This document shows, piece after piece, positions 1-64,000 of a DNA stretch of 64,000 nt (positions within the stretch are counted from its first letter, which is position 1; every line of letters starts with the position of its first letter). The notes beneath the pieces are model-generated. The model had not been told where the DNA came from, ran no database searches, and worked only from the letters and a program-made list of their open reading frames with translations. Position numbers and translations under genes: made by a program. The DNA is from Candidatus Pacearchaeota archaeon (lineage in GTDB: Archaea > Nanobdellota > Nanobdellia > Pacearchaeales > GW2011-AR1): positions 11,456-75,455 of the forward strand of contig JBAZNI010000001.1 of assembly GCA_041649295.1 (NCBI GenBank), written 5' to 3'.

Positions 1-106
1 AAACATATCCGTCTGTAAGCCATCTCACTCCACGAAATTTTGCTATTCTTCTATCAGGAAAAACATAATTTTCCCCCTCTGTTAAATATAAAAGATTTTT
101 ATCCAT
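1..106 (-). CDS. 5' end of an unidentified gene running off the window (MDKNLLYLTEGENYVFPDRRIAKFRGVRWLTDGYV...)
   Basis: ATG at 106-104 on the minus strand, open to position 1, directly downstream of the uL23 stop. I cannot recognise it as uL2, which usually follows uL23. Confidence 0.3.
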   Translation of the reverse strand, partial: MDKNLLYLTEGENYVFPDRRIAKFRGVRWLTDGYV

Positions 107-107
107 T

Positions 108-368
108 TTAAATTACCCCCAGTTTTGTTGCAATATCAATTGCAGGAGTTTTTTTATCAATTTTAACATAAGCTATTTTTTTTGCCCCTTTATTAAGGAC
201 ATTTATTTTTTCAACTTTAACCTTGAAAAGTTTTTCTACATTTTCTTTTATCTTGCTTTGATTGTCTCTCGAACTAACTTCAAATAAGATTATATTATCT
301 GCTTCTATTAATCTTACTGCTTTTTCTGTTGTGATAGGTTTAATTATCATTTTCTTTTCCTCCTTCAT
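108..368 (-). CDS. rpl23: 50S ribosomal protein uL23
   Basis: 86-aa ORF with IIKPITTEKAVRLIE...FEV...KIKENVEKLFKVKV, typical of uL23. It follows uL4 in the conserved L3-L4-L23 order. An alternative start is at 350. Confidence 0.9.
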   Translation of the reverse strand: MKEEKKMIIKPITTEKAVRLIEADNIILFEVSSRDNQSKIKENVEKLFKVKVEKINVLNKGAKKIAYVKIDKKTPAIDIATKLGVI

Positions 369-1143
369 GCCTTAAATCCGCAATTGCTTTTTCTGTATAA
401 ACAACTAATCTTCCTAACGGATATAAATCAGTTATAGACAACTCTCCGACTCTCCTATTGTCAACTGCCATTGTTTTTATGTTTTCTTTATTCCCAATAA
501 TAAGCAAAACTCCTCTTGAAGTTTTATATTTCCTGTTTCTTGATTTTCCCTTGCCACACCTTATCCTTTTTATTTTTTCAGCAGCAATATAAAGGTTTCC
601 AAGTATTCTTTCAAGTGCTTTTTTTAATTCATTTGTTTTTAATTCTGTAATTCTTGATTCAACAATTATAGGGACATTTTCAATTTTAACATTTTTTAAT
701 TTTTCATATCTTGATTTTACTGCTGTTGAATCAGCTGTTCCTGCAATTGCAGATTCAAATGCAATTTTCATTTCTTTTTTATTTATTTTAGCTGTTTTAA
801 CCATTGACTCTGGTTTTGGAGGATGTGCTCTTCTTCCGCCTCTTGCTCCAGAGATTTCAGCACCAACCCAATAAAACTGGCTTCCTCTTCTCCACATAAT
901 TTTTCTTGGAACTCTGCTTTTTCCATGCCCATATCCTGATTTCCAAACATGCCTTAAATGCCTTACAACACCTGCAGCAGAACTCTTCTTTCCAGCTTCT
1001 TTATCTGGTCCGTATGGCTGCCATATTTTTTCAGATTCAAATGCTTTTTTTACAATATCTTCTCTTATTTTTCCTGAAAATATATCTGGAAGTTCAATTT
1101 CTTTTAATTTTTCTCCTTTAATAGATAATATTTGCGATTTCAT
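340..1143 (-). CDS. rpl4: 50S ribosomal protein uL4
   Basis: 267 aa; WRRGSQFYWVGAEISGARGGRRAHPPKPE and HGKSRVPR motifs of archaeal L4; operon position between L3 and L23. Confidence 0.9.
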   Translation of the reverse strand: MKSQILSIKGEKLKEIELPDIFSGKIREDIVKKAFESEKIWQPYGPDKEAGKKSSAAGVVRHLRHVWKSGYGHGKSRVPRKIMWRRGSQFYWVGAEISGARGGRRAHPPKPESMVKTAKINKKEMKIAFESAIAGTADSTAVKSRYEKLKNVKIENVPIIVESRITELKTNELKKALERILGNLYIAAEKIKRIRCGKGKSRNRKYKTSRGVLLIIGNKENIKTMAVDNRRVGELSITDLYPLGRLVVYTEKAIADLRHEGGKENDN

Positions 1144-2105
1144 CTTAATTCAATTAATTCATAATTTTTTTTAGATTGTTTCTTTGTAGCCCTAACCGGG
1201 TATGTTAGAATAAGTGCTCTTTTCTGTGGCCCCTGAACACTTCCTGCTAAAATAATATAATCTGTTTTAATATTGCCAAAATTCTTAAAACCTTCTTTTA
1301 TTTTATTGTCTTTGCTCGCCCCAATATCAATTATTTTATTATTATAAACAACTCTTGTAAACATTCCAGTCTGTCCTGCCATCGGTGTTCTAAAAATAAC
1401 TCTTGCAGGATGCCACGGTCCAAGCGAACCTGGTCTTCTTACACCTTTTTCAGATTTATGGGACTTTAGGGATATTCCGTATCTTTTTACAGGACCTTGC
1501 AACCCCTTTCCCTTTGTAACCCCCCTTATATCTGCTAGTTTCATTTTTTCAAAGACTTCACTAACATGAATTTCTTTTCCCAGTTTTTCTTTTATGAATG
1601 AGATTTTATTATCAACATTTCCCCCAAGCCCAAGTTCAATCATGTCTGGTTTTTTCTTTATTCCTGTGTTTTTAACAGCAGAATAAGCAATTATGGAAAC
1701 GTCATCATAATCTTTAATGTCATCTATTTTTTTAGAAAGGTTTTTTGGAAATTTTATAATTTTTTTTAGTTCTTTATCTAGATTGTGCGAGAGAACTTCT
1801 GTCATTACTTTTCCGTTTTTATAAAACCTTACAGAAAATATTTTTACAGGAGGGCATTCAATAATTGTTGCAGGCACAGAAATCTTTTTGCTTTTTGTCA
1901 TGGATTGCTCAGTCATATCTTTTACATAAGCACTAATCATCCCCACTTTGTATCCGATAAACCCTAAAATTCCGTTAAAATCGTTTTTTTCAGAAATAGC
2001 CTTCCAGTTAGCACTAGGTAAAATCTTCTTAGCCCGTTTTCTGGGCCAAAACTGTAAGCTTCCTCGACGAGGTCTTGATATCTTTGCCATAGTGTAATTT
2101 ATCAA
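1140..2105 (-). CDS. rpl3: 50S ribosomal protein uL3
   Basis: 321 aa; MAKISRPRRGSLQFWPRKRA N-terminus and GKGLQGPVKRYG motif of archaeal L3. The likely true start is MAKIS at 2090. Confidence 0.92.
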   Translation of the reverse strand: MINYTMAKISRPRRGSLQFWPRKRAKKILPSANWKAISEKNDFNGILGFIGYKVGMISAYVKDMTEQSMTKSKKISVPATIIECPPVKIFSVRFYKNGKVMTEVLSHNLDKELKKIIKFPKNLSKKIDDIKDYDDVSIIAYSAVKNTGIKKKPDMIELGLGGNVDNKISFIKEKLGKEIHVSEVFEKMKLADIRGVTKGKGLQGPVKRYGISLKSHKSEKGVRRPGSLGPWHPARVIFRTPMAGQTGMFTRVVYNNKIIDIGASKDNKIKEGFKNFGNIKTDYIILAGSVQGPQKRALILTYPVRATKKQSKKNYELIELR

Positions 2106-2157
2106 TGGATATTACCATTTTACTAATAAGGTATCCAAAAAAAAGTGGTTTATAAAT

Positions 2158-2877
2158 TTATGCTTCAAAGGCAATTTCCCTTATTTTTTCAATTCCATTC
2201 ACTTTTAATCTTCTTATTATCTTGCCTTTTCTTATTGTATTTTCCCTCATTTTAATCGGGTCTTTTTCATTTTTAGGTATCTCCAATGCATTGATTATGA
2301 AATTATGGCTTATTTCAACAGATTTAAAGTCATCGACATCAAAAATAATGGTTTTTACAAGAAAGAGGTCATTTGTTTTTAATTTGCAGAAATCACAAAC
2401 TGGGCTTTCTTCTGATTTAGTTGACGGTTTTGCTGATTTTGGGGATTTTTGCTTTATTTTTAATTCACTGTCATCTGCTGAAAAAGAGAATGCAATAAAT
2501 GATGTTGGCAGCAGATTAAGGATATTAATTATCTGCCTGCCAGTCATTGTTTCTTCTATTTGAAACTGCTTTACCCCCATGAACTGCTTTACATTTGCAT
2601 GTGCAAGTGTTTTTTGAAATTCTGGCATTTCTTTAAGGTTTCTTGTTGAAACAATTACCCCTTTTACATTTGCTGTTTTATCCCCCAATTTTTCAGCCAT
2701 GCTTCTTACAAGTTCATTTGCATATTCATAGGTTGTAGAAATTGAAAATCCCCCTGAAGATTTTTTTGCATTTACCGAAGCTTTTCCTTTAAATTCGCCC
2801 CTGCTGAATTTTTGAAATTGTCTATGCACAAATTCGTCATTTTTTCCTTCAAATATTTTTTTAATAAAACTATCCAT
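2158..2877 (-). CDS. hypothetical protein (239 aa)
   Basis: Long ORF with no competing frame, upstream of rpl3. I recognise no motif. Confidence 0.5.
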   Translation of the reverse strand: MDSFIKKIFEGKNDEFVHRQFQKFSRGEFKGKASVNAKKSSGGFSISTTYEYANELVRSMAEKLGDKTANVKGVIVSTRNLKEMPEFQKTLAHANVKQFMGVKQFQIEETMTGRQIINILNLLPTSFIAFSFSADDSELKIKQKSPKSAKPSTKSEESPVCDFCKLKTNDLFLVKTIIFDVDDFKSVEISHNFIINALEIPKNEKDPIKMRENTIRKGKIIRRLKVNGIEKIREIAFEA

Positions 2878-2971
2878 TACTATAATCTGAAAATAAAACT
2901 TATAAACATTTTCATTTTAGATATTTCTATTGATTCCAAAGTTTTAAATATATCAGTGCACATTTTTATTA

Positions 2972-4000
2972 ATGATAAATGAGTCAAATATAAAACAGAT
3001 TATAGGGATGGTTTTTATTGCCATCCTTTTAGTATTTTGCTATATACTTATCCGTCCGATTTTTTTTGCAATTATATGCGGGTTTATTCTTTCATATATA
3101 TTTAATCCAATAGATAAGCTTTTATTAAAATTTGTGAAAAATAAAACTATATCTGCATTTATCACCTGCTTTGCTGTTTTTATTATATTTTTAATTGCAG
3201 CAATTTATACACTTCCACTGCTTGCTAAACAGATTTTTGAATCTTACCAGATAATTCAGTCTTTTGATATGACTAATTTTGTAACAACATATCTCCCATT
3301 TATACCAGAAGAGGTTAGGCCAACATTTTTATCAGCTTACAGCACATTTTTATCTTCAGCAAGCAAAGAAGCTCTTACAAAAGTTACAGGTGCGTTAATA
3401 GACCTTCCAAATACTATATTAAAAATATTGGTTGTTTTCATTGTTTTTTTCTACGGGCTTAGAGATGGAGGCAAACTGCTTGAAATGCTCAAAGATTCTC
3501 TTCCATTTAAACGGGAGCTTACTGAAAGATTTATTAAAAAGTCAAAAGATGTTACTTATTCAGTTGTTTTTGGCAGGATTGTTGTTGGAATTGCTACTGG
3601 ATTGCTTTTTAGCTTAGGGTTGTATATTGTGGGGATTAAAAACATTATTTTATTGACTGTTCTTGCTATGCTTGCAAGCATTATTCCAATAATTGGTCCG
3701 TGGGCTATTTGGATTCCAATAGTGATTGTAATGTTAGTAAATGGAAAAATCATACCGGGTATTTTCCTCCTTGTTTATTGCACTATAGTTGTTTCCTTAT
3801 TTGAAAATATTTCTACTCCTCTTATTGTTTCAAAAAAATCAAAAATCCCAACGTCTATAACCCTTATTGGATTAATTGGAGGGCTTATAGTCTTTGGAGT
3901 TTTTGGAATCATTTTAGGTCCACTCATTGTTGCATATGTTGTAGTTTTGTTTGAAGTATACCTTGAATATAATTCTAGGAAGAATGCGCAAGGAAATTAA
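2972..4000 (+). CDS. AI-2E family transporter (PerM/UPF0118-like permease)
   Basis: 342 aa with about 8 hydrophobic segments. The layout and the GLRDGGKLLE / VFGRIVVGIATGL regions resemble AI-2E family permeases. Confidence 0.75.
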   Translation: MINESNIKQIIGMVFIAILLVFCYILIRPIFFAIICGFILSYIFNPIDKLLLKFVKNKTISAFITCFAVFIIFLIAAIYTLPLLAKQIFESYQIIQSFDMTNFVTTYLPFIPEEVRPTFLSAYSTFLSSASKEALTKVTGALIDLPNTILKILVVFIVFFYGLRDGGKLLEMLKDSLPFKRELTERFIKKSKDVTYSVVFGRIVVGIATGLLFSLGLYIVGIKNIILLTVLAMLASIIPIIGPWAIWIPIVIVMLVNGKIIPGIFLLVYCTIVVSLFENISTPLIVSKKSKIPTSITLIGLIGGLIVFGVFGIILGPLIVAYVVVLFEVYLEYNSRKNAQGN

Positions 4001-4042
4001 TAACATAACATATAAAAACGATATTTTATTAATAATGATAAA

Positions 4043-5509
4043 ATGAGGCTGAAAGCAAAATTTTCTAACTGGTTTGCTGGAAAAGCAATTGTCATTCTTA
4101 ATGAAGCTTCTGCAGCAAAAATTAATGCACATGTTGGCGACAGGGTTTTGATTAGTTCTAAATCTGGAGATGCTGTTGCAGTCATGGATATTTCAAATCA
4201 GCTTGTTGATGACAGTCATGTTATTCTTTCTCAGGAGATTATTCCAGAATTGAATATAAGCAAAGGGCAGTTTGTTGATGTTGAAGTAGCAAAAAATCCA
4301 AAAATGTCGTATATTATAAATAAAAAATTAGATGGAAAATCTCTTTCTGAAAGAGAAATATTTCTTATAGTGAATTCAATTGTGAAAAACGAGCTTTCTG
4401 AAATAGAAATTGCCTTCTTTATTTCAGCAGTTTATAAATCTGGAATGAGTTTAGATGAAATAGGATATTTTACAAAAGCTATTTTTAATACCGGAGACAA
4501 ACTTAGCATTAATGGAAAGTATATTGTTGACAAGCATTGTATAGGAGGGTTAGCAGGAAATAGAACAACCCCAATTATAGTTTCAATATGCTCTTCTGAA
4601 GGATTGATTTTCCCAAAAAATTCTTCAAGAGCGATAACTTCAGCAGCAGGGACTGCAGATGTTATGGAGACAATATGCAAAGTGGATTTTAATGAAAAAG
4701 AGATTAAACAAATTGTTAAAAAAACAGGGGCGTGCCTTGTTTGGGGGGGTTCACTGGGATTTGCCCCTGCAGATGATAAAATAATAAGTGTTGAAAGAAT
4801 GATAAACATTGACCCGGAACCAAACTTAATTGCTTCAATAATTTCAAAAAAACTTGCAGCAGGAAGCAAATACATATTAATTGATATTCCCTTCGGGGTG
4901 CACGCAAAAGTTTCAAAAAAACAAGGGCTTGCTCTTAAGAGGAAATTTGAAACTCTTGGGAGAAGATTTAATCTCAAATTAAAGTGCGTTCTCACTCCAG
5001 GAAATGAACCAATTGGAAATGGAATTGGCCCAGCTTTAGAAATCAGAGATGTGATATCTGTTTTAAATGGCGATGGCCCTCAGGACTTAAGAGACAAATC
5101 ATTATTTTTGTCAGGCGAAATTTTTGAATTAGCGGGAAAATGCAAAAAAGGTGAAGGAAAGATAATGGCAAGGCAAGCACTTGATTCTGGAAGGGCATTT
5201 AATCAATTTAGCAAGATTGTTGAAGCCCAGCACGGAAAAATTCAAAAAGTTCCACTTGGAAAATTTTCAAGAACAATAAAATCCTCTAAAAATGGAAAAA
5301 TAGCCTCGATAAATAATAAAGATATAAATTTAATTGCGCGCATTTCAGGATGCCCAAAAGATAAAAGAGCAGGAATTTATCTTCATGTTCATGTAGGGTA
5401 TAAAGTAAAAAAGTTTCAGCCATTACTGACAATTTATTCCCAATCCCTAAGCAAATTAAATCAGGCAGTGGAATTTTACAAAGAGCACGAGACAATTAAA
5501 TTTGGTTAG
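4043..5509 (+). CDS. deoA: AMP phosphorylase / thymidine phosphorylase family protein
   Basis: 488 aa. It has the archaeal-type N-terminal extra domain (VILNEASAAKINAHVGDRVLI) followed by HCIGGLAGNRTTPIIV and SSRAITSAAGTADVME motifs of the pyrimidine-nucleoside phosphorylase fold. Confidence 0.85.
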   Translation: MRLKAKFSNWFAGKAIVILNEASAAKINAHVGDRVLISSKSGDAVAVMDISNQLVDDSHVILSQEIIPELNISKGQFVDVEVAKNPKMSYIINKKLDGKSLSEREIFLIVNSIVKNELSEIEIAFFISAVYKSGMSLDEIGYFTKAIFNTGDKLSINGKYIVDKHCIGGLAGNRTTPIIVSICSSEGLIFPKNSSRAITSAAGTADVMETICKVDFNEKEIKQIVKKTGACLVWGGSLGFAPADDKIISVERMINIDPEPNLIASIISKKLAAGSKYILIDIPFGVHAKVSKKQGLALKRKFETLGRRFNLKLKCVLTPGNEPIGNGIGPALEIRDVISVLNGDGPQDLRDKSLFLSGEIFELAGKCKKGEGKIMARQALDSGRAFNQFSKIVEAQHGKIQKVPLGKFSRTIKSSKNGKIASINNKDINLIARISGCPKDKRAGIYLHVHVGYKVKKFQPLLTIYSQSLSKLNQAVEFYKEHETIKFG

Positions 5510-5605
5510 TTAGATACCAGACAATAAAAATAGGATTTAGATTAAAATAATAGCTATCTTTCTAAATACTTAAATAAGTAATAGCGTACTCAAAATTTAA
5601 TTAAT

Positions 5606-5631
5606 TATGAATACGCCGACGCCCTGTCCGG
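5606..5631 (-). repeat. duplicate 1 of the tRNA-Ser 3' end plus its 3' flank
   Basis: tatgaatacgccgacgccc is identical to 5759-5777 (the last 11 nt of the tRNA plus 8 nt of downstream flank). It continues as ctgtccgg, as in duplicate 2. Confidence 0.7.
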
Positions 5632-5694
5632 TCGCCAGCTACCTAAGTTTTCTTTGACTCTAAGAACTTTATTTTTCTAAAAGAAAGTTGTTAA

Positions 5695-5712
5695 CGCCGA
5701 CGCCCTGTCCGG
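5695..5712 (-). repeat. duplicate 2 of the tRNA-Ser 3' end
   Basis: cgccgacgccctgtccgg is identical to 5614-5631 and shares cgccgacgccc with the real tRNA 3' end at 5767-5777. Confidence 0.7.
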
Positions 5713-5766
5713 CTCGTCGTCTAGATGATATTCACAGCATAATCAACTTTCAGTTGACTATGAATA

Positions 5767-5960
5767 CGCCGACGCCCGGAATCGAACCGGGGGGCCCCGG
5801 AGGGCTCTGGTATCTTGAGTTTCACTTTCTCTCCAAGGAGGGGTGTGTGAGAGCCAGGAGAATCTATGATTCTCTGGCCCAGAGAACATGTTTGTTCTCT
5901 AGGGGGAACTACGTTCCCTTCATTCTCAAGCCAGATGCAATACCACTATGCGACGTCGGC
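5767..5960 (-). tRNA. tRNA-Ser (anticodon UGA) with a ~113-nt intron in the anticodon loop
   Basis: Folded by hand. Acceptor GCCGACG/CGTCGGC with discriminator G; D arm GCA-TAGTGGTAT-TGC; anticodon stem TCTGG/CCAGA with loop CTTGAG.A. Long variable arm GCCC-TCCG-GGGC; T arm CCCGG-TTCGATT-CCGGG. Exon 1 is about 5925-5960 and exon 2 about 5767-5811. Intron sequence CTCAAG pairs with the anticodon-loop CTTGAG, as expected around a bulge-helix-bulge site. No CCA is encoded. Confidence 0.75.
5835..5929. repeat. three-hairpin structured element, copy A (inside the tRNA-Ser intron, antisense to the tRNA)
   Basis: aaggaggggtgtgtgagagcc-aggagaat(ctatg)attctctggc-ccagagaaca(tgtt)tgttctctaggg-gggaac(tac)gttccc...ttctcaa is collinear with 35796-35884 and, reverse-complemented, with 47215-47290. 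Confidence 0.7.
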
Positions 5961-6099
5961 ATGATAATTATGTTAGAATTTGAGACTTTTTAAAGATTGA
6001 TATTCAGTTAAATTATAAATTTAGCGGACAATTATATCTCATAATTTATCCATGTTAAGACATTGAAAGATTATTAAACTATCAGTTATTATTAACTTT

Positions 6100-6708
6100 A
6101 TGAAAATCTATAAACAAGAAACTGATAAATCTTGTGGGATTGCTTGTCTAAGGAGTATTTTAAACCATTATGGAAATAATTTTTCTGAAAAAGATATTTG
6201 GGATAAACACAGTCCCTTTCAAACTAAAAGTGAAGGAATTAGAAATCCAATTTTAAATTTAGGAGTAACTGCACTTAAATTCGGTTTTGATGTGACTTAT
6301 ATTGGATACAATCCAATTATCACAAATAATAATCATTCAGACGATTTAAAAAAATCTCTTCAAGAAAAATCAAAAACCTATTTTGATTATGGGAAGTTTT
6401 ATGTTGAAGAAGCACTAAAGTTCTTAGAATTAAAAGGAAAATTAAAAATAGAAAAATTGAATATAGAAAAAATTAAGAAGATAATTGATGAAAACAAATT
6501 TGCTTTGGTTGAAATTAAACCTGCATTTATTAATAAAAATGGCTCAATAAATATGAATCATAAGGTCATCATTGTAGGTTATACTAAGAAAGGATTTAAA
6601 ATTCTTAATCCCTCAGATGCAAAAGAGCACCTTTGGGATTTTGATACTTTTTTATTGGCTTTTTATGCTGCGACTCCTGAATTGTTGATTATTAAAAACA
6701 AAAAGTAA
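6100..6708 (+). CDS. stand-alone peptidase C39-like (papain-fold cysteine peptidase) domain protein
   Basis: 202 aa. The N-terminal QETDKSCGIACLRSILNHYG matches the Q...C-G-x-A-C-L catalytic-Cys signature of C39-type domains, with a later HKVIIVGY His region. Confidence 0.55.
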   Translation: MKIYKQETDKSCGIACLRSILNHYGNNFSEKDIWDKHSPFQTKSEGIRNPILNLGVTALKFGFDVTYIGYNPIITNNNHSDDLKKSLQEKSKTYFDYGKFYVEEALKFLELKGKLKIEKLNIEKIKKIIDENKFALVEIKPAFINKNGSINMNHKVIIVGYTKKGFKILNPSDAKEHLWDFDTFLLAFYAATPELLIIKNKK

Positions 6709-6802
6709 ATTATGTTCCACTTTTGAGCTCGAATTTATAAAACCATTGCAATAGAATTAGCACTACAACTGCAGGTTTATCGTAAACAGCTTAAAATTAA
6801 AA

Positions 6803-7087
6803 TTAACCAAATAATGACGACAAACCTTCTGCAGCTGCTTCTTTCTTTTCTTCCTTTTTCTCTTCTTTAGCTCCTTCTGGTGCATGGCTTCCTGCAACAG
6901 GTGCTGCAACAGCTACTGCATTTTCTAATTCACTGTCAATGTTTACACCCTTGAGACTTGCTACTAGCAATTTGACTTTTCCTTCATCAACGTTTTCTCC
7001 AGTAGCAGAGATGACTTTTTTCAAATGCTCTTCATTAATCTCTTTGCCAAGCTTATGCAGTAAAAGAGCTGCATATATGTATTCCAT
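6803..7087 (-). CDS. rpl12: 50S ribosomal stalk protein P1 (aL12)
   Basis: 94 aa; [11 protein letters not shown] start, Ala/Glu/Lys-rich hinge and C-terminal GLSSLFG. Confidence 0.9.
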
Positions 7088-7091
7088 TTAT

Positions 7092-7907
7092 TTATTCCTC
7101 CGAATTTGAATTTACATTTAATAAATTTGAAATAATCCTTTCTTCTGCACCTGCCTTTGAAATCATCATCCCGATTGTATCATTGCAGATGTATCCAAGG
7201 TTAATTGCGAATGCCCTTAATTTAGCGAAGATTATTTTTAATTCACATATTGCAGCTTCTTTGTCAATTTCAAGTTCTTTGAAAATTTCTTTGTTTTTTG
7301 AATCATAAGCAATAAGAGGGACAAATCCTACTGAAAAAGGCATTATATTAAGCTTACTCATAACACTTGCAACTGATTCACTTATGATTTGTTCTTTTTT
7401 AACAATTATTTTAGGCTTTAAAATTTCAATCTTGCCTTCTTTTATCTGAACAGTCAATCCAATTCCCCCTAATTCACTTACTGCAGGCCCTGCAGGCAAA
7501 TCTGTCGGCCCAGCCTCAATTTCAATATCTTTTTCAGATTTTTGCCCTGCCTTTGCTTTTACAGGAGAACGGCTTTTTCCAAGCATTTCAGACAACTCAA
7601 ATGCATCCAATTGCGAGAATAGCAATGCCTGGTCTTCCCTAACTTCCTTTTTTAATTCAGATATCCCTTCTTTTTTTGATAAATCAATTGCTCTTAAAAT
7701 TATTCTTTTTTTAGGAACTTGGATGTTTACATTTACTTTTAAGGATTTCTTTATTTTTTGGAAATTTGCAGTTGGCAACCCCTTTATAGACGCAATCATA
7801 ATTGTGTTGTTTTCATTAATTAATTTTGCAAGGTTTTCAACCAGTTTTATTTTATATTTTGGAACTTCCCGTTTTTCAACTTGTTTTTTTACAATTGTTG
7901 TTTTCAT
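7092..7907 (-). CDS. rpl10: 50S ribosomal protein uL10 (P0)
   Basis: 271 aa, located between L1 and P1 in the conserved L1-L10-L12 order. The N-terminal region matches the uL10 pattern (VENLAKLINENNTIMIASIKGLP). Confidence 0.88.
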   Translation of the reverse strand: MKTTIVKKQVEKREVPKYKIKLVENLAKLINENNTIMIASIKGLPTANFQKIKKSLKVNVNIQVPKKRIILRAIDLSKKEGISELKKEVREDQALLFSQLDAFELSEMLGKSRSPVKAKAGQKSEKDIEIEAGPTDLPAGPAVSELGGIGLTVQIKEGKIEILKPKIIVKKEQIISESVASVMSKLNIMPFSVGFVPLIAYDSKNKEIFKELEIDKEAAICELKIIFAKLRAFAINLGYICNDTIGMMISKAGAEERIISNLLNVNSNSEE

Positions 7908-7908
7908 T

Positions 7909-8535
7909 TTAAATCTCGAATTTTATAGGATGTGACATTGTTAATTTAATCATAAGTGAACGGATATTTTCTTTCCCTTTTGGAAGTTCATTTAATAATG
8001 TCCTGTAAACAGCATTTATATTATCCATAATTTCTGAATCTTTCATAGAAACTTTTCCGATAATTACCTTAATTGAGGGCTCTTTTGTCTGTAGCCTTAT
8101 TGATTTGCTTACTTTTTCAACAATAGATTTAATTTCTTCAGGAGATTCCTGCATTAAAATTCCCATTTTTGGAGAGGGCATTTTTCCAGCAGGCCCAAGT
8201 ACACGTCCGAAAGTTGTTGCGACCGCAGGCATGTTTTGAGCAGAAGAAATAAAGAAATCGTATTTTCCAACAAGCACCTTTATATCTTTTTTATTTTTAA
8301 ATGTTGGAAATTCTTTTTTTGAAATAGTATCAATAACATTTGTTTTTGTTTCGATAAACCCGCAGATTCTCTTATCTTTTATCTTGTGTGGCAGTGCGAC
8401 AAAAGTGTTTATCTGTGTTTTTTTAATGTCAAAATCTTTCAAATTTATAATCAAGTCTACACTTTGGTTAAACTTTCTTTCTTTGTCTTTTCTTATTTCT
8501 TCTATTGCTTTTTCTAGTTTTAGTATTTCTGCCAT
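7909..8535 (-). CDS. rpl1: 50S ribosomal protein uL1
   Basis: 208 aa; FNQSVDLIINLKD, GRVLGPAGKMPSP and TMSHPIK motifs of uL1. Confidence 0.92.
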   Translation of the reverse strand: MAEILKLEKAIEEIRKDKERKFNQSVDLIINLKDFDIKKTQINTFVALPHKIKDKRICGFIETKTNVIDTISKKEFPTFKNKKDIKVLVGKYDFFISSAQNMPAVATTFGRVLGPAGKMPSPKMGILMQESPEEIKSIVEKVSKSIRLQTKEPSIKVIIGKVSMKDSEIMDNINAVYRTLLNELPKGKENIRSLMIKLTMSHPIKFEI

Positions 8536-8845
8536 TTTTCTTTAGTTTATTTTACCTGCTACCTATGCGCCAGAATGTTAGAAAATAACACCGTGCGATG
8601 TAGTTGATGGTAACTTTTCATAGGGAAGGGGGTTTTTAAACCTTATTGCTACATTATGCCCGGTTTTAAGTAACTATAAAGATATATCTTAAAAGAAAAA
8701 TTAAATTATCTAATGAAGAAGAATCACAAACTTTTTTATTTAATTGTTATAATCTGTCCTTTCTGGGCAGAGCACTAAACTGATAGGTTTTAAACCATAA
8801 GATTTAAAAGGAAGTTGAGTGTTAAGAATTTATTGGTGTCTTACA

Positions 8846-9016
8846 ATGGCTAAAGATGGCGGAATAAGCATGCCCGGAGTGTTTGGCGGGTTAATGCGTT
8901 ATAATGAGGAGTATAAAAGCAAGTTTATGATTAAGCCTGCTCATGTAATTGCATTTATAGTTTTGATAGCACTAGTAGTTATAGGATTGAAGATGTTTTT
9001 CCCAATTGGAAGTTAA
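8846..9016 (+). CDS. preprotein translocase subunit Sec61beta (archaeal SecG)
   Basis: 56 aa from MAKDGGISMPGVFGGLMRYNEE...KPAHVIAFIVLIALVVIGL: a short tail-anchored protein with the GL-x-RY motif. The track ORF starts earlier, at 8819. Confidence 0.75.
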   Translation: MAKDGGISMPGVFGGLMRYNEEYKSKFMIKPAHVIAFIVLIALVVIGLKMFFPIGS

Positions 9017-9104
9017 TTATTTCTAGGTTTTTAATTTTCTATTAATAGAAATCAAAATTATATTTCTAACAAAAAAAGGAATTGTTTATTTGTAATGATT
9101 ATAG

Positions 9105-10568
9105 CTAAAGAATCACTTTAAATATCCACCATGCCATTAATATTACTAATCCCATGTATAAAATATAATTCATTAGTTTAACCATTTGTTTTGCCACTTT
9201 TTTTGATTTTGTAATTGATTCAATAGTTAGTTCAAAGAATCTTCCACCATCAAGCCCCCCAAGAGGAAGCATATTAAAAAGTGCAACCATTAAATTAATG
9301 GCAACTATCCACCATGCAAGGTAATAAGCATAACTTGAAACTCCTCTGAATCTCTCAGAATAATAAACCCCTCCCTTTACCTGAAGGTTTGCTGTCTGTG
9401 TAGAGGAAATGAAATGTGCAATATCCTCTATAAACCACGAAAAACTTCCGTAAGTCACTATCCCAAGATATGCACTTCCATTGTTATGAGGATTTTCTTC
9501 AAGAGTGATTTCATACATCTTTTCCATCCCACCGATTATTGTTTTAACTTCTATTTTTTCATTCGGAGAATATTTGGATAATTCACTGCTGAAATCCTCT
9601 TTGCTTTTTATTTTTACCCCATTTATCTCGCTTATAATTCCTGTTAGCCCTGCATTTATTGCAGGGGCATCTTCATATAATGTTATAAATTCGGCACTAT
9701 TGTTTTGTAAATCAATCATCTGCCTTGTTGCAATATACGTACTTTCGTGAGTTGTTATTACTATTGTTTTATTTTTTTCAATTTCTTTGATAGCATTTGT
9801 TAGGTTAGTATAATTAGGATTTTCAAGGCTTATATTATTTATCGAAGTTATATTTGAAATAGCAACAGGAGAGTATGCATAATCAGCAAAAATAATTCCT
9901 ATAGGCGAAAAAGCAAGGCTGAAAATGCATATTAAAATTACAAAAAAGAAAATTGAAGTTATAACATTTGCAAATGTCCCTGCAGATAGAATTGACATTT
10001 GCTGGAACTTGGGTTTTTCATTCATATCCTTGTCGTCCTGCTCAACAAATGCCCCAAGTATTGCAGGAAAGTATTTTAGAAAGGCAAACCCGGTTGATTT
10101 TATTCCAACACCCCATCTTTTTGCAAATATTCCGTGGGAAAATTCGTGGACTGTTGCTACAACTAAAATAGCTAGTATAAAATAAATTGCGCCAAAAGGG
10201 GGGAGAAAATCGCTTAATCCGAAAATTGTTGTGAAATAAGGTATTAATGGAGCAATAGGAGGGGCTTTAATAGCCTCTGTTATCTCTGGTTTTGCAATGT
10301 AAGAATAAACTGTGTTAATTAATAGGTACAAAATTCCTGCCATTAAGATGTATCCTAAGATTACTGAAACATAAGATAAAGCCTTTAAGGTTTTTTTGTA
10401 TTTTCCCCCGATGTAATCAATTGTTTTAATTCCCCAGCTTGTTTTGTACAAAAATAAAGCCCCTTCTGTTTTTAAGTTCTTTTTGTTTTTCCAGAGAAAA
10501 AATCCCAAGGCTAGTAAGAAGATAATCAATACTGAAAAATCAAATATGCTATATATGCTAAAATCCAT
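9105..10568 (-). CDS. site-2 protease family (M50) membrane metalloprotease with a PDZ-like insert
   Basis: HEFSHGIFAKRWG (HExxH) in a TM segment, a later NLMVALFNMLPLGGLDGG motif, and multiple TMs. The start is placed at MDFSIYS (10568) because 10569-10625 overlaps the eL40 gene. Confidence 0.8.
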   Translation of the reverse strand: MDFSIYSIFDFSVLIIFLLALGFFLWKNKKNLKTEGALFLYKTSWGIKTIDYIGGKYKKTLKALSYVSVILGYILMAGILYLLINTVYSYIAKPEITEAIKAPPIAPLIPYFTTIFGLSDFLPPFGAIYFILAILVVATVHEFSHGIFAKRWGVGIKSTGFAFLKYFPAILGAFVEQDDKDMNEKPKFQQMSILSAGTFANVITSIFFFVILICIFSLAFSPIGIIFADYAYSPVAISNITSINNISLENPNYTNLTNAIKEIEKNKTIVITTHESTYIATRQMIDLQNNSAEFITLYEDAPAINAGLTGIISEINGVKIKSKEDFSSELSKYSPNEKIEVKTIIGGMEKMYEITLEENPHNNGSAYLGIVTYGSFSWFIEDIAHFISSTQTANLQVKGGVYYSERFRGVSSYAYYLAWWIVAINLMVALFNMLPLGGLDGGRFFELTIESITKSKKVAKQMVKLMNYILYMGLVILMAWWIFKVIL

Positions 10569-10576
10569 TTTATTTG

Positions 10577-10738
10577 TTATTTTTTGCTTGGAGCCCTGAA
10601 TTTCTTTTTCTTGCACCTTCTGCATCGAATCTTGCCTTCAAGTATTTTTTTAGGGTCAACTTTTATTTTAGCCCCGCAACTCTTGCAGAGAAACAAATTC
10701 TTAAACAATCTTGCCTGTGCTACTGCTAACTTAGCCAT
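10577..10738 (-). CDS. rpl40e: 50S ribosomal protein eL40
   Basis: Not on the ORF track (53 aa). Translation: MAKLAVAQARLFKNLFLCKSCGAKIKVDPKKILEGKIRCRRCKKKKFRAPSKK, a C4 zinc ribbon with the typical A..RLF...C..C leader. Confidence 0.8.
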   Translation of the reverse strand: MAKLAVAQARLFKNLFLCKSCGAKIKVDPKKILEGKIRCRRCKKKKFRAPSKK

Positions 10739-10749
10739 TTTAATTATTT

Positions 10750-11130
10750 TTAAATTTTCCTTTTAATTATTTTCCTTCCATCAATGTCCCAGTATTCAAC
10801 CTGATCACCTTCTTTAACTTCAATGCCTTCATCTAGTGGAATATCAAAATTTTCAAATGTTTCCAAATCCATTACATTTGCAGTTTCACTAATAGATAAA
10901 ACCTGCGCTTTTTTCTTGTCAATCATCGGAACTTCAAATCTTTCATGCCCCGGGCGCACTATAACTCTTTTTTTTCCGTCAAAAATTCCACTGGCTTCAA
11001 TTCTTGCTTTAGCATGCCCGTGCTTTCCTGTTTTTGAAATATCTATAGACCTGACAGTGCACGGCTCCCCATCAATTATAATTGTTGTTCCAACTTTTGC
11101 TTCTGTTGCATTAATAAGCTTGTAAGCCAT
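10750..11130 (-). CDS. eif5a: translation initiation factor 5A (aIF5A)
   Basis: 126 aa; the hypusination loop SKTGKHGHAKARIE is present. Confidence 0.92.
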   Translation of the reverse strand: MAYKLINATEAKVGTTIIIDGEPCTVRSIDISKTGKHGHAKARIEASGIFDGKKRVIVRPGHERFEVPMIDKKKAQVLSISETANVMDLETFENFDIPLDEGIEVKEGDQVEYWDIDGRKIIKRKI

Positions 11131-11138
11131 ATCTAAAA

Positions 11139-11849
11139 ATGAAAAAATACATTTATAAACGTTGCCTTTTATCTCTTTCTATGTCATTGACTAAAAAAAA
11201 TGATTTTATTGAAATAGAATTTATCGGCAGAGTTAAAGATGGGGAAGTTTTTGACACTAATGTTCCTAGCGAAGCAAAAAAAATTGGCATAAAACTTGAT
11301 GAGTATCCATTAGTAGTTTGCATAGGAAAAGGAATGGTGATTGAAGGGCTTGATTCTGATTTATCTGGAAAGGAAATAAGTAAAGAATATCAAATTGAAA
11401 TACCTTATGAAAAAGCATTTGGACCAAGAATAAGGGAATTAGTCAGATTAATCCCAAAAAATTTATTTCTTGAACAAAAAGTTAATCCTAAGCCGGGAAT
11501 GACTTTGGCTTTGGACAATAATTTGGTTAAGATTGTCTCAGTTTCAGGAGGGAGAGTTTTATGTGACTTTAACAGTCCGTTAGCAGGAAAAGCAATTATT
11601 TATAATTTTAAAATCAAAAAGGTTGTAGATGACAATAAAGAAAAAGTAAATTCTCTTCTTGATTTTTTCTTGAGAAAAAGGCTTAAATTTGAAATAAATG
11701 AAAATAAGGTAATTTTTGACGAATCAGCTGCATATAAAAGTCTGATTGATATGCTTAATGAAAAATTTAAAGATGTTCTATGCATGGAAATGGTTTTAAA
11801 GGAAGAAGCAGGGGAAAAAGATGGGAAAAACCCACAGGGCAAGATTTAA
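11139..11849 (+). CDS. FKBP-type peptidyl-prolyl cis-trans isomerase (SlyD-like, with an insert domain)
   Basis: DFIEIEFIGRVKDGEVFDTN...GKGMVIEGLD...LAGKAIIYNFKI is the pattern of archaeal short or long FKBPs. The probable start is MSLTKK at 11178. Confidence 0.7.
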   Translation: MKKYIYKRCLLSLSMSLTKKNDFIEIEFIGRVKDGEVFDTNVPSEAKKIGIKLDEYPLVVCIGKGMVIEGLDSDLSGKEISKEYQIEIPYEKAFGPRIRELVRLIPKNLFLEQKVNPKPGMTLALDNNLVKIVSVSGGRVLCDFNSPLAGKAIIYNFKIKKVVDDNKEKVNSLLDFFLRKRLKFEINENKVIFDESAAYKSLIDMLNEKFKDVLCMEMVLKEEAGEKDGKNPQGKI

Positions 11850-11873
11850 CCCCCAATTCCTACCACAACAAAT

Positions 11874-11881
11874 CTTATAAA
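11874..11881 (+). promoter_or_regulatory. TATA-box-like element for ftsZ
   Basis: cttataaa lies 22 nt upstream of the ftsZ ATG. The same TTTATAAA-like box at the same spacing recurs before many genes in this window. Confidence 0.45.
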
Positions 11882-11902
11882 TGAACTAAATTTAATTTAA
11901 TT

Positions 11903-13060
11903 ATGGGTGAGTTTTATGAAAAAAGAGGCGTGAATTCTGATTCAGAAGATTATAATCCTAAAACAAGTTCTGCAACTCGTGTTGAAAGAGAATTAGCCCC
12001 CGAAGTTATGGATATTGACAGAGAACTGGAAGAATTAATTAAAAAACAAAGTGCTAAAATAAAAGTAGTTGGCTGCGGAGGTGCAGGAAATAACACTCTT
12101 ACGAGAATACACGAAATTGGAATAAAAGGCGGAGAGATGATTGCAGTTAATACAGATGCTCAGGATTTATTATATGCGAGTGCAGATAAAAAAATTCTAA
12201 TTGGAAGAGAGTTAACAAAAGGGCTTGGCGCAGGAAGCAACCCAAGAATAGGAGAAGAAGCTGCTAAAGAAACAGAACATGAAATTAAGAAAAAATTAGA
12301 AGGCAGTGATATGGTTTTTATTACATGCGGACTGGGTGGGGGAACTGGAACAGGAGCAGCTCCTGTTGTTGCAGACATAGCAAAAAAATTAGGGGCGCTG
12401 GTAATTGGGGTTGTTACAATGCCATTTACTGTTGAAGGTGAAAAAAGAATTGAAAATGCCAATGAAGGGCTGGAAAAACTAGAGAGCATTGTAGACACGC
12501 TAATTGTGATTCCAAATGATAAACTCCTTGAATTAGTCCCTGATTTGCCTTTGCAGACAGCATTTAAAGTTGCAGATGAAGTTTTAACAAATGCAGTTAA
12601 AGGTACAGCAGAACTTGTTACAAAGGCAGGATTAGTGAACCTTGACTTTGCAGATGTAAAAACAATTATGTCAAATGGGGGCGTTTCTTTAATCGGGGTT
12701 GGAGAAAGTGATTCAGCAAATAGAGCAGTAGAAGCTGTTGAAAAAGCACTCAATAACCCATTATTAGATGTGGATATTTCAAACGCAACAGGTGCTCTTG
12801 TAAATGTTATCGGAGGCCCGGATTTAAGCCTTGATGAATCAAGAATTGTTATTGATGAAATTGGAAAATCATTGAGTGATAATGCAAGATTAATCTGGGG
12901 GGCTCAAATATCTCCAGATATGGAAAAAACACTAAAGGTTATGGTTATTATAACTGGGGTAAAAAGCCCGCAGATATCCGGGCATTCAAGGGTTATCTCA
13001 ACAGAAGAAAGGCTTAAAGGCGAGCTTTCAAACGAGCTGGGAATTGATTTTGTAAAATAA
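11903..13060 (+). CDS. ftsZ: cell division protein FtsZ
   Basis: 385 aa; [19 protein letters not shown] and [15 protein letters not shown] tubulin/FtsZ signatures. Confidence 0.95.
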
Positions 13061-13219
13061 AAAATCGCATAAAAATCCGTTAATTTTTTAAACTATGTTT
13101 TTGTATAAAAATTATGAATAGATTAATGTTAGATTGTCTGGCAATCCCAAAAAAATAATCTTAATTTGAATTCTATTTATTAAACTTCTTATCAATACTA
13201 AAATTATATTTTAATTCAG

Positions 13220-14194
13220 ATGAAAATTAATAAAAAAAATAAAATTGCAAGAGAAAATCTGCTTAGAAAGAGCAAAGAAGCTCAAGGACAGGATATTAAA
13301 GGCTATGATTTTAACCTTGGAGCAGATTATTCAAAAATTTTGGACAGCTATATGACTACAGGAGCACAGGCAACTAATCTGGCAAAGGCAATTGAAATAA
13401 TTAAAAAAATGAAAAAAGAAAATGCATTTATTTATTTTGGATATACCTCTAATATGGTTACAACAGGCATAAGAGAAGCAATAAGATATCTTGCTGAACA
13501 TAAGCTGATTGATTATCTTGTTACAACTGCCGGGGGAATTGAAGAAGATTTTATCAAGTGCCTTGGCACATTTAAACTTGGAGAGTTTAACTTAGATGGA
13601 AAAAAATTAAGAGATGCTGGAATAAACCGGGCAGGAAATATCCTTATTCCAAATTTAAGATATTGCGATTTTGAAGATTTTGTTATGCCCATATTGGATA
13701 AATATAAAGACAAAATAAAAACTCCTTCAGATTTAATAAGAATTTTTGGGAAAGAAATCAATAATAAAGAAAGCATTTATTACTGGTGTTATAAAAATGG
13801 TATTCCTGTTCACTGCCCTGCAATTATGGACGGAAGTTTAGGGGATATGATTTACTTTTATAAACATAAAAACGAAAATTTCAAATTAGATATTGTTGAA
13901 GATACAAAAAATTTGAACGACAGCACAATTGGAAAAAAGAAAACAGGGGTAATTATCTTGGGCGGGGGCGTTGTTAAGCATTCTATATGCAATGCCAATA
14001 TGTACAGAAATGGAGCAGATTATGCAGTTTATATAAATACTGCACAGGAATTTGATGGAGGAGATTCCGGGGCAATGCCCGACGAAGCTGTTTCATGGGG
14101 GAAAATATCAAAAACTGCTGAAAGTGTCAAGGTTTTTTCAGACGCAACTCTTGTCTTTCCATTAATTGTTGCAAAAGCATTTTTAGAAGATTAG
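13220..14194 (+). CDS. dys: deoxyhypusine synthase
   Basis: 324 aa; [11 protein letters not shown]...[15 protein letters not shown] and [13 protein letters not shown] motifs. It is functionally linked to the nearby aIF5A. Confidence 0.9.
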
Positions 14195-14475
14195 ATGGTT
14201 TCTCTTAATGCATCACGAAGATAAGCAATTATTTCTAACCAGAATAATTTTTCTTCAGTATCATCAATATCTCCAAATGTTCTATTTGGACAATTGTCTC
14301 TATATATAGAATGTGCTCTTTTAGCATACGCAATATACCTGCTTATAGCACAATGACCCGCGCCTCTTGGGTGTTGCATCAGTTTTGCACCGCATTCTAC
14401 ACCTAAATCAGTTAAACGTCTTTCTTTAAATTCTTCTGTTAATTCTCTTATCCTTTCATCAGATAATTTTTTCAT
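14191..14475 (-). CDS. hypothetical protein (94 aa, 3 Cys), last gene of the isc-like operon
   Basis: ORF immediately downstream of iscU on the same strand. I recognise no family. Confidence 0.45.
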
Positions 14476-14505
14476 TAAGAATTCTCTGAATAGAGATATA
14501 AAAAC

Positions 14506-14880
14506 CTATCTTTTCTTCTCGTAATCTTTAATTGCATTTCTTAATGCCTGAGTTCCGAGAACAGAGCAGTGAATTTTTATATTTGGAACTTCTCCGCCCA
14601 TTTTTTTAATTATTTCATCATAACTTATTTTCTTTGCTTCTTCAAGGGTTTTTCCTTTTGCCAATTCACACATTGCATCACTTGCAGCAATTGCCGCGAC
14701 ACATCCGTATGTTTTGAACTTAATGTCAATTATTTTCTTGGTTTTTTTATCCACTTTTAAGAAAATTCTCATTACGTCACCGCATTTCATATTTCCCTCT
14801 TGTCCAACTGCATCGGGATTTTTAATTTCTCCTGCAAATTTTGGGTTTTGAAATCTCCTAATAATTTTTTGCGAATACAT
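14506..14880 (-). CDS. iscU: Fe-S cluster assembly scaffold IscU/NifU-like
   Basis: 124 aa; GNMKCGDVM, YGCVAAIAASD and KIHCSVLG give the three conserved Cys of IscU. Confidence 0.9.
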   Translation of the reverse strand: MYSQKIIRRFQNPKFAGEIKNPDAVGQEGNMKCGDVMRIFLKVDKKTKKIIDIKFKTYGCVAAIAASDAMCELAKGKTLEEAKKISYDEIIKKMGGEVPNIKIHCSVLGTQALRNAIKDYEKKR

Positions 14881-14889
14881 TTTAGGATG

Positions 14890-14976
14890 TTAACAATTAC
14901 AGCATTTGCATTTTGGTTTGCATTTGCACGGGTTGCATCCACAGCAACTGCATACTTTTTTCTTTTTAGCTTTCAT
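14890..14976 (-). CDS. 28-aa cysteine-rich micro-protein (MKAKKKKVCSCCGCNPCKCKPKCKCCNC)
   Basis: Not on the ORF track. The ATG at 14976 is preceded by AGGAGG (14983-14988, minus strand) with a 6-nt spacer. The ORF exactly fills the iscS-iscU gap. 10 of 28 residues are Cys. Confidence 0.5.
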   Translation of the reverse strand: MKAKKKKVCSCCGCNPCKCKPKCKCCNC

Positions 14977-14995
14977 ATTTTTCCTCCTGTTTTAT

Positions 14996-16147
14996 TTAAA
15001 ATGGCGAGATTAATTTTAGTTTTTTGATAATTCCTGGCAAAACATCTAATACATAGTTAATTTCTTCTTCTGTTGTAAATCTGCTTAAAGTCAATCTTAA
15101 ACTTCCATTTGCTTCTTCATCTGTTAAACCAATTGCCTTTAGTACATAACTTGGTTCTAGTGATGCTTCACTGCATGCGCTTCCTGTTGAACTTGCAATT
15201 CCCTTTTGGTCTAAATAACCTCCTATTGCCTCACCTTCTACCCCTTTAAAAGAGAAGTTTGCATTATTGCAAAGCCGGTTATTGCCAGTTGCACCATTTA
15301 ATTTTGAATTTGGAATTTGCAATACTTCTGAAATGAGTTTATCTCTTAACTTATTCATATGTTCAGTATATTTTTTATTGCCTGCTAATTTGACAGCTTC
15401 TGCAAATCCAACAATTCCCGCAACATTTTCTGTTCCAGAACGCATGTCATTTTCCTGCCCTCCCCCATGTTGCATAGGGATTATTTTTACACCTTTTTTT
15501 ATGTATAATGCCCCAACTCCTTTTGGTCCGTGAATCTTATGAGCGTTTAATGTTACTAAATCTAAATTTTGTTTTTTTACATCTAACCTTGTTTTTGTAT
15601 AGCTTTGACAGGCATCTGTATGAAAATAAACATTATTCTTCTTACAAATTTCTCCTATTTTTTCCAAATCCTGAACAGTCCCTATTTCATTATTTCCATG
15701 AATGACAGATACTAAAATAGTTTCTTTTTTAATTTCTTTTTTTAATTCATCCAAATCAACAAAACCTTCTTTGTCAACATTAAGGTATGTTACCCTAAAT
15801 CCCTGGGTTTCAAGCCATTTACAGCTGTTTAAAACACATTTATGCTCTATTTTTGTTGTTATAATGTGGTTTCCTCTATTTTTATTTGCAAACGCAACTC
15901 CTTTTATTGTCCAATTGTTTGACTCTGTTCCGCCAGATGTAAAGAATATTTCTTCAGAATCTGCATTTATCGAATTTGCAATCACTTTTCTTGCATTTTC
16001 CAAAGCATTTTTTGCATCTCTCCCAAATGAATGAGTTGAGGAAGCATTTCCAAATTCTTTATTAAAATATTTGCTCATAGCTTCAGCTGCTTTTTCATCA
16101 ACCATTGTTGTTGCACCATTATCCAGATATATTTTTTTAAACCACAT
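14996..16147 (-). CDS. iscS: cysteine desulfurase (IscS/NifS family, PLP-dependent)
   Basis: 383 aa; SGGTESNN, the HKIHGPKGVGALY PLP-Lys region and the SSGSACSE active-site Cys loop. Confidence 0.92.
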   Translation of the reverse strand: MWFKKIYLDNGATTMVDEKAAEAMSKYFNKEFGNASSTHSFGRDAKNALENARKVIANSINADSEEIFFTSGGTESNNWTIKGVAFANKNRGNHIITTKIEHKCVLNSCKWLETQGFRVTYLNVDKEGFVDLDELKKEIKKETILVSVIHGNNEIGTVQDLEKIGEICKKNNVYFHTDACQSYTKTRLDVKKQNLDLVTLNAHKIHGPKGVGALYIKKGVKIIPMQHGGGQENDMRSGTENVAGIVGFAEAVKLAGNKKYTEHMNKLRDKLISEVLQIPNSKLNGATGNNRLCNNANFSFKGVEGEAIGGYLDQKGIASSTGSACSEASLEPSYVLKAIGLTDEEANGSLRLTLSRFTTEEEINYVLDVLPGIIKKLKLISPF

Positions 16148-16148
16148 T

Positions 16149-16466
16149 TTAGCATTTGCATAACGAGCATTTTTTAGGGCATGTTTTCGGGCAGTTTTTC
16201 ATAACATGTTTTTCAACTATTTTTAGTAAAGGTATTGCAGTTTCTTTATTCAGCGAATATATTCTTTCCTTTCCTTTCTTCTTAACATCAACTATCTGGC
16301 ATTCTGCAAGTTTTATCAAATTGTGTGAAACTTTGCTTTGCTCTTCTCCAACAGCATTTACAATCTCACTTACATTCATTGGTTTTTCTTTTAAAATTAA
16401 AATTATACTTAGCTTTGTTTTATTTGAAAAATTCATAAAAAAGTTTTCATAAGATGAATTAGACAT
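16149..16466 (-). CDS. ArsR/SmtB-family winged-helix regulator with a Cys-rich C-terminal tail
   Basis: 105 aa; LSIILILKEKPMNVSEIVNAVGEEQSKVSHNLIKL is the HTH pattern. The tail NCPKTCPKKCSLCKC has 5 Cys in 15 aa. It is the first gene of the isc-like operon. Confidence 0.8.
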   Translation of the reverse strand: MSNSSYENFFMNFSNKTKLSIILILKEKPMNVSEIVNAVGEEQSKVSHNLIKLAECQIVDVKKKGKERIYSLNKETAIPLLKIVEKHVMKNCPKTCPKKCSLCKC

Positions 16467-16485
16467 ATGAATTATAATTCATATG
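16464..16485. promoter_or_regulatory. perfect 22-bp palindrome (catatgaattataattcatatg), candidate ArsR-family operator
   Basis: Verified by hand as a perfect inverted repeat. It has the TGAA-N6-TTCA core typical of ArsR/SmtB operators. It lies between the TTTATAAA box (16489-16496) and the start codon of the regulator gene, which it overlaps. Confidence 0.55.
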
Positions 16486-16558
16486 TGTTTATAAATGTTT
16501 TGGCCGGGTTTCATAAGCTTTAACTTGTTACTATTTATAAGTTAATACCGATAGAAAT

Positions 16559-16567
16559 GTTTATAAA
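16559..16567 (+). promoter_or_regulatory. TATA-box-like element for the DGR target gene
   Basis: tttataaat lies 22 nt upstream of the ATG at 16590, which argues that the track start at 16557 is too early. Confidence 0.45.
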
Positions 16568-16589
16568 TATATATTTTCTAGAAAAAGTT

Positions 16590-17396
16590 ATGGTAAAATT
16601 AATTCCAAGAGAAATAAAAGAAGCAAATTGGCCAGAAGCAAGAGAATTAAATAATGAAGAACAGCAAAATTATGGGTCTGCTGTTGCTGGATTTACTTCA
16701 AAAACAGCAAGAGATATTTTAGGAAAGGAATCAACATTATTTAGAATTTTATTATTAAACAAAATTGGAATAAGAACCGGAACAATTCCCGAATTAGATT
16801 TGCTTTGGCATAATACTCCAAATTTTATAAAAGGGCATTATTGTGACTCAAGAGAAGTTGTTTTAAGAAGTGCAGAAGATCCTTATAAACCTAATGTCCA
16901 AATTGCAAAAGACTTGGCTAAATTAGCTGAAGTGCATACACTAACAACTCCCTTGATATTAAAAGGTTTGATTCCTGTTGAAACAGATGATGAAAACTAT
17001 GCTCAATATTGCATGAGACTTGATAGAGGAGATAATTTTGAGGTTATTCCCGCTCCCGACTTTTCATTTAAAAATGATCGAAGAAAATTAAAAGCAATTA
17101 ATCCAGACTATACTATTGAGTGGTGTGAAGCTGAAGAAGAAGGAACAAGAACATTTTATGCAAAGAATGGTGGAGTTTCGTGGGTGTGCCTGCGTGACTC
17201 CAATGTCGACTCCGATTGGAGCGATTTTGATGACTCTAGTAGCAGCGGCAGGGTGGTTGTTGTCGACGCCGAAGGCGTCGTGCCGAAAAATTTAAGCAAT
17301 TACATGAATAGGTTAAAAGAACAAAAAGCAGCCCAAATTGCAGAAATTGAAGCAAGATATCAAAAGGCATGTAATTTAATGTATGGAAAAAAATAA
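16590..17396 (+). CDS. DGR variable (target) protein, no signal peptide, VR near the C-terminus
   Basis: VR encodes GVSWVCLRDSNVDSDWSDFDDSSSSGRVV, whereas TR in the same frame reads IVSRANLNDSNVNSNWSDFDNSNSNGRMA (AAY Asn codons). The GG.SW....R....GxRVV pattern resembles C-type-lectin/FGE-like DGR scaffolds. A 46-aa helical-looking tail follows the VR. Confidence 0.8.
   Translation: MVKLIPREIKEANWPEARELNNEEQQNYGSAVAGFTSKTARDILGKESTLFRILLLNKIGIRTGTIPELDLLWHNTPNFIKGHYCDSREVVLRSAEDPYKPNVQIAKDLAKLAEVHTLTTPLILKGLIPVETDDENYAQYCMRLDRGDNFEVIPAPDFSFKNDRRKLKAINPDYTIEWCEAEEEGTRTFYAKNGGVSWVCLRDSNVDSDWSDFDDSSSSGRVVVVDAEGVVPKNLSNYMNRLKEQKAAQIAEIEARYQKACNLMYGKK
17174..17256 (+). repeat. DGR variable repeat (VR)
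   Basis: Ungapped 83-nt hand alignment to 17560-17642 gives 14 mismatches. In 12 of them TR has A and VR has another base; in none does VR have A against a non-A in TR. Confidence 0.8.
17264..17280 (+). promoter_or_regulatory. GC-rich hairpin cgacgcc-GAA-ggcgtcg just 3' of VR (candidate DGR target-recognition hairpin)
   Basis: Perfect 7-bp stem with a GAA loop, starting 8 nt after the VR/TR homology ends. No equivalent follows TR. Confidence 0.5.
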
Positions 17397-17559
17397 AAAG
17401 GTAACTTTAATCCTAAGATTCCTAGCCAATTATGGTTAGGCCACAAGCCATTTAATAGTGCTTTTTAAAAGCCATGAAATTCAACCGCAACAATTAGTAG
17501 TTATGATATGAATGCGAAACTTGAAGTGGTGGTGATTTACTTTTAATTAATTGGCTAAT

Positions 17560-17642
17560 AGTTTCGAGGGCGAACCTGAATGACTCCAATGTCAACTCCA
17601 ATTGGAGCGATTTTGATAACTCGAATAGCAACGGCAGAATGG
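17560..17642 (+). repeat. DGR template repeat (TR)
   Basis: Non-coding copy of VR, 22 nt upstream of the RT start codon. It is rich in AAC/AAT triplets in the VR reading frame. Confidence 0.8.
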
Positions 17643-17664
17643 CTTAACAATTGGTTAGTTTATA

Positions 17665-18717
17665 ATGAAAACTTATAAAAATCTTTACCCGCAAATTTAC
17701 AATCTATCTAATTTAATTCTTGCTTGGAGAGAAGCAAGAAAAGGCAAAACTAAAAAACCTTATGTAATAGAATTTGAAAAAGATACAATTGGAAACTTAT
17801 TAGCCTTGCAGGAAGAATTAAAAAATCAAACTTACTCTCCAAAGCCATTGGTAACTTTTATTTTGCGAGACCCAAAAACACGCAAAATCTCTAAAGCAGA
17901 TTTTAGAGACAGAATAGTCCATCATGCCATTGTAAGAATTTTAGAGCCAATTTTTGACAAAACTTTCATTTATGATTCTTGTGCAAATAGAAAAAGAAAA
18001 GGAAATCTATTTGCAATTAAAAGATTTAAGAAATTTTTAAAAAAGGTTTCAAGAAATGGAAAAACTAATGGTTGGTTTAATGAAAATCAGGTAAAAGGAT
18101 ATTGTTTCAAAGCAGACATAAAACATTATTTTGAGGAAGTTAATCATGGAATTCTTTTAGATATAATTCAAAAAAAGGTAAAAGACGAACAAACTATTTG
18201 GTTAATAGAGCAGATTATAAAAAATTATGATAATAAAGAAAAAGGAATGCCCTTGGGAAATTTAACATCACAATTTTTTGCAAATGTTTATCTTAATGAC
18301 TTAGATTATTTTGTTAAGCATAAGTTAAAAGCAAAGTATTATATTCGATATGTTGATGACTTTGTCTTGTTGAGCAGTTCTAAAGTTCAATTAAAATTAT
18401 GGATGGGAGATATCGAACATTTTTTAATAGATAAGTTAACCCTCGAATTACATAAACAAAAATCAAAGATTACCTCCCTATCAAGAGGAATAGACTTTGT
18501 TGGTTTTAGAAACTTTTATTATTATAGATTAGTCAGAACAAGAAATATTAGGAACATACGAAATAAAATTAATGATTATAAAAAGTTTAAAATTCCTTAT
18601 GTTAACATATTGGATAGTTTTCAAGGATGGCAGGCATATGCAATGTGGGCAGATGCTTATAGATTGAGAGAGAATCTTTTAAAACAAATAATTTTAAATA
18701 CTCCCCCATCTCCATAA
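17665..18717 (+). CDS. DGR-type reverse transcriptase
   Basis: 350 aa. RT motifs are PKPLVTFILRDPKTRKISKADFRDRIVHHAI, FKADIKHYF, MPLGNLTSQFFANVYLNDLD (the GxxxSQ hallmark of DGR RTs) and YIRYVDDF. There is no maturase or endonuclease tail. Confidence 0.88.
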   Translation: MKTYKNLYPQIYNLSNLILAWREARKGKTKKPYVIEFEKDTIGNLLALQEELKNQTYSPKPLVTFILRDPKTRKISKADFRDRIVHHAIVRILEPIFDKTFIYDSCANRKRKGNLFAIKRFKKFLKKVSRNGKTNGWFNENQVKGYCFKADIKHYFEEVNHGILLDIIQKKVKDEQTIWLIEQIIKNYDNKEKGMPLGNLTSQFFANVYLNDLDYFVKHKLKAKYYIRYVDDFVLLSSSKVQLKLWMGDIEHFLIDKLTLELHKQKSKITSLSRGIDFVGFRNFYYYRLVRTRNIRNIRNKINDYKKFKIPYVNILDSFQGWQAYAMWADAYRLRENLLKQIILNTPPSP

Positions 18718-18721
18718 ATCC

Positions 18722-18892
18722 ATGGAATGGAATGTTATAAACTTTTTTAGAAAATGCGCGAGAGTATGGGTGGTGCTTAGAAAACCTACAAGAGATGAAT
18801 GGTCTATGATTGCAAAAGTTTCTGCTGTTGGAATTTTGGTTATAGGGTTGCTGGGATTTGCAGTATCTCTTCTCTTAAGATTTGTAGCATAG
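18722..18892 (+). CDS. secE: preprotein translocase subunit SecE (Sec61gamma)
   Basis: Not on the ORF track (56 aa). Translation: MEWNVINFFRKCARVWVVLRKPTRDEWSMIAKVSAVGILVIGLLGFAVSLLLRFVA. It lies upstream of spt5-rpl11, the conserved archaeal order. Confidence 0.8.
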   Translation: MEWNVINFFRKCARVWVVLRKPTRDEWSMIAKVSAVGILVIGLLGFAVSLLLRFVA

Positions 18893-18967
18893 AGATTTTA
18901 AAAACCAAAACTTTAAAAACACCCATTTTCATTTATAATTATTCTTCTTTGACTTTATCTTTTTGAG

Positions 18968-19462
18968 GTGTTAAAGAAGATTAGAAACAAGATGATTTTC
19001 GTAATAAAAGTAACAACAAATAAAGAAGAAAAAGCAGTGGAGTTAATAGCAGAGCATGTTATGAGAAAAGAAATAGCAATTTATTCTATTGCAAAATTAA
19101 AGGGGCTTAGAGGGTATATAATCCTCGAAGCTGAAGATAGAGAATCTGCAGAAGATGCCTGTTTTAATCTTCCGTATGTAAAAGGAATTATCGGGAAGAC
19201 AATTTCATACGAGGAAATTAAAAATATGCTTGAGCCAAATATTGAGGCCGTGAATATAGAAAAAGATGATATTGTTGAAATTCTTACAGAACCATTTAAA
19301 AAAGAAAAAGCAAAAGTTTTAAGAATAGACAAACAGAAAGGAGATATAGTAGTAAGTTTACTAGGAGCTGTTGTTCAGATACCTGTAACAATCAAAATAG
19401 AAAATGTCAAAGTTATTAGAAGAAGCACAGATGAAGCAATGGAGGGTGAAGATGAGAAATAA
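18968..19462 (+). CDS. spt5: transcription elongation factor Spt5 (NusG)
   Basis: NGN domain (IFVIKVTTNKEEKAVELI...GYIILEAED) plus KOW (IVEILTEPFKKEKAKVLRID). An ATG alternative start is at 18992. Confidence 0.88.
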   Translation: MLKKIRNKMIFVIKVTTNKEEKAVELIAEHVMRKEIAIYSIAKLKGLRGYIILEAEDRESAEDACFNLPYVKGIIGKTISYEEIKNMLEPNIEAVNIEKDDIVEILTEPFKKEKAKVLRIDKQKGDIVVSLLGAVVQIPVTIKIENVKVIRRSTDEAMEGEDEK

Positions 19463-19503
19463 ATTAGATACTGAAAGTGTGAGAAATCCCCAGGAGGTTT
19501 TCA

Positions 19504-20232
19504 ATGATAATTAATCTTTTAGTAGAAGGTGGTGCTATGGCTCCAGGTCCTGCACTTGCACAGAAACTTGGTCCAATGGGGATAAATATGGGAAAGGTTA
19601 TTTCTGAAATTAACAAAGCAACTTCAGGATTCAAGGGAATAAAAGTCCCTGTTGATTTGAATGTAGACCCTGCAACAAAAGAATTTACAATAATAGTCAA
19701 ATCCCCCCCTGTTTCAGAATTAATAAAAAAAGAGATGAAGATAGAAAAAGGAAGCGGGGACCACAAAAATTTACAGGCAGGGAATATTGCAATTGAGCAG
19801 ATTATACTTATTGCAAAAACAAAACTTCCAGACATGTTAGAAAAAGATTTGAAAGCAGCAGTACGTTCTGTGATAGGAACATGCGTCAGTCTAGGTGTTC
19901 TTATTGAGAATAAACCTGCGAAAGAAATAGAGCAGGAAATTACTGACGGAAAATATGATAAAGAAATAAAATCTGAAAAATCAGAAGTTTCCCCTGAGAA
20001 AAAGAAAGAACTAGATTTATTCTTTGCAGCTCTTCGTAAAAAACAAGAAGCTAAGATTAAAGAAGCTGAAGAAGCTAAAGCAGCAGAAGCTAAGCCTGAA
20101 GAAGCTAAGCCTGAAGAAGCTAAAGCAGCAGAAGCTAAAACCCCTGCTAAAGCTGGTGCTAAAGCAGAACCTAAGAAAGCAGAAGCAAAGAAACCCGAAG
20201 CTAAAAAATCAGGGGATGCAAAGAAAAAATAA
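19504..20232 (+). CDS. rpl11: 50S ribosomal protein uL11 with a ~90-aa Lys/Ala/Glu-rich C-terminal extension
   Basis: The uL11 core (LVEGGAMAPGPALAQKLGPMGINMGKV...PPVSELIKKE...GTCVSLGV) is followed by KEAEEAKAAEAKPEEAKPEEAKAAEAK...KKPEAKKSGDAKKK. Confidence 0.9.
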   Translation: MIINLLVEGGAMAPGPALAQKLGPMGINMGKVISEINKATSGFKGIKVPVDLNVDPATKEFTIIVKSPPVSELIKKEMKIEKGSGDHKNLQAGNIAIEQIILIAKTKLPDMLEKDLKAAVRSVIGTCVSLGVLIENKPAKEIEQEITDGKYDKEIKSEKSEVSPEKKKELDLFFAALRKKQEAKIKEAEEAKAAEAKPEEAKPEEAKAAEAKTPAKAGAKAEPKKAEAKKPEAKKSGDAKKK

Positions 20233-20245
20233 TAGAGTTTTTGAT

Positions 20246-23200
20246 CTATCTCATTGGCCAATATCTGCAAGTTGAGAATACGCATTGAGATAATTGTTGT
20301 ATATCTAGTGCGTTAAACTGCTGGTCATTATTTGTATCTCCACAAGGGTATCCTATTATTGTTGCCTTACCTTCTATAAGTAATCCAATTATGCTTGCAT
20401 CTAATGCATCAACATACCCATCCTGATTTAAGTCTCCGACCCTTTTGTCAGTATGGCATTTGCAATCTGCTTCACAATTATTTTTTGTTTCTTCTCTCTG
20501 GCAAAATCCATTGTTGCATGTATCCGGAATTACTAATTTATCTATTTTAATGATTAATATTTTTCTAAAAAATATATCTCTTTCAATACCTATAAGTTTT
20601 ATATTAATCGGGGCGATATTTTGATTGATCTCTCTACATCCTTCTTTAGAGAGCCAAAAAGTTACGTTTTTATCATTGGTCGGGTTTTTTATATCAATCA
20701 GTGCTCTTTTACCTGCGATATTAATCTTTTTTCCTAAAATTTCATAATCCTTTCTATTAACATTTATAACTTTCTTTCTTCCTTCAATTAGTTTAATATT
20801 AAAAGGCAAACTATCATTTTCAGATAGGGCAATAGACTTAACAATAAATTTTTCATCAGGTACAGAGTATCCAACCCATTCCCCATTAGCAAACTGAATA
20901 TCTCCCAACCCATCATTATCAATATCCTTTATGACAAATTCTGCAATATATGAAGGAAAAGAACTGCCAGAAGCAATATTATCATATTGAGGTATAGCTA
21001 TAATTCTTGGCATTTCATTTACCGGTATTTCTCCAATTTTGATAAAATCATTATCATAAATATAGACCCCCAATTTTATATCTGGATAGGTTATTCCATA
21101 TATATTTAAAAAATCTTGCGACATTGAGAAAGGAACCCCTTTATCAAATTCTTGGATAATAAATCCTGTTTTTTGGTCGGGCAGTATTTTATTAGAATAT
21201 CCCCATAGATAAGAGTTATTTAAAATTGCAAGTTCAGTACCATCACTTTCATTAAGAGAATGAATTGTCCAATCTCCAGATAATATTAAAGCTTTGTTTT
21301 TACATACACTCCATTCAGGATAGTAATCTGGGCAATCAAGTACTGCTCTGCACCCAGGTTCTCCCCTGCGAGTATAAAGTTTATACTGTTCTATTAAACA
21401 CGCATTAAAATTCTCTTCTCTTAATAAAAATCTACTGAATATAATTGCATCAGTATTATTTAATTTTATCCTTGAGTCACTAAATCTATGTATTTGCCCA
21501 TTTGTAAAATTCCCTATCCGTTCAACAGGAGGGTTATTTTCATATAACCTGTTTATTTCTTGAAATTTAGTGTTTTCATAGGAGAAAAATTTAGCCCATT
21601 TAACTCTTCTAGAACTTAAGTTATCATCAGACTCAATAACTCCCACATAATAAACAGCATTTCCCTCCCCCCCGACAGGAGAGCCCGCAACAAAAACATC
21701 TCTTATTTTACCGCTGTCCGTTTTATAGATAGAGTGTGTCCCATAATTCCTTCCAGAAGAAGAATCGCTGTTTGTATTGTCGGAAATTTTTTCAATATCA
21801 TATTCTAACTTGTTTAATACTTTCCCATCAAATCCAGAAATAATAATCTGCTTTCTGTGATAAATTAAATTAATATCTTCCCAACCATCATTATTAAAAT
21901 CATATAAATACGTCCCAATTTCTTTGAATCCATAAGGGGTTAATGTACCATCGTCTCTTAACCCCTGAGTGAGATTTATCTCCATAAAATTGGGACCACA
22001 TCTTCCATTATTTTTAGTCCCGGGTTTAAATAAGCAAATATATCCCCATAATACTTTCCCAAACACCCCATTACCTAATGCAGTAGTTGAATCTCCGTCA
22101 CTTGCAGGAACTAAAAACGGATATTCTTTATTATTTGGTCCACTTAGATACCCAATATGCCCCCATCTTGAAGCGCCTTCTTCTATAATTGGTCCGTATG
22201 TTTTTGCAACTACCTTTTTTGAAGAAATATCAATAATTGCAACTGCATTTTTTCTTGAGCTTAAATTATTATATTCACAATATTCCACTGCAATTTCAGA
22301 ATTACTATCCCCAAAAAAATTACCTATAGCTTCAATATTTCTCCCAATAGATTTATCAGAACATACTTTCCCAGAAGTTTCACTTATAATAATTTCAGAA
22401 GCAATTTGCCCATTATCTATTATTAAGCACAATTTATTTAAATCATTCGTACAGTAGTCAATTAAAAACAGAGAATTGGAGAAGGAGGTGTTAACAAATT
22501 TGTCTGTTTTTTTACATAATTTATCATTTGATTCACAGATAAAAGAATAAGAATATAAATTATTTACAGAAAAAAATTCTTTTGAATAAGTATCATAAAA
22601 ATTAAACCAAAAAATACCATGACTATTATCTATGTTTGTTTCTATGCAATTGCCTTCAAAAATATCGCATATCTGTGAGTTATCATAATTTATGAAGGTA
22701 GATTCTACACTTGCAAGATTTATTCTGTTGAAATCGGTGTTTGCTTTAAATATAAACCCCCCAAAAATGGTTTTTGCATCAAATTCAATTGTATAATCTG
22801 TATTCTTTTCACAATTAATTTTTGAACTAAGAACTAATGGGAAGTAGTTGGATTTCTCTGTTAATATTCTTACCCCATCAGAATAAGGTTTATCAAGTAT
22901 AGCCTGGGTTGGGTGGCTATCAGAAATTCCCGGTCCAACATAATAATCTAAAAGCGGATAGGAATAACTATGATAAAACCATCTTTGAATATTATACCAG
23001 TTATAATCTTCGATAACAATTTCATTGTTAATTACACTTTTTTTTATATTATCAAATTCTGGAATACTTAAAACAGGAGTCCCATCTTTTGTTTTTAAAT
23101 TTTTTAGAGTAAAATAAGAAATACCTGGATTTTCATATGGATAATTATTATAAACAGAAATCGCAATTTTTTCATTATCCCCACTATTAAATTTTAATTC

Positions 23201-23344
23201 ATAATGTTTCCATTCATTGTCTATTTCAGAGGTGCTGACCGTTTTTCCACTTATTTTTGTTTCATAAATTATTAACAAAATAGCAAAGAATATAACGATG
23301 GTAAGAATAAATAAAATAATAATTTCTCTCCTCTTTTTATTCAT
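20246..23344 (-). CDS. large membrane-anchored surface protein with FG-GAP/VCBS-like repeats and a C-terminal dockerin-like module
   Basis: 1032 aa with an N-terminal TM anchor. It has GNFFGDSNSEIAV, DFNNDGWEDI and DIDNDGLGDI calcium-loop-like repeats. The C-terminal GDLNQDGYVDALDASII ... GDTNNDQQFNALDIQQL forms a duplicated dockerin-type EF-hand pair. Confidence 0.7.
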   Translation of the reverse strand: MNKKRREIIILFILTIVIFFAILLIIYETKISGKTVSTSEIDNEWKHYELKFNSGDNEKIAISVYNNYPYENPGISYFTLKNLKTKDGTPVLSIPEFDNIKKSVINNEIVIEDYNWYNIQRWFYHSYSYPLLDYYVGPGISDSHPTQAILDKPYSDGVRILTEKSNYFPLVLSSKINCEKNTDYTIEFDAKTIFGGFIFKANTDFNRINLASVESTFINYDNSQICDIFEGNCIETNIDNSHGIFWFNFYDTYSKEFFSVNNLYSYSFICESNDKLCKKTDKFVNTSFSNSLFLIDYCTNDLNKLCLIIDNGQIASEIIISETSGKVCSDKSIGRNIEAIGNFFGDSNSEIAVEYCEYNNLSSRKNAVAIIDISSKKVVAKTYGPIIEEGASRWGHIGYLSGPNNKEYPFLVPASDGDSTTALGNGVFGKVLWGYICLFKPGTKNNGRCGPNFMEINLTQGLRDDGTLTPYGFKEIGTYLYDFNNDGWEDINLIYHRKQIIISGFDGKVLNKLEYDIEKISDNTNSDSSSGRNYGTHSIYKTDSGKIRDVFVAGSPVGGEGNAVYYVGVIESDDNLSSRRVKWAKFFSYENTKFQEINRLYENNPPVERIGNFTNGQIHRFSDSRIKLNNTDAIIFSRFLLREENFNACLIEQYKLYTRRGEPGCRAVLDCPDYYPEWSVCKNKALILSGDWTIHSLNESDGTELAILNNSYLWGYSNKILPDQKTGFIIQEFDKGVPFSMSQDFLNIYGITYPDIKLGVYIYDNDFIKIGEIPVNEMPRIIAIPQYDNIASGSSFPSYIAEFVIKDIDNDGLGDIQFANGEWVGYSVPDEKFIVKSIALSENDSLPFNIKLIEGRKKVINVNRKDYEILGKKINIAGKRALIDIKNPTNDKNVTFWLSKEGCREINQNIAPINIKLIGIERDIFFRKILIIKIDKLVIPDTCNNGFCQREETKNNCEADCKCHTDKRVGDLNQDGYVDALDASIIGLLIEGKATIIGYPCGDTNNDQQFNALDIQQLSQCVFSTCRYWPMR

Positions 23345-23428
23345 ATAAAAAATAATAGACTATTACTTATAAACTTTGCTTATTATAACTATTTTAATAA
23401 ACATTCATACAATAACTTTTGCGCTATA

Positions 23429-23436
23429 TTTATAAA
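23429..23436 (+). promoter_or_regulatory. TATA-box-like element for tRNA-Pro
   Basis: tttataaa ends 24 nt upstream of the first tRNA nucleotide. Confidence 0.4.
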
Positions 23437-23460
23437 CACCCTCCCCCCTAATATTTTTAA

Positions 23461-23533
23461 GGGGATGTGGGCCAGTTTGGTATGCTTTCAGGTTTGGGAC
23501 CTGACGACCCCGGTTCAAATCCGGGCATCCCCA
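23461..23533 (+). tRNA. tRNA-Pro (anticodon UGG)
   Basis: Folded by hand. Acceptor GGGGATG/CATCCCC with discriminator A; anticodon stem TCAGG/CCTGA with loop TTTGGGA; T arm CCCGG-TTCAAAT-CCGGG. No intron and no encoded CCA. Confidence 0.9.
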
Positions 23534-23613
23534 TAGAAGAGGATAATTCGGATTTTCAAATAGTTAGTTTCGTAAGAAAATAACTTGCCAAAATTATGAA
23601 GTAATTTTTAGCA

Positions 23614-23624
23614 CCGGGCATCCC
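23614..23624 (+). repeat. 11-nt duplicate of the tRNA-Pro 3' region (ccgggcatccc)
   Basis: Identical to 23521-23531 (T-stem 3' strand plus acceptor), 93 nt downstream of the original. Confidence 0.4.
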
Positions 23625-23678
23625 TATTGTATCTTAGAGAATATAAAATAATTTAAACCTACTTTTAATCTTGTTTTT

Positions 23679-24074
23679 ATGGGAAAACCAATTCAGGTAA
23701 GTGAAGAATTTAGACAAGCAGTTATTACCTCAAGCACAAGTGATGTTGAATGTGGATTTTGTGGCAGGATGCATTTTTATGGATGTGAAGATGGAGAATT
23801 TGATTGGGATGAGGGTGAACTTGAAACCCTGTTAGCCAAAAGTAAAAAGTCCCCTGATAGATTTATATGCCATGAATATCCTGTTGAATGGGGTTTTTTA
23901 GACGGGAAGAAATATGTGCCTGATTGCCCCTGTAATTCTGGTTCAAAATATGAACAATTGTTTCTTAATGAGCGTTTTCTTATTGGGAGATTTTTATTAG
24001 CTCGTGCAGAAAAAATAAGAAGAGAATCAGCACAAGAATCAGCTTTAGCCGGTTCCATTTTAGAAATAAAATAG
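23679..24074 (+). CDS. hypothetical Cys-containing protein (131 aa)
   Basis: Clean ORF between tRNA-Pro and rpl37ae with CGFCGR...C...C..CPC motifs. I recognise no family. Confidence 0.45.
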   Translation: MGKPIQVSEEFRQAVITSSTSDVECGFCGRMHFYGCEDGEFDWDEGELETLLAKSKKSPDRFICHEYPVEWGFLDGKKYVPDCPCNSGSKYEQLFLNERFLIGRFLLARAEKIRRESAQESALAGSILEIK

Positions 24075-24163
24075 AATAATTTAAAAACACTCTTTTTTTG
24101 ATATAATTATTAAATTTTCTCTAAAAGGAAAATGTGTTAGAGAAAATTGCAGGTTGTCTTCAA

Positions 24164-24379
24164 ATGGCAAGAACAAAAAAAGTAAAAGCATCAGGAAAAC
24201 ACAAAGTTGGATACGGAACTAATGTTCGTAGAAAGTTAGTGGCTGCTGAAACAAAACAAAGAAGAAAACAAATTTGCCCTTTTTGTAAAAAACCAACTGC
24301 TAAAAGAAAAGCAACAGGCATCTGGTATTGTAAAAAATGCGGAAAAACATTTGCAGGCGGAGCTTATTACCTAGAATAG
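24164..24379 (+). CDS. rpl37ae: 50S ribosomal protein eL43 (L37Ae)
   Basis: MARTKKVKASGKHKVGYG...CPFCKK...WYCKKCGKTFAGGAY zinc ribbon. The track ORF starts earlier, at 24134. Confidence 0.9.
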   Translation: MARTKKVKASGKHKVGYGTNVRRKLVAAETKQRRKQICPFCKKPTAKRKATGIWYCKKCGKTFAGGAYYLE

Positions 24380-24422
24380 TAAACTAATTAAATACAAATT
24401 AATAAAACAATATATAATCAAA

Positions 24423-24560
24423 ATGGCAGAATATAAATGTTTCAAATGTGGAAAAGCAATTTCTTCTAAAAAGCTTGATAAAAGATTCACATGCCCTTAT
24501 TGTAATTCAAAAATATTTTACAAACCAAGAAAAGCAGTTGTAAAAATAAAAGCAGAATAA
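24423..24560 (+). CDS. rpoP: DNA-directed RNA polymerase subunit P (Rpo12/RpoP)
   Basis: Not on the ORF track (45 aa). Translation: MAEYKCFKCGKAISSKKLDKRFTCPYCNSKIFYKPRKAVVKIKAE, a C4 zinc ribbon in the conserved L37Ae-RpoP-prefoldin neighbourhood. Confidence 0.8.
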   Translation: MAEYKCFKCGKAISSKKLDKRFTCPYCNSKIFYKPRKAVVKIKAE

Positions 24561-24561
24561 A

Positions 24562-24897
24562 ATGGCACCAAATATCGATGAGGAAACAGGGAGAAAAATA
24601 CAGGAGCTTCAAATTTTAGAGCAGAACTATCAGGCTTTGCTTATGCAAAAACAGGCATTTCAGCTTGAGTCAAATGAATTAAAAAATGCACTTGAAGAAG
24701 TTGAAAAATCAAAAGGAGATGCTTTCAAAGTTATTGGGCAGGTAATGGTAAAAACAGATAAAAAAGTTCTGAAAAAGGATATCTCTGAAAAACAGGAACT
24801 TTTAACATTAAGATTAAAATCAATTAACAAGCAGGAAACTTCTTTAAGAGAAGATATTGAAAGAATCCGAAGCGATGTTGTCAGCAGAATTCAGTAA
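24562..24897 (+). CDS. pfdB: prefoldin subunit beta
   Basis: 111 aa; two coiled-coil arms flanking the hairpin region AFKVIGQVMVKTDK. Confidence 0.85.
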   Translation: MAPNIDEETGRKIQELQILEQNYQALLMQKQAFQLESNELKNALEEVEKSKGDAFKVIGQVMVKTDKKVLKKDISEKQELLTLRLKSINKQETSLREDIERIRSDVVSRIQ

Positions 24898-25002
24898 TAT
24901 TTTTTTAAATTGTCGAATATATTCTGCAAGTTGGCTGTAAAAATATTGTTTCTTTATAAGGATAAAACAGAGTTAAACACAACATTTTCAAATACAGAAA
25001 TA

Positions 25003-25010
25003 TTTATAAA
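25003..25010 (+). promoter_or_regulatory. TATA-box-like element for sepF
   Basis: tttataaa ends 21 nt upstream of the ATG at 25032. Confidence 0.45.
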
Positions 25011-25031
25011 GCAGGCTAAATTATTTCTTTT

Positions 25032-25439
25032 ATGGTATTTGATTCATTAAAAAAACTGGTGGGAGCAGATTCAGCTCCTGAAGAATATTTAGAGCTTGAC
25101 CCTGATCACGGAGAAAAAAAATTAAAAATAAGTGTCCGCCCATTTGTATTAAAAAAGTTTGAAGATGTTAATGAGATCTTAAATTCATTAAGAGAAGGAT
25201 ATACTATTGCAGTTATTGATATTGCAACACTGAGAAAAAAGGATGTTATTGAATTAAAGAGGGCAATTGCTAAGATTAAGAAAACTACAGAAGCACTTGA
25301 GGGGAATATTACTGGATTTGGGGAAAATATTGTAATTGCAACTCCTCAATTTGCAGAAATCAGCACATTAAGGATGTCTGCTACAAACGAACAGCAGCCA
25401 GGTTCTCAACAACAAGGCGGAAAATTCGAAACTTATTAG
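25032..25439 (+). CDS. sepF: cell division protein SepF (FtsZ membrane anchor, DUF552)
   Basis: 135 aa. It has an N-terminal amphipathic MVFDSLKKLV and a core VRPFVLKKFEDVNEILNSLREGYTIAVIDIATL...LEGNITGFGENIVIATP typical of SepF. Confidence 0.8.
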   Translation: MVFDSLKKLVGADSAPEEYLELDPDHGEKKLKISVRPFVLKKFEDVNEILNSLREGYTIAVIDIATLRKKDVIELKRAIAKIKKTTEALEGNITGFGENIVIATPQFAEISTLRMSATNEQQPGSQQQGGKFETY

Positions 25440-26049
25440 TTTTATTCTTCTTTTAGGGAATTTAATTAAAATAGCTTTTGGTGCGTCTTTTACCCAGATA
25501 ATTAAGTTAATGCTGGAAACATACCTTTAACTACACCAATTCTTAAATAATGCCCCCTAATTAGTTATGGGCTGCAAAAACAGAATAAAAATATAAACAT
25601 CAATTTATTCTCGATAATAGTAAGTTCTTAACATTTTCAGTTTTTTAACAAGTTTATCTTGCCAAAGGCAGATAAAATTAGATAATATCATTTTTCCGAA
25701 GGAAAAATGTAATTGGCAGCATAAAACGATAAAATTGTGGTTCTAACATATTTGATGACAAGTATTATGGTTTGGGGTATTTAACAAATATTATCTTTTA
25801 TGATATGCTTGATTTATTATCTAATTATAAAAACTAGAATATTTACAACAGATTTTATTGATATTAATTTACCCTCAAAGTTTTCTTCACATTAAGTTAT
25901 ATTATTATAGCATTATCCTGCCTAATAAATAACTCTGTTGCGTATCTAACTAATCAATTACACAATAAATACATTGTCTCTAACATTAAAGGATATTTAT
26001 CTTCCAAAGTTTTCTCCACATTAGCCCTATTATTATATATATTAATAGG

Positions 26050-26418
26050 TTAACTGACTCTTGATACAGAGAAAACGGTTTTTAGAGCTACTATTATTGT
26101 AGCAGGTATAAACATTGTTAAAAGAGAGTTTAATATAGTAACTATCAGCAATCCTATATCTCCTATTAATATTAGTCTTTCCTGCCCCATTGAGCTTACT
26201 ATAACCAAAGAGATAATGGCAATTAAGAAAGTTGAAGCTTCTTTTGAATCTGCCCTGATACTTACCAATCCTATTATAATCCCTATGAATACAAGAAGAA
26301 TAAAAAGCCATTCTTTATGAGATACAAGAACAGTTTTCTGAAATATTCCCAGGATAACAGCAATAATCACTCCTGTGAACACAGCCCATGCCCCAAAAAG
26401 ATTTTCCTTTGATTTCAT
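26050..26418 (-). CDS. small integral membrane protein (122 aa, ~4 TM)
   Basis: Hydrophobic ORF. The overlapping alternative-frame ORF 26042-26311 is rejected. Confidence 0.5.
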   Translation of the reverse strand: MKSKENLFGAWAVFTGVIIAVILGIFQKTVLVSHKEWLFILLVFIGIIIGLVSIRADSKEASTFLIAIISLVIVSSMGQERLILIGDIGLLIVTILNSLLTMFIPATIIVALKTVFSVSRVS

Positions 26419-26639
26419 CTGATTATTAACATCTTAAACATTATAAATTTTGTTATATATGTTTTATAGGTAAAACTGCTAAAAATTGTAATCTTTTGAA
26501 AAAAACCTAAAAAACCTGAAAATAAGGCAAATTCACATTTTTTAACTTTATCGTCGTAAAAATCTGTTTTTAATTTTAACCAAAATTGCAGCAATAGAAA
26601 AATTTATAAATGGGTGTAACTCAAAAATTACAACACAAA

Positions 26640-28247
26640 ATGAAACAATATTTACTTACAGCAGTTCTATGCACATTGTTTTTAGCAAGTATAGTAAGTG
26701 CAATTACATTAAGTATTTCTACTCAGCCCGCAGTTTTGACAAGAGATGATAATGTTACCACATTTAGAATAACTTCAAATGAGAATGTTACTTTCAGCTC
26801 TCCTTCAAGTTTAATAATTGAAGATAATGATGGAAATCAGGCACTGCTTTCAATTATTAATACTACTGCTCTTTCAGAAACAACAAGTGCAACATACAGA
26901 GCTACTTTGACTTCAATTAATTCTGATTTTAATCTGGGGAAATACACAGAAAATGTTAATATTAATGCAATGAATATAACAGACAGCACAGTTATTAGTT
27001 CAATAAGTGTTCCTTTATCATTTGAACAAGATTATTGTGAAGTCGGGAATGTTGGAGATTTGGATATAGATGTAGATATTCAGAATGTAGAGGGATATGG
27101 AGAAAAAGATTTGGAATGGTATATGTTTGATAAAATTGAAGTAGAAGTGACTGTTGAAAACAACGGAAATGACGACTTAGGGGATGTTATAGTTGAATGG
27201 GGTGTTTATAATAAAAGAACAGGGGAATTTGTAATTGAGGAAGAAGAAGATGCAGGGGATATTGATGAAGATGAAGAAGGAGAGGTAAAAATAGCATTTA
27301 CATTAGACCCAAATGATTTTGACGCAGATGATAACGAAGATGACTTTGTTTTCTTTGTTAAAGCTTATAGTGATGAGTCTGAAGAAGCAAATCAGTGTAT
27401 TTCAGCTTCAGAAGATGTTACAATAATGAAAGACAAGCACTTTGTCATTGTGGGAAATATTAAAGTTCCTGAAACAGCTCAGTGTGGCGATACAGTAGAA
27501 GTTACAGCAGAAGTTTGGAATATCGGAGACAATGATGAAGAAAATGTTTATGTTACTGTTGAAAATAAGGAATTAAAGATTGACGAGAAAATAGAAGTTG
27601 GAGACCTGGATGTTTTTGATGACAAGAAAATCTCGTTTGAGTTTGTTGTTCCTTCAGGAATTTCAGAAAAACTATATGGATTAGACTTTAAAGTTTATGA
27701 TGAAGATGATGATGTTTACCAGAATGACGAAGATGAAGAATCTACTGCTAATAAAATATTAAAAGTTTCTGGAAATTGCCAGGCAAGCCAGCAGAAAGTA
27801 AGCATTTCTGCAGTTCTTGATTCAGAAGAAGCTGTTGCAGGAAAAGAATTTAGTGTTAAGGCAACTTTAACAAATCTTGGAAGTGAAAAAACAAGCTATC
27901 AAGTATTAGCAACAGGATATGAATCTTGGGCAAATATTGTTTCTACAATACCATCAATTTTAGAGCTTGAGCCAGGGCAATCAAAAGATGTAATAATCAA
28001 ACTTGTTCCAAATAAAGATGCATCTGGAGACAACGAGTTTAAAATACAAGCTGTATCTGGAGATAAAATAACAGAACAGAGAGTAAGTGTTGTAATCAAG
28101 AAATCTGGTGGTTTCTTCAGTGGATTAACTGGATTCACTATTTCAGATAATCTTGGCGGAAACTGGTTTATCTGGGCTATTGCAATACTTAATGTAATTT
28201 TGATAGTGATTATAATTATAGTTGCAATTAAGATTGCTTCTAAATAG
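26640..28247 (+). CDS. acidic secreted surface protein with CARDB-like beta domains and a C-terminal TM anchor
   Basis: Signal peptide MKQYLLTAVLCTLFLASIVSA; repeated VTVENNGNDDLGDV / VWNIGDNDEENVYV motifs; the C-terminus has a single TM followed by KIASK. The start at 26640 is preferred because the track ATG (26610) abuts the TATA box at 26603-26610. Confidence 0.65.
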   Translation: MKQYLLTAVLCTLFLASIVSAITLSISTQPAVLTRDDNVTTFRITSNENVTFSSPSSLIIEDNDGNQALLSIINTTALSETTSATYRATLTSINSDFNLGKYTENVNINAMNITDSTVISSISVPLSFEQDYCEVGNVGDLDIDVDIQNVEGYGEKDLEWYMFDKIEVEVTVENNGNDDLGDVIVEWGVYNKRTGEFVIEEEEDAGDIDEDEEGEVKIAFTLDPNDFDADDNEDDFVFFVKAYSDESEEANQCISASEDVTIMKDKHFVIVGNIKVPETAQCGDTVEVTAEVWNIGDNDEENVYVTVENKELKIDEKIEVGDLDVFDDKKISFEFVVPSGISEKLYGLDFKVYDEDDDVYQNDEDEESTANKILKVSGNCQASQQKVSISAVLDSEEAVAGKEFSVKATLTNLGSEKTSYQVLATGYESWANIVSTIPSILELEPGQSKDVIIKLVPNKDASGDNEFKIQAVSGDKITEQRVSVVIKKSGGFFSGLTGFTISDNLGGNWFIWAIAILNVILIVIIIIVAIKIASK

Positions 28248-28260
28248 TTCTTAAACTAAA

Positions 28261-28599
28261 ATGAAAAGCAGAAAAACAGATAGAAAAAAACTTGAAGATA
28301 GAGGGTACTATTTTGATAATTGTCCTGCTGATGGTAGAGGACGTGTTTTTTCAAGACATTGTAATTTTCCTCCTAAACCTATTGCCTCTTTTGGAAAATA
28401 CCCTATTAGAGGTTTAGTCATAGAATACAACATAGAAGATACTGAAGTTCTAACTGCTCAGGCATGTTTAAAAAAAGTTTTAGATGAAGAAGGTATTGCA
28501 TATAAAGAAAGACCCTCGAGAAAAGAAGTATTACCAATTCTAAGATGCAAGGCAGAAATATATTTAGCACTAGAAAGAAGAATAAGAGGAAAAGAATAA
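28261..28599 (+). CDS. hypothetical protein (112 aa)
   Basis: ORF only; I recognise no motif. Confidence 0.4.
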   Translation: MKSRKTDRKKLEDRGYYFDNCPADGRGRVFSRHCNFPPKPIASFGKYPIRGLVIEYNIEDTEVLTAQACLKKVLDEEGIAYKERPSRKEVLPILRCKAEIYLALERRIRGKE

Positions 28600-28611
28600 A
28601 CGGAAGTTAAA

Positions 28612-29829
28612 ATGTACACGTTTGCAATTCAGTTAATAGACTTGATTAAACTGCGTTATATCCAGTTATTCGCAGTGTTCTTCGTGTTAAGTTGGGCAAT
28701 ATACTTAACAAAATTAATTTATTCAAGCAAGTATTGGGGAATCAAATTTAAGGATTATGATTTCAAAGGTAAAGTTTCAGTTCTAATTCCTGTGGTAGAT
28801 GAAGATGAAGAAGTTTGGAAAAAAGTTTTGGAATCAATTAAAAATGGATTAAAAAATGTTAAACACGAAGTAATTGTTATAGCAAATGGAAAAAATGGAG
28901 AGGAAAATATAAAACTCGCCTTAAAATATGGATTTAAAGTAATAAGATTATCTGAAGCGAGTAAAAGAAAAGCAATTGAGGCAGGAGTAGAAAAAGCAAC
29001 AGGAGAGATTACTATAATTTTAGATTCAGATACAATAGTCTTAGAAGATTCTATTAAAAAATTACTGAAGCCATTTAGAAATCCACAGGTTGGAGGAACA
29101 ACACCAAGACACATTATTTTTAATCGTAAAAGAAGTTTATATACTAGAATATCCGACTGGCTTGAGGACATAAGATTTAATGAGGTAGTTGCAGGGCAGT
29201 CAATACACGGGGCTGTTTCCTGCCTTCCTGGAAGATTACTTGCTGTAAGAACTAATTTATTAAAAAGATTAGTCCCTGAATTAGTAAACCAGAAATTTTT
29301 AGGGGCAAGATGTATTTCTGGAGATGATAGATTTCTAACTTCTTGGTTGCTAGAAAGAGGATACTATACAGCATATGTCCCTGAAAGTGTGGTTATGACG
29401 AATGCTCCAGAAACACTCGAGGCATTTGTAAAACAAAGGCTAAGATGGTCAAGGACTTCTCTTAGGGAAACAATAAGGTCATTAGGATGGATTTGGAATT
29501 ATCCATTTACTGCTTTCACAACTATCTCTAATGTAGTATTAAGGTGGTTGTTTTTTGCAGTTATAATTTTAGCATTATTTAAATGGGTAGGGATAATTAA
29601 TATCCCCCATTATGTTAATTTTACATGGTATTTTGTTTCGTTTGGAACTATAGCAGGATTTTTTATTAGCGGGTTTTTGAGGCAGTTTAGACACATTTAT
29701 AGATATCCAGAAGATTTACTATATCTTCCATTATTCTTAATTGTTACCACATTTATTTTAACACCTGTTGAGTGGCTAGGAAATATTACTTTGAAAGAAA
29801 GCAAGTGGATGACGAGGAATACCAAATGA
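28612..29829 (+). CDS. processive family-2 glycosyltransferase (hyaluronan/chitin/NodC-synthase-like)
   Basis: 405 aa. Motifs are VLIPVVDED, ILDSDT, GDDRFLT and QRLRWSRT (D,D,D,QxxRW), with an N-terminal TM and several C-terminal TMs. Confidence 0.85.
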   Translation: MYTFAIQLIDLIKLRYIQLFAVFFVLSWAIYLTKLIYSSKYWGIKFKDYDFKGKVSVLIPVVDEDEEVWKKVLESIKNGLKNVKHEVIVIANGKNGEENIKLALKYGFKVIRLSEASKRKAIEAGVEKATGEITIILDSDTIVLEDSIKKLLKPFRNPQVGGTTPRHIIFNRKRSLYTRISDWLEDIRFNEVVAGQSIHGAVSCLPGRLLAVRTNLLKRLVPELVNQKFLGARCISGDDRFLTSWLLERGYYTAYVPESVVMTNAPETLEAFVKQRLRWSRTSLRETIRSLGWIWNYPFTAFTTISNVVLRWLFFAVIILALFKWVGIINIPHYVNFTWYFVSFGTIAGFFISGFLRQFRHIYRYPEDLLYLPLFLIVTTFILTPVEWLGNITLKESKWMTRNTK

Positions 29830-29890
29830 TAGGGAATATAGTTATCTTTTTGAATAACGACACACGCGCCTATACCTTAAAATAATTCAC

Positions 29891-30517
29891 TTACTTTCTC
29901 CTAAACACTTTTCTTATATATGAGTTTATCCTTTTTCCAAAAGAATGTTTTTGTTCTATTTCAAGAACAGCAAAACCAATTAATAACCCGATTAATGCTC
30001 CGGCAATAACATCGCTTAAGTAATGCACTCCACAATAAATTCTGGAAAAACCCACAATAAATGCAAAAATTATCCAAAAATATTTTAATTTTGGAAACTC
30101 TTTGTTAAGTATAGGAAGAGCAGCAAATACTACAACACTATGCATAGAAGGCATTGAAGAGCTCCATGTGCTCATATTGCTTTCAATTGCAGAACTTACA
30201 ACAGGCAGTCCAATTTGGAAAGGGCGCGGACGTTTTATTAAAATCTTAATTAAGTAAGTTAAACAAGCAGAGAAGAATAAAGTGAGCCATAAAGGCGGGA
30301 TATATCTTCTTTTATTCTCATTCCATAAAAACATGCTCGTCAATATAAAAAACATTATAATTGTCGAAGAAAGAAATCCAATTCCAAACAATATGTTTGT
30401 TAATAATTCAAATCTTATTTTAGCTGTTAATTCAATAATTAAACTGTCAAATTTTATGCTTATTATTGACAGCAGGGCAATAACCGACAGCAGTAAAATA
30501 AACCTCTCTTTCTTCAT
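29891..30517 (-). CDS. PAP2-family lipid phosphatase
   Basis: 208 aa; KRPRPF, SMPSMHS and SRIYCGVHYLSDV give the three PAP2 motifs. Multi-pass membrane protein. Confidence 0.85.
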   Translation of the reverse strand: MKKERFILLLSVIALLSIISIKFDSLIIELTAKIRFELLTNILFGIGFLSSTIIMFFILTSMFLWNENKRRYIPPLWLTLFFSACLTYLIKILIKRPRPFQIGLPVVSSAIESNMSTWSSSMPSMHSVVVFAALPILNKEFPKLKYFWIIFAFIVGFSRIYCGVHYLSDVIAGALIGLLIGFAVLEIEQKHSFGKRINSYIRKVFRRK

Positions 30518-30567
30518 AATATCTTAAAAAAGAATTTATTTAAATAGTTTGGTGTTTTTATGCCACC

Positions 30568-31089
30568 ATGGAAAAGCAGGATATCAAGGTGCTTTATATT
30601 GTCTTAAGATACTTGTTAATTTTGTTATTCGGTTTAGGGAATTTCTATTTGATTTATAAAATATTTGCCCCAATTACAGTTTATCTATCTTATTTTATGC
30701 TAAGCATTTTTTATAATCCTGTTGTTTTAAATAATGTTATTTTTATAAATAACTATGAAATTGAAATAATCAGTTCGTGCATTGCAGGAAGTGCTTATTT
30801 TTTCTTGCTCGGGCTTAATTTATCAGTTCCAATGGATTATAAAAAAAGAATTTACACCCTATTCTGTGCTGTTTTAATTTTTCTCTCATTGAATGTGCTT
30901 AGGATTGTTTTTTTATCGTCGCTGTTTATAAATGACTGTATATATTTTGATGTTATCCATAAATTTTTATGGTGGTTTTTTAGCACATTTTTAATATTAT
31001 TTATTTGGTTTTCAGAAGTTTTGATTTTTAAGATAAAGCCAATTCCCATTTATTCAGATTTTAAATTTGTTAAAAGACTAATTAAGTAA
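30568..31089 (+). CDS. exosortase/archaeosortase-family protein (small, pacearchaeosortase-like)
   Basis: 173 aa, polytopic. Candidate catalytic Cys in ISSCIAGS, Arg in NVLRIVF and His in DVIHKF, in the order expected for the exosortase/archaeosortase Cys-Arg-His triad. Confidence 0.55.
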   Translation: MEKQDIKVLYIVLRYLLILLFGLGNFYLIYKIFAPITVYLSYFMLSIFYNPVVLNNVIFINNYEIEIISSCIAGSAYFFLLGLNLSVPMDYKKRIYTLFCAVLIFLSLNVLRIVFLSSLFINDCIYFDVIHKFLWWFFSTFLILFIWFSEVLIFKIKPIPIYSDFKFVKRLIK

Positions 31090-31090
31090 A

Positions 31091-31272
31091 GAATATCCTA
31101 CCAATGTGTTTATTCAAAAAGGAGATTCGGCATTAAATAATAATTCTACAATATTATTAAATCAGATGAGGACTATTGATAAAAGAAGAATTTTGAGGAA
31201 ATTAGGTTCTTTAGATGTTTTTTAATGAATAAATTAGACTTAGCTATTAAACTTTGTTTGGCTCTAGATTAA
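31091..31272 (+). pseudogene. 5'-truncated, frameshifted mazF/pemK remnant
   Basis: Translates as EYPTNVFIQKGDSALNNNSTILLNQMRTIDKRRILRKLGSLDVF*, then after a frameshift MNKLDLAIKLCLALD*. This is collinear with residues ~54-114 of the intact MazF at 40017-40361 (EYPTNVFISKQDSHLNKDSTIMLNQIRTIDKSRIIKRISSLDFYSMNKVDFAIKISLGLE). Confidence 0.75.
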
Positions 31273-31285
31273 ACTCTAACTTAAA

Positions 31286-32104
31286 TTAACTTGCAGAGTA
31301 TTCTGGAGAAACAACATTTTTCATTGACTCTTCATATTCTTCAATGCTTTGCAGTTGTTTTAGGAGTTCTGCTTCAAATCTCTCAATAACTCTTATATCT
31401 TCATCGCATTTGTTAAATGTAAGAATATAACAGTTGGGATTTTTTTCATCCTGCACTATTTTAGTTTCATTTCCTTTTGTCAATAGAATTACAGTATTCT
31501 CTGCTTTATTTGTGCAATCAGCAAAGGTTACATTATTTTCTATTGCAGATTCATTTGTTGCTACAGCAGTTACTATGCCAAATTTAATCCCATTCATAAA
31601 CTGTGTAAACATTGCAGGAGCAACTGCCCCGCATTCATTAACATTTGCACTTAAATTTGCTGAGAAATAAGTTTTTCTCTTTGCAGTAATGCTTATATTT
31701 CCCTCCAGGGACACAATTTTTTCCAATGTTTTTGGCTTGTTTCTGAAAATAGTTGTGAAATTAACAATTTCTTCATCGCTATTTATCCCTTCGATTTTTG
31801 CAGTGTAAATTTTAAGTCCTGCAGGAAGTGTAGTTTCCTGCCAGTTAAAATCAGCATACTTGAATTTATTAGACTCTGAAATTACCCATGCCCCTAAAAA
31901 AATACCAAGTATTACCACTACAAGTATTATCAAAAGCCATACAGCTTCCCCCTCTTGTTTTTTTTCAACAGATTCAGGAAATGTATTTTCAGCACCAGAA
32001 TCTTCTTTAGTTTCTTCTTTAGAATTTTCTTCAGATGTTGCTTCAGGAATAAGTGCTTTAAGCACATCCCTTTTTTCTTTATTTGCTTCTTTTTTTCCTT
32101 TCAT
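31286..32104 (-). CDS. hypothetical single-pass membrane protein (Lys/Glu-rich N-tail, TM, extracytoplasmic domain)
   Basis: 272-aa ORF with one TM (VWLLIILVVVILGIFLGAWVI), start-to-stop adjacent to the upstream gene. Confidence 0.5.
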   Translation of the reverse strand: MKGKKEANKEKRDVLKALIPEATSEENSKEETKEDSGAENTFPESVEKKQEGEAVWLLIILVVVILGIFLGAWVISESNKFKYADFNWQETTLPAGLKIYTAKIEGINSDEEIVNFTTIFRNKPKTLEKIVSLEGNISITAKRKTYFSANLSANVNECGAVAPAMFTQFMNGIKFGIVTAVATNESAIENNVTFADCTNKAENTVILLTKGNETKIVQDEKNPNCYILTFNKCDEDIRVIERFEAELLKQLQSIEEYEESMKNVVSPEYSAS

Positions 32105-32694
32105 TATTGAACCCCAAGCATTTTAAAAATAATCCTGTCTGCTGATTTAATCTGTTCACTTTCACTGCTCTTAATAAAAAGGCAGTTATCTTGTTTATAA
32201 ATATTTGTTTCATTTGATATGCTAAAAAACATTATATTGCTTGAGCAGTTTTTTACAGGGGCATTTTCATTATCACATTTAATTCCTTCAACACATACAT
32301 CTCTTTGGTATCTTTGGATATATCTGCCAATATTGTTTAATATTTCTGCTTCTGCATACTGCTCTTTAAACACTCCATATAGTGGCTTTTGATAATATTG
32401 CTCAATAGTTATGTCAAAATCCAGCGAGATGTCTTCTGTTTCTTTTGGGTTGTAAAGTGTGATAAATTTTTCTCCATCTATTTCAATTTCCCAATATCCG
32501 TTATCATTTCTATTAAATTCAAAGCCATTATAAGTTATTTTATTTTTATTATTTTTATTATCTTCATTAAAAAAAGAATAACCTGCTGTGCTTATAACCA
32601 TCAGCCCGATTAAAATAACTCCTATGATAATCTGGTTTCTTCTTTTTTTCTTGTCCTGCTCTTCTTTGCTTTTTATTTCTCTCATAGCAAACAA
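32104..32694 (-). CDS. hypothetical single-pass membrane protein (same architecture as 31286-32104)
   Basis: 196 aa with a basic N-tail and the TM IIIGVILIGLMVISTAGYSF. Its stop overlaps the next gene's start. Confidence 0.5.
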   Translation of the reverse strand: MFAMREIKSKEEQDKKKRRNQIIIGVILIGLMVISTAGYSFFNEDNKNNKNKITYNGFEFNRNDNGYWEIEIDGEKFITLYNPKETEDISLDFDITIEQYYQKPLYGVFKEQYAEAEILNNIGRYIQRYQRDVCVEGIKCDNENAPVKNCSSNIMFFSISNETNIYKQDNCLFIKSSESEQIKSADRIIFKMLGVQ

Positions 32695-32983
32695 TCGTAA
32701 TGTTAATTTAAAAACTTTTAGAAAGTTTTTAATAGGTTATATGATATTATAGCATAAGACATTGATATTTCCTCGTTTATGTCTTTGCTATCAAGGGAAA
32801 GATATACAATTATGGTGGAAAACTTATGTCTTTCACTATAGTTAAGATTCTTAATGTTAGAAACGCAAATCAATTCATAAATTTATTTTATATCTTGTAA
32901 AAAGGTTTTCTTCACGTTAACAAAAGTGAGCAAAGCGAACGTTATTTATATTGCTTTTATTTTTACGAGAGTTCTCACAAGAA

Positions 32984-33022
32984 GTGAAAAAGAAAGAAAA
33001 AGTAAAATAAAAAATCAAAATT
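32984..33022 (-). terminator. oligo-T-rich putative terminator after the S-layer gene
   Basis: The minus strand just after the stop reads ttttgattttttattttactttttctttcttttt. Archaeal termination uses T-tracts. Confidence 0.35.
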
Positions 33023-33025
33023 TAT

Positions 33026-35365
33026 TTATGCTGGTCCTACTAATTTCTGGCCTGCTGCGATATTCAAAGTACTTGTTGTTAGGTAATTTGCTGCAGCAGT
33101 TGTATCAGCTGCGTTATATCCTGCAACTACAGTAGCTAGTTTGCCACTATATGAATATGTTGCAATTAGATATTGCCCGTCACCTACACTAGTAGCAGTA
33201 GTAAAATCTGGTCCACATGTTCCAGATGCAACTCCTAAAACACTAGCAGCAACACTATTGATGCAACTTCCACCAATAACTACTAGGTTCTTTCCAGATG
33301 CATTAGCAACTTCGCTGTCTTTTAATATTACAACAGCACCATCACTACCTCCGAAAGATGTTTCTGGAGCAGTTATATATAACTGTCCGTAAGATTCTCC
33401 TCCGTGGTAAACAAGTTTAACGCTATTCTGTCCAGAACTTGGTTTTTTCCACAAGATTTCAGTACCTAGAGCAGAGTATACAAAGTCTCTAAATTCTTTT
33501 GTATCTCCGATTTCTGTGCTTGTTGCATTTCCTCCAGTTATACCATCTACTTCAACTTCTGGTGTAGAAGCTGAGTTAAATCCAAGTGTCAGGTTTACGC
33601 TTCTTCCTGCAGCAGGTGTATCATCTTTGTTTTCTTCTTGGAAAACTAAATTGAATGTAGCTGAATTATTTCCACCTTCTGTACATGACTCGTTCAACAA
33701 TCCAAGTCCTAGTTGGAATGTCTCTCCAGAAGTCATGTTAAATGGCAACCAAACTTTCATTCCTTCTTTTGAATAAAGTGTTTGGAAGTCTACATTTGAG
33801 CCTGCAGTAACGTTTACAGTCTTAGCATTTTTGTCAATAAATCCAACAGTGAACTCAAGGTTACCTATTGTAACAACATCAGCTTGCTGTGCATCTTCTT
33901 TTGCACTAGTCCAAACTCCGTCTTTTTTATACTGGAAAGTAGTTTTGTTTATAAGACTTTCTACTTTAAAGTTAGTAGCTTTTAATAAGTAAGATTCAGC
34001 ATCGCTTCCATCATCCCAAGAAGCAACAAAATAAGCATCTGTGTCTCCATCAAAAGTGATGTTTGCACCAGTTTGCCCAGGAGCTGTTCTTAGCATATTA
34101 TCGCCATCTTTTCCAATACCTATATAGTTTGTGCTGTTTGCATATAAGATGTTTATATCTTCAGTACTGCCCTTTAATGGGAAATCTTCTAAAGTTATTA
34201 CTGTTGTACTTGAACCAGAAACAGTTATTGTTTCTGATTTTGGATATACCATTCCAGGGAATGATAATTTAACTGCACCAAATCCTGGCATAGTAATTTG
34301 GCTGTCTGGAGTGATGAATAAATCATCGTCTGCTTTCCATTGAAGCACAATTTTTACTAATTTCCCAGAAGTGTCAGTTATATATGCAGCAAGGTTTGAT
34401 ATTGCCTCATCATTTAGTTCAATATCAGAGCCGTCAACTAATTTTAATTTACCGCTACCAATACTAAATTCTACTTTGTTTACATCAGCTTCTTTTGAAG
34501 AATAATAAACTGTTTTAACTCCAACATAAGCACCATCTGCTAATCTCTGAGTTTGTCCAGCACTAAGACTATTTGTTGAATCTCCGTTAATAGTAAATGT
34601 AACTGCAGAACTACTTGTAATAAAGTCTACAGAAACATCATATGTTTTACCATTTACAGTTATTGTAGAAGATTCTCCTAATGCAAGAGTATTTTCTTGT
34701 GCTGAATCAAGCAAATCCATTGATGCAGAACCACTTGAACTATTTGTTTGTAAGATGTAGTAATCTTTTCCAAGTAATCTAACATCTGAACTTGATAAAT
34801 CATCCCAGTTTGGCTGATCTGTCATTTCCATTGTATAGTTAAGTACGTGAGCAGCATTAGCTATTCTAATAGCCATAGTTGGTGTATCTGTTTTATAATC
34901 ATTGTCATCAAACATTGCCAATTGTAAATTAGCAAGATTAATTTTTTGTGTGTAGTCAAATTCATCATTATCATTATCCACATATTTGCCGTCAGCTAAT
35001 AATGTTGGCAACCCTCCGTTTGGACTATCTTCTGTAATTGCAGTTGCTACAACATCTTGGATTCCATATCCTGTTTGTAACTTTGTAGAAGATTTTTCTA
35101 ACAAAAGACTTTCACCTCCTGATGGAGTTTGTCCTGCAATTGATTGTGTTGTTACAGAAGCTAATAAATTAGTTTGTACTGTCTGAGCTGCAAGGTAGTC
35201 TGATTGAGCTGCACTTGAACCATAGACAATAGCTACATTTGACACACCACCTGAAACCAAAGGTTCGGGGTATGCAGCAGCAGCAAGTCCGAAAGTAGCA
35301 CCTAACATAGCTGCACTAGCAAGAACTGATGAAACTTTCTTAAAATTTATTTTCATTTTTTTCAA
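33026..35365 (-). CDS. S-layer protein
   Basis: 779 aa. Signal peptide ...ASAAMLGATFGLAAAA, then VAIVYGSSAAQSDYLAAQTV. The C-terminal NLVVIGGSCINSVAASVLGV resembles methanococcal-type S-layer N and C regions. Thr/Ser/Gly/Asn-rich beta composition, a strong AAGGAGG Shine-Dalgarno sequence and a long leader. Confidence 0.7.
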   Translation of the reverse strand: MKKMKINFKKVSSVLASAAMLGATFGLAAAAYPEPLVSGGVSNVAIVYGSSAAQSDYLAAQTVQTNLLASVTTQSIAGQTPSGGESLLLEKSSTKLQTGYGIQDVVATAITEDSPNGGLPTLLADGKYVDNDNDEFDYTQKINLANLQLAMFDDNDYKTDTPTMAIRIANAAHVLNYTMEMTDQPNWDDLSSSDVRLLGKDYYILQTNSSSGSASMDLLDSAQENTLALGESSTITVNGKTYDVSVDFITSSSAVTFTINGDSTNSLSAGQTQRLADGAYVGVKTVYYSSKEADVNKVEFSIGSGKLKLVDGSDIELNDEAISNLAAYITDTSGKLVKIVLQWKADDDLFITPDSQITMPGFGAVKLSFPGMVYPKSETITVSGSSTTVITLEDFPLKGSTEDINILYANSTNYIGIGKDGDNMLRTAPGQTGANITFDGDTDAYFVASWDDGSDAESYLLKATNFKVESLINKTTFQYKKDGVWTSAKEDAQQADVVTIGNLEFTVGFIDKNAKTVNVTAGSNVDFQTLYSKEGMKVWLPFNMTSGETFQLGLGLLNESCTEGGNNSATFNLVFQEENKDDTPAAGRSVNLTLGFNSASTPEVEVDGITGGNATSTEIGDTKEFRDFVYSALGTEILWKKPSSGQNSVKLVYHGGESYGQLYITAPETSFGGSDGAVVILKDSEVANASGKNLVVIGGSCINSVAASVLGVASGTCGPDFTTATSVGDGQYLIATYSYSGKLATVVAGYNAADTTAAANYLTTSTLNIAAGQKLVGPA

Positions 35366-35795
35366 CCTCCTTTCAATTGTCTGTTATTTTTCGATACAAA
35401 GTATCGGCATACTGGTTAAAGTTTATTTCTTTTTAGATTCTTCAGCCAGCAGATTATAACAATCCCTTATCAGGAATGTTGTCGTCGGCAGATATGTTAA
35501 CAATATGTTATATTTTTTTTCATTTATAAATCTTTTGCTATAAACCTTAATTTTAACAAAAAAACACTCAAAAATTGGGCATTTATTTATAAACCTTTCG
35601 TTGTTACTCCATTATTAAACAAATTCTAAACAGCTAAAATAGAAACATTTATTAACATATATGATATTATTACACATATATGTTTTTTCCAAACACATAT
35701 TATAGATAGAATGTATAAATATAGGGTTAAAAATACCATATATTGTTTATCGAAGATAAAATAAAAATACCAAATTAAATGAAAAACATATAAAA

Positions 35796-35884
35796 AGGAA
35801 AGTGTGTGAGAGCCTAGAGAATAAAATATTCTCTGGCCCAGAGAACAAGTATGTTCTCTTGGGAAAACCTTCGGTTATCTTCAA
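35796..35884 (+). repeat. three-hairpin structured element, copy B (5' leader of the wHTH regulator gene)
   Basis: aaggaaagtgtgtgagagcc-tagagaat(aaaat)attctctggc-ccagagaaca(agta)tgttctcttggg-aaaacc(ttc)ggttat-cttcaa, ending at the ATG at 35885. Collinear with 5835-5929. Confidence 0.65.
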
Positions 35885-36244
35885 ATGGCAGAAAAAACAA
35901 GAATAATTGACATTTATGAAAAAACAGGAACATTTACTTCAGTTTTTAGAAGATTTACAGGTGAAAAAAAAGACTATAATTATGATGATTTAGCTGTATT
36001 AAGAAGGTTATTATCTAATGAAAAAGCACGTATTCTTCACGCTATAAAAAACCAAAAACCCCTCTCTATATATGCTTTGGCAAAGTTTCTTCATAGAGAC
36101 TTTAAGTCTGTAAGAGAAGATATTCTCTTGCTTAAGAAATTTGGGTTTATTGACTTAATTCAGGAAAAATCAGGAAAGACAAATAGGATAAATCACCGCC
36201 CGGTAATTTCTGCAACAACTGTAAACATAGTGATTAGGATTTAA
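35885..36244 (+). CDS. winged-helix transcriptional regulator (archaeal MarR/ArsR-like, COG4190-style)
   Basis: 119 aa. LSNEKARILHAIKNQKPLSIYALAKFLHRDFKSVREDILLLKKFGFIDL is an HTH plus wing pattern. Confidence 0.6.
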   Translation: MAEKTRIIDIYEKTGTFTSVFRRFTGEKKDYNYDDLAVLRRLLSNEKARILHAIKNQKPLSIYALAKFLHRDFKSVREDILLLKKFGFIDLIQEKSGKTNRINHRPVISATTVNIVIRI

Positions 36245-36786
36245 CTCAGATTATAGCACATTTCAACTCTCATAGTTGCAACTTCAGAACTCGAGCCTAT
36301 ATAAAAAGTGTTTTTTCCAAACATCTTTGTAGAAGGGCAGAAAGTAGCAGGCCCCTTTCCAGCAAATATAGGGGAAATTATGTCTGTTTTTTCCTCACTT
36401 CCGGTATATAACTTCATCTCATAATACCTTCTATAGCTTTCTTCTCCAACATCAAAACTATTATTTAAAATTTCTTTTATTGTGTTTTCCAGGTATTTGC
36501 ATGTATCTTCCCCATTTTCACAGCTTTGTCTTCTATAGCATAAATCAACAAGACTTTCAATTGTCTGAAAGCTTCCAAGTCTTTCACAACCAGTTGTTAC
36601 TGGTTTTATGCCTGTTAAAAATGCAGATAGTTCATTGCTTTCTTGTATTGTAGTTGAATTGGGTTTCCTGAGATAAATGCCAAGAAGAACAATGCCAACT
36701 ATTGCAACTAAAACTACAATTAGCACAAAACCAACCATTTCTTCCTGAGCTTTTATTTTTTTAGCTTTCATCTTCTTCCACATCAA
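36241..36786 (-). CDS. type IV pilin-like protein (class III signal peptide)
   Basis: 181 aa. The N-terminus KKIKAQ/EEMVGFVLIVVLVAIVGIVLLGIYL is a basic stretch, A/G-Q, then about 20 hydrophobic residues. Confidence 0.6.
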   Translation of the reverse strand: MMWKKMKAKKIKAQEEMVGFVLIVVLVAIVGIVLLGIYLRKPNSTTIQESNELSAFLTGIKPVTTGCERLGSFQTIESLVDLCYRRQSCENGEDTCKYLENTIKEILNNSFDVGEESYRRYYEMKLYTGSEEKTDIISPIFAGKGPATFCPSTKMFGKNTFYIGSSSEVATMRVEMCYNLS

Positions 36787-37291
36787 TCATCAATATGCCT
36801 AATTCACACTTATCATAGGCAACTCCATTATAAGTCTGTTTTTTGCACAAAGGGACAAAAGAATACACTTTTGCAGAGTCTTTTTCAGTGTATATTTTTA
36901 TTATTCTGCAATCTGGGTAATTTCCGCTGTCGCATTCCCTGTCTTTTGTATCTTTTGGATAAACTTTCTCAATAATAAACCCTTTGATATTTTTTCCCCA
37001 AAAATCCTTATATCTCTCTTTGTTTTCAGATGATTTTAAAATCATAAGCTTGTCAAGATCAACACTGTTAGGAATGTTTTCATTAAACGAAAATTCAGGG
37101 GTTGAAGCGATTTTAGATACTAAGGCAATTGCTTTTTGTTTTTCCAATTCCTTAACATCTGAATGAAGATTTGAGAATTTTATAGATACATAAAACAGGA
37201 CTACTAAAACAAAAAATAATGTTACTGCAACTATCATAAATATTGTTTGTTGCATTTTAAACTGCGCTTTTTTTCTTAATATAACTCGCAT
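36761..37291 (-). CDS. type IV pilin-like protein (class III signal peptide)
   Basis: 176 aa. N-terminus LRKKAQ/FKMQQTIFMIVAVTLFFVLVVLF. It overlaps its neighbours in the operon. Confidence 0.6.
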   Translation of the reverse strand: MRVILRKKAQFKMQQTIFMIVAVTLFFVLVVLFYVSIKFSNLHSDVKELEKQKAIALVSKIASTPEFSFNENIPNSVDLDKLMILKSSENKERYKDFWGKNIKGFIIEKVYPKDTKDRECDSGNYPDCRIIKIYTEKDSAKVYSFVPLCKKQTYNGVAYDKCELGILMIDVEEDES

Positions 37292-38235
37292 TGCAACTCC
37301 TGATTTTTGTGGTCTATTTCATCTGCCTTTTCTTTAATAACTTTTAAGCCTATTGGCGAATTCAGGTTATTTGCCAGATTTGCCAGAATAATAATATCAG
37401 AGTATAGTCCGCTATTGCATGTACCAACAACTAATTTTGATTTATCTGCATAAATTTCAGAAACATATCCTATTCTTTTTGCAATTCTTTTCATATTGCA
37501 CTCGTAATTTGCCTTTGAACTAAATATCCTGCCAAATAAAAGACTTTCTGCAAAATATAGTGTTTCTTCATCTTTAGAGACAAAACCTTCACTGCATTCA
37601 GAGTCTTTGCATTCTACATTTATGTTGCAGTTTGCATTTGTGAAACAAACTGTTTTGGAATTTTCCAAACAGTCAGAAAGAGAATCTGCAATTGTTACAT
37701 TGGAATTTTCACTGCTTGAAAGGCTTAAAAGACTATTTTTAACATCTTCAGGAGCATTAACAAAGCAATAATTATCTGTGTATGCTATAACAATATCTGC
37801 TGCCTTAAAAGGCATTTTAAAGGAACTTATAAAAAAATAGATTTGTTTGCCCTGAATCATGGATTCTGTAAATAAATACTGGTTTTTTGTTGGCACATCC
37901 CCCCCTTTTTCACTCCATCCTTCTTTTGCCAAACTTGTTTTTTCAGAAAACTGTATTCTTATTTCTCCAAAATTGCCTGCATTATTGCATGAAGTATAAA
38001 CTCTTGTTTCTTTCGGGAGCATAATTGAAGTCATTGCCAATTCTTCAGATGTTGTCTGCAATGAATCAAGAGCATTTGCATAATCTCTTGCAGTTTTTGT
38101 GTTTATCTCTACTGTATTTGTTTTTATTATATTTGCTGCAATATAAATTGCAAGTATTAATATAATTGCTCCTGCTATAATTGATAAAATCCATACAAAA
38201 CTCATTTCAATTGCTTTCTTATTCATACTAAACAA
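37276..38235 (-). CDS. type IV pilin-like protein, larger Cys-containing ectodomain
   Basis: 319 aa. N-terminus MNKKA/IEMSFVWILSIIAGAIILILAIYIAA, with about 11 Cys in the ectodomain. Confidence 0.6.
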   Translation of the reverse strand: MFSMNKKAIEMSFVWILSIIAGAIILILAIYIAANIIKTNTVEINTKTARDYANALDSLQTTSEELAMTSIMLPKETRVYTSCNNAGNFGEIRIQFSEKTSLAKEGWSEKGGDVPTKNQYLFTESMIQGKQIYFFISSFKMPFKAADIVIAYTDNYCFVNAPEDVKNSLLSLSSSENSNVTIADSLSDCLENSKTVCFTNANCNINVECKDSECSEGFVSKDEETLYFAESLLFGRIFSSKANYECNMKRIAKRIGYVSEIYADKSKLVVGTCNSGLYSDIIILANLANNLNSPIGLKVIKEKADEIDHKNQELQCELY

Positions 38236-38722
38236 CCTTTGACACGCTTATAAGAGAACTTCCTTCTTTTTTTTCAAGGAAAATCTTTATTTTTTCTTCA
38301 GCAACATTAATACAATAAGGATTGGATGTAAATGAATCCATGTCAATATATTTAATTTCGACAGAAGGAAGTGCAGAATTTCTTGGATAGAAATAAAAAT
38401 TATGCACATTGCTCACTCTTTTTAATTCAGATACAATTCCTTTATCACTTCCTGTTGTGCTTTTTGAACTATCCCAAAAACAGACTTTTTCCACATTTCC
38501 CGGAATAGATTCTTCAAATATATAACTTGCCCCTAAAATACTGCTTCTGTGCAATTCTAAAACTTTTTCTTCAAAGTCTTCTACAAATTGCGCCTTTGCC
38601 GTTTTGTCTTTTAAATCCAAAAACATATTAATTGCATAAAAAGCAACAGCCATAAATGCTATGATAAGGATTATAGAAAATATCATTCCAAATGATAAAT
38701 TTATCTGCCCCCTTTTTTTCAT
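38228..38722 (-). CDS. type IV pilin-like protein (class III signal peptide, DUF361-like GQ-x-x-LSF)
   Basis: 164 aa. N-terminus MKKRGQ/INLSFGMIFSIILIIAFMAVAFYAI. First gene of a four-gene overlapping operon. Confidence 0.65.
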   Translation of the reverse strand: MKKRGQINLSFGMIFSIILIIAFMAVAFYAINMFLDLKDKTAKAQFVEDFEEKVLELHRSSILGASYIFEESIPGNVEKVCFWDSSKSTTGSDKGIVSELKRVSNVHNFYFYPRNSALPSVEIKYIDMDSFTSNPYCINVAEEKIKIFLEKKEGSSLISVSKVV

Positions 38723-38930
38723 AATAAGATAATCATACCAAGATTATTAAATGTTTTGAAAATACCTAAAATAACTTAATAGTTCATTTTAACCTCCTTG
38801 TTGATTTAATCAAAAACAACAGAAAATAATTTAATTAAGGGCTTTGGATAAAATAGTTTCACCTTCATTTGATAGGTAACATGCCCCATGAGAGACTGAA
38901 CTAAAAAGTACACATTCCTTAAAAATATGC

Positions 38931-39830
38931 CTAAAATATCCCTTTGCTACTCTTCAAAATTTCAGACAACAATTTGACCAAAGGTTTTAGATCCCCCTTA
39001 ATTTGTGCAGACTCTAATGCTTCATAATACTTATGTTTTATAGAATTTGGGATATTTACCATAGGAAAATTATTCTTATGCAATATAAAATTCATTAATA
39101 ACCTTCCAGTTCTACCATTTCCATCAACAAATGGATGCACTGTCTCAAATCCAGCATGGAAATAAGCTGAAACTATTAGCGGATGTAATTTTTCTTTATT
39201 TTTAGAGTACCAAAATAAAAGTGATTTTATTTCTTTTGGAACATCTTCTGGTTTTGGAGGAAGCCAATCTGTACCTCTTATATATACTTGCAAATTTCTA
39301 AAACACCCAATTTGTGTTTTTAATTCTTCTTTTAGAGTATCCTTTACAACAATTTTATGCAGTTCACAAATAAACTCTTTAGTTATGTCTCCATTATAAC
39401 TTAATATAAAGTCAAAAGCTTTTTTATGATTTAAAACCTCATTTATTTCTCTCATTGGTTTTCTAGGAGTTATGCCTTCAAAGAGTAACTGTGCTGTCTC
39501 CTGTAGTGTGAGCGTATTTCCTTCAATTGCAGTAGAATTATAAGTAAAATCAGAAGTAAAAACTTCATATCTATTTTCAAAACTTTCTTTTGGCTGTTTT
39601 TTATATTTTTCCTTTATATTATCTAACTCTTTTATATCTTGTTCTGTTAATAAGTTATTTAGGTATAATAATGTTTTATCTGCATTTTTTCCTTTTTTTA
39701 AAATTTCTTTTTTATTTAAATTAACCCCAAGATAAACTCTTTCCTTGTTAACTTTTTTCCCCCTTCTTACAGATTTAACTCTATAATAATACTTTTTTCC
39801 ATTTTTTTCTTTTATCTCCGTATATGGCAT
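38931..39830 (-). CDS. Fic-family protein (AMPylase-type) with an intramolecular inhibitory motif
   Basis: 299 aa. It has the Fic motif HPFVDGNGRTGRLL and an upstream STAIEGN, matching the (S/T)xxxE(G/N) alpha-inh motif. Confidence 0.9.
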   Translation of the reverse strand: MPYTEIKEKNGKKYYYRVKSVRRGKKVNKERVYLGVNLNKKEILKKGKNADKTLLYLNNLLTEQDIKELDNIKEKYKKQPKESFENRYEVFTSDFTYNSTAIEGNTLTLQETAQLLFEGITPRKPMREINEVLNHKKAFDFILSYNGDITKEFICELHKIVVKDTLKEELKTQIGCFRNLQVYIRGTDWLPPKPEDVPKEIKSLLFWYSKNKEKLHPLIVSAYFHAGFETVHPFVDGNGRTGRLLMNFILHKNNFPMVNIPNSIKHKYYEALESAQIKGDLKPLVKLLSEILKSSKGIF

Positions 39831-39972
39831 AATTCTTATACGTCTACATAGTATATAAATTTAACTGTTGTGTGGACGTGATTATGAGAAAGCTTAGTCA
39901 AAAGGTTCTACTCTTCAACTTTTATTTTTACTGGTTTATCATCGATAAAAAGGATGCCCCCGAGCAGTTAGT

Positions 39973-39990
39973 CCCAAGTATTAACTCCTC
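39973..39990 (+). repeat. degenerate copy of the tRNA 3'-half fragment found at 62297-62323
   Basis: cccaagtatt+aactcctc equals 62297-62306 plus 62316-62323, with the intervening 9 nt (ccgaggttc) missing. Confidence 0.4.
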
Positions 39991-40016
39991 TGCTTTTTGT
40001 TCAATTATTTCAAGAA

Positions 40017-40361
40017 TTATTCTAATCCCAAACTTATTTTTATAGCGAAATCTACTTTATTCATAGAATAAAAATCTAAAGAACTTATTCTTTTAATAAT
40101 TCTTGATTTATCAATTGTCCTTATTTGATTAAGCATAATTGTTGAATCTTTATTTAAATGAGAATCTTGTTTAGAGATAAAGACATTGGTCGGATACTCT
40201 TTTTCAGGAACTTTTGAAGTAATTGCAGCCACAATTGTTACTGGAGAAAATTTATTAGAAATATCATTCTGAATCACCAAACATGGCCTTATTCCTCCTT
40301 GTTCACTTCCTTTAACAGGTTCAAAATCAACGAGTAAAATCTCACCTCTTTTTATTTCCAT
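40017..40361 (-). CDS. mazF: MazF/PemK-family endoribonuclease toxin
   Basis: 114 aa; RGEILLVDFEPVKGSEQGGIRPCLVIQND...VTIVAAITSK is the canonical MazF pattern. Confidence 0.9.
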   Translation of the reverse strand: MEIKRGEILLVDFEPVKGSEQGGIRPCLVIQNDISNKFSPVTIVAAITSKVPEKEYPTNVFISKQDSHLNKDSTIMLNQIRTIDKSRIIKRISSLDFYSMNKVDFAIKISLGLE

Positions 40362-40638
40362 TTTTAATTTTCTTTATATCTTTAAGATATTTTTCTGGGA
40401 TTAAATCTTTACATTCCCAATCCTTAAAATCTTCTATTGCTTCAAATTCTCTTGTAATCTTCAAGCTTTCTTCGGCCATTACCTTGCAGCCTTCAATAAG
40501 TAATTGCTCTTGTTCTCTTTTGCATTTTTCTGCAATTTTCATTAGGCTTACAATAACCTCTTCGTAAGTTTCTTTATTGGATTTTAATCTATCCAAAGCG
40601 CTTTTCACATTTTCATTTAGTTGAATTGTTGTTACCAT
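40342..40638 (-). CDS. putative RHH-type antitoxin partner of MazF
   Basis: 98 aa, overlapping the mazF start by 20 nt. The N-terminal TTIQLNENVKSALDRLKSNKETYEEVIVSLM looks like strand-helix-helix. Confidence 0.55.
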   Translation of the reverse strand: MVTTIQLNENVKSALDRLKSNKETYEEVIVSLMKIAEKCKREQEQLLIEGCKVMAEESLKITREFEAIEDFKDWECKDLIPEKYLKDIKKIKNGNKKR

Positions 40639-40755
40639 GATACTATAGAATAACTATAGTTTATATATCTTTCTTTTTTCTTTTGCGATTACTTCCCAAC
40701 TTTTTCCTCACGATATAAGAAAACCTTAATAAACTGAATTCTCTTAACATGTAAA

Positions 40756-41430
40756 ATGAGAAAAGTTAAACTTATTTGGTATGCTTTAACAATTATTCCA
40801 ATAATTTTAATAATCTTAGGTTATATTTTTCCTTCTACATTTTTTTCGAGTCAAGAATCAATAAGAAATTTTGTTAGCCAATTTGGAGTATTTGCTCCTA
40901 TTGCTTTTATTATTCTTCAAATTTTACAAGTTGTCTTAACTCCAATTAGCCATTACACTGTTTCAATTGCAGGAGGGTTTATTTTTGGATTATGGCAAGG
41001 TTTTATTTACAATTATATCGGAAGAGTTATTGGAACAGCAATAGCATTTTATCTTGGTAGAAAGTTTGGAAGAAAAATAATTAAACATGTTGTTAAACCA
41101 GAAACACTCCAAAAATATGATTGTTATTTTAATAAAGGAAAACTATTATTATTTCTAGCATACTTCTTGCCTTTATTCCCAGATGACGAAATTTCTTATT
41201 TGGCAGGATTTTCTTCTATAAGTCCTTGGATTTTCTTACCACTTATGGCAATTGGGCACTTAAGTGGCAGCTTAAGTTTAGCCTATATTGGAAATGGGAT
41301 ACAATCAATTAAAGAACCAATGTTTGTCTTTCTTTCTTTGATAACTCTAATTGGGGGAGTTTTATTTGCGCTTTATTATAAAAAAATTATTTCTAATAAA
41401 CATAGTTCAACTCCCCTTCCAAGCATCTAG
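40756..41430 (+). CDS. TVP38/TMEM64 (DedA/SNARE-associated) family membrane protein
   Basis: 224 aa; GVFAPIAFIILQILQVVLTPIS...GGFIFG...GRVIGTAIAFYLGRKFGR...LFPDDEISYLAGFS. Confidence 0.85.
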   Translation: MRKVKLIWYALTIIPIILIILGYIFPSTFFSSQESIRNFVSQFGVFAPIAFIILQILQVVLTPISHYTVSIAGGFIFGLWQGFIYNYIGRVIGTAIAFYLGRKFGRKIIKHVVKPETLQKYDCYFNKGKLLLFLAYFLPLFPDDEISYLAGFSSISPWIFLPLMAIGHLSGSLSLAYIGNGIQSIKEPMFVFLSLITLIGGVLFALYYKKIISNKHSSTPLPSI

Positions 41431-41598
41431 CCAGATAGTCCTACGCCCCATTCGTAACTTAACCCAAAAACCTCATTAGTTATTCGGTTTATGTAGAGAA
41501 GTTAATCTTAATGATGAAAGAACCCACGATTTGTATTACACTCTATATGACGCATTTTGTAATAAAATTTATGATAAGAAGTGAATACTAATAAAATT

Positions 41599-43848
41599 TT
41601 ATTCCTCTTCACTCACAGCCCATTGTTCAGGTCTTGCAATAACAGAACATTCTGTATCTATTGGCATTCTTCCGTTTATATCCATGCATTTTATATAATA
41701 ATTTTGCTCTAACTGCCATCTTGCTAAATGAATTGTTTTTTCATCAACAGGGTCGTGAACCATCTGAGTTCCTTCTTCAATATTATAATTGCATTTTGTG
41801 CTTTCATCATTGCTGTAAGAACATGTCGCATCTTCATTAGTTATTATTTTTAAGTTGCTTCCATCATTCATTATTCTTGCAATTAACGGTTCATCTGTGT
41901 CTACATAGACACTGAAAGTTGTATTAGTTGATGCTGAATTTCCCCCTAAATCTAAACATTTCAGGTAATAAGTATAAGTTCCAGATGATAAATCCTGCCT
42001 CTGCTTGTGTTTGTAGCTGTTTGTTTCTGCAAATTTTACATAACTATCTTCACTTCCAATGCTATAATAACATTCAGCTTCTCCTTCTTTATAGCCATTT
42101 TCTGTTTCTATTCCTATATTTACCTCTACACTTGAAGTTGCTCCTGTAACTTTTTCTCCATTTTCAGGTGTTACACTATCTTCTTTTATATTCAACGGGT
42201 TTGTTCCGATTAATTTAAAAACATATGATGTAGTCATCGGATTTCTGTCTTCTTTTGCCATCCATGGCTGGTCCTCACATCTGAAATAAAATGTATTTTC
42301 TTTTCTGTCTTTAATTCCAGTTAATGCTCCATCACACGCATACAATAAATTCTTAGACATTGCAGAAGGGCTTTGAGCGCAAGTCATTGTATTTTCCATA
42401 TCATTAATACTCTGGTCTGTGAAAGACCATTTGCAGTTTGCAGGTTCATTAGTGTAAATAGTTATTGGAGTTGCTCCAATTTCGCCATTATAGCTAACCT
42501 GATATTGAACAGGGCTTCCATTGTCAATGCTTGTTTCTTCAATATATGGAGGGGTTAAATCAGGCCCATCATCAACGCAAATATCAATTCCATAAGGAGC
42601 TTCATTATAGAAACCATTTGCACTTATGCATCTTACATACAAATTATAAGATTTTGCATTTTCAATTATCATCCTAGAATCTTCTTCTGTTAATTCTTCT
42701 GAGTCATTTGATGTAGCTTTTATGTAAGAATCAATTGCTCTTGGGCTTGGCATATTCATTTTTTGCGAATGATTGTATGCAAATAAATTTGACTCTCCGA
42801 AAAAGTAAGCCATTTCATCATAAGTGTCTGTCAGTGAAAAATCAATTTTACATTGTGCTGGTTTGTTAGTTTGTATTCCAAATTCAAGTGGGGTAAATGC
42901 AGGTATACATCCATCTTTTTTTCCAGGCATTATAATCTTTGTTCCCCACGACGGAGGCATTTCTTTTATCTCTGAATATTTTAATCCTTTTGTCAGCACA
43001 TCTTCCCACGGGCGAATCATCGGGCTTTTAACATCTTTTGGATTTATCCACACACATCTTTCTTCAGCTGTCCCGGCATTAACAATATCACATGCCTGCC
43101 CTAAACTCTTGCACCTATATTCTGAACATGGTTGAACACCGTCGTTGCACTTCTCGCAGTCAGCTCCTCCAATAGGAGCTTCCCACGGCAAACAATCAAA
43201 ATCAACTGTTTTATAAGAAACTTTTTTATATGTCATTATAAATACAACAGCTCCGACAGCAATTCCAGTTATCCAGGGGTTTTGTCCGATTAAACCAAGT
43301 GCTCCATGCTCAGCAAACATCCCTCCTTCTGCAAACATTCCTGTTGCTCCTTCAGCTTGTCCTGATGCCTGCAAAGCTGCTAAACTTTTTCCAGTAAATG
43401 CAGCAGCTGCCAATCCATTCTGAAGTGCTTTTGTCGTCGGTTCTTCTAAACCAAGAGCATTCCCAATCCATCCAGATGCAAAGTATGCAACTCCCGCCCA
43501 CACAACTCCACCAATAACTCCTTTTGCTCCAGGAGCACTAGGGGCGAGGAATTGTTTTATGAGTCCAGGTTCGTCTGTAGCTACGCCCTCGGCAGTATGA
43601 GAAGTTTTTGATGCTTCTTTAAGTTTATTAAACTCTGTAGGAGAATGCATTTTACCATCAACATTACTAATCCATTTATCTTCTACAGCATTATATGTAA
43701 ACGGAACATTTCCTAAAGAATCTGTTGCTCCATTTGTTATATCCGCTTTCACAAGTTTTATATCCAATCCAATCATAAATGCTATAGCAAAAATAGAGAG
43801 AATTATATTTATAATTATTAAAATAGCATTCCTCTTTTTATTCATCAA
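41599..43848 (-). CDS. large Cys-rich surface protein, type B (Gly/Ala-rich membrane region, CxxC knot, four Cys-framed beta modules)
   Basis: 749 aa. Residues ~215-749 are collinear with the C-terminal ~560 aa of the 48251-52171 product (e.g. CEKCNDGVQPCSEYRCKSLGQAC vs CGECNKDEQKPCSKYKCESLGMNC; NKPAQCKIDFS vs NIPAQCKFSTD). A TTTATAAA box lies at 43867-43874. Confidence 0.7.
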   Translation of the reverse strand: MMNKKRNAILIIINIILSIFAIAFMIGLDIKLVKADITNGATDSLGNVPFTYNAVEDKWISNVDGKMHSPTEFNKLKEASKTSHTAEGVATDEPGLIKQFLAPSAPGAKGVIGGVVWAGVAYFASGWIGNALGLEEPTTKALQNGLAAAAFTGKSLAALQASGQAEGATGMFAEGGMFAEHGALGLIGQNPWITGIAVGAVVFIMTYKKVSYKTVDFDCLPWEAPIGGADCEKCNDGVQPCSEYRCKSLGQACDIVNAGTAEERCVWINPKDVKSPMIRPWEDVLTKGLKYSEIKEMPPSWGTKIIMPGKKDGCIPAFTPLEFGIQTNKPAQCKIDFSLTDTYDEMAYFFGESNLFAYNHSQKMNMPSPRAIDSYIKATSNDSEELTEEDSRMIIENAKSYNLYVRCISANGFYNEAPYGIDICVDDGPDLTPPYIEETSIDNGSPVQYQVSYNGEIGATPITIYTNEPANCKWSFTDQSINDMENTMTCAQSPSAMSKNLLYACDGALTGIKDRKENTFYFRCEDQPWMAKEDRNPMTTSYVFKLIGTNPLNIKEDSVTPENGEKVTGATSSVEVNIGIETENGYKEGEAECYYSIGSEDSYVKFAETNSYKHKQRQDLSSGTYTYYLKCLDLGGNSASTNTTFSVYVDTDEPLIARIMNDGSNLKIITNEDATCSYSNDESTKCNYNIEEGTQMVHDPVDEKTIHLARWQLEQNYYIKCMDINGRMPIDTECSVIARPEQWAVSEEE

Positions 43849-43927
43849 TTTTACAGGAAAAACAGATTTATAAATTTGTTTATATTGAAGATAATTTACT
43901 TAAATTTTTTTTACTCTACTTTTTATA

Positions 43928-44362
43928 CTAATTATCACAAATAGAAGTTATATTTTTTTTAAAATAACCAAAGTCTGAATCGCCAATTTTCATACTAATC
44001 AAAGGATCATCTTGTTTAGTTATCTTTCCATAAGCTATAACTTTTTCTCCAAGACAATTAATAGAGCAAACAACATCCTCTCCCATTGGGATAGAATAAA
44101 TCTTCCTAACACCATTCTTAATTTCTTGAATTACTTGTCCATTAGAACTGCTATTTTCCCTTCCTACTTCATTAACATTAACCTCGACATTAGTCCCCTT
44201 AGGATCTAATGCTCCAGAGATAGCCGAACCTGCTGTTTGATAAACTAAAAATTCTCCGAATGCATTTCCAGCAGGAGTTGTCTGACAGCCAGTTAGTGCA
44301 GTTGCTAAACCCGCTAATCCAACTAATCCTCCATTAATTAATTGTCTTGTTTTTCTTATCAT
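43928..44362 (-). CDS. putative lipoprotein (lipobox LTGC)
   Basis: 144 aa. The N-terminus is MIRKTRQLINGGLVGLAGLATALTGC. Its start overlaps the upstream gene's stop. Confidence 0.55.
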   Translation of the reverse strand: MIRKTRQLINGGLVGLAGLATALTGCQTTPAGNAFGEFLVYQTAGSAISGALDPKGTNVEVNVNEVGRENSSSNGQVIQEIKNGVRKIYSIPMGEDVVCSINCLGEKVIAYGKITKQDDPLISMKIGDSDFGYFKKNITSICDN

Positions 44363-44775
44363 ATTACTACTCCATAGTTACATGTATTTAAATCTTTTGT
44401 TTTCTCATTATAAGCAACACCAGCCCACACAACTCCTTGTGCCATTCCCCAACCACCCAAATCCGCATCTTTAGGATTTTTATATAAATATTCATACCAA
44501 GATAATTTGTCAGGATTTAAACTTGCAGGAGTGTTAGTTGAAGAGCCATAGGCAAATTCTGCCTCCTTTTTTGTCATGGCCTCTTCCGTTTTTACAGCAT
44601 CTACTGTTTGTTGATCTGGTAACCCCTTAGCATAATTAAACCACCAGTCACCATCAGGAGCACTCACCAACTCACTCTCCAACCCAATCATAAACGCAAT
44701 TGCAAAAATAGAGATTAAGATATTGACTAATATAACCAAACATTCACTCTTTTTTATCACCTCTGTTTTTACCAT
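44359..44775 (-). CDS. small signal-anchored protein sharing its N-terminus and the GVVWAGVAY motif with the 749-aa protein
   Basis: 138 aa. NILISIFAIAFMIGLE compares with NIILSIFAIAFMIGLD in 41599-43848; GVVWAGVAY is present in both. Confidence 0.55.
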   Translation of the reverse strand: MVKTEVIKKSECLVILVNILISIFAIAFMIGLESELVSAPDGDWWFNYAKGLPDQQTVDAVKTEEAMTKKEAEFAYGSSTNTPASLNPDKLSWYEYLYKNPKDADLGGWGMAQGVVWAGVAYNEKTKDLNTCNYGVVI

Positions 44776-44783
44776 TTTGTTTT

Positions 44784-45257
44784 TTAACTATCAATTAATT
44801 GAGTAATCCAACCCGTTCTAATAGTCGAATATCCTCTGAATTTTGTGGGTTTGCCATCCTCTAATTCTTGCATTACATATACACTCATTTTATCAGGCCT
44901 TCTCCATTTAATTTCTCCCCAATATTCAAATCTTTTACCATCACAATTAAAAGCTACATAATCTAATTGTCTAGGTTGACTTGGTTGAGCATATTGCCCT
45001 TGATTACCACCATTGTAAATATTAACTTTTGTTCCGCTGTTTTCAAGTGCTTGTGTACTTCCTGCTGCTTGAAGTCCTGTTCCTATTGTAGAAAGTGCTT
45101 GCGCTTGTTTAAATGTTTTAGCTCCAGGCACTAGTAAGTTAACTCCTGTTCCAAGTAAACTAGTATTAGAGCCAGTAGCACAACCAACTAAACTTCCAAG
45201 TCCAACCAATCCAACTAATCCTTTTGCAAAATCTCTTCGTGTTATTTTTTGGGCCAT
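44784..45257 (-). CDS. putative Tat-exported lipoprotein
   Basis: 157 aa. ITRRDFAKGLVGLVGLGSLVGC has a twin-arginine motif plus a lipobox. Its own TTTATAAA box at 45285-45292 is 28 nt upstream. Confidence 0.6.
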   Translation of the reverse strand: MAQKITRRDFAKGLVGLVGLGSLVGCATGSNTSLLGTGVNLLVPGAKTFKQAQALSTIGTGLQAAGSTQALENSGTKVNIYNGGNQGQYAQPSQPRQLDYVAFNCDGKRFEYWGEIKWRRPDKMSVYVMQELEDGKPTKFRGYSTIRTGWITQLIDS

Positions 45258-45299
45258 TTTGTTATTATTTTATAGTAACATCATTATTTATAAACTTTT

Positions 45300-47192
45300 C
45301 TATCCTACCTCATTCGTTGCCTTTGTTGTGCTTTCACTATCAGTGTCTGTAGTAGTCTCTGTATTTGTTGAAAACTCTCCGCCGGTGCTTCCCCCGAACT
45401 GCTGTTTGGTATCAACTTCTGCTGCTTTCTTTTCATCTTCTGTTCCTGTTTTCTCACCTGATTTTGAAATTGTTACTCTGAAACCGCCATCAACATATTT
45501 TCCTATATAATTTCTGTCACTTCCACAATCTCCGTAATTTGTGCATAATCTGTTAACTTGGAAAGCTGTTAGTGGTTCTAAACATTCGCAGTTCTCAACA
45601 CATGTTCCGTCTCCCTTGCCCCATAATTTTTTTTCATATTTTACAATGCAAGATTGAGATGCTAAATCACACTGGTTTTCACTGCCTTCATCCCAGAAAG
45701 AAATTCCAGGAGCAACATCTGGAACACATCTCCAGTTCCGATTGTCTTCTTCAACATTTTGTTCTAATTTAAGCATGCTCCCAATTAACCCCTCATTAAT
45801 GCTTCCGATTGTCTGTGCAAGTATATCTTCTTCTGTTATTTTTTCTATTAATATTGGAACCCACTTGCAGTCTCTTTTATCTGTGTTGCGACAGTCTCTA
45901 GAGCTATTTTGCATAATGCAATCCTCCCACCTGTTAGCAACACATCCAGCTTGGGCAAAATCCTCTTTTTCCCCAATAGTGTCTTGAACGCAAACTTCTT
46001 TCCTATAATCATCACAAGGCTCAACAATTTCTTCACTTAAGAAACATATATGCCTGAAATGCCTGCTTCCAGGAGCATCGCTATCTTCTTTTCCAGAATC
46101 ATAAACACACCACGATTCCCCATTTTTGTAATCTTTTCCATTATATGTATCATAACAGTTTAAATCAGAGCAGATAAAACTCCCATATGTCGGCTTTCTG
46201 CTTCCTGCGGATTTACAAATGCTTCCTTCAAGATAATTGCAGTTTCCACAGCTCTTAGATTCTGCATTTGCAGAATTACTGCCTCCCCCACAACTTTCAT
46301 CTTTAGGAACAACCTTAGCCCAGTAAGCAACATCATTTATTTTAGAAGCGTCGTAAATATTTGCAGGATTCCCGCATGTGTCGATAAAATAAACTTCATC
46401 TTTGCCTTCAATACAGACAGTTTCTTTAGTTTTTTCGCAGATAGTGTTTAATTCCTGTGCTGTGCATAAGTAATTTTTATGAAAAACAATAGAAGATGTA
46501 TTTGTAGTGCCTTTTACACTTTCAGAATTGCATTCAGCTCTTGTAGTAAATTTGCATGTTGTCTGGTAATCAGATTCAAAAACACATGCACCAACATCCT
46601 GCGAACTTGCTAATGCAATGCAAGACAATTCATCTGCAACATTTTTCCTAAAATCAGTTATTAATCCATAATATCCAGATAATTTTTTGCATCTTACTAA
46701 TGGAACATAAGCTGCCTGCTGCCCTAGAACGCAACATCCTAATTCGCATTTTGGAGTTGCTTTGCAGTCAGCACCTTCATCCCACTCTCCTCCAGAACTA
46801 ACACAGGCTTCTCTTGGAACATTTTCCATACAAACACCTTCATCAGAATCATAACAACATCCTCTTTTGCAGAATGAAGTTGCTTCGCACGAAGTCGGAG
46901 TTTTTTGAAATTTAGCATCGCATTGTTCTAACGGGGAATTCTGGCAATAAGCTCCTGATAAAGTTTTTTCACAGCAATAACTAACTTCAACAGCAGAAGT
47001 CATCTGCATAGTTAATACTAAAATTAAATATAGTGATAATGTGAAGACAGCTAATTTAAAATAAGCACTATTAACTTTTAAGCCAGCTCTTTTTCTCATA
47101 TTGTTAATTGTTTTACTGCTCTTATTAATTTTTAGTCTCTCAATTATACTATTTTTTTCCATCTTAAATATTTCTATACTCTTATTTGCCAT
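45300..47192 (-). CDS. large Cys-rich secreted protein, type A
   Basis: 630-aa ORF. The likely real start is MRKRAG at 47099, which places the signal peptide (LAVFTLSLYLILVLTMQMTSA) at the N-terminus. It is collinear with residues ~50-545 of the 48251-52171 product (GCCYDSDEGVC / GCCFDTEEGLC; ELSCIALASSQDVGACVF / ELSCIESTQSLEKGACRF; EVYFIDTCGNPANIYD / EVYWFDSCGNPENIYD). Confidence 0.7.
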   Translation of the reverse strand: MANKSIEIFKMEKNSIIERLKINKSSKTINNMRKRAGLKVNSAYFKLAVFTLSLYLILVLTMQMTSAVEVSYCCEKTLSGAYCQNSPLEQCDAKFQKTPTSCEATSFCKRGCCYDSDEGVCMENVPREACVSSGGEWDEGADCKATPKCELGCCVLGQQAAYVPLVRCKKLSGYYGLITDFRKNVADELSCIALASSQDVGACVFESDYQTTCKFTTRAECNSESVKGTTNTSSIVFHKNYLCTAQELNTICEKTKETVCIEGKDEVYFIDTCGNPANIYDASKINDVAYWAKVVPKDESCGGGSNSANAESKSCGNCNYLEGSICKSAGSRKPTYGSFICSDLNCYDTYNGKDYKNGESWCVYDSGKEDSDAPGSRHFRHICFLSEEIVEPCDDYRKEVCVQDTIGEKEDFAQAGCVANRWEDCIMQNSSRDCRNTDKRDCKWVPILIEKITEEDILAQTIGSINEGLIGSMLKLEQNVEEDNRNWRCVPDVAPGISFWDEGSENQCDLASQSCIVKYEKKLWGKGDGTCVENCECLEPLTAFQVNRLCTNYGDCGSDRNYIGKYVDGGFRVTISKSGEKTGTEDEKKAAEVDTKQQFGGSTGGEFSTNTETTTDTDSESTTKATNEVG

Positions 47193-47214
47193 TTTGTTTT
47201 TATTTATTTTTTAT

Positions 47215-47290
47215 ATTCTCGCTTTTGTCTAATCTTTCCTAAAGAACATATTTGTTCTTTGAACAGAGAATTTTTAATTCTCTTGGTTAT
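47215..47290 (-). repeat. three-hairpin structured element, copy C (between the pilin-like gene and the type-A Cys-rich gene)
   Basis: The minus strand reads ccaagagaat(taaaa)attctctgtt-caaagaaca(aata)tgttctttagg..., the same hairpin order and loop lengths as copies A and B. Hairpin 2 carries a compensated G:C to A:T change. Confidence 0.55.
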
Positions 47291-47298
47291 GGAAAAGA

Positions 47299-48090
47299 TT
47301 AATAACCATAACCTACAGGAAATACAAGACTCTTAACAGCAAAATTAAAACTTTCTTTGCTGTCTCTGTCTGAAACATAGTAAAGTGTCGAGCCATCACC
47401 CTGTTTTAACATTTCCACCCTGATGTTTGGATACATTGCCATATACACAACAGGGTCGCTGTTTCCAAATCTTGCCTCATAATTTAATATTGATGTTGAT
47501 ATCATTATTAAGTCATAATAATTGCTTTTAACAGACACTTCAAAAGGGCTGTCAAATCTGGCACTTGTCTCGCTTCTGCTTATTGTGATAGGATAATCAA
47601 TTATAAATTTTATTTCACTTGGCACAAATTCAAGAGTAAAATTAATATTTCCAGATGCAACAGAATAACCGCTTGCTTTCAGCTCTTTTTCAACCTGATT
47701 AATACAGCCAATTATTTCATCTTTAACAGCATCCTTTGCCTCTTTTTCTATACCTTGCAACAACAGGGGTTTTTGCATTGTGCATGTTTTATAATACTCA
47801 TTTGTATAGCAGAGATATTCTAATTTTTTGCCGTCGTGCATGTAAGCATGTTCAGGATTTGCACTTCCTCCTTGGGATAAAATCACATCAATCGAATTTT
47901 TAATTTGTGGATTTTTTTCAATGCAGTTTTTTAAATTAGAATTTACATCATATTCAATCCCAAAAACTCTGTTGACTATGCCTCTTCCCGAATCTGTAAA
48001 TGCAAAAAATAATATCAGCAATCCTACAATTACCACAGCAATTATTATAAATACAGTTACTTGTCCTTTTTTGCTTTTATTTAACACCAT
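47299..48090 (-). CDS. pilin-like protein (class III signal peptide), paralog of 52168-52941
   Basis: 263 aa. N-terminus NKSKKGQ/VTVFIIIAVVIVGLLILFF. Shared motifs with the paralog are YLCYT, EARFGNSDP/EAKYCNSDYP and FNFAVK/WGFAVR. Confidence 0.65.
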   Translation of the reverse strand: MVLNKSKKGQVTVFIIIAVVIVGLLILFFAFTDSGRGIVNRVFGIEYDVNSNLKNCIEKNPQIKNSIDVILSQGGSANPEHAYMHDGKKLEYLCYTNEYYKTCTMQKPLLLQGIEKEAKDAVKDEIIGCINQVEKELKASGYSVASGNINFTLEFVPSEIKFIIDYPITISRSETSARFDSPFEVSVKSNYYDLIMISTSILNYEARFGNSDPVVYMAMYPNIRVEMLKQGDGSTLYYVSDRDSKESFNFAVKSLVFPVGYGY

Positions 48091-48250
48091 CTTTTATTTT
48101 TTAAATTATTGCACTTTTATTGATAATTTATCTAGGTTTATGCAACTTAAATAAAGTTCATATTTTGGCATATTGCGCTTCTTTTCCCAAAACCTCTTTT
48201 ATTTTTTTCATATTTTCTTAACGATAAATTTCTTTATAAATTTATTTAAA

Positions 48251-51200
48251 TTATACCGATGCATCATGTTTGACAATTACAGCACATTCGCTGTTCTGAT
48301 TGTCAAATCTGTCCTTGCATTTAATATAATATGTAAGTTTGTCATTTCTTTCAGCAATATGTATTTTTTTTAATTCTTCACTCATTGAAATGCCATTATC
48401 AAAGGCAAATTCACATTTATTGAGTGCATTGTTGCTGTAAACACATTTGGAATTTTTATTTGTTAAAACAATGATGTCTCCTCCCTGTGAATAAACTCTT
48501 GTTACTTCAGGTGCTAAATTGTTATTAGTTTCATTATCTGAATTATTGTCCCCTTCAGGATAATCATTAGGATCATTAGGGTCTGTTCCATTTTCTGCTT
48601 CTTCTTCATCAGTCCATCCATCCCCGTCACTATCAACTCCTTCAGCTGTTCCCTGAACCAGCTCAAATTTTGCTTCATTATAAGCTGTATTTCCACCTGT
48701 ATCAATACACCTTACTTTGATAGTATAATTTCTAAACAGCATTGAATTCAGCATTTGGTTATGTTCGGATTTTCCAGTATCATAAAAAGTTATAAAAATG
48801 TCCTCTCCTAAACTGCTTAAACTATACTGACAATAGGCATCTCCGTTTACTCCCCCGCTTGTTTCTGCCTTTAACTCAACAGAAGCTGGCTCTAATTCTG
48901 AATAAACAGTTCCCCTAGGGGTTATTGAATCAATTACTAGTGCAGAATCTGACCTGTATAGCTTATATTCGTAAACACTTCCAATATTCCTTGAATTGTT
49001 TTCTTCTAGCCATGGCTGGTCTCTGCAAACTATATAGAAATTATTTTCTTTTTGTTTTATTTGTAAGGTTGCATTGCATAGGTAACCTAATAAACTCCCA
49101 CTACCAACATCATCTTCACAATACATATTATTTGTCATTGCAAAATATTGCTCCTCGCTTGTGCCTGCTAATATTTCATCAGAGAACCTGCATTCAGCAG
49201 GTTCATTAACATAAAATCCTGCATTCCATTGTGTTGCATTGTAAGCAACAATTGAATCTTCAGGAGGCGAAGTTGCAATTATAACTGGAGGAGTTCTGTC
49301 AGGCCCGTCATCAACGCAAAAATTGATTTTATAATTTGCAACATTTGTAACACCTTTAGTATTTGCACATTTTACATAAATATTTACATCGCCCAATATA
49401 TCTAAAATGCCCCCCATTACAGTTTCATTAGAAATTAGTGTGTTAAATTCATCAGTGTTTAATGTCTCTCCTGCAATAACACTTTCAGCACTTGGCAAGT
49501 AAGTTGTTGTTGTATGATTTTTCGAATATAAATCTCCTTCTAAAAATGAATATTCCATGCTGTCAAATAAAATTTTTGGGTCTGTTGAAAATTTGCATTG
49601 TGCAGGAATATTTGTATTTACCCCAAATGCAACATGCTCAAATGCAGGCAGGCACTTTCCATCTTTTGTTCTAACATTAAATCCATTTAAACCAACACTT
49701 GTATAAGAATACTTGTTCTTATTTAAAACTTCATAGTTTGGACTAATAACTGGAATTCCTTCTCCTGTTTCAACTGTTACACATTCAGGATTTGCTGTAT
49801 CTTCATTAATAAGTTTGCAATTCATTCCCAAACTCTCACACTTATACTTCGAGCACGGTTTCTGTTCGTCTTTGTTGCACTCCCCACAATTTCCAACAGC
49901 AGGGCGTTGCCACTGCTTGCATGTAAATGTTATTTCTGTTTCTTCTGTTTCTCCGCAACCCATGAGGTAGGATAATCCGAGGTAGGCTAATACACCAACA
50001 CCTACCCAAGCAGTAGGACCTAATCCCAACAAAGTTCCACCAGATGTCGATGCACCTCCCGCTCCTGCACCACCTGCTGCAGCAGTTGTAGTTCCAGCTC
50101 CACCTACAGTTCCTGTAACTCCTGAAGACAATGTCACTGTTGAACCTGATACGCTAGTAACTCCTGCTAATCCTGTGCTAGTTACACCTATTCCTCCTTG
50201 TACTCCAGTTAATGTAACACCATTAGATAATGTAAGTGTAGAACCTGCTCCTAAAGTTGCTGTTGAACCTCCTGATAAAACAGTTCCAGATGCTATTGCT
50301 CCTGCACCAAGCGCATGACCTCCAAGTGAAGCAACTCCTAATCCTGCACCAGTTGCTCCTACTGCCGAACCCCCTAAAGTATTGCTTAACTGCCCACCTG
50401 AAAACATACCACTATCAATCTCTTTTCCCATATAATTTCCAAATATTTCATCTATCCCATACATTTGAAGATTATCTAATCCATTAATATTATTAAAAAA
50501 ACCGGGCTTTGCACTTTGCCCAGGAATTGCAATTGCAAAAATTCCGTATATCTTGTCAATGCCTGTTAATCTTGGAGGTTTTTTTGCTTTTCCACCTTTT
50601 TTAGATATTGAGTAACCTCCTTCTGTAACTTTTCCTGCAATATTTGATTTAGCACCACAGTCTCCTAAATTCTGGCAGTATTCATTCATTTGAGCAGTAA
50701 ATATTATCTTTTCACATTCGCAGTTTTTTACACACTCCCATTTACAAAAAGGTGCAATCCCCTTTTTTTGGTAAACAACAGTGCAGGTTTTTGTTCCTTT
50801 ACTGCACGGATTATCACTTTGTCCTAAGTTTCCAAGTGCTCCTAATCCACTTGATGATAGCTGTCCTCCTAATTCTCCTGTTAACTGGTCTGTTGCACCC
50901 TCAACAATTCCTCCTAATTCAAACCCCGGAGGGTATTTTGGAACACATCCTGTAAAATAAAAATCATTAGATACATAAACAACTTTTGGCATGCAGTCAG
51001 GATTTTGGGCGCAATTAAGAACAGTTCTACCTCCACAATCTTCCCACATGTTGGTTCTGCAAAAAGCTCCGCTCTGGTCAGGTAAACTGCTAGAAACTAA
51101 TCCACTAACTCCAGGAATATCCGCAGCTAATCCTCCGACAACACTCCCCATTGCAGATGTTTCAACGCAAATTTCCTTCCGATAATCTGCACAAGGTTCT

Positions 51201-52171
51201 GTTTTTATCTCTCCATTTACGCATAATTCCCTATAATGTCTGCTGCCGACAACATCCCTGCCACTTCCAACAACTCCGTCATAAACACACCACGATTCCC
51301 CATTCTTCCTTGTTTTTAATCCATCTTTGCAATTTAAATTTCTGCAAGTGTAATCTCCATTTAATTTTTTCTTATCAACGCCTTTTCTATAAGCGCCACA
51401 GATACTTCCTTTATTATAGTCGCAATTCCCGCATGTAGATAGTAGCGAGTTATCACCAATTGGATTGCAGGATAATTCTTTGCTTAAAACTTTGCCATTA
51501 TTCCACGAACGAGCTTTGTTAGAATCATAGATATTTTCAGGATTTCCGCACGAATCAAACCAATACACCTCATCTTTTTCATCTACACACCCAGTTGTTT
51601 TTTGCCTTTCACAGTTTGTTTCTAGTTCAGGGTTTGAACATAAGTAATTATTAAAAAATTCTCCTCTTACAGAATCACATTCTGTCTTAGTTGTAAATTT
51701 GCAGTTATACTTAACTTCACTTTCTGTTTTAAATCTGCACGCACCCTTTTCCAAACTTTGAGTTGATTCAATACATGATAATTCACTAGTTATTGATTTG
51801 TCAAATTTAGATTCAACTCCAAACATTTCACTTAATTTTGAACATCTTGTTTCTGTTACTAATTGGGATTCTAACCCTAAAGAACAGCATCCTTTTGCGC
51901 ATAATAAATTGTCGCACCCCTCTCCTGCTATCCATTTTCCATTTTCATTAGCTTCGCATGTTTTACTTCCTGAATTAGGAGAGCACAAACCTTCTTCTGT
52001 ATCAAAACAACATCCAGGAGTTCCACCTGAGCTTTCTAAGGTACCTTCAATGCTAAAATCATCAGCAGCAGAAACAGGTTTAATTTCTAAACCAACTAAA
52101 TAAGCAAATGCCACAATCCCAAATATCAATAAAGTTATTTCAAATGTAGATATTTTTCCTTTAGTTTTCAT
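48251..52171 (-). CDS. giant Cys-rich surface protein, a fusion of type-A and type-B proteins via a Gly/Thr/Ser/Ala-rich linker and a TM
   Basis: The track ORF is 1319 aa. The start is placed at MKTKGK (52171), which overlaps the upstream stop as ATGA. It has a signal peptide ending VSA, an N-terminal half like 45300-47192, low complexity at about 49958-50404, and a C-terminal half like 41599-43848. Confidence 0.75.
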   Translation of the reverse strand: MKTKGKISTFEITLLIFGIVAFAYLVGLEIKPVSAADDFSIEGTLESSGGTPGCCFDTEEGLCSPNSGSKTCEANENGKWIAGEGCDNLLCAKGCCSLGLESQLVTETRCSKLSEMFGVESKFDKSITSELSCIESTQSLEKGACRFKTESEVKYNCKFTTKTECDSVRGEFFNNYLCSNPELETNCERQKTTGCVDEKDEVYWFDSCGNPENIYDSNKARSWNNGKVLSKELSCNPIGDNSLLSTCGNCDYNKGSICGAYRKGVDKKKLNGDYTCRNLNCKDGLKTRKNGESWCVYDGVVGSGRDVVGSRHYRELCVNGEIKTEPCADYRKEICVETSAMGSVVGGLAADIPGVSGLVSSSLPDQSGAFCRTNMWEDCGGRTVLNCAQNPDCMPKVVYVSNDFYFTGCVPKYPPGFELGGIVEGATDQLTGELGGQLSSSGLGALGNLGQSDNPCSKGTKTCTVVYQKKGIAPFCKWECVKNCECEKIIFTAQMNEYCQNLGDCGAKSNIAGKVTEGGYSISKKGGKAKKPPRLTGIDKIYGIFAIAIPGQSAKPGFFNNINGLDNLQMYGIDEIFGNYMGKEIDSGMFSGGQLSNTLGGSAVGATGAGLGVASLGGHALGAGAIASGTVLSGGSTATLGAGSTLTLSNGVTLTGVQGGIGVTSTGLAGVTSVSGSTVTLSSGVTGTVGGAGTTTAAAGGAGAGGASTSGGTLLGLGPTAWVGVGVLAYLGLSYLMGCGETEETEITFTCKQWQRPAVGNCGECNKDEQKPCSKYKCESLGMNCKLINEDTANPECVTVETGEGIPVISPNYEVLNKNKYSYTSVGLNGFNVRTKDGKCLPAFEHVAFGVNTNIPAQCKFSTDPKILFDSMEYSFLEGDLYSKNHTTTTYLPSAESVIAGETLNTDEFNTLISNETVMGGILDILGDVNIYVKCANTKGVTNVANYKINFCVDDGPDRTPPVIIATSPPEDSIVAYNATQWNAGFYVNEPAECRFSDEILAGTSEEQYFAMTNNMYCEDDVGSGSLLGYLCNATLQIKQKENNFYIVCRDQPWLEENNSRNIGSVYEYKLYRSDSALVIDSITPRGTVYSELEPASVELKAETSGGVNGDAYCQYSLSSLGEDIFITFYDTGKSEHNQMLNSMLFRNYTIKVRCIDTGGNTAYNEAKFELVQGTAEGVDSDGDGWTDEEEAENGTDPNDPNDYPEGDNNSDNETNNNLAPEVTRVYSQGGDIIVLTNKNSKCVYSNNALNKCEFAFDNGISMSEELKKIHIAERNDKLTYYIKCKDRFDNQNSECAVIVKHDASV

Positions 52172-52941
52172 GGAGTCTCTAATACGCATCCGCGGACAGC
52201 GAACCCCCACAATTTATTTGTTCTTGTATCTTTAACAGTATAAATTTTATTGTCATCGCCTGTCTGGAATTTCTCAATATTTGCCCATGTATTTGCTCTC
52301 ATAATTAGAGGATAATCTGAATTGCAGTATTTTGCTTCTTGTTCTATTATTGTATGGACAACAACAGCAATATTATAAATAGGGCTTGGAATCTGAATTT
52401 CATATTTGCTAAATCCTTTTTTATCATCTGCTTTTGAAATTTTAAATTCCCGGTTTATATTAATTTCTATTTTTCCAGAAAGCAGAACAACTTCATAATC
52501 CATATCTTTTTCAAGAACAACTTCATACCCCTCTTTTTCATATTTTGCTTTTATATCATTAAAGCATTTTTGGGCTTTTGGCAGGGAATAATCATAAATT
52601 TCATCTTCTATATGATTTATTAAAACAGGATTTACAGGCTGGCATTTTGCATTGTTTTTTGAAGTATAGCATAAATAAGGGTATTCTTTATTTTCGAATT
52701 TTTTAACTTCATTTGGCAGTTTTACATAACCTCCGTTATCAATAATCATATTTGATGCATCTTCAACAGCTTCTCTTACACACTGCATAACCTCCTGATT
52801 TGGCTCTTGTGATGGTTTTGGGGATATTGGAAGTTTTCCATTTTTATATAGAATAAATAAAAAAATAACAGCCACAATTATTAATACTGCAATAATTATA
52901 AAAATTGTCACCTGCCCTTTTTTATTTTTCACCTTTTTCAT
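52168..52941 (-). CDS. pilin-like protein (class III signal peptide), paralog of 47299-48090
   Basis: 257 aa. N-terminus KNKKGQ/VTIFIIIAVLIIVAVIFLF. It has ATGA overlaps with both the upstream RHH gene and the downstream giant gene. Confidence 0.65.
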   Translation of the reverse strand: MKKVKNKKGQVTIFIIIAVLIIVAVIFLFILYKNGKLPISPKPSQEPNQEVMQCVREAVEDASNMIIDNGGYVKLPNEVKKFENKEYPYLCYTSKNNAKCQPVNPVLINHIEDEIYDYSLPKAQKCFNDIKAKYEKEGYEVVLEKDMDYEVVLLSGKIEININREFKISKADDKKGFSKYEIQIPSPIYNIAVVVHTIIEQEAKYCNSDYPLIMRANTWANIEKFQTGDDNKIYTVKDTRTNKLWGFAVRGCVLETP

Positions 52942-53075
52942 TTTTTACTATTCACTAAGTTTAATATTGCTTCCTCAATAGCATGAGAAACATTCCTGAA
53001 ACTTGATTTTTTTAAGAAATCCTCTAATTTTTTTTTAGTGCTCTCTTCAATAGTCGCAGACACCCTTACTTTCAT
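52938..53075 (-). CDS. 45-aa ribbon-helix-helix (CopG/Arc-like) protein
   Basis: Not on the ORF track. Translation: MKVRVSATIEESTKKKLEDFLKKSSFRNVSHAIEEAILNLVNSKK, a strand-helix-helix pattern. Its stop TGA overlaps the ATG of the pilin-like gene. A TATA-like tatataaag lies about 25 nt upstream. Confidence 0.6.
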   Translation of the reverse strand: MKVRVSATIEESTKKKLEDFLKKSSFRNVSHAIEEAILNLVNSKK

Positions 53076-53178
53076 TTAATTAATACAAAATAATACTTTA
53101 TATACTTTTTCATATTTAGTGGATTTTGTGTGATGAAGTAATATAAACAAGTAGGTAATAAATAATCACCCCCTACAA

Positions 53179-53820
53179 TTACATTGGGTAATAAATTCCA
53201 TCGATGCATACTTGACCAGCAGGACGAATACTTGATTCGTGGTAATCAATGAAACAATAATCTCGAATAAGACTTGCAAATGGAAATGCTTTTATAGCGC
53301 ATTCTTTTGCTGCTTCCAGCCCCACTCTACAACAATTTGTAATTTTATAATATTTTGGTTTAACACAAGTTCCAGTTTCCTTGCCTTTTGGTATGCAACA
53401 TTTTGTAGGTATAGCATTTATATAGATGCCATAACAATTGGAATTAGTTTTACATCCACATTTAGATGCAGTTACACCGTTAGTATTTTGAAAATTATTA
53501 ATACATATGTGCCCTGCAGAACTTTTTGAACAGTCTGAATCAAGACTGCAAAATACACAATGGCAGTCATGCGGATCAAGACTTGAGCATCCAAGAGTGG
53601 TGTCTATTTTCATAACACATCGTGGTGTTCCACGTTCACAATGTTCATCATTATAACAACAAGAACCTTCTTTTGGATTTTTACATCCCTCATCACCAGG
53701 GCTAAGTAAAATATTTTTGCTTTTCAAATAATTTCCAACACCAACCAAAACAAGAGCAATTATCAAAACAGAAATAACAATATAAATAAGTTTCCTGTTT
53801 TTCCTAACCCCTTTTTTCAT
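53179..53820 (-). CDS. Cys-rich secreted or anchored protein (213 aa, ~29 Cys)
   Basis: N-terminal TM or signal IYIVISVLIIALVLVGVG, followed by dense CC/CxC patterning (GSCCYNDEHC, CHCVFC, CGC, KCCIP, NCC). Confidence 0.55.
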   Translation of the reverse strand: MKKGVRKNRKLIYIVISVLIIALVLVGVGNYLKSKNILLSPGDEGCKNPKEGSCCYNDEHCERGTPRCVMKIDTTLGCSSLDPHDCHCVFCSLDSDCSKSSAGHICINNFQNTNGVTASKCGCKTNSNCYGIYINAIPTKCCIPKGKETGTCVKPKYYKITNCCRVGLEAAKECAIKAFPFASLIRDYCFIDYHESSIRPAGQVCIDGIYYPM

Positions 53821-53831
53821 TTTTATCTAAA

Positions 53832-54506
53832 TTGAACAGTATTTATAAATATTGTTATTTTTTACAGAATATGTTAAATAATAAAACTAAAAAAATAATT
53901 TTATTGGTATCCGGAAGTTTTTTTATCTTATTTGGATTATTTGCAATGTTTTTTTCAGTTTATAATGGGACCCCTGAATGGATTTTATGGGCGTGCTATA
54001 TTGGAATGATAATAATTGGAATTGGAATTCTTATAAAAGATGGAGAGTTAATTGCGAGCCAGTTAAATATTTTAACAATTCCCTTATTGCTTTGGACTTT
54101 TGATTTTATTTACACTTTATTTACTGGCAGGAATATTTTAGGAATGGCAGAATATTTTTTTGATAGAGTTGATTTAGTTCCAAAAGTAATAAGTTTAGAA
54201 CATTTATTCCTCCTTCCTATTGGATTTTTTGCACTTTATCTTATAGGGTTGAAAGAAAGAGATTCATGGAAGATAAGTTATATTCAGCTTACAGCAGTCT
54301 TTTTGATAATGAAACTATTTAGAATAACAGATTCAAATGTAAATTGTATTTCTTACCCTTGCTGGAATTTCCCGATTTTTCAGCCGTATTTTATTGAATG
54401 GTTCTTAATTATTTTTACAGCAGTTGCACTTACATCCTTTATGATTAATAAACTTTTTTTAACAAAAACCACTAATCCTCATTATCAACTCTTGGAGCAA
54501 GGATAA
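53832..54506 (+). CDS. polytopic membrane protein (hypothetical)
   Basis: 224 aa with about 6 hydrophobic segments. The probable start is MLNNKTKK at 53871. Confidence 0.5.
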   Translation: MNSIYKYCYFLQNMLNNKTKKIILLVSGSFFILFGLFAMFFSVYNGTPEWILWACYIGMIIIGIGILIKDGELIASQLNILTIPLLLWTFDFIYTLFTGRNILGMAEYFFDRVDLVPKVISLEHLFLLPIGFFALYLIGLKERDSWKISYIQLTAVFLIMKLFRITDSNVNCISYPCWNFPIFQPYFIEWFLIIFTAVALTSFMINKLFLTKTTNPHYQLLEQG

Positions 54507-55203
54507 AAGAGAGATTTACATTGTTTATTTTGAAATCGAGCTTGACAGGATGGTCTGATGAAAAATTTACATAAACTGTATCAGTTAATTTGCTTGCTTT
54601 GATAAATTTCTGAAGATATTCCAGGCTGTATTTTGATTTTGATTCGCCCGAGATTATTTTAACTTCATCTGTTGAAAATTCAGCTCTTGCAGAGTTTAAT
54701 CCTGATGCTTCAATAACAAAACTTTCAGGAGTTGCAATCAGAGTGCATGCGTCTGCGACAACTAGACAATCTTCAACTGCATCAACCAAATCCTGTGAAT
54801 TCATCTGTATCTGGGATAAAAATTCCAAACTTGGAGGTTCTTTGTCCTCACTTTCTATTTCAATTAGTGCTATTGAAAAACTTCTTTTAACTCTGTCAAA
54901 AATATCGATTTTAAGAGCTCCTTCACTGCTTTCAAGAGATATGTAGCTTCCTGCTTTTGCTCTTTTTAAAACCGCTTTTAAATTATCGAGATTTACGCCA
55001 AGAATCTCATTTCCCCCATTGAATTCACTAAATGACTCTTTTGGAATTTTAAAAGAAACCATTGCAACATTTGCAGGGTCAATTGCATTTATTCTAATGC
55101 CTGTTCCATCTACTTTGATTTTAACTTCTGTAACAAGCTCTGAAATTATAGATATAATATCTGATAACACCTTAGGATTCTCAAGTTTAGCAAACATATT
55201 CAA
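54472..55203 (-). CDS. pcn: DNA polymerase sliding clamp (PCNA)
   Basis: 243 aa. FAKLENPKVLSDIISIISELVTEVKIKVDGTGIRINAIDPANVAMVSF is the typical archaeal PCNA N-terminus, and the length is typical. Confidence 0.88.
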   Translation of the reverse strand: MNMFAKLENPKVLSDIISIISELVTEVKIKVDGTGIRINAIDPANVAMVSFKIPKESFSEFNGGNEILGVNLDNLKAVLKRAKAGSYISLESSEGALKIDIFDRVKRSFSIALIEIESEDKEPPSLEFLSQIQMNSQDLVDAVEDCLVVADACTLIATPESFVIEASGLNSARAEFSTDEVKIISGESKSKYSLEYLQKFIKASKLTDTVYVNFSSDHPVKLDFKINNVNLSFILAPRVDNED

Positions 55204-55292
55204 CTTAATATGAGTTTGCTTTTAAGTTTTGTTATAGTTCTGTTGCTATAGTAAGAGGCATAAAATAAGAAGAATTGTCTCCTTAAAGTTAA

Positions 55293-55619
55293 TCAAAAAA
55301 TAATAATTCCTCTTTCTTTTGCTTCTTTTGCAATTGTAACCATCTTAGACAATCGGTTAAACTCTTTCGGAGTATAGCAAATAACCTCCAAATCAATATA
55401 TTCATCCCAATATCCAATAACTTCAGACATTCTTTTTCTAAATGGGACCCCTTTAAAATCTTTTGAGATTAATATTAAATCCACATCGCTGTTAAATACC
55501 CAATCTCCTCTCGCTCTGCTTCCAAATAAGATAGCTCTGTCTATTTTAAATTTTTTATTTACTTTTTTAAGATATTCGTTTAGCAATTTAATTACTCTTT
55601 CATTTGTGTACTTATCCAT
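55293..55619 (-). CDS. minimal nucleotidyltransferase (MNT) domain protein
   Basis: 108 aa with the LFGSRARGDWVFNSDVDLILIS (GS-x10-DxD) motif. Confidence 0.85.
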   Translation of the reverse strand: MDKYTNERVIKLLNEYLKKVNKKFKIDRAILFGSRARGDWVFNSDVDLILISKDFKGVPFRKRMSEVIGYWDEYIDLEVICYTPKEFNRLSKMVTIAKEAKERGIIIF

Positions 55620-55987
55620 TCAATTACCTCCTTCGTGTTATTTAGTAGTTTTAGACTTTCTTTTTTACTATAAAGTTTATAAGGTATTTCTCCACTTGCA
55701 TCAGCATATCTTGTAGCATAATATTCTGGAGATATATTTTTTAAAGTTTCTTCATACCTCTTTGGGATTCCTGCAATTCTTCCCAATTTAATTAAGGAGT
55801 GGATAAACGGATTTTCTTTATTATACAAAAGAATATACGATTTAAGTGCTTTTTCTAAAGATTGCTGGCACCAAAAAACAGAAGCATAATAATCCCCTGA
55901 TTTTAAACTGTTCTCAGCAGTTCTAAGGTCAGCTTTTGCCTGTTCCCAGTTGTTTTTTATTTCTTCTCTCATAATGCTTGTTAGCAA
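55592..55987 (-). CDS. HEPN domain protein (pairs with MNT)
   Basis: 131 aa, overlapping the MNT gene start. It has a helical HEPN pattern (AENSLKSGDYYASVFWCQQSLEKALKSYIL ... YATRYAD). Confidence 0.8.
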   Translation of the reverse strand: MLTSIMREEIKNNWEQAKADLRTAENSLKSGDYYASVFWCQQSLEKALKSYILLYNKENPFIHSLIKLGRIAGIPKRYEETLKNISPEYYATRYADASGEIPYKLYSKKESLKLLNNTKEVIEWISTQMKE

Positions 55988-56118
55988 GAAGAATATTTAA
56001 ACTTTCACTAAGATTTTTACTAATTGTATAGTTTAATGACATGTGTCTGCGGTTAAACAGATTATGCTATAGATATTTAACTGTCTAAATGTATTTAAAA
56101 TATTCTTAGCAATTAGAA

Positions 56119-57687
56119 ATGTGTAAAATGGCTGAAAAAGAGGAGTTTAGCAAAGAAATAAAAGAACAGAGAGTAAGAAAAATAGCACTCTCTTATTATT
56201 CTAGAAAAGATGTTTTAGATGCTCTTTACAAATTTTCTGAATACAGGGAAATCTCCCCTAGGTATTTTGAAGGATTTGGAAAGCGCCCAGATTCATTCCA
56301 GTATCCTTCTGATATTCTTGCACTTGTTAAAAAAGGAGCAACAAGCTTTCATGCAAGTGAAGAATTATGGGCTAATCCCCTTGATTTGATTACAGGAATT
56401 GATACAGAAGAGCTTAAAAAACTAAGAACCGGATGGGATTTGGTAATAGATATAGACTGCAAATGGATAGAATATAGCAAAAAAGCAGCACAGGCGATTA
56501 TAAAATCTTTAGAATACATGGGTGTTAAAAATATAGGGGTGAAATTCTCGGGCAACAAAGGGTTTCATATAATTGTCCCTTCAAAAGCTTTTCCAGAGAA
56601 ATTAGGGGATATAAAAACTAGTGATATGTTTCCTGAATGGCCAAGAGCAATACTGGGATATGTAACTGAACTTTCAAGCCCGATTCTTGCAGATTTAATA
56701 AAAGACACAGCATCTGATTTTTCATCAATAAAAGGTTTTACAGGGATAAAATGTGAAAACTGCAATAATATATCTCAGGAAAAGTTTAAAGTCACTTTAA
56801 GGTGCAATAATCATTCTTCGCCATATATTGAAACATTTAATTCTTCAACAGGAGAATATTCCAAGAAGAAATGCCCTAATTGCAATAAAGAATTAAAAGA
56901 AATAACAAGGGAAAAATATTATTACTGTTCAAAATGCAGTTTAAACTCAATTGAGCATAAAGGAAATTTTAATGAGACAATTCTTTCAACAGATTTATAT
57001 AAGATTTTAGGATTGGATGTCCAGCTGGTTTCTTCACGCCATTTATTTAGAATGCCTTATTCTTTGCATGAAAAAACATCATTGGCAAGTGTTGTAATTG
57101 ATAAAAGTGATTTAAAGAATTTTAGTTTAAAAGATGCAGACCCCCTTAATATTAAGATTAAAAATTTTATCCCAGATTCAAAAGAAGGTGAAGCAGGAAA
57201 ACTGCTTTTGCAGGCAATTGACTGGCAGAAGTCGCAGGAAAAAGAAAATAAGATAACTTATGAAAATAAAGAAAATTCAAAAAGTAAAAAATTTAAGCCA
57301 CTTGAATTGGGAGCAGTCAGGGAGGAATTTTTCCCTCCTGCAATTAACAAGATATTAAAAGGTATGACTGATGGAAAAAAAAGGGCGCTATTTATTTTAA
57401 TAAACTTTTTCCGTTCAATTAATTTAAGTGCAGAAGAAACTGAGAAAAGAATAAATGAATGGAATAAGCTTAATAGTCCCCAATTAAGACAGGGATATGT
57501 TAATTCTCAGTTAATATGGGCAGCAAAGCATGAAATTGTTCCCCCTCCGAATTTTGATAATGAAATCTATAAGGCAATAGGAGTTTATGAAACAGACAGT
57601 TTAAGTGAAAAAGTTAAAAATCCTTTGACATATGTTTCACGCAGAATAAATATGGAAAAAAAGCAGAAAAAATATTCTAGAAAATGA
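56119..57687 (+). CDS. fused DNA primase: PriS catalytic domain, Zn ribbon insert and a Cys-less PriL-CTD-like helical domain
   Basis: 522 aa. AEP motifs are WDLVIDIDCK, FSGNKGFHIIVP and RMPYSLHEKTS, with CENCNN...CPNC...CSKC zinc-binding pairs. The C-terminal FPPAINKILKGMTDGKKRALFILINFFRSINLS resembles the PriL FPPC(M/I) helix-bundle region, with Ala in place of Cys. Confidence 0.8.
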   Translation: MCKMAEKEEFSKEIKEQRVRKIALSYYSRKDVLDALYKFSEYREISPRYFEGFGKRPDSFQYPSDILALVKKGATSFHASEELWANPLDLITGIDTEELKKLRTGWDLVIDIDCKWIEYSKKAAQAIIKSLEYMGVKNIGVKFSGNKGFHIIVPSKAFPEKLGDIKTSDMFPEWPRAILGYVTELSSPILADLIKDTASDFSSIKGFTGIKCENCNNISQEKFKVTLRCNNHSSPYIETFNSSTGEYSKKKCPNCNKELKEITREKYYYCSKCSLNSIEHKGNFNETILSTDLYKILGLDVQLVSSRHLFRMPYSLHEKTSLASVVIDKSDLKNFSLKDADPLNIKIKNFIPDSKEGEAGKLLLQAIDWQKSQEKENKITYENKENSKSKKFKPLELGAVREEFFPPAINKILKGMTDGKKRALFILINFFRSINLSAEETEKRINEWNKLNSPQLRQGYVNSQLIWAAKHEIVPPPNFDNEIYKAIGVYETDSLSEKVKNPLTYVSRRINMEKKQKKYSRK

Positions 57688-57720
57688 TTGTTATAATATA
57701 GAAAAACTTATATTCTTATT

Positions 57721-58023
57721 ATGTTTAAACCAGATATGCCAGAAATAAATAGAGGAGAGTTTATTGAAAAAATAGGATTAGCAGGAGTTATATCTTTCTT
57801 TACATCATGTGCTGCCCAAAAGACCCGGGAGATTAACCCTGAGAAAAGAGATATTTTAGATATTCAAAGAGTTGAACGTTTTGATATTAGTGGAAGAAGG
57901 CAGAATTATTATAGGGTTGTATATAAGGGCGATGATGTTAGAAACATTCAATTTAAAGTTACTCCTGATGATAATGATTATAGAAGAGTTGATTTAGAAT
58001 ACAGAAAGGTATATGGGCATTAG
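57721..58023 (+). CDS. small putative lipoprotein
   Basis: 100 aa. INRGEFIEKIGLAGVISFFTSC is a signal-like segment ending in a lipobox-like Cys. Confidence 0.45.
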   Translation: MFKPDMPEINRGEFIEKIGLAGVISFFTSCAAQKTREINPEKRDILDIQRVERFDISGRRQNYYRVVYKGDDVRNIQFKVTPDDNDYRRVDLEYRKVYGH

Positions 58024-58064
58024 TTGCTCTTAACAAAATTTTTAAACTCTCTCTTCTTTAGATT

Positions 58065-59975
58065 ATGATGAAAAGAGGGATATTATTTGTTTTAGTTTTA
58101 TTATTTATAGTTATATTCTCTTTTAATTTTGTACTTGCTTCAAATACAACTTTAAGCACTGAAGAACAATCTCTTTCAAAAGCATACGATTGTATGAAAG
58201 AAAAAGTTGGCGGTGACTGTTCAAAATTAAATTTAGAAGAGACAATTTATTCTGCTTTAGCATTGGGAGATTATAATGATTGCAAAGAGCAGTTAATTTC
58301 TCTTTCAAATAATGGGGAATGCTGGCCTAAAACAGGATGCAAATTAAAAGAAACATCTCTTGCTTTTTTAGCTTTAGACAGAATGGGGGAAGACACAGAT
58401 AAAATTTCTGCATGGCTTTTGAATCAGACAAAACCTGCTTCTGATTTAGTTTGGTTTTTGCAGATTGATTCAGATTCAAAAACAACATGCACTATAAAAT
58501 ATTCAGGTTCTTCTAATTCAGTTGTAATTTCAGCAGATAAAAAAGTATCTGGAAATGCAGGAGCATGTTTAGCAGTTTCTTCAAGTGGTTATTGGCTTCA
58601 GATTGCATCTTCTCCTGAATCATGCATGGAAAAATTATATACCATCTCCTGCGATAAATCATTTAAGACAAATCTTTTATATAAAACAAAATCATCTTCT
58701 ACAATTCATGTTTTAGAAAATCTTCATAGTGCTGTTGAAGGAGGGGAAACAGAAGAGCAGGTTAATTATAAGTGTTTCAAGCAAGGAAGTTCCTGCAATT
58801 ATGAAGGGAGTTTATGGGCTACTTTAGTTCTTGATTATAATTCAGAAGATACAACTGCATTTGTTCCATATGTTAATGCATTTACAGACGAGAATGAAGT
58901 GCTTTTCCCAGAATCATTTTTATATAAAATTACCGGAGATGAAGATTTTTTAACATCAATTATTAATAAATTTAAAGGAAATTACTGGGATGTTGGAGGG
59001 GCTTATTCAAGGTATTATTCTACTGCCTTGGCATTTTTGTCATTGCAAGGGCAAACCCCAGCAGAAGCTGAAACCGCAAAATCATATCTTCTTGATGGAA
59101 AAAGGCAGAATGGAGATGGATGCTGGAATAATATAAGAGATACAGGATTTTTGCTTTATTCTGGATGGACACTGGTAAATCATGACTCTGAATCTGAACC
59201 AGAACCAGATTCTGAATGTGAAACAGACGCAGATTGCGAGGATGACGAGGAATGCACGACTGCAGGATTTTGCGAAGAAATAGAAGAAGATTGTGAAGAA
59301 AAAGGAAATTATTGTTTATACACCAGCGAATGCGAAGATGTTGAAGGTGTTGAACTTCCAAGTTTTGGAGGGTGTTTAGGTTTTGAAGTTTGCTGTTCAA
59401 AGTCACTGCCAACCTGCATTGAAAAAGAAGGAGACCTTTGTCTAAATACACAGGAGTGCAAAGGGACATTGCTGGCTGTTTCAGATGATGGTGATTGTTG
59501 CGATGAAGAGTGTGTAAATAAAGAAGAACCTGAACCAGAGCCAGAAAATGAATGTGAAACAGCTGATGGAATTTGCAGAAGTTCTTGCAATGAGGATGAA
59601 AAAACAACTTCTGATAATTGTGATTTAACTAGTGAAATTTGTTGTGTGAAAAAATCTACTTCATCTAACTGGTGGATTTGGATTGTGGTGCTGTTAATTC
59701 TGATTGCATTAGCAGTTATTGCAATAATCTTTAAAGATAAAATAAAAATGTTTTTGTTTAAGAGGAAATCAAAGTTTAAGTCAGGGCCTGTAAATTCTAC
59801 TCGCCCGGGATTATTCCCCCCAAGTTCTTTGTCAAGAGCACCACCCACAAATATGTTCAGGCGTTCTCCTATTTCTCAGCCAGTTGCAAGGCAATCTTCA
59901 AGGCAATTGCCGCGTTCTTCTCAAGACAAAGATTTTGAAGAAACCATGAAAAGACTGAGAGATATGAGCAGGTGA
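58065..59975 (+). CDS. surface protein: alpha/alpha-toroid (prenyltransferase/terpene-cyclase-like repeats), acidic Cys-rich stalk, TM and a basic/Pro-rich cytoplasmic tail
   Basis: 636 aa with a signal peptide. It has QW-like repeats (NNGECWPKTG, RQNGDGCWNNIRDTG) and acidic EPEPD linkers between CC-containing knots. The TM is WWIWIVVLLILIALAVIAIIF, followed by an ~80-aa tail. Confidence 0.55.
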   Translation: MMKRGILFVLVLLFIVIFSFNFVLASNTTLSTEEQSLSKAYDCMKEKVGGDCSKLNLEETIYSALALGDYNDCKEQLISLSNNGECWPKTGCKLKETSLAFLALDRMGEDTDKISAWLLNQTKPASDLVWFLQIDSDSKTTCTIKYSGSSNSVVISADKKVSGNAGACLAVSSSGYWLQIASSPESCMEKLYTISCDKSFKTNLLYKTKSSSTIHVLENLHSAVEGGETEEQVNYKCFKQGSSCNYEGSLWATLVLDYNSEDTTAFVPYVNAFTDENEVLFPESFLYKITGDEDFLTSIINKFKGNYWDVGGAYSRYYSTALAFLSLQGQTPAEAETAKSYLLDGKRQNGDGCWNNIRDTGFLLYSGWTLVNHDSESEPEPDSECETDADCEDDEECTTAGFCEEIEEDCEEKGNYCLYTSECEDVEGVELPSFGGCLGFEVCCSKSLPTCIEKEGDLCLNTQECKGTLLAVSDDGDCCDEECVNKEEPEPEPENECETADGICRSSCNEDEKTTSDNCDLTSEICCVKKSTSSNWWIWIVVLLILIALAVIAIIFKDKIKMFLFKRKSKFKSGPVNSTRPGLFPPSSLSRAPPTNMFRRSPISQPVARQSSRQLPRSSQDKDFEETMKRLRDMSR

Positions 59976-60021
59976 TTTTATAAAAATAGATAATTAGGTT
60001 AATGATAGGAAAACCAAATAA

Positions 60022-60828
60022 TTATTCTCCATGGACAACAACTTCTTTAACTTTTATATTAAACTTTTTACTTAATTCTGCGACTTCTTTTCTCACTTCT
60101 TCCTGCCATAATTTTTGATTATTTCTTGCCCATTCAAACTCTTCGAGTTCTTGCTGAAAATATTTTTTGTAAAAAGGAAGCAGTTTATCAATAGAAGACT
60201 TTCTCATATTAAATAATTCAACCCAAACATATGAAACTTTAATGTTACTTAATTCTTTAAAAATCTCTTCCAGATTACTTATACCTGGCAAGACAGGAGA
60301 AATAAAACCAAAAGTTATAATTCCCTTCTTTTTTGCTTCTTTTAGTGTTGCTAATCGCAATCTTGGCGGACTCGCCCCGGGCTCTAATATTTGTGCAATC
60401 CTTTCATCCAGCTGATTAATTGACATCCCGAATTCCGCGTTTAATTTTTTTAATAAATCAAAATCTCTTTTTACAAGTGCAGATTTTGTCAAAATCTCAA
60501 CATCAAATTTTTTACTCTTTGAGAGAATTTCTAAAATTTTTCTTGTTAACTGAAAGTTTTCTTCTTCAGGCATATAACAATCGCATACACTTGATATAAA
60601 AATATGCCCTGGCTTATTCTTCTCTAACTCTTTTTTTAGCAATTCGGGGCAATTCACTTTAGCAAAGACAAATTCGCCCCATTTATCTGGGATGTTCTGA
60701 AACCTCTTTATAAAATCAGCATAACAATATTTACATCCATGCGAACATCCGGTATATGGATTAATCACATAATCAGTAAGTTTACTTTTATTCAGGCAAG
60801 TTTTTACTTGGATTTGTTTGATTTTCAT
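60022..60828 (-). CDS. radical SAM protein (SplB/COG1533-like)
   Basis: 268 aa. INPYTGCSHGCKYCYA carries the Cx3Cx2C cluster motif in the context typical of the DNA-photolyase-like radical SAM group. Confidence 0.75.
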   Translation of the reverse strand: MKIKQIQVKTCLNKSKLTDYVINPYTGCSHGCKYCYADFIKRFQNIPDKWGEFVFAKVNCPELLKKELEKNKPGHIFISSVCDCYMPEEENFQLTRKILEILSKSKKFDVEILTKSALVKRDFDLLKKLNAEFGMSINQLDERIAQILEPGASPPRLRLATLKEAKKKGIITFGFISPVLPGISNLEEIFKELSNIKVSYVWVELFNMRKSSIDKLLPFYKKYFQQELEEFEWARNNQKLWQEEVRKEVAELSKKFNIKVKEVVVHGE

Positions 60829-60976
60829 TTATTCTAAAGAGGTTCTAGCTATAAAAGCTTTGTTTAGCGTATCTATAGATTAAACATCTTAGCTTATTGG
60901 CGTTTTAACCATTAAAATTATTATCTATCTACTTTTTGTTAGATAAATTTATTAATCCCCTTCTTCTTTTTAAAAC

Positions 60977-62287
60977 ATGAAAAAAGAGCTGGTAATGTTG
61001 TGCTTTTTAGTATTGTTTATTTCATCAGTTTCAGCTCTAGAGATACAATCAGAAACTTCATTTAGCAAAGGAGAAACTTTTTTAGCAAGTATTGGCGGAA
61101 ATATCTTAGATAATATTCAATTTGAAGATGTAAAATTTCTTAAGGGGCATGTTCAGCAGAATTTCAAACACGATATTTTGAAAATAAATAACAACTATTA
61201 TATTTATGCAGTTCTTCCATATAATGAAGCAGAATACACCTTAGTTTTAGAAAATGTTTATTATATGGAAAATAATAAAATAATATTAACAGATTTAACA
61301 AAGAATTTTACAATAATAAATACAACAGTTTCTTTCAATGTTTATCCTGGAGTGATAATAACTGACAAAGATTTCAAAATTACTGTGTATAACAACGAAT
61401 TTTATGATTCTTTGTTAACTTATACTTTATCAAATAAAACAGATACAGAAACAGTTAAAGCACAGGAATTGACAGAAGTGGAAATATCTATAAAAGGTGT
61501 TGAAGAAACAACTTTTGAAACTTTGAGTTTAAGTTTGAGCACAACAAGTTATGAAATTCCTGTTTATATTATAACTAATCAGACAATTGGGGAAAATGAG
61601 AGTGAAGAAACAACCCCAGTTAAACTTGTTTTTGCAGATTCAGAAATACAGGACATTTTAAATATTGGAAAGGAATATTCTTATTTTTCAGATTTGTTTA
61701 ATATTGGGGAAAACGAATCAAAAAAAGTAAATCTTTCAGTTTCTTCCAGCTTAACACCATTTTTAAAATTAAATGCAACTTCTTTTGCAAGCATAAATTC
61801 TAAACAAAAGGCAAGTATTGAGTTTAAAGTTAATTTTACAGATACAGGGCTATTTGAAGGTTTTATAAGGGCAGATTCTGACAATTCTTCAGATATTCTT
61901 TCAATTATATTCTTAGTCGGGCAAGATATCCCTCCAGATATTGAAAGAAATGGAACAATACCTCCAAATATAAATATAACTAATATCACAAAGAAAAAAA
62001 CCTGCTCTGAAATGGGTGGCAAGAAATGCACAGGAACATGTTCTGATAACACTAAATTAAAGCTAGCTTCTGACGGGTTATGCTGTCTTGGAACATGCTC
62101 AGAAGATGAAAAACCAAAACGAAATTGGACAGTTATAATAATTATTGTTTTTGCTCTTGCAGTAATTGGATTTTTTGTCTGGTGGAAAGTTAAGAAGCCA
62201 AAAACCTCAGAAAAAGATATTTTTAATAAGAGAGAAAAATCTTTCGAAGAAAGGTATGAAACAAGCGGAAAATTAACAAGAGAGTGA
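60977..62287 (+). CDS. surface protein with beta-rich ectodomain, juxtamembrane Cys knot, TM and a cytoplasmic tail
   Basis: 436 aa with a signal peptide ending SVSA. CSEMGGKKCTGTCSDNTKLKLASDGLCCLGTCSE lies immediately before the TM WTVIIIIVFALAVIGFFVWW. Confidence 0.55.
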   Translation: MKKELVMLCFLVLFISSVSALEIQSETSFSKGETFLASIGGNILDNIQFEDVKFLKGHVQQNFKHDILKINNNYYIYAVLPYNEAEYTLVLENVYYMENNKIILTDLTKNFTIINTTVSFNVYPGVIITDKDFKITVYNNEFYDSLLTYTLSNKTDTETVKAQELTEVEISIKGVEETTFETLSLSLSTTSYEIPVYIITNQTIGENESEETTPVKLVFADSEIQDILNIGKEYSYFSDLFNIGENESKKVNLSVSSSLTPFLKLNATSFASINSKQKASIEFKVNFTDTGLFEGFIRADSDNSSDILSIIFLVGQDIPPDIERNGTIPPNINITNITKKKTCSEMGGKKCTGTCSDNTKLKLASDGLCCLGTCSEDEKPKRNWTVIIIIVFALAVIGFFVWWKVKKPKTSEKDIFNKREKSFEERYETSGKLTRE

Positions 62288-62295
62288 TTATTTAC

Positions 62296-62332
62296 GCCCA
62301 AGTATTCCGAGGTTCAACTCCTCGTGGGACCA
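62296..62332 (+). pseudogene. orphan tRNA 3'-half fragment (T arm, acceptor 3' strand and discriminator)
   Basis: CGAGG-TTCAACT-CCTCG T arm followed by TGGGACC-A. No matching 5' half (GGTCCCA...) is visible upstream or elsewhere in the window. Confidence 0.55.
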
Positions 62333-62380
62333 TATAAACTTAATGGGCTCAAAACTCATGTAAATAAAGTGTTTGTTAGA

Positions 62381-62443
62381 AAAGGTTACCTTTAGGATAC
62401 ATTTGTTTACACAAAGTATATCAAAAAGGATATTATTTCTTAA
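62381..62443 (+). repeat. ~60-bp direct repeat, copy 1 (upstream of the deoxyribosyltransferase-like gene)
   Basis: cctttaggata.att..tttacacaaagtatatcaaaaagga.at..tttctta is shared with 63054-63118, including a 25-nt identical core. Confidence 0.65.
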
Positions 62444-62529
62444 CCTGCTCTTTATATAGAGTATTTACTACTCATTTTTGATTAAATATTTCTGGCAATA
62501 TATTTAAAGAGATAAAAATTAAATAATAT

Positions 62530-63054
62530 ATGGAAATCAAAGGTTATCTTTCTAATCAATGGGGATTTTCTGAGACAGGTAGAATTCTTGTAAAACAAGT
62601 TAAAGATAGGATTAAAGATATTGGAATTGTAGTTTTAGATCCATTTGAAGAGTGTGGGAAAGAATTAGATTTTGGAGAACTTGCTAAACTAACTGATTTT
62701 GAAGCAAAAAGAAAATATTGGGAACAATTTAGCAGAAAAGTAACTCCTATAAACAATAAATTGATGAGACAAGCGCATTGTCAATTTTCAATCTTAGATG
62801 GAGGTCCCTCTGTTGATGACGGAGTTTCATCTGAGATAGGTTATTATGCTGCTCTGGTTGAGGAAGGAGCAATCCCAAAGGGGTTTGGAAGAATCTTTGC
62901 ATTAAGGAGTGATTTTCGATTAGGAGAAAATATTGGGTGTTTAGTAAATCCCCAGATTGAAGGATATATTCATCAAACAGGTGGAAAAATATCCCAAAAC
63001 TTAGATGATTGGTTTAAAGAAATTAATTCTTGGTATCAACAAGTTAAGAATTAG
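62530..63054 (+). CDS. nucleoside 2-deoxyribosyltransferase-family protein
   Basis: 174 aa. GYLSNQWGFSETGR ... ILDGGPSVDDGVSSEIGYYAA gives the D-x-G...E-x-G pattern of this Rossmann-like family. Confidence 0.55.
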   Translation: MEIKGYLSNQWGFSETGRILVKQVKDRIKDIGIVVLDPFEECGKELDFGELAKLTDFEAKRKYWEQFSRKVTPINNKLMRQAHCQFSILDGGPSVDDGVSSEIGYYAALVEEGAIPKGFGRIFALRSDFRLGENIGCLVNPQIEGYIHQTGGKISQNLDDWFKEINSWYQQVKN

Positions 63055-63118
63055 AAAGTATATCCTTTAGGATATATTCTTTTACACAAAGTATATCAAA
63101 AAGGACATACTTTCTTAT
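63054..63118 (+). repeat. ~60-bp direct repeat, copy 2 (immediately downstream of the same gene)
   Basis: See 62381-62443. This copy contains a perfect small palindrome, atatcc-ttta-ggatat. Confidence 0.65.
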
Positions 63119-64000
63119 AATTTTTCTTCAAGAAGCCACTTCCAAACAGGAATTACTTTTATTTTCTTGCTTTCAATTTTAATCTCTTCTTCTTGACTGT
63201 TTGTTAATATTAATCCTCCGTTTAACTTAAATTTATCCATTGCTTCTTTCAATCCAGAAATCTCTCTTTCTCTGTTGTCTTCATTTAAATCATAACAAAC
63301 TTGAATTGCATTAATTACTGCTTTATTTTTAACTAAGAGGAAATCACATTCATTTTTATTAAAATAGTAAAAAACATCATTATTTTTATTTAAAGAATTA
63401 AATACCAAATTTTCGAGTAGCCATCCTTTATCTTTTGTAAGCTTCTTGGATAAAACTCCTACAAATCCATTGTCTATTATATAAAATTTTTTATCATTTA
63501 TTAACTGCTTTTTTAATGAATAATCAAATTTGTTTATTGTTTTAGCAAAATAAGTTTCTTCAAGATAATGTATAAACTTTTTGATAGTATTAACGCTATT
63601 AATGTCTGTTATCTTCTTCAATGAATTAAAGCTAAATTTATTAGCAAAATTAGATATTAAAATGGAGTATAAATTTCTCAAAATAATTATATTATCTACC
63701 TTATGCCTAACAGCTATATCTTTTAACACAGTATCTTCATAAACTTTTGTTAAAAGTTCAGGGTCATTATAAATTAAATATTCTGGCATCCCGCCATTTA
63801 CTAAATATTCTTCAAAATATTTTTTTATTTCTATCTTTAATTCAGTTTTATAAATACTATCTTTCTCAAATTTAAACCCTTTTAACTCCAAAAACTCTAA
63901 AAAAGAAAAAGGCTTAACAATAATATCAACATGTCTTCCTGTAAGTTTTGTTCCTAATTCTTTGGAGAGTAATGTTGCACTTGAACCAGTTATAAAAAAT
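63115..64000 (-). CDS. AAA-type ATPase with a DUF4143-like C-terminal domain (COG1373), 5' end beyond the window
   Basis: The frame stays open upstream of the track Met to position 64000 (…ITGSSATLLSKELGTKLTGRHVDIIVKPFSFLEFLELKGF…), the typical ITGS...L.GR...PLSF.EF pattern. Confidence 0.65.
   Translation of the reverse strand, partial: FFITGSSATLLSKELGTKLTGRHVDIIVKPFSFLEFLELKGFKFEKDSIYKTELKIEIKKYFEEYLVNGGMPEYLIYNDPELLTKVYEDTVLKDIAVRHKVDNIIILRNLYSILISNFANKFSFNSLKKITDINSVNTIKKFIHYLEETYFAKTINKFDYSLKKQLINDKKFYIIDNGFVGVLSKKLTKDKGWLLENLVFNSLNKNNDVFYYFNKNECDFLLVKNKAVINAIQVCYDLNEDNREREISGLKEAMDKFKLNGGLILTNSQEEEIKIESKKIKVIPVWKWLLEEKL

Follow-up and report, generated by a model that had tools for sequence, protein, structure and literature searches.

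A predicted lineage-wide cell-envelope gene cluster of pilin-like proteins and giant Cys-rich proteins in Pacearchaeota

In characterized class III (prepilin-type) signals, the cut falls between a Gly or Ala and the residue that follows. Type IV pilin-like proteins share an N-terminal helix and diverge over the rest of their length, as do the five pilin-like families described here, which had nothing in common beyond their N-terminal helices upon profile–profile comparison. The arrangement proposed below is likened to bacterial type IVa pili, in which four minor pilins carry PilY1. Among archaea, processing by EppA in Methanococcus maripaludis requires Gln at position +1 (PMC4390842), S-layer-like proteins repeatedly accompany type IV filament loci (PMC4858521; bioRxiv 10.64898/2026.04.22.720090), an Epd-like TFF system 1 is present in DPANN (bioRxiv 10.64898/2026.04.22.720090), and flaI, flaJ, and flaK have been reported in most Woesearchaeota MAGs (PMC11606122; PMC8407392). 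A preprint states that DPANN genomes are without type IV pilus systems; size-fractionation data in the same preprint indicate that Pacearchaeota are seemingly strongly host-attached.

The unannotated gene set in the window (the whole 64,000-nucleotide stretch of DNA analyzed here) is, as judged by gene order and homology, the local copy, in Pacearchaeota, of a cell-envelope gene cluster that spans ~14 kb and occurs throughout the lineage (Table 1). The cluster consists of two paralogous modules, each a p257-type gene with a giant, and a separate conserved operon of four small pilin-like genes, and its true neighborhood spans PCNA to the S-layer gene. Gene order is fixed (PCNA > (RHH) > 257-aa protein > ~1250-aa giant > 263-aa protein > Cys-rich half > Ig-like half > four small genes < HTH > S-layer gene, where > and < denote orientation). 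Synteny from PCNA to the S-layer gene extends over ~80 species-level Pacearchaeota/Woesearchaeota genomes, in which conservation of both gene order and N-terminal motifs is more than chance, and the giant is encoded in at least 517 GTDB species. An earlier note on this DNA had described a minus-strand block with DedA as sole exception and with Fic and MazEF genes interrupting it, as borne out by ORF calls and Pfam matches, and had suggested a neighborhood check across DPANN; in the related Pacearchaeota/Woesearchaeota loci, pairing and order were found conserved. Of the block that it described, p257 with its giant, p263 with the split giant, and the four-gene operon belong to the conserved system, but Fic, MazEF, DedA, the 213-aa protein, and the Tat lipoprotein do not.

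Table 1. Genes and protein regions of the cluster and its surroundings, with positions in the window.
Feature	Position	Strand	Description
S-layer-like protein, 779 aa	33026..35365	-	S_layer_C E 4e-9; conserved neighbor at cluster end
Winged-helix regulator, HVO_A0114 family	35885..36244	+	Convergent, between cluster and S-layer gene; PF25212, E 3e-15
p181	36241..36786	-	Fourth gene of operon; KA/QEEMVGFVLIV
p176	36761..37291	-	Third gene of operon; KKA/QFKMQQTIFMIVAV
p319	37276..38235	-	Large operon member; KKA/IEMSFVWILSIIAGA; 8 invariant Cys (alignment A3)
p164	38228..38722	-	First gene of operon; KRG/QINLSFGMIFSIILI
Insertion (DedA/VTT (+), antitoxin, MazF, Fic)	38931..41430	mixed	Pfam matches; not part of apparatus
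Fic	38931-39830	-	PF02661, E 3e-22
MazF/PemK	40017-40361	-	E 7e-34
MazF antitoxin	40342-40638	-	
DedA/VTT	40756-41430	+	
B749, 749 aa	41599..43848	-	Module-2 membrane hairpin and Ig-like half, 21 Cys; homologous to giant 1 C-terminal half
Accessory trio (tat157, m138, lip144)	43928..45257	-	Between two halves of module 2
lip144	43928-44362	-	Lipoprotein, LTGC lipobox
m138	44359-44775	-	Truncated copy of B749 N terminus, E 1e-9
tat157	44784-45257	-	Tat lipoprotein, TRRDF...LVGC
C630, 630 aa	45300..47192	-	Module-2 Cys-rich half, 45 Cys; homologous to giant 1 N-terminal half
p263	47299..48090	-	Module-2 paralog of p257; KKG/QVTVFIIIAV...
Giant 1, 1306 aa	48251..52171	-	ATGA start overlap with p257 stop
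Giant 1, tandem beta-sandwich ectodomain	48260-49948		aa 742-1304, 22 Cys
Giant 1, linker	49964-50527		aa ~549-720, then hydrophobic helix aa 721-736
Giant 1, Cys-rich ectodomain	50528-52024		aa ~50-548, 40 Cys
p257	52168..52941	-	Module-1 class-III-signal protein; MKKVKNKKG/QVTIFIIIAV...
RHH, 45 aa	52938..53075	-	Heads module 1; 4-nt overlap with p257 start
g213, 213 aa	53179..53820	-	Signal-anchored, 22 Cys; within interval of earlier note

Identity within the cluster proteins is 32–44% as compared to 56% for PCNA, and conservation amounts to 0.43–0.69 bits per residue in the giants versus 0.12 in the S-layer protein. This far better conservation relative to the S-layer protein argues for a fixed machine and against a fast-evolving, host-specific adhesin, and the cluster product is probably a fixed cell-surface complex. 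Contact with other cells or host attachment is a plausible candidate role, weakly grounded since such conservation is unexpected for host-specific adhesins. As previously noted for the large proteins, no known enzymatic domain was found in the cluster proteins, and profile and sequence searches placed none of the large ones in a characterized family with another role.

The giant 1 ORF comprises 1319 aa with 63 Cys, the real start being the ATG at 52171. An N-terminal hydrophobic helix precedes the Cys-rich ectodomain, which is followed by a Cys-free linker rich in Gly, Ala, Ser, and Thr and by tandem β-sandwich domains containing one TSP3 repeat (TSP3_bac, E 1e-5). At least 896 homologs were identified, and nearly all of them have two to several hydrophobic, Gly/Ala-rich segments in the 160–250-aa Cys-free linker. 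Many Cys residues are invariant in both halves and none in the linker, such that both halves are taken as extracytoplasmic; the membrane topology of the giants is predicted from hydropathy only. The Cys-rich half has no Pfam family or PDB sequence match. Tandem Ig/cadherin-like domains are typical of adhesion ectodomains, and the C-terminal half is composed of them, with structure matches to desmoglein, protocadherin, NCAM2, and GhpA grappling-hook fragments (E ∼1e-10), consistent with the adhesin-like large protein previously proposed. Three very large Cys-rich proteins had been counted in the block; all are Cys-rich and of the given lengths, but the 630- and 749-aa proteins are, by homology, split halves of one paralog of the 1306-aa giant. 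C630 aligns with giant aa 8–541 (33% identity, E 6e-73) and B749 with aa 606–1316 (29–31% identity, E 2e-72), and halves of the two types are fused in loci L033, L035, L037, and L071. C630, with a true start probably at Met32 (about 47099), has ∼40 invariant Cys (alignment A4) and is without Pfam or PDB-sequence relatives; B749 has a weak Big_13 match.

The paralog p263 (27% identity to p257, E 2e-20) precedes the second N-domain gene in almost every related locus. The pilin-like/giant gene pairs described in the earlier note, which also named the ATGA overlap present here, proved to be real and nearly universal: across 82 related loci, a p257-type gene is found immediately 5′ of 126 of the 152 giant or N-domain genes (median gap 1 nt; 53 pairs overlapping) and mostly within 1.6 kb of the remainder. 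Each giant would be translationally coupled to its ~260-aa partner, and the p257 and giant proteins may form a complex. Relatives of p257 number 8206 cluster representatives at E ≤ 1e-3, and in the family alignment (A1) Q10 is invariant and the N terminus almost so. An AF2 model of p257 (pLDDT 92.6) predicts a broken N-terminal helix, with helix 8–33 followed by a 13-residue Pro-rich linker and a ∼200-aa α/β globular domain. Foldseek comparison of this model to the PDB yielded no match at E ≤ 1e-3 and no structural neighbor among solved pilins, so that the pilin-like subunit previously suggested has no recognizable pilin fold in the p257 model.

Among the 99 ORFs in the window that are at least 80 aa long, a motif scan returned 13 positives, 10 of them within the block. 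In the pilin-like families, a [K/R]-[G/A/S]/Q site that hardly varies precedes a highly conserved hydrophobic helix peculiar to each family (KKG/QVTIF in p257, KKG/QVTVF in p263, KRG/QINLSF in p164, KKA/QFKMQQ in p176, and KA/QEEMVGF in p181); the window copy of p319 reads KKA/IEMSF. Position −1 is G, A, or S in 117/117 p257/p263-type, 24/24 p176-type, and 20/20 p181-type proteins (161/161 in total), and position +1 is Gln in 116/117, 24/24, and 20/20, respectively (160/161). Six class III-like N termini had been described previously and are seen here, with their motif kept across families; cleavage had been drawn after the Gln, whereas the rule for characterized signals places the predicted site before it. 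These Gln+1 sites match the signal needed by the EppA peptidase of Methanococcus, and the pilin-like proteins may undergo signal cleavage. In each family alignment, the N-terminal helix is the best-conserved part. Neither the pilin models of Pfam nor its class III signal models matched the cluster proteins, except for weak Pilin_N matches in 2 of 55 p257-family members.

Successive genes of the four-gene operon overlap by 8, 16, and 26 nt. The N-terminal consensus is K-[RK]-G-Q-x-x-L-S-F-G-M-I-F-S-I-I-L-I in p164 (30+ orthologs) and K-G-Q-L-K-I-Q-Q-M-A-F-M-L in p176, and p181 has invariant Q14, E16, G19, and F20. The 132 homologs of p319 are all hypothetical proteins of Pacearchaeota/Nanoarchaeota, and it has no PDB-sequence relative. 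The cluster contains no candidate major pilin. In agreement with the earlier note, PilB, PilC, and A24 peptidase were not found among 30 scanned window ORFs outside the block, and in none of 85 loci was a platform protein, secretion ATPase, or A24 peptidase located up to 10 kb away from the cluster.

We tentatively favor a pseudopilus-like membrane stalk that carries both giants as adhesin-like proteins; the function of this assembly is inferred. An EppA/Epd-type prepilin peptidase that needs Gln at +1, and whose gene lies elsewhere, would cut all six proteins behind the [K/R]-[G/A/S] residues. Packed together in the membrane, their near-invariant, family-specific hydrophobic N-terminal helices would give a tip complex or a short, pseudopilus-like stalk. 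Both giants would be held by this stalk within the S-layer or across it, making up a fixed complex at the surface with which another cell is contacted. Synteny, paralogy, gene coupling, the class III signature, the conserved N-terminal helices, Gln+1 specificity, machinery in relatives, the Ig-like fold, and the Cys-rich, extracytoplasmic halves speak for this arrangement, while the lack of nearby machinery, the unmatched Pfam pilin models, the p257 fold, the missing major pilin, the DPANN-pilus preprint, the strong conservation relative to the S-layer protein, and the hydropathy-based topology speak against it.

A credible but on balance unlikely alternative is a housekeeping S-layer scaffold, modeled on SlaB for SlaA in Sulfolobales or on S-layer-like accessory proteins at archaeal pilus bases, in which the giants would serve as stalks or anchors in the membrane, with the pilin-like proteins as factors for assembly or spacing, the S-layer being held or patterned in every cell and host contact not being primary. 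The S-layer gene is always next to the cluster end, together with an HVO_A0114-type regulator that is shared (position and orientation kept in 23 related loci); conservation of the cluster is good and its occurrence near-universal; in the giants, as in S-layer anchors, membrane segments occur together with tandem β-sandwich domains; and S-layer-like proteins recur beside archaeal type IV filament loci (PMC4858521). However, the giants lie 6–17 kb from the S-layer gene, in another operon and with the convergent regulator between, and the much faster divergence of the S-layer protein is odd for tightly fitting partners. The giants are also unlike SlaB (central membrane segment, no coiled coil, ∼500-aa Cys-rich domain), and a scaffold leaves the conserved peptidase-type site in six proteins unexplained.

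It is rather unlikely that neither filament nor cleavage is involved, with the N termini acting as uncleaved (type II) signal anchors of a membrane hetero-complex or of separate anchored exoproteins, and with p257 and p263 each dedicated to helping the Cys-rich domain of its partner giant to fold or be exported. The presence of flaK prepilin peptidase genes in Woesearchaeota MAGs (PMC11606122; PMC8407392) argues against this account, as do the G/A/S and Gln frequencies in three unrelated families, which a plain anchor does not need, and the rarity with which an anchor is the most conserved part of a protein. Uncleaved anchors would nonetheless fit p257 as a TM helix, flexible linker, and globular domain of unknown fold, as well as the unmatched pilin models, the absence of TFF machinery nearby, and the preprint claim of no type IV pili in DPANN. 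The strict 1:1 coupling of p257-type and N-domain genes, even with a split giant, likewise fits a partner of the Cys-rich half.

Quite improbable is a cell–cell bridge or fusion device, in which the Gly/Ala-rich hydrophobic segments of the giants would enter the partner membrane and a pilin-like stalk would provide reach or force. Pores or cytoplasmic bridges have been seen between some DPANN cells and hosts, and it is similarly improbable that such a device would give rise to them. Hydrophobic segments in the linker of nearly all homologs, the two large ectodomains on either side of it, and the size-fractionation data are consistent with this proposal, but no likeness to a known fusogen or pore-former was detected (the sole such match, AopB translocator, is not significant at E 0.74), and an anchor in the cell's own membrane is a simpler account of the segments.

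A mobile or virus-derived island with surface proteins by chance, as might be suggested by the toxin–antitoxin and Fic genes and by the resemblance of the giant β-sandwich half to phage tail/Ig-like proteins in BFVD, is scarcely credible given the same chromosomal site in ∼80 species (synteny that already contradicts it), a single PHROG match, to the TSP3-repeat region, no integrase or other mobility gene in the block, and block composition close to that of the flanks, the toxin–antitoxin and Fic genes being an insertion and the cluster not. By comparison with related loci, the window copy of the cluster is interrupted by this Fic/MazEF/DedA insertion, which is missing at that position in most of them (the B749-type gene being followed directly by the four small genes) and which is thereby placed outside the conserved system. 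Also outside it, on the same comparison, are tat157 and the 213-aa Cys-rich protein, neither of which has a homolog in the 82 related loci; the latter, without a family match, contains 22 Cys rather than the about 29 previously counted. The Tat motif with lipobox and the second lipobox, in lip144, are visible as described, and lip144 has homologs in just 3 related loci. The 45-aa RHH protein, said to head a sub-operon, matches RHH_1 just under the Pfam cut-off (E 0.0017; 18.7 versus 20.5 bits), has homologs in the corresponding place in 15 related loci, and is likely the operon regulator.

The genes at 36241-53820 very probably encode a conserved chromosomal cell-envelope system of Pacearchaeota and Woesearchaeota, whose components are two giant membrane proteins, each bipartite, and six proteins bearing class III signals. 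How the parts work together is put forward tentatively: our leading reading, held with slightly less than even confidence, is that cleaved pilin-like proteins would form a pseudopilus-like stalk which, with p257-bound giants, constitutes a fixed surface contact complex. An ORF listing together with Pfam and NCBIfam scans confirmed the gene inventory of the earlier note (see table), apart from the cysteine content of the 213-aa protein, which had been put at about 29 residues and was an overcount (Cys makes up 10% of residues). The ATGA overlap claimed for one pilin-like/giant gene pair is present, as the real start codon of giant 1 (ATG at 52171) overlaps the stop codon of the gene for p257, a ~260-aa protein with a class III signal. 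When block proteins were compared with one another by BLASTP, the N-terminal half of giant 1 matched the 630-aa Cys-rich protein (C630; 33% identity, E 6e-73) and its C-terminal half matched the 749-aa Ig-like protein (B749; 29-31% identity, E 2e-72), while p257 and p263 emerged as paralogs (E 2e-20). These relationships resolve the block into two paralogous modules, each with a p257-type protein and a giant, and the second giant is split into two genes, C630 and B749; in several other genomes it is fused (1287-1368 aa). A 138-aa ORF duplicates the B749 N terminus in truncated form (33% identity over 133 aa, E 1e-9) and is possibly left over from the split or duplication by which module 2 arose.

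Features of the conserved block and of the surrounding window (positions in nt of the window unless marked aa)
Feature	Position	Strand	Details	Source
213-aa signal-anchored protein	53179-53820	-	22 Cys	ORF listing
RHH protein	52938-53075	-	45 aa	ORF listing
p257	52168-52941	-	N-terminal consensus (with p263) NKKG-QVTIFIIIA	ORF listing
Giant 1	48251-52171	-	1306 aa; 63 Cys in the 1319-aa ORF
Giant 1, Cys-rich domain	aa 50-548		40 Cys
Giant 1, Cys-free linker	aa 549-720
Giant 1, hydrophobic helix	aa 721-736
Giant 1, C-terminal domain	aa 742-1304		22 Cys
p263	47299-48090	-		ORF listing
C630	45300-47192	-	630 aa; 45 Cys	ORF listing
Tat lipoprotein, 138-aa protein, second lipoprotein	43928-45257	-		ORF listing
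138-aa ORF	44359-44775
B749	41599-43848	-	749 aa; 21 Cys	ORF listing
DedA, antitoxin, MazF, Fic	38931-41430	DedA +	Between B749 and the four small genes
p164, p319, p176, p181	36241-38722	-	Four overlapping small genes	ORF listing
p164, N-terminal consensus			K-[RK]-G-Q-x-K-L-S-F-G-M-I-F-S-I-I-L-I
p319, N-terminal consensus			K-K-G-x-E-x-S-F-A-W-L-F-A-I-I-V-G-A
p176, N-terminal consensus			K-[GA]-Q-L-K-I-Q-Q-M-A-F-M-L
p181, N-terminal consensus			K-K-[AG]-Q-E-E-M-V-G-F-V-L-I
Genes upstream of PCNA	56119-62287
Nucleotidyltransferase (MNT) + HEPN pair	55293-55987		Between PCNA and primase gene
CARDB-domain protein	26610-28247		545 aa
Dockerin-domain protein	20246-23344		1032 aa
Likely diversity-generating retroelement	16557-18717
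Reverse transcriptase (RVT_1)	17665-18717	+
83-nt repeat, RT-proximal copy	17560-17642
83-nt repeat, second copy	17174-17256
279-aa ORF	16557-17396

No Pfam or NCBIfam family was found for any pilin-like or Cys-rich protein of the block, in which the only domain matches were one TSP3 repeat (giant 1) and a sub-threshold Big_13 (B749); for all cluster proteins, Pfam, NCBIfam and PHROGs otherwise gave TM-driven noise only. A CoV_NSP4_N match in 13 of 42 C630-family members (best E 7e-4) was judged compositional (TM plus Cys-rich) and dropped.

Homologs of the giant number at least 896 (~1200-1390 aa); where the organism is named it is almost always Pacearchaeota or "Nanoarchaeota", and nearly all of the proteins either lack a name or are called hypothetical. 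With one genome scanned per GTDB species, relatives were placed in at least 517 species and 79 loci were obtained, nearly all from MAGs labelled Pacearchaeota, Woesearchaeota or Nanoarchaeota. Mapping of the window proteins onto every ORF in these loci, together with the called genes of four further contigs, revealed a recurrent order that runs from PCNA through an optional RHH gene, p257, giant, p263, a C630-type gene, a B749-type gene, p164, p319, p176 and p181 to an oppositely oriented HVO_A0114-type HTH gene and an S-layer protein gene, and that is kept in at least 80 species. The pairing of pilin-like and giant genes, for which the earlier note had asked whether it holds across DPANN, recurs along with its order. 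A p257-type gene directly precedes 126 of 152 genes encoding the Cys-rich domain (median gap 1 nt; 53 pairs overlap) and lies within 1.6 kb in most of the remainder. The order p164-p319-p176-p181, with overlapping genes, is found in the window and in the 25 loci holding all four, directly downstream of the B749-type gene wherever an insertion is absent. In the window the B749 gene is separated from the four small genes by Fic, MazEF and DedA, which almost no other locus has at this position and which are therefore taken as an insertion. Neither the 213-aa protein, which has no family match, nor the Tat lipoprotein has homologs in the 82 related loci; the former may be a strain-specific addition at the cluster head. 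The p257 family comprises 8206 cluster representatives at E≤1e-3 in a 1.84-billion-protein library. Identity to the window is 56% for PCNA orthologs and 32-44% for cluster proteins, while the S-layer protein is barely detectable (0.12 bits per residue).

An S-layer gene as constant neighbor and the strong conservation of the cluster both favor a housekeeping S-layer scaffold, a reading we consider rather unlikely. The giants do resemble SlaB-type anchors and Ig-rich DPANN S-layer-like proteins (Nanobdella aerobiophila candidates) in being predicted membrane-anchored proteins with several Ig-like domains near an S-layer gene. However, their membrane segment is central (aa 721-736 of 1306) rather than C-terminal as in SlaB, the model contains no long coiled coil, and they carry an extra ~500-aa domain with ~40 invariant Cys, have an obligatory class-III-signal partner and are far more conserved than S-layer proteins. 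SlaB is co-operonic with the lattice protein, whereas here the S-layer gene is separate, distant and located behind a convergent regulator gene.

All six pilin-like proteins of the window begin with a short basic N-region, G/A/S at -1 and ~20 hydrophobic residues, and family alignments show this segment to be the best-conserved part of every pilin-like family. Direct residue counts at aligned positions gave G/A/S at -1 in 117/117 p257/p263-type, 24/24 p176 and 20/20 p181 sequences, K/R at -2 in ~88%, and Gln at +1 in 116/117, 24/24 and 20/20, respectively (160/161 over the three families). The p319 family is an exception at +1, having F/L/I followed by Glu; for p164 and p319, aligned in a crude register, G/A was counted in ~70%, with clear consensus motifs. 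Profile-profile comparison of the five pilin-like families found the N-terminal segment alone in common. As a point against prepilin-type signals, the Pfam models Class_IIIsignal, Pilin_N and archaellin matched no window protein at E≤0.1, and Pilin_N matched only 2 of 55 p257-family members (E 0.056). Processing by EppA, the pilin-specific peptidase of Methanococcus maripaludis, requires Gln at +1 (PMC4390842). Since a conserved site is needed by a prepilin-type peptidase and not by a plain signal anchor, this conservation speaks for peptidase substrates. It likewise weighs against the unlikely alternative, which we place a little below an S-layer scaffold, that the proteins are membrane anchors which stay uncleaved, p257 serving the Cys-rich domain as its dedicated helper. 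In the stalk reading, the six pilin-like proteins would be cut before Gln, their N-terminal helices would bundle into a short pseudopilus-like stalk organized like a minor-pilin/PilY1 tip, and each p257-type protein would bind the Cys-rich head of its giant 1:1; the resulting assembly would be a fixed complex on the cell surface through which other cells are contacted. Many giants themselves look class-III-like at the N terminus (52067-52171 and homologs; K-K-[AG] then G-I-S-Y-F-[Q/E]-I-L-I-L), with a conserved Glu/Gln near the beginning of the helix. Located 10-60 aa downstream is a conserved [I/L]-P/G-x-V-S-A motif, in many giants too distant from the helix to be an ordinary signal-peptidase I site.

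The AlphaFold2 model of p257 (55 homologs; pLDDT 92.6) consists of a helix (8-33), a Pro-rich break (34-46) and a second helix (47-68) packed in an alpha/beta domain of ~200 aa. Foldseek against the PDB returned nothing at E≤1e-3 (best E 0.017) and no solved pilin among the matches; the model shows no recognizable pilin fold, in which the C-terminal half of a single long N-terminal helix packs on a beta-sheet or Ig-like domain, and p257 may represent a new fold. The giant was modelled via a 1184-aa homolog, P0036 (79-sequence alignment; pLDDT 80.3), in whose model an N-terminal helix leads into a beta-rich Cys-rich domain (~50-540); a disordered Gly-rich stretch and a single hydrophobic helix (636-651) separate this domain from a C-terminal region rich in beta-sandwiches. 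Whole-giant Foldseek searches retrieved tandem Ig-like arrays only and are uninformative on the Cys-rich half: 436 PDB matches at E≤1e-3 were led by desmoglein, desmocollin, protocadherins, NCAM2 and fragments of GhpA, a grappling-hook protein, and BFVD yielded phage Ig/FN3 proteins. The C-terminal ~560 aa resemble cadherin/protocadherin, NCAM2 and GhpA as a beta-sandwich chain at fold level only (Foldseek E ~1e-10), and the model is that of a generic tandem Ig/cadherin-like architecture. TM-scores to these matches were low at 0.1-0.3 with 9-12% identity, a generic similarity from which neither homology nor calcium-dependent adhesion was concluded. No relatives of the Cys-rich domain were found in Pfam or among PDB sequences, where profile searches with the p257, giant, C630 and p319 families also gave nothing significant; an AopB match to the giant (E 0.74) was set aside as evidence. 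Invariant Cys are numerous in both halves of the giant, both of which are therefore probably extracellular. In most homologs, hydropathy places at least two Gly/Ala-rich hydrophobic segments in the linker, a pattern compatible with a membrane hairpin.

The 30 scanned window ORFs outside the block and the called genes of four to six related contigs included neither a secretion ATPase nor a platform protein nor an A24 peptidase, and in 85 loci a motif test of ±10 kb around the cluster detected neither a GxxGSGK[ST]T ATPase of the appropriate type nor a polytopic ORF with GxGDxK. In archaea it is common for pilin genes to be located apart from their machinery (PMC4858521). Reports on type IV filaments (TFFs) in DPANN conflict: one preprint describes type IV pilus systems as missing, as opposed to PMC11606122, PMC8407392 and a 2026 preprint (bioRxiv 10.64898/2026.04.22.720090), the last of which places an Epd-like "system 1" in Methanococcales, Thermococcales and DPANN. 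For this genome the machinery scan was confined to the 64-kb window of a 565-kb contig, and extension past one window end led into a ribosomal protein operon.

In bacteria, the T4aP tip is the FimU-PilVWX-PilY1 minor-pilin complex, with a beta-propeller in PilY1, and the T2SS pseudopilus tip is GspHIJK. The cluster is like them in having several small prepilin-type proteins, one of them far larger, encoded in one operon in fixed order, in that the operon adjoins a gene for a >1000-aa surface/adhesin-like protein, and in that the proteins have only the N-terminal segment in common. This likeness is organizational only, with no sequence or fold similarity detected; giants and p319 showed no PilY1/GspK-type homology in Pfam, NCBIfam or PDB sequences. 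The giants, predicted to be membrane-anchored and Cys-rich plus Ig-like, also differ from PilY1; the cluster and its surroundings contain neither a major pilin nor an ATPase, platform protein or peptidase; and the cluster is archaeal with an Epd-type cleavage-site Gln, whereas the T4aP and T2SS tips are bacterial. The [K/R]-G|Q signal with Gln at +1 is shared with the Epd pili of M. maripaludis, and Epd/system 1, reported in DPANN, also has many diverse pilin-like genes (bioRxiv 10.64898/2026.04.22.720090). Unlike the window proteins, however, Epd pilins are small and the main one lacks a globular domain (bioRxiv 10.64898/2026.04.22.720090), and Epd loci hold an ATPase, two platform genes and EppA, which the cluster does not. 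The Sulfolobales bindosome (Bas) likewise involves large globular extracellular proteins with prepilin-type signals, thought to be held near the S-layer via their N-terminal helices and encoded away from the assembly ATPase (bioRxiv 10.64898/2026.04.22.720090). Its clients are sugar-binding proteins beside ABC transporters, whereas the cluster has no transporter genes and its globular domains belong to no known family.

A more far-reaching reading, which we regard as doubtful, is a hitherto unrecognized, lineage-defining surface organelle in which a six-protein prepilin-type stalk and two giants would engage, and possibly breach, the partner-cell membrane; in the same joint and equally doubtful reading, the membrane would be engaged by the Cys-rich heads and Gly-rich hydrophobic segments of the giants. 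If true, the cluster would supply the contact or bridge machinery that is missing for these episymbiotic archaea, made of folds without solved relatives and assembled with no dedicated pilus motor in the locus. That the cluster is a membrane-bridging device appears very unlikely, and a mobile island is contradicted by the synteny, on which ground the mobile-element reading was rejected.

Few uncultivated archaea are as widespread as Pacearchaeota and Woesearchaeota. Their genomes are tiny, and their presumed lifestyle is one of attachment to other cells; to our knowledge, no attachment machinery has been defined for them. The cluster occupies ~2.5% of the 565-kb contig, and the source names of its proteins are all "hypothetical" or evident misannotation. 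Full-text literature searches found no description of it, the nearest being the NEQ255 entry (cls.004306) of Makarova et al. 2019, a DPANN-specific secreted protein in 43/67 DPANN genomes that a one-line table entry describes as "often encoded next to ... S-layer-like proteins" (PMC6393860); by its published description, this neighborhood is of the same kind as that of the cluster. Parts of the cluster are known in kind (prepilin-type signals, Ig-like surface proteins), while the combination of two giants, each with a non-pilin class-III-signal partner, and a four-gene pilin-like operon in a motor-free locus is undescribed. At least one cluster protein has a confident predicted fold with no solved relative, and with its two giant surface proteins and six putative substrates of a peptidase the cluster offers experimenters a small testable gene set. 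The cluster bears on envelope building and partner contact in DPANN, and would widen the archaeal uses of prepilin-type signals past pili, archaella and sugar-binding proteins.

Several further features were observed around the cluster. A Fic gene lies inside the four-gene operon of one related locus (L042, ~20900-21900), and MazF or Fic genes are near PCNA in two others (L003, L014); with those of the window, toxin-type genes are thus recurrent around the cluster locus. An MNT/HEPN pair is also present in the window (see table). The genes upstream of PCNA encode a 522-aa primase-like protein, a 636-aa exported protein without family (N terminus MMKRG|ILFVLVLL...) and a 436-aa protein without family, and agree in size and position with those upstream of PCNA in related genomes; if they are orthologous, the conserved neighborhood reaches past the cluster. 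Two more large predicted surface proteins are encoded outside the block, one with a C-terminal dockerin domain and a neighboring ORF with a 15-nt tandem repeat, the other, with a CARDB domain, adjoining a family-2 glycosyltransferase. The reverse transcriptase gene is preceded by an 83-nt repeat, and the 3' end of a 279-aa ORF for which Pfam gave no match carries a second copy. Of the 14 positions at which the copies differ, 12 have A in the RT-proximal copy, the signature of a template/variable-repeat pair; judged from sequence, the region is likely a diversity-generating retroelement.

Follow-up and report, generated by a model that had tools for sequence, protein, structure and literature searches.

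Collinearity of a fused protein with a split tandem paralog in a conserved, putative envelope gene cluster of a Pacearchaeota-like archaeon

Rosetta-stone pairs are the basis of the domain-fusion (gene fusion/fission) method, which predicts interacting proteins. The S-layer of the Sulfolobales is made of SlaA, an outer canopy protein, and SlaB, a membrane-anchored β-sandwich stalk protein. A survey of DPANN protein families (Castelle et al. 2021, PMC8204110) describes a Module 98 of 51 families, mostly of unknown function, which are common to Pacearchaeota and Woesearchaeota; for many lineage-specific DPANN families it predicts a location in the membrane or outside the cell.

The window (the whole 64-kb stretch of DNA analysed here) comes from a small, symbiotic-type, Pacearchaeota-like DPANN archaeon. 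It contains a cluster with the order primase, PCNA, pilin-like gene, fused AB gene, pilin-like gene, A, B, four pilin-like genes, regulator (opposite strand) and S-layer gene. This cluster is kept in about 80 related species (~77 non-redundant loci, GTDB species representatives), whose titles read Pacearchaeota, Woesearchaeota, Nanoarchaeota or plain archaeon, except for one record labelled Paceibacterota bacterium; the loci L001 and L002 have one-to-one orthologs in conserved order. The label "pilin-like" refers to N-terminal motifs only. The genes are as follows:

52168..52941 (-): pilin-like partner of the fused copy, 257 aa, N-terminus KKG↓QVTIFIIIAV
48251..52171 (-): fused AB gene, 1306 aa; encodes a signal, the Cys-rich A part, a Gly-rich linker, a TM helix and the Ig-like B part
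47299..48090 (-): pilin-like partner of the split copy, 263 aa, N-terminus KKG↓QVTVFIIIAV
45300..47192 (-): A, 630 aa with 45 Cys, a secreted protein (from sequence)
44784..45257 (-): lipoprotein-like gene, 157 aa; twin-arginine-like motif TRRDFAK and lipobox LVGC
44359..44775 (-): 138-aa protein that partly duplicates the first 122 residues of B (signal and extracytoplasmic stub)
43928..44362 (-): lipoprotein-like gene, 144 aa; lipobox LTGC
41599..43848 (-): B, 749 aa with 21 Cys; a signal and a variable stub, then a Gly-rich region, the TM helix, a Cys cluster and some five Ig-like domains
38931..41430: lineage-specific insertion that separates B from the block of four pilin-like genes; encodes a VTT membrane protein, a small pair resembling toxin-antitoxin genes, and Fic
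36241..38722 (-): the other four pilin-like genes, with products of 164, 319, 176 and 181 aa (sequence, motif statistics)
35885..36244 (+): winged-helix regulator of the HVO_A0114 family (Pfam PF25212, E 2.7e-15; synteny), kept in the cluster
33026..35365 (-): S-layer-like protein, 779 aa (Pfam S_layer_C, E 3.6e-9; synteny), conserved end of the cluster

The reading frames described in the initial annotation are all present on the minus strand. The insertion, which has Pfam matches to VTT_dom and Fic, was not found at the same position in L001 and L002. No Pfam family above threshold, solved structure or paper covering A, B or the fused proteins was found.

It had been proposed that the 1306-aa protein equals A plus B, and composition-adjusted BLASTP bears this out. 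Residues 6–528 of the fused protein (gene-called product P0001, 1306 aa) align with A 46–581 (33% identity, 244 bits, E 3e-73, 594 columns) and residues 593–1303 with B 95–741 (29% identity, 248 bits, E 2e-73, 739 columns), each in a single collinear alignment. The C-terminal half is collinear with B as claimed, but the match begins at about residue 95 of B, not 215, and takes in the Gly-rich region and the TM helix. Thirty shuffles of A or B score at most 23.5 bits, reversed A 17.7 bits, reversed B 25 bits, and A against B 23.5 bits. The alignment scores are far above those of the shuffled and reversed controls, and the similarity is thus not a matter of cysteine-rich composition. The fused protein divides as follows:

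50588..52018 (-): A-like Cys-rich part, about aa 52–528 (BLASTP to A)
50036..50587 (-): Gly/Ala/Ser/Thr-rich low-complexity linker, about aa 529–712 (from sequence)
49955..50035 (-): internal TM helix, about aa 713–739 (hydropathy), followed by ..LMGCGE
48254..49954 (-): B-like part, about aa 740–1306, with Cys cluster and Ig-like domains (BLASTP to B)
48569..48634 (-): TSP3-type calcium-binding repeat within the B part (Pfam PF18884, E 1.1e-5)

The linker, which contains weakly hydrophobic segments, aligns in part with B residues 95–185. The TSP3 repeat (25.6 bits for a PF18884 cut-off of 25) is an insert of the fused protein, absent from B, and sits in a gap of the alignment with it. At its N-terminus the fused protein has a signal of the conserved type that B also carries; this type is common to B, the fused proteins and some A, while the A of the window has a generic Sec-type signal (..MQMTSA↓VEV) and no C-terminal anchor.

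The fused protein has 896 homologs, of which the best 120 are nearly all 1100–1390 aa long, and A has 1350, of which the best 120 are mostly 500–700 aa; for B there are 1994 cluster representatives at E<=1e-3. The AF2 model of A is a confident predicted fold (mean pLDDT 81, pTM 0.66) with no match in PDB or BFVD (viral), and A has no sequence match in PDB. According to this model, the A head may be a fold not seen before. In B, the TM helix spans aa 186–206, and the Cys cluster and Ig-like domains lie within aa 215–749. Residues 220–745 mostly have pLDDT 85–97 in the AF2 model, and Foldseek finds 436 PDB matches (E<=1e-3), the best 50 being mostly tandem Ig/FnIII/cadherin ectodomains and adhesins. 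The B part is thus modelled as a chain of roughly five Ig-like domains, each with an invariant Cys pair. Big_13 is above the Pfam cut-off in the relatives P0247 and P0305, and the window's own B is below it (23.2 vs 27).

The survey of relatives that had been suggested shows the upstream fused and the downstream split copy together in 47 loci of other Pacearchaeota/Woesearchaeota species; the two copies are ancient tandem paralogs. Their pilin-like partners are paralogs too (27% identity, E 9e-23), the start codon of the fused gene overlapping the stop codon of its partner as ATGA, and the duplication took in the pilin-like gene and the AB gene as one unit. Neighbor-joining (NJ) trees of the A and B parts, which carry no support values, have two clades. 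One is all-fused (53 tips), and the other comprises 74 stand-alone A and nine fused proteins, three of them basal and six scattered in at least four places; among the cluster representatives there are fused proteins with halves that lie nearest to the A and B of the window. Because the split lineage is fused in nine cases, three of them basal, fusion is probably ancestral and the boundary labile. The initial link between A and B through the fused paralog stands, with much more behind it than the sequence alone could show, but its direction is probably the opposite one, fission rather than fusion. Within the split lineage the two states have interchanged several times.

The account that we favor, and regard as fairly probable, starts from one ancestral cell-envelope protein gene that would have given two old tandem paralogs, with a separate pilin-like gene in front of each. 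The upstream copy would have stayed intact, with signal peptide, disulfide-rich A head, Gly-rich linker, TM helix, a small cluster of Cys and a stalk of some five Ig-like domains, and the downstream copy would have been cut between head and linker. A would be exported as a soluble protein by an ordinary Sec signal, and B would retain the family signal, an extracytoplasmic stub that is short and variable, and the linker together with the TM helix and the Ig-like array. Secreted A would most likely dock on membrane-anchored B, rebuilding the head-on-stalk unit of the fused paralog, possibly with the help of the lipoproteins often encoded between the two. The presence of one whole and one split copy indicates that the head and stalk parts belong together. 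The two units, the six pilin-like proteins and the S-layer protein would make up a lineage-specific envelope cluster of Pacearchaeota/Woesearchaeota. We infer that A and B are in physical contact, that the B part is extracellular and that the role is structural or adhesive, for example in the contact with a host or a substrate.

The topology read from the sequence is ambiguous. The A and B parts are separated by a single strong TM helix, with K+R of 0.2 before it and 2.7–2.8 after it; such flanks would suit a stop-transfer anchor that leaves the B part in the cytoplasm, and the segment needed to have both parts outside is a Gly/Ala-rich stretch of weak hydrophobicity. The proteins may thus be built like type-I receptors, with A part and linker outside, a single TM helix and a cytoplasmic Ig-like B part; in the split copy, the short extracellular stub of B would be the binding site of secreted A, which would thereby link an event outside the cell to a scaffold within it. 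Most stand-alone B lack a convincing second TM helix (29% reach KD>=1.6), and the B part begins with a Cys cluster that includes CxxC. Sequons for N-glycosylation are far fewer than expected in the A part (observed/expected 0.24–0.38) and neutral in the B part (about 1.0), which in this respect resembles cytoplasmic controls and differs sharply from the A part, a contrast that could reflect different compartments. However, the invariant Cys pairs of the Ig-like domains lie in motifs of the B-strand/F-strand kind, as is typical of extracellular Ig domains with disulfide bonds, relatives match the extracellular bacterial Ig families Big_13 and DUF4625 above cut-off, and the calcium-binding TSP3 insert is present. 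In addition, the N/S/T-rich composition and sequon density resemble those of the S-layer protein, and clade-1 relatives carry a lipobox-like L[GA]CGK after the TM helix. The receptor-like arrangement is unlikely in our view.

The class-III-like [KR][GA]↓Q motif is found in 31 of the 49 orthologs of the 257-aa pilin-like gene, whose product has no Pfam, NCBIfam or PDB match, and in 60/83 orthologs of the 263-aa gene. In the alignment of the latter family (A4), Q10 and F14 are invariant, and all its homologs are annotated "hypothetical". For the four further pilin-like genes, one-to-one orthologs stand in matching order in L001, L002 and most of the long loci. Six genes with such N-termini are fixed in the cluster, each AB unit is strictly paired with one co-duplicated pilin-like gene, and the block of four recalls minor-pilin operons. 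A, B and the fused protein could then belong to a type-IV-pilus-like filament, as adhesins at its tip or as large minor subunits, and the six pilin-like proteins would be its priming complex, on the model of bacterial minor pilins and PilY1. This is quite unlikely: none of the six matches a pilin family of Pfam or NCBIfam, and the window and the 10-kb flanks of L001 and L002 contain no gene for an assembly ATPase, a platform protein or a prepilin peptidase. The signals of the large proteins fit the class-III pattern in 6/117 fused and 29/125 B proteins.

A is followed by B in 50 loci, with a gap of 232 nt or less (overlaps included) in 28 of them; in many genomes the two genes abut or overlap. 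The three small genes found here between A and B are lineage-specific, not a fixed component. The two outer ones had been described as lipoproteins, which agrees with their lipobox-type N-termini (..SLVGC and ..ALTGC); the 157-aa gene has no homolog in L001 or L002, the 144-aa gene has homologs at the same position in L004 and L005, and other loci, too, have ORFs with a lipobox between A and B. The 138-aa protein, rightly noted to be like B, matches B residues 20–122 (32% identity, E 2e-5, BLASTP); its gene overlaps the next one by 4 nt and was not found in other loci. Other genes separate A from B in 22 of the 50 loci, and 11 loci have no B after A on the same strand, as might be expected if A and B had been functionally independent since the fission and were kept adjacent by operon inertia. 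But the distance matrices of separate A and B correlate with r 0.89 (partial 0.69 with the PCNA and primase signal removed), those of the two halves of the fused paralog with r 0.90 (partial 0.73), and cross-paralog pairs with 0.33–0.47. In evolutionary rate, separate A and B thus stay coupled to the same degree as the halves of the fused chain and more closely than any cross-paralog pair, and the split clade has re-fused or never-split members dispersed through it. Independence thus has only a small chance of being correct.

The three unrelated small genes and the partial duplicate of the 5' end of B look like a disruption, as if the split copy were a second fused gene that is decaying into a pseudogene or only seems broken through an assembly or frameshift artefact. 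This is very improbable, and rejected for practical purposes: stand-alone A and B are large, well-conserved families (45–58% and 40–59% identity), each with its own start and export signal, the genes are adjacent in 50 loci of different species, and all their Cys positions are under purifying conservation. That the similarity is purely compositional, a chance alignment of Cys-rich proteins (45 and 21 Cys) with a low-complexity linker, has practically no chance of being true and is rejected, given single collinear alignments at E ~1e-73 against controls of at most 25 bits, and given that more than 100 homologs share dozens of invariant columns other than Cys.

As in Rosetta-stone pairs, the composite protein is collinear with two separate proteins whose genes are neighbors and co-evolve. 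Here, however, composite and split forms are paralogs in the same genome and the same operon-like cluster, both are conserved together across an order-level lineage in which the state has flipped several times, and the composite is probably ancestral, hence fission rather than fusion.

The cluster resembles the SlaA/SlaB system in having side-by-side genes for a secreted outer protein and a membrane-anchored β-sandwich partner, along with an S-layer gene. On the contrary, there is no sequence match to a PDB chain and no S-layer protein in the best 50 of the 436 fold matches, the anchor helix is N-terminal to the Ig-like array instead of C-terminal, a separate S_layer_C-family protein is already in the cluster, and a single-chain paralog exists.

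With its approximately five β-sandwich domains, the B part is also similar to tandem Ig-like, cadherin-like and FnIII ectodomains and to Big-domain adhesins (Foldseek probability 1.0 to PTP-delta, DSCAM, cadherins, titin, GhpA and a bacterial large adhesion protein). The whole-chain TM-scores are low (0.12–0.20), which indicates that B shares only the domain class with them, and the A head has no counterpart there. Small prepilin-like proteins beside very large surface proteins are likewise encoded in bacterial minor-pilin operons with a PilY1-type adhesin and in archaeal type-IV filament loci (bioRxiv 10.64898/2026.04.22.720090), but the present cluster has no nearby ATPase, platform or peptidase gene and no pilin family match, and its large proteins mostly lack the class-III cleavage motif.

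The available passages on Module 98 list families in bulk and do not include this cluster, the A/B relation or a structure (PMC8204110). The taxonomic distribution and predicted location of those families match the cluster proteins, and the A/B cluster families are plausibly among them.

The locus encodes a 1306-aa fused protein and, in the same neighbourhood, separate genes for a 630-aa Cys-rich "head" protein (A) and a 749-aa Ig-like "stalk" protein (B). The window is archaeal and low in G+C (~31%), with genes for PCNA and the archaeal primase small subunit, for deoxyhypusine synthase, for ribosomal proteins of archaeal type and for a protein of the S_layer_C family; homologs of the locus genes are found in records titled Pacearchaeota, Woesearchaeota or Nanoarchaeota. 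Every ORF of the A/B/fused locus lies on the minus strand, and the eight genes are, in order:

52168-52941, minus strand: 257-aa pilin-like protein (pil257; the pilin-like families are numbered by length), first gene of the locus
48251-52171, minus strand: fused protein, 1306 aa, whose start ATG overlaps the stop of the preceding gene as ATGA
47299-48090, minus strand: 263-aa pilin-like protein (pil263), between the fused gene and A
45300-47192, minus strand: A, 630 aa, with its own start and its own targeting signal
44784-45257, minus strand: 157-aa lipoprotein-like protein, next after A
Between the 157-aa and 144-aa genes, minus strand: 138-aa protein
Last small gene before B, minus strand: 144-aa lipoprotein-like protein
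41599-43848, minus strand: B, 749 aa, last gene of the locus

The initial annotation had described the 1306-aa protein as a composite whose N-terminal half is collinear with A and whose C-terminal half is collinear with B. BLASTP bears this out. With composition-adjusted statistics, residues 6-528 of the fused protein align with residues 46-581 of A (33% identity, 244 bits, E 3e-73) and residues 593-1303 with residues 95-741 of B (29% identity, 248 bits, E 2e-73), each in a single, collinear alignment. The similarity is not a mere effect of Cys-rich composition, since 30 shuffles of A or B score at most 23.5 bits and the reversed sequences at most 25 bits against the fused protein. A and B give only 23.5 bits with each other, which means that the components are not homologous. 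They are intact as genes, having their own starts and signals, large stand-alone families and 50 loci in which A is followed by B. The pilin-like genes which precede the fused gene and A, pil257 and pil263, are paralogs (27% identity, E 9e-23); thus, the duplicated unit was "pilin-like gene plus AB gene". No further paralog of A, B or the pilin-like gene was found in the window by tblastn.

The genes between A and B had been read as two lipoproteins and a relative of B, and the sequences support both assignments. The 157-aa and 144-aa proteins carry a lipobox (pattern [LVI][ASTVI][GAS]C) at the end of their N-terminal signals (..GSLVGC/ATG and ..TALTGC/QTT, respectively) and are predicted to be lipidated. 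The 138-aa protein corresponds to residues 20-122 of B, of which it is a diverged copy (BLASTP, E 2e-5). In the 157-aa protein the lipobox is preceded by a twin-arginine-like motif, TRRDFAKG, and an ORF between A and B in another genome (L025) has DRRNFMKG and a lipobox; both may be Tat-exported lipoproteins of a DPANN archaeon.

The families are large. The fused family has 896 matches, the best 120 of which are nearly all 1100-1390 aa long; the stand-alone A family has 1350 matches (the best 120 mostly 500-700 aa, 45-58% identity), and for stand-alone B, clustering at 50% leaves 1994 representatives. GTDB species representatives, scanned by pattern, contain at least 535 stretches that encode relatives. 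Among the 80 loci retrieved, nearly all belong to this archaeal lineage by title, and one is labelled Paceibacterota bacterium. Two other Pacearchaeota contigs, L001 and L002, have one-to-one orthologs of the conserved cluster genes in identical order: primase (opposite strand), PCNA, pil257, fused, pil263, A, B, pil164, pil319, pil176 and pil181, followed by an HVO_A0114-type regulator (opposite strand), the S-layer protein and two more conserved ORFs. This order recurs in nearly all loci of sufficient length. In 28 of the 50 A-then-B loci, the two genes overlap, abut or are at most 232 nt apart, and one to a few small ORFs lie between them in the other 22. Most of these ORFs, examined in 21 loci, have a lipobox and they are mostly fast-evolving proteins; some are small cytoplasmic-type gene pairs resembling mobile toxin-antitoxin modules. 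The 144-aa lipoprotein has homologs at the equivalent position in L004 and L005, and no counterparts of the window's 157-aa and 138-aa genes were found in the other loci. The fused/split arrangement, as judged from these comparisons, is old and conserved, and not a local accident.

Several other genes were seen in or beside the cluster. A VTT-domain membrane protein (plus strand), a small PemK/MazF-like toxin with an antitoxin-like ORF upstream, and a Fic-domain protein lie at 38931-41430, the toxin/antitoxin-like pair being identified by eye. This block, which separates B from the next pilin-like gene, is a local insertion as well, absent at that position in L001 and L002. Fic or toxin-antitoxin-like genes interrupt the cluster at various points in L005, L018, L030, L050 and L081. 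Between PCNA and primase, at 55293-55987 (minus strand), are overlapping nucleotidyltransferase-like (108 aa) and HEPN-like (131 aa) ORFs; pairs of this type, recognised by eye and BLAST only, are also inserted elsewhere in the cluster in L026, L041, L051 and L080. The gene directly upstream of the first pilin-like gene (53179-53820, minus strand) encodes a 213-aa protein that has 22 Cys and a single TM helix, at its N-terminus; none of the other 80 loci has a counterpart of it, and Pfam gives no match.

The initial annotation had read the locus as a Rosetta-stone fusion and had proposed a survey of related genomes. The composite/component relation (E ~1e-73) holds and both architectures do occur in other genomes, but the direction is probably the reverse, as the trees favour fission of a fused ancestor. 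The A part (136 sequences) and the B part (121 sequences) each give a neighbour-joining tree that falls into two clades at the midpoint. In the A tree, clade 1 (53 tips, including the window's fused protein) is made of fused proteins only, and clade 2 combines 74 stand-alone A proteins with nine fused proteins, three of the latter basal and six scattered in at least four places among the split members. A clade-1 fused gene followed by a clade-2 A gene is found in 47 loci, and two fused copies are found in four. Among independent cluster representatives, some fused proteins have halves that resemble the window's A (46-47%) and B (40-43%) more than its fused protein. The simplest reading is the fission of an ancestral fused gene: the ancestral state would have been a fused AB gene, its tandem duplication would be older than the sampled radiation, and the downstream copy would have split early, with several changes of state afterwards. 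This direction is probable and not proven, because the trees are without support values. The clade-2 fused proteins contain no strong internal copy of the B signal, which speaks against a simple re-fusion by read-through in the majority of these proteins.

The signal of B is of the type x[SA][YF][FL][EQ]I..L[IV]..F[AS]F.. and, in fused and B proteins, usually ends in ..VSA[QAE], which resembles a signal peptidase I site. It is also found at the start of every fused protein and of some A proteins; an HMM of the B signal matches the N-termini of fused proteins (median 29 bits), not the A signals of the window type. The idea that A was nested inside the first loop of B was rejected, since the B-type signal is also carried, without internal copies, by every clade-2 fused protein and by some of the stand-alone A proteins. 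This signal is simply the ancestral one of the family, and it does not discriminate between the scenarios. A class-III (pilin) signal on the large proteins was not supported either (the [KR][GA] motif occurs in 6/117 fused and 29/125 B proteins).

Distance-matrix correlations were computed over 22 genomes with the full gene set, the PCNA and primase signal being removed for the partial coefficients. The separate A and B proteins give r 0.89 (partial r 0.69) and the two halves of the single-chain paralog r 0.90 (partial 0.73), compared to partial values of 0.33-0.47 for cross-paralog pairs. All the correlations are "significant" by permutation because residual phylogeny remains, and the informative result is their ranking. 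Taken with adjacency and the repeated changes between fused and split states, this ranking gives good computational support to a functional coupling of A and B, and indirect support to their physical contact, which it does not prove.

The A protein has a generic Sec-type signal (..MQMTSA/VEV), 45 Cys and no C-terminal anchor. In the family (119 sequences), 37 Cys columns are invariant and nine more are nearly so. The AF2 model has a mean pLDDT of 81 and a pTM of 0.66, with 310 residues at pLDDT 90 or above. It has no match in PDB or BFVD (Foldseek, E<=1e-3), and the profiles of the A, B/fused and pilin-like families match no PDB sequence. A presents a ~500-residue disulfide-rich fold without a match in PDB or among predicted viral structures. 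The same searches gave no support to a class II fusogen or fusexin (HAP2/Fsx1/viral class II) as the head. An apparent remnant of the A domain in the N-terminal region of B, where MAFFT paired "DSLGNVPFTY" with the A motif "DSCGNPENIY", is an alignment artefact, since the A-family HMM finds no significant remnant in ~135 stand-alone B representatives.

In B, the signal is followed by a variable, sequon-free stub and a region rich in Gly and Ala; next come a TM helix, a cluster of seven Cys (C-x11-C-x2-C-x6-C-x4-C-x6-C-x11-C) and an array of beta-sandwich domains, roughly five as counted by eye on the secondary-structure string. The model of B, from a 59-row alignment, has a pLDDT mostly of 85-97 in the array and 436 PDB matches at E<=1e-3 (Foldseek); among the best 50, tandem Ig/FnIII/cadherin ectodomains and bacterial adhesins predominate. 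The Ig-like fold class of the B part is confirmed at the level of the predicted structure. An invariant Cys pair is apparently kept in most Ig-like domains (motifs "A.C[KY][WY]S" and "Y.[IVL][KR]C.D"). Searches of Pfam, NCBIfam and PHROGs with the A, B, fused and pilin-like proteins returned only a TSP3 calcium-binding repeat inserted in the Ig-like array of the window's fused protein, one PHROG of unknown function which covers the same TSP3 region, and a weak Big_13 match, which scores 23.2 bits on the window's B against a cut-off of 27 and exceeds it in the relatives P0247 (29.1) and P0305 (28.5). Some B-type proteins, 1066-1282 aa long (P0307, P0329, P0332, P0355, P0386), have no A domain; a long N-terminal extension without any Pfam match replaces the short stub. 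The "head" position may thus accept other domains.

Hydropathy, flanking charges and sequon statistics give conflicting signals on topology. One strong TM helix separates the A and B parts. K/R residues are nearly absent before this helix and number 2.7-2.8 after it, and this asymmetry, by the positive-inside rule, would place the B part in the cytoplasm. If both parts are outside, a second membrane pass is needed. A weakly hydrophobic Gly/Ala-rich segment upstream of the TM helix reaches KD>=1.6 in 80% of fused proteins and only 29% of B proteins, the latter value being in favour of a cytoplasmic B part; no control ectodomain stretch (0%) reaches this value. The observed/expected ratio of N-x-S/T sequons, for families across the related loci L001-L083, is 0.24-0.38 for the A part, 0.05 for the B stub and 0.33-0.65 for five of the six pilin-like families (1.18 for pil181); sequons are not depleted in o196. 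This suggests a selective avoidance of glycosylation on some exported proteins. The ratio of the B part (0.94-1.09) resembles both that of cytoplasmic controls (0.7-0.97) and that of the S-layer protein (1.13). The always-fused clade (P0002-P0120) has a conserved lipobox-like L[GA]CGK after the internal TM helix, where stand-alone B proteins have TYKK and the window (49955-50035) has LMGCGE; the motif may point to internal processing of the fused chain or to its lipidation. An extracellular B part is favoured, in view of the Cys pairs of Ig type, the matches to Big_13 and TSP3, a composition like that of the S-layer protein and the L[GA]CGK motif of clade 1; a receptor-like protein with a cytoplasmic B part is rather improbable.

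Among the six small neighbours, the strict motif [KR][GA]/x before a hydrophobic helix is found in 60/83 pil263, 31/49 pil257, 17/30 pil176 and 10/34 pil164 sequences; pil319 (2/32) and pil181 (0/26) do not fit it. The [KR][GA]/Q motif is conserved in four of the six families, with an invariant Q at +1 in alignment A4. None of the six matches a curated pilin or class-III family in Pfam or NCBIfam. No assembly ATPase, platform protein or prepilin peptidase was found among the scanned window ORFs (most, not all, of those of at least 100 aa) or in the flanks of L001 and L002.

Elsewhere in the window, the region 16557-18717 (plus strand) has the appearance of a diversity-generating retroelement. 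A reverse transcriptase gene (RVT_1, 17665-18717, E 1.7e-16) is closely preceded by an 83-nt template repeat (17560-17642), the variable copy of which (17174-17256) is in the 3' end of a 279-aa ORF (16557-17396); 12 of the 14 mismatches are at adenines of the template copy. At 58065-59975 (plus strand) is the gene of a 636-aa secreted protein, one region of which is rich in Cys and acidic residues and which has a TM helix at its C-terminus; Pfam gives no match for it, and tblastn shows no relation to A or B. Other genes with predicted envelope or secretion roles encode a 1032-aa protein with a dockerin-type repeat (20246-23344, minus strand), a 545-aa CARDB-domain protein adjoining a GT2 glycosyltransferase (26610-28247, plus strand) and a truncated-looking peptidase C39-like ORF (6100-6708, plus strand).

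Pacearchaeota and Woesearchaeota are abundant, uncultured and genome-reduced, and their lifestyle is inferred mostly from what they lack. Nearly all of their lineage-specific proteins are "hypothetical" (PMC8204110). Castelle et al. 2021, in the same paper, reported that the two groups have a specific module of 51 families, mostly unknown, and that many DPANN lineage-specific families are predicted to be membrane-bound or extracellular. The A, B and fused proteins plausibly belong to this module. Full-text searches found no description of the cluster or of the A and B proteins. Neither the protein families nor the A fold nor the cluster had been described, but the general category (Ig-repeat surface or envelope proteins, gene fission) is familiar. 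About 15 "hypothetical" genes now form a defined, conserved envelope cluster, the two largest components of which have a domain plan and confident structure models. The coexistence of one chain and two chains is an internal natural experiment on which parts belong together.

A bolder proposal, tentative and on balance doubtful, is that the cluster encodes a lineage-defining contact apparatus: membrane-rooted Ig-stalk spikes with disulfide-rich heads of a novel fold, built of one or two chains, with pilin-like partners beside the S-layer, which would attach episymbiont-type cells to hosts or surfaces. By estimate, a spike of five Ig-like domains and a head would be about 20-25 nm long. The cluster is a concrete target for cryo-ET, proteomics and heterologous expression in studies of host or surface contact. 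The finding gains weight if the apparatus is a host-contact structure, or if the B array is cytoplasmic; if the function is purely structural, it is a useful annotation and no surprise.

The nearest functional analogies would be the two-component S-layers (SlaA/SlaB) and the minor-pilin/PilY1 operons, and the cluster appears to belong to neither. It differs from SlaA/SlaB in that the A and fused/B profiles have no PDB sequence match and no S-layer protein is among the best 50 fold matches. The composite/component logic is that of the classical Rosetta-stone (domain-fusion) inference. Unlike in the classical case, the composite and the components are here co-resident paralogs, which are kept together across an order-level lineage.
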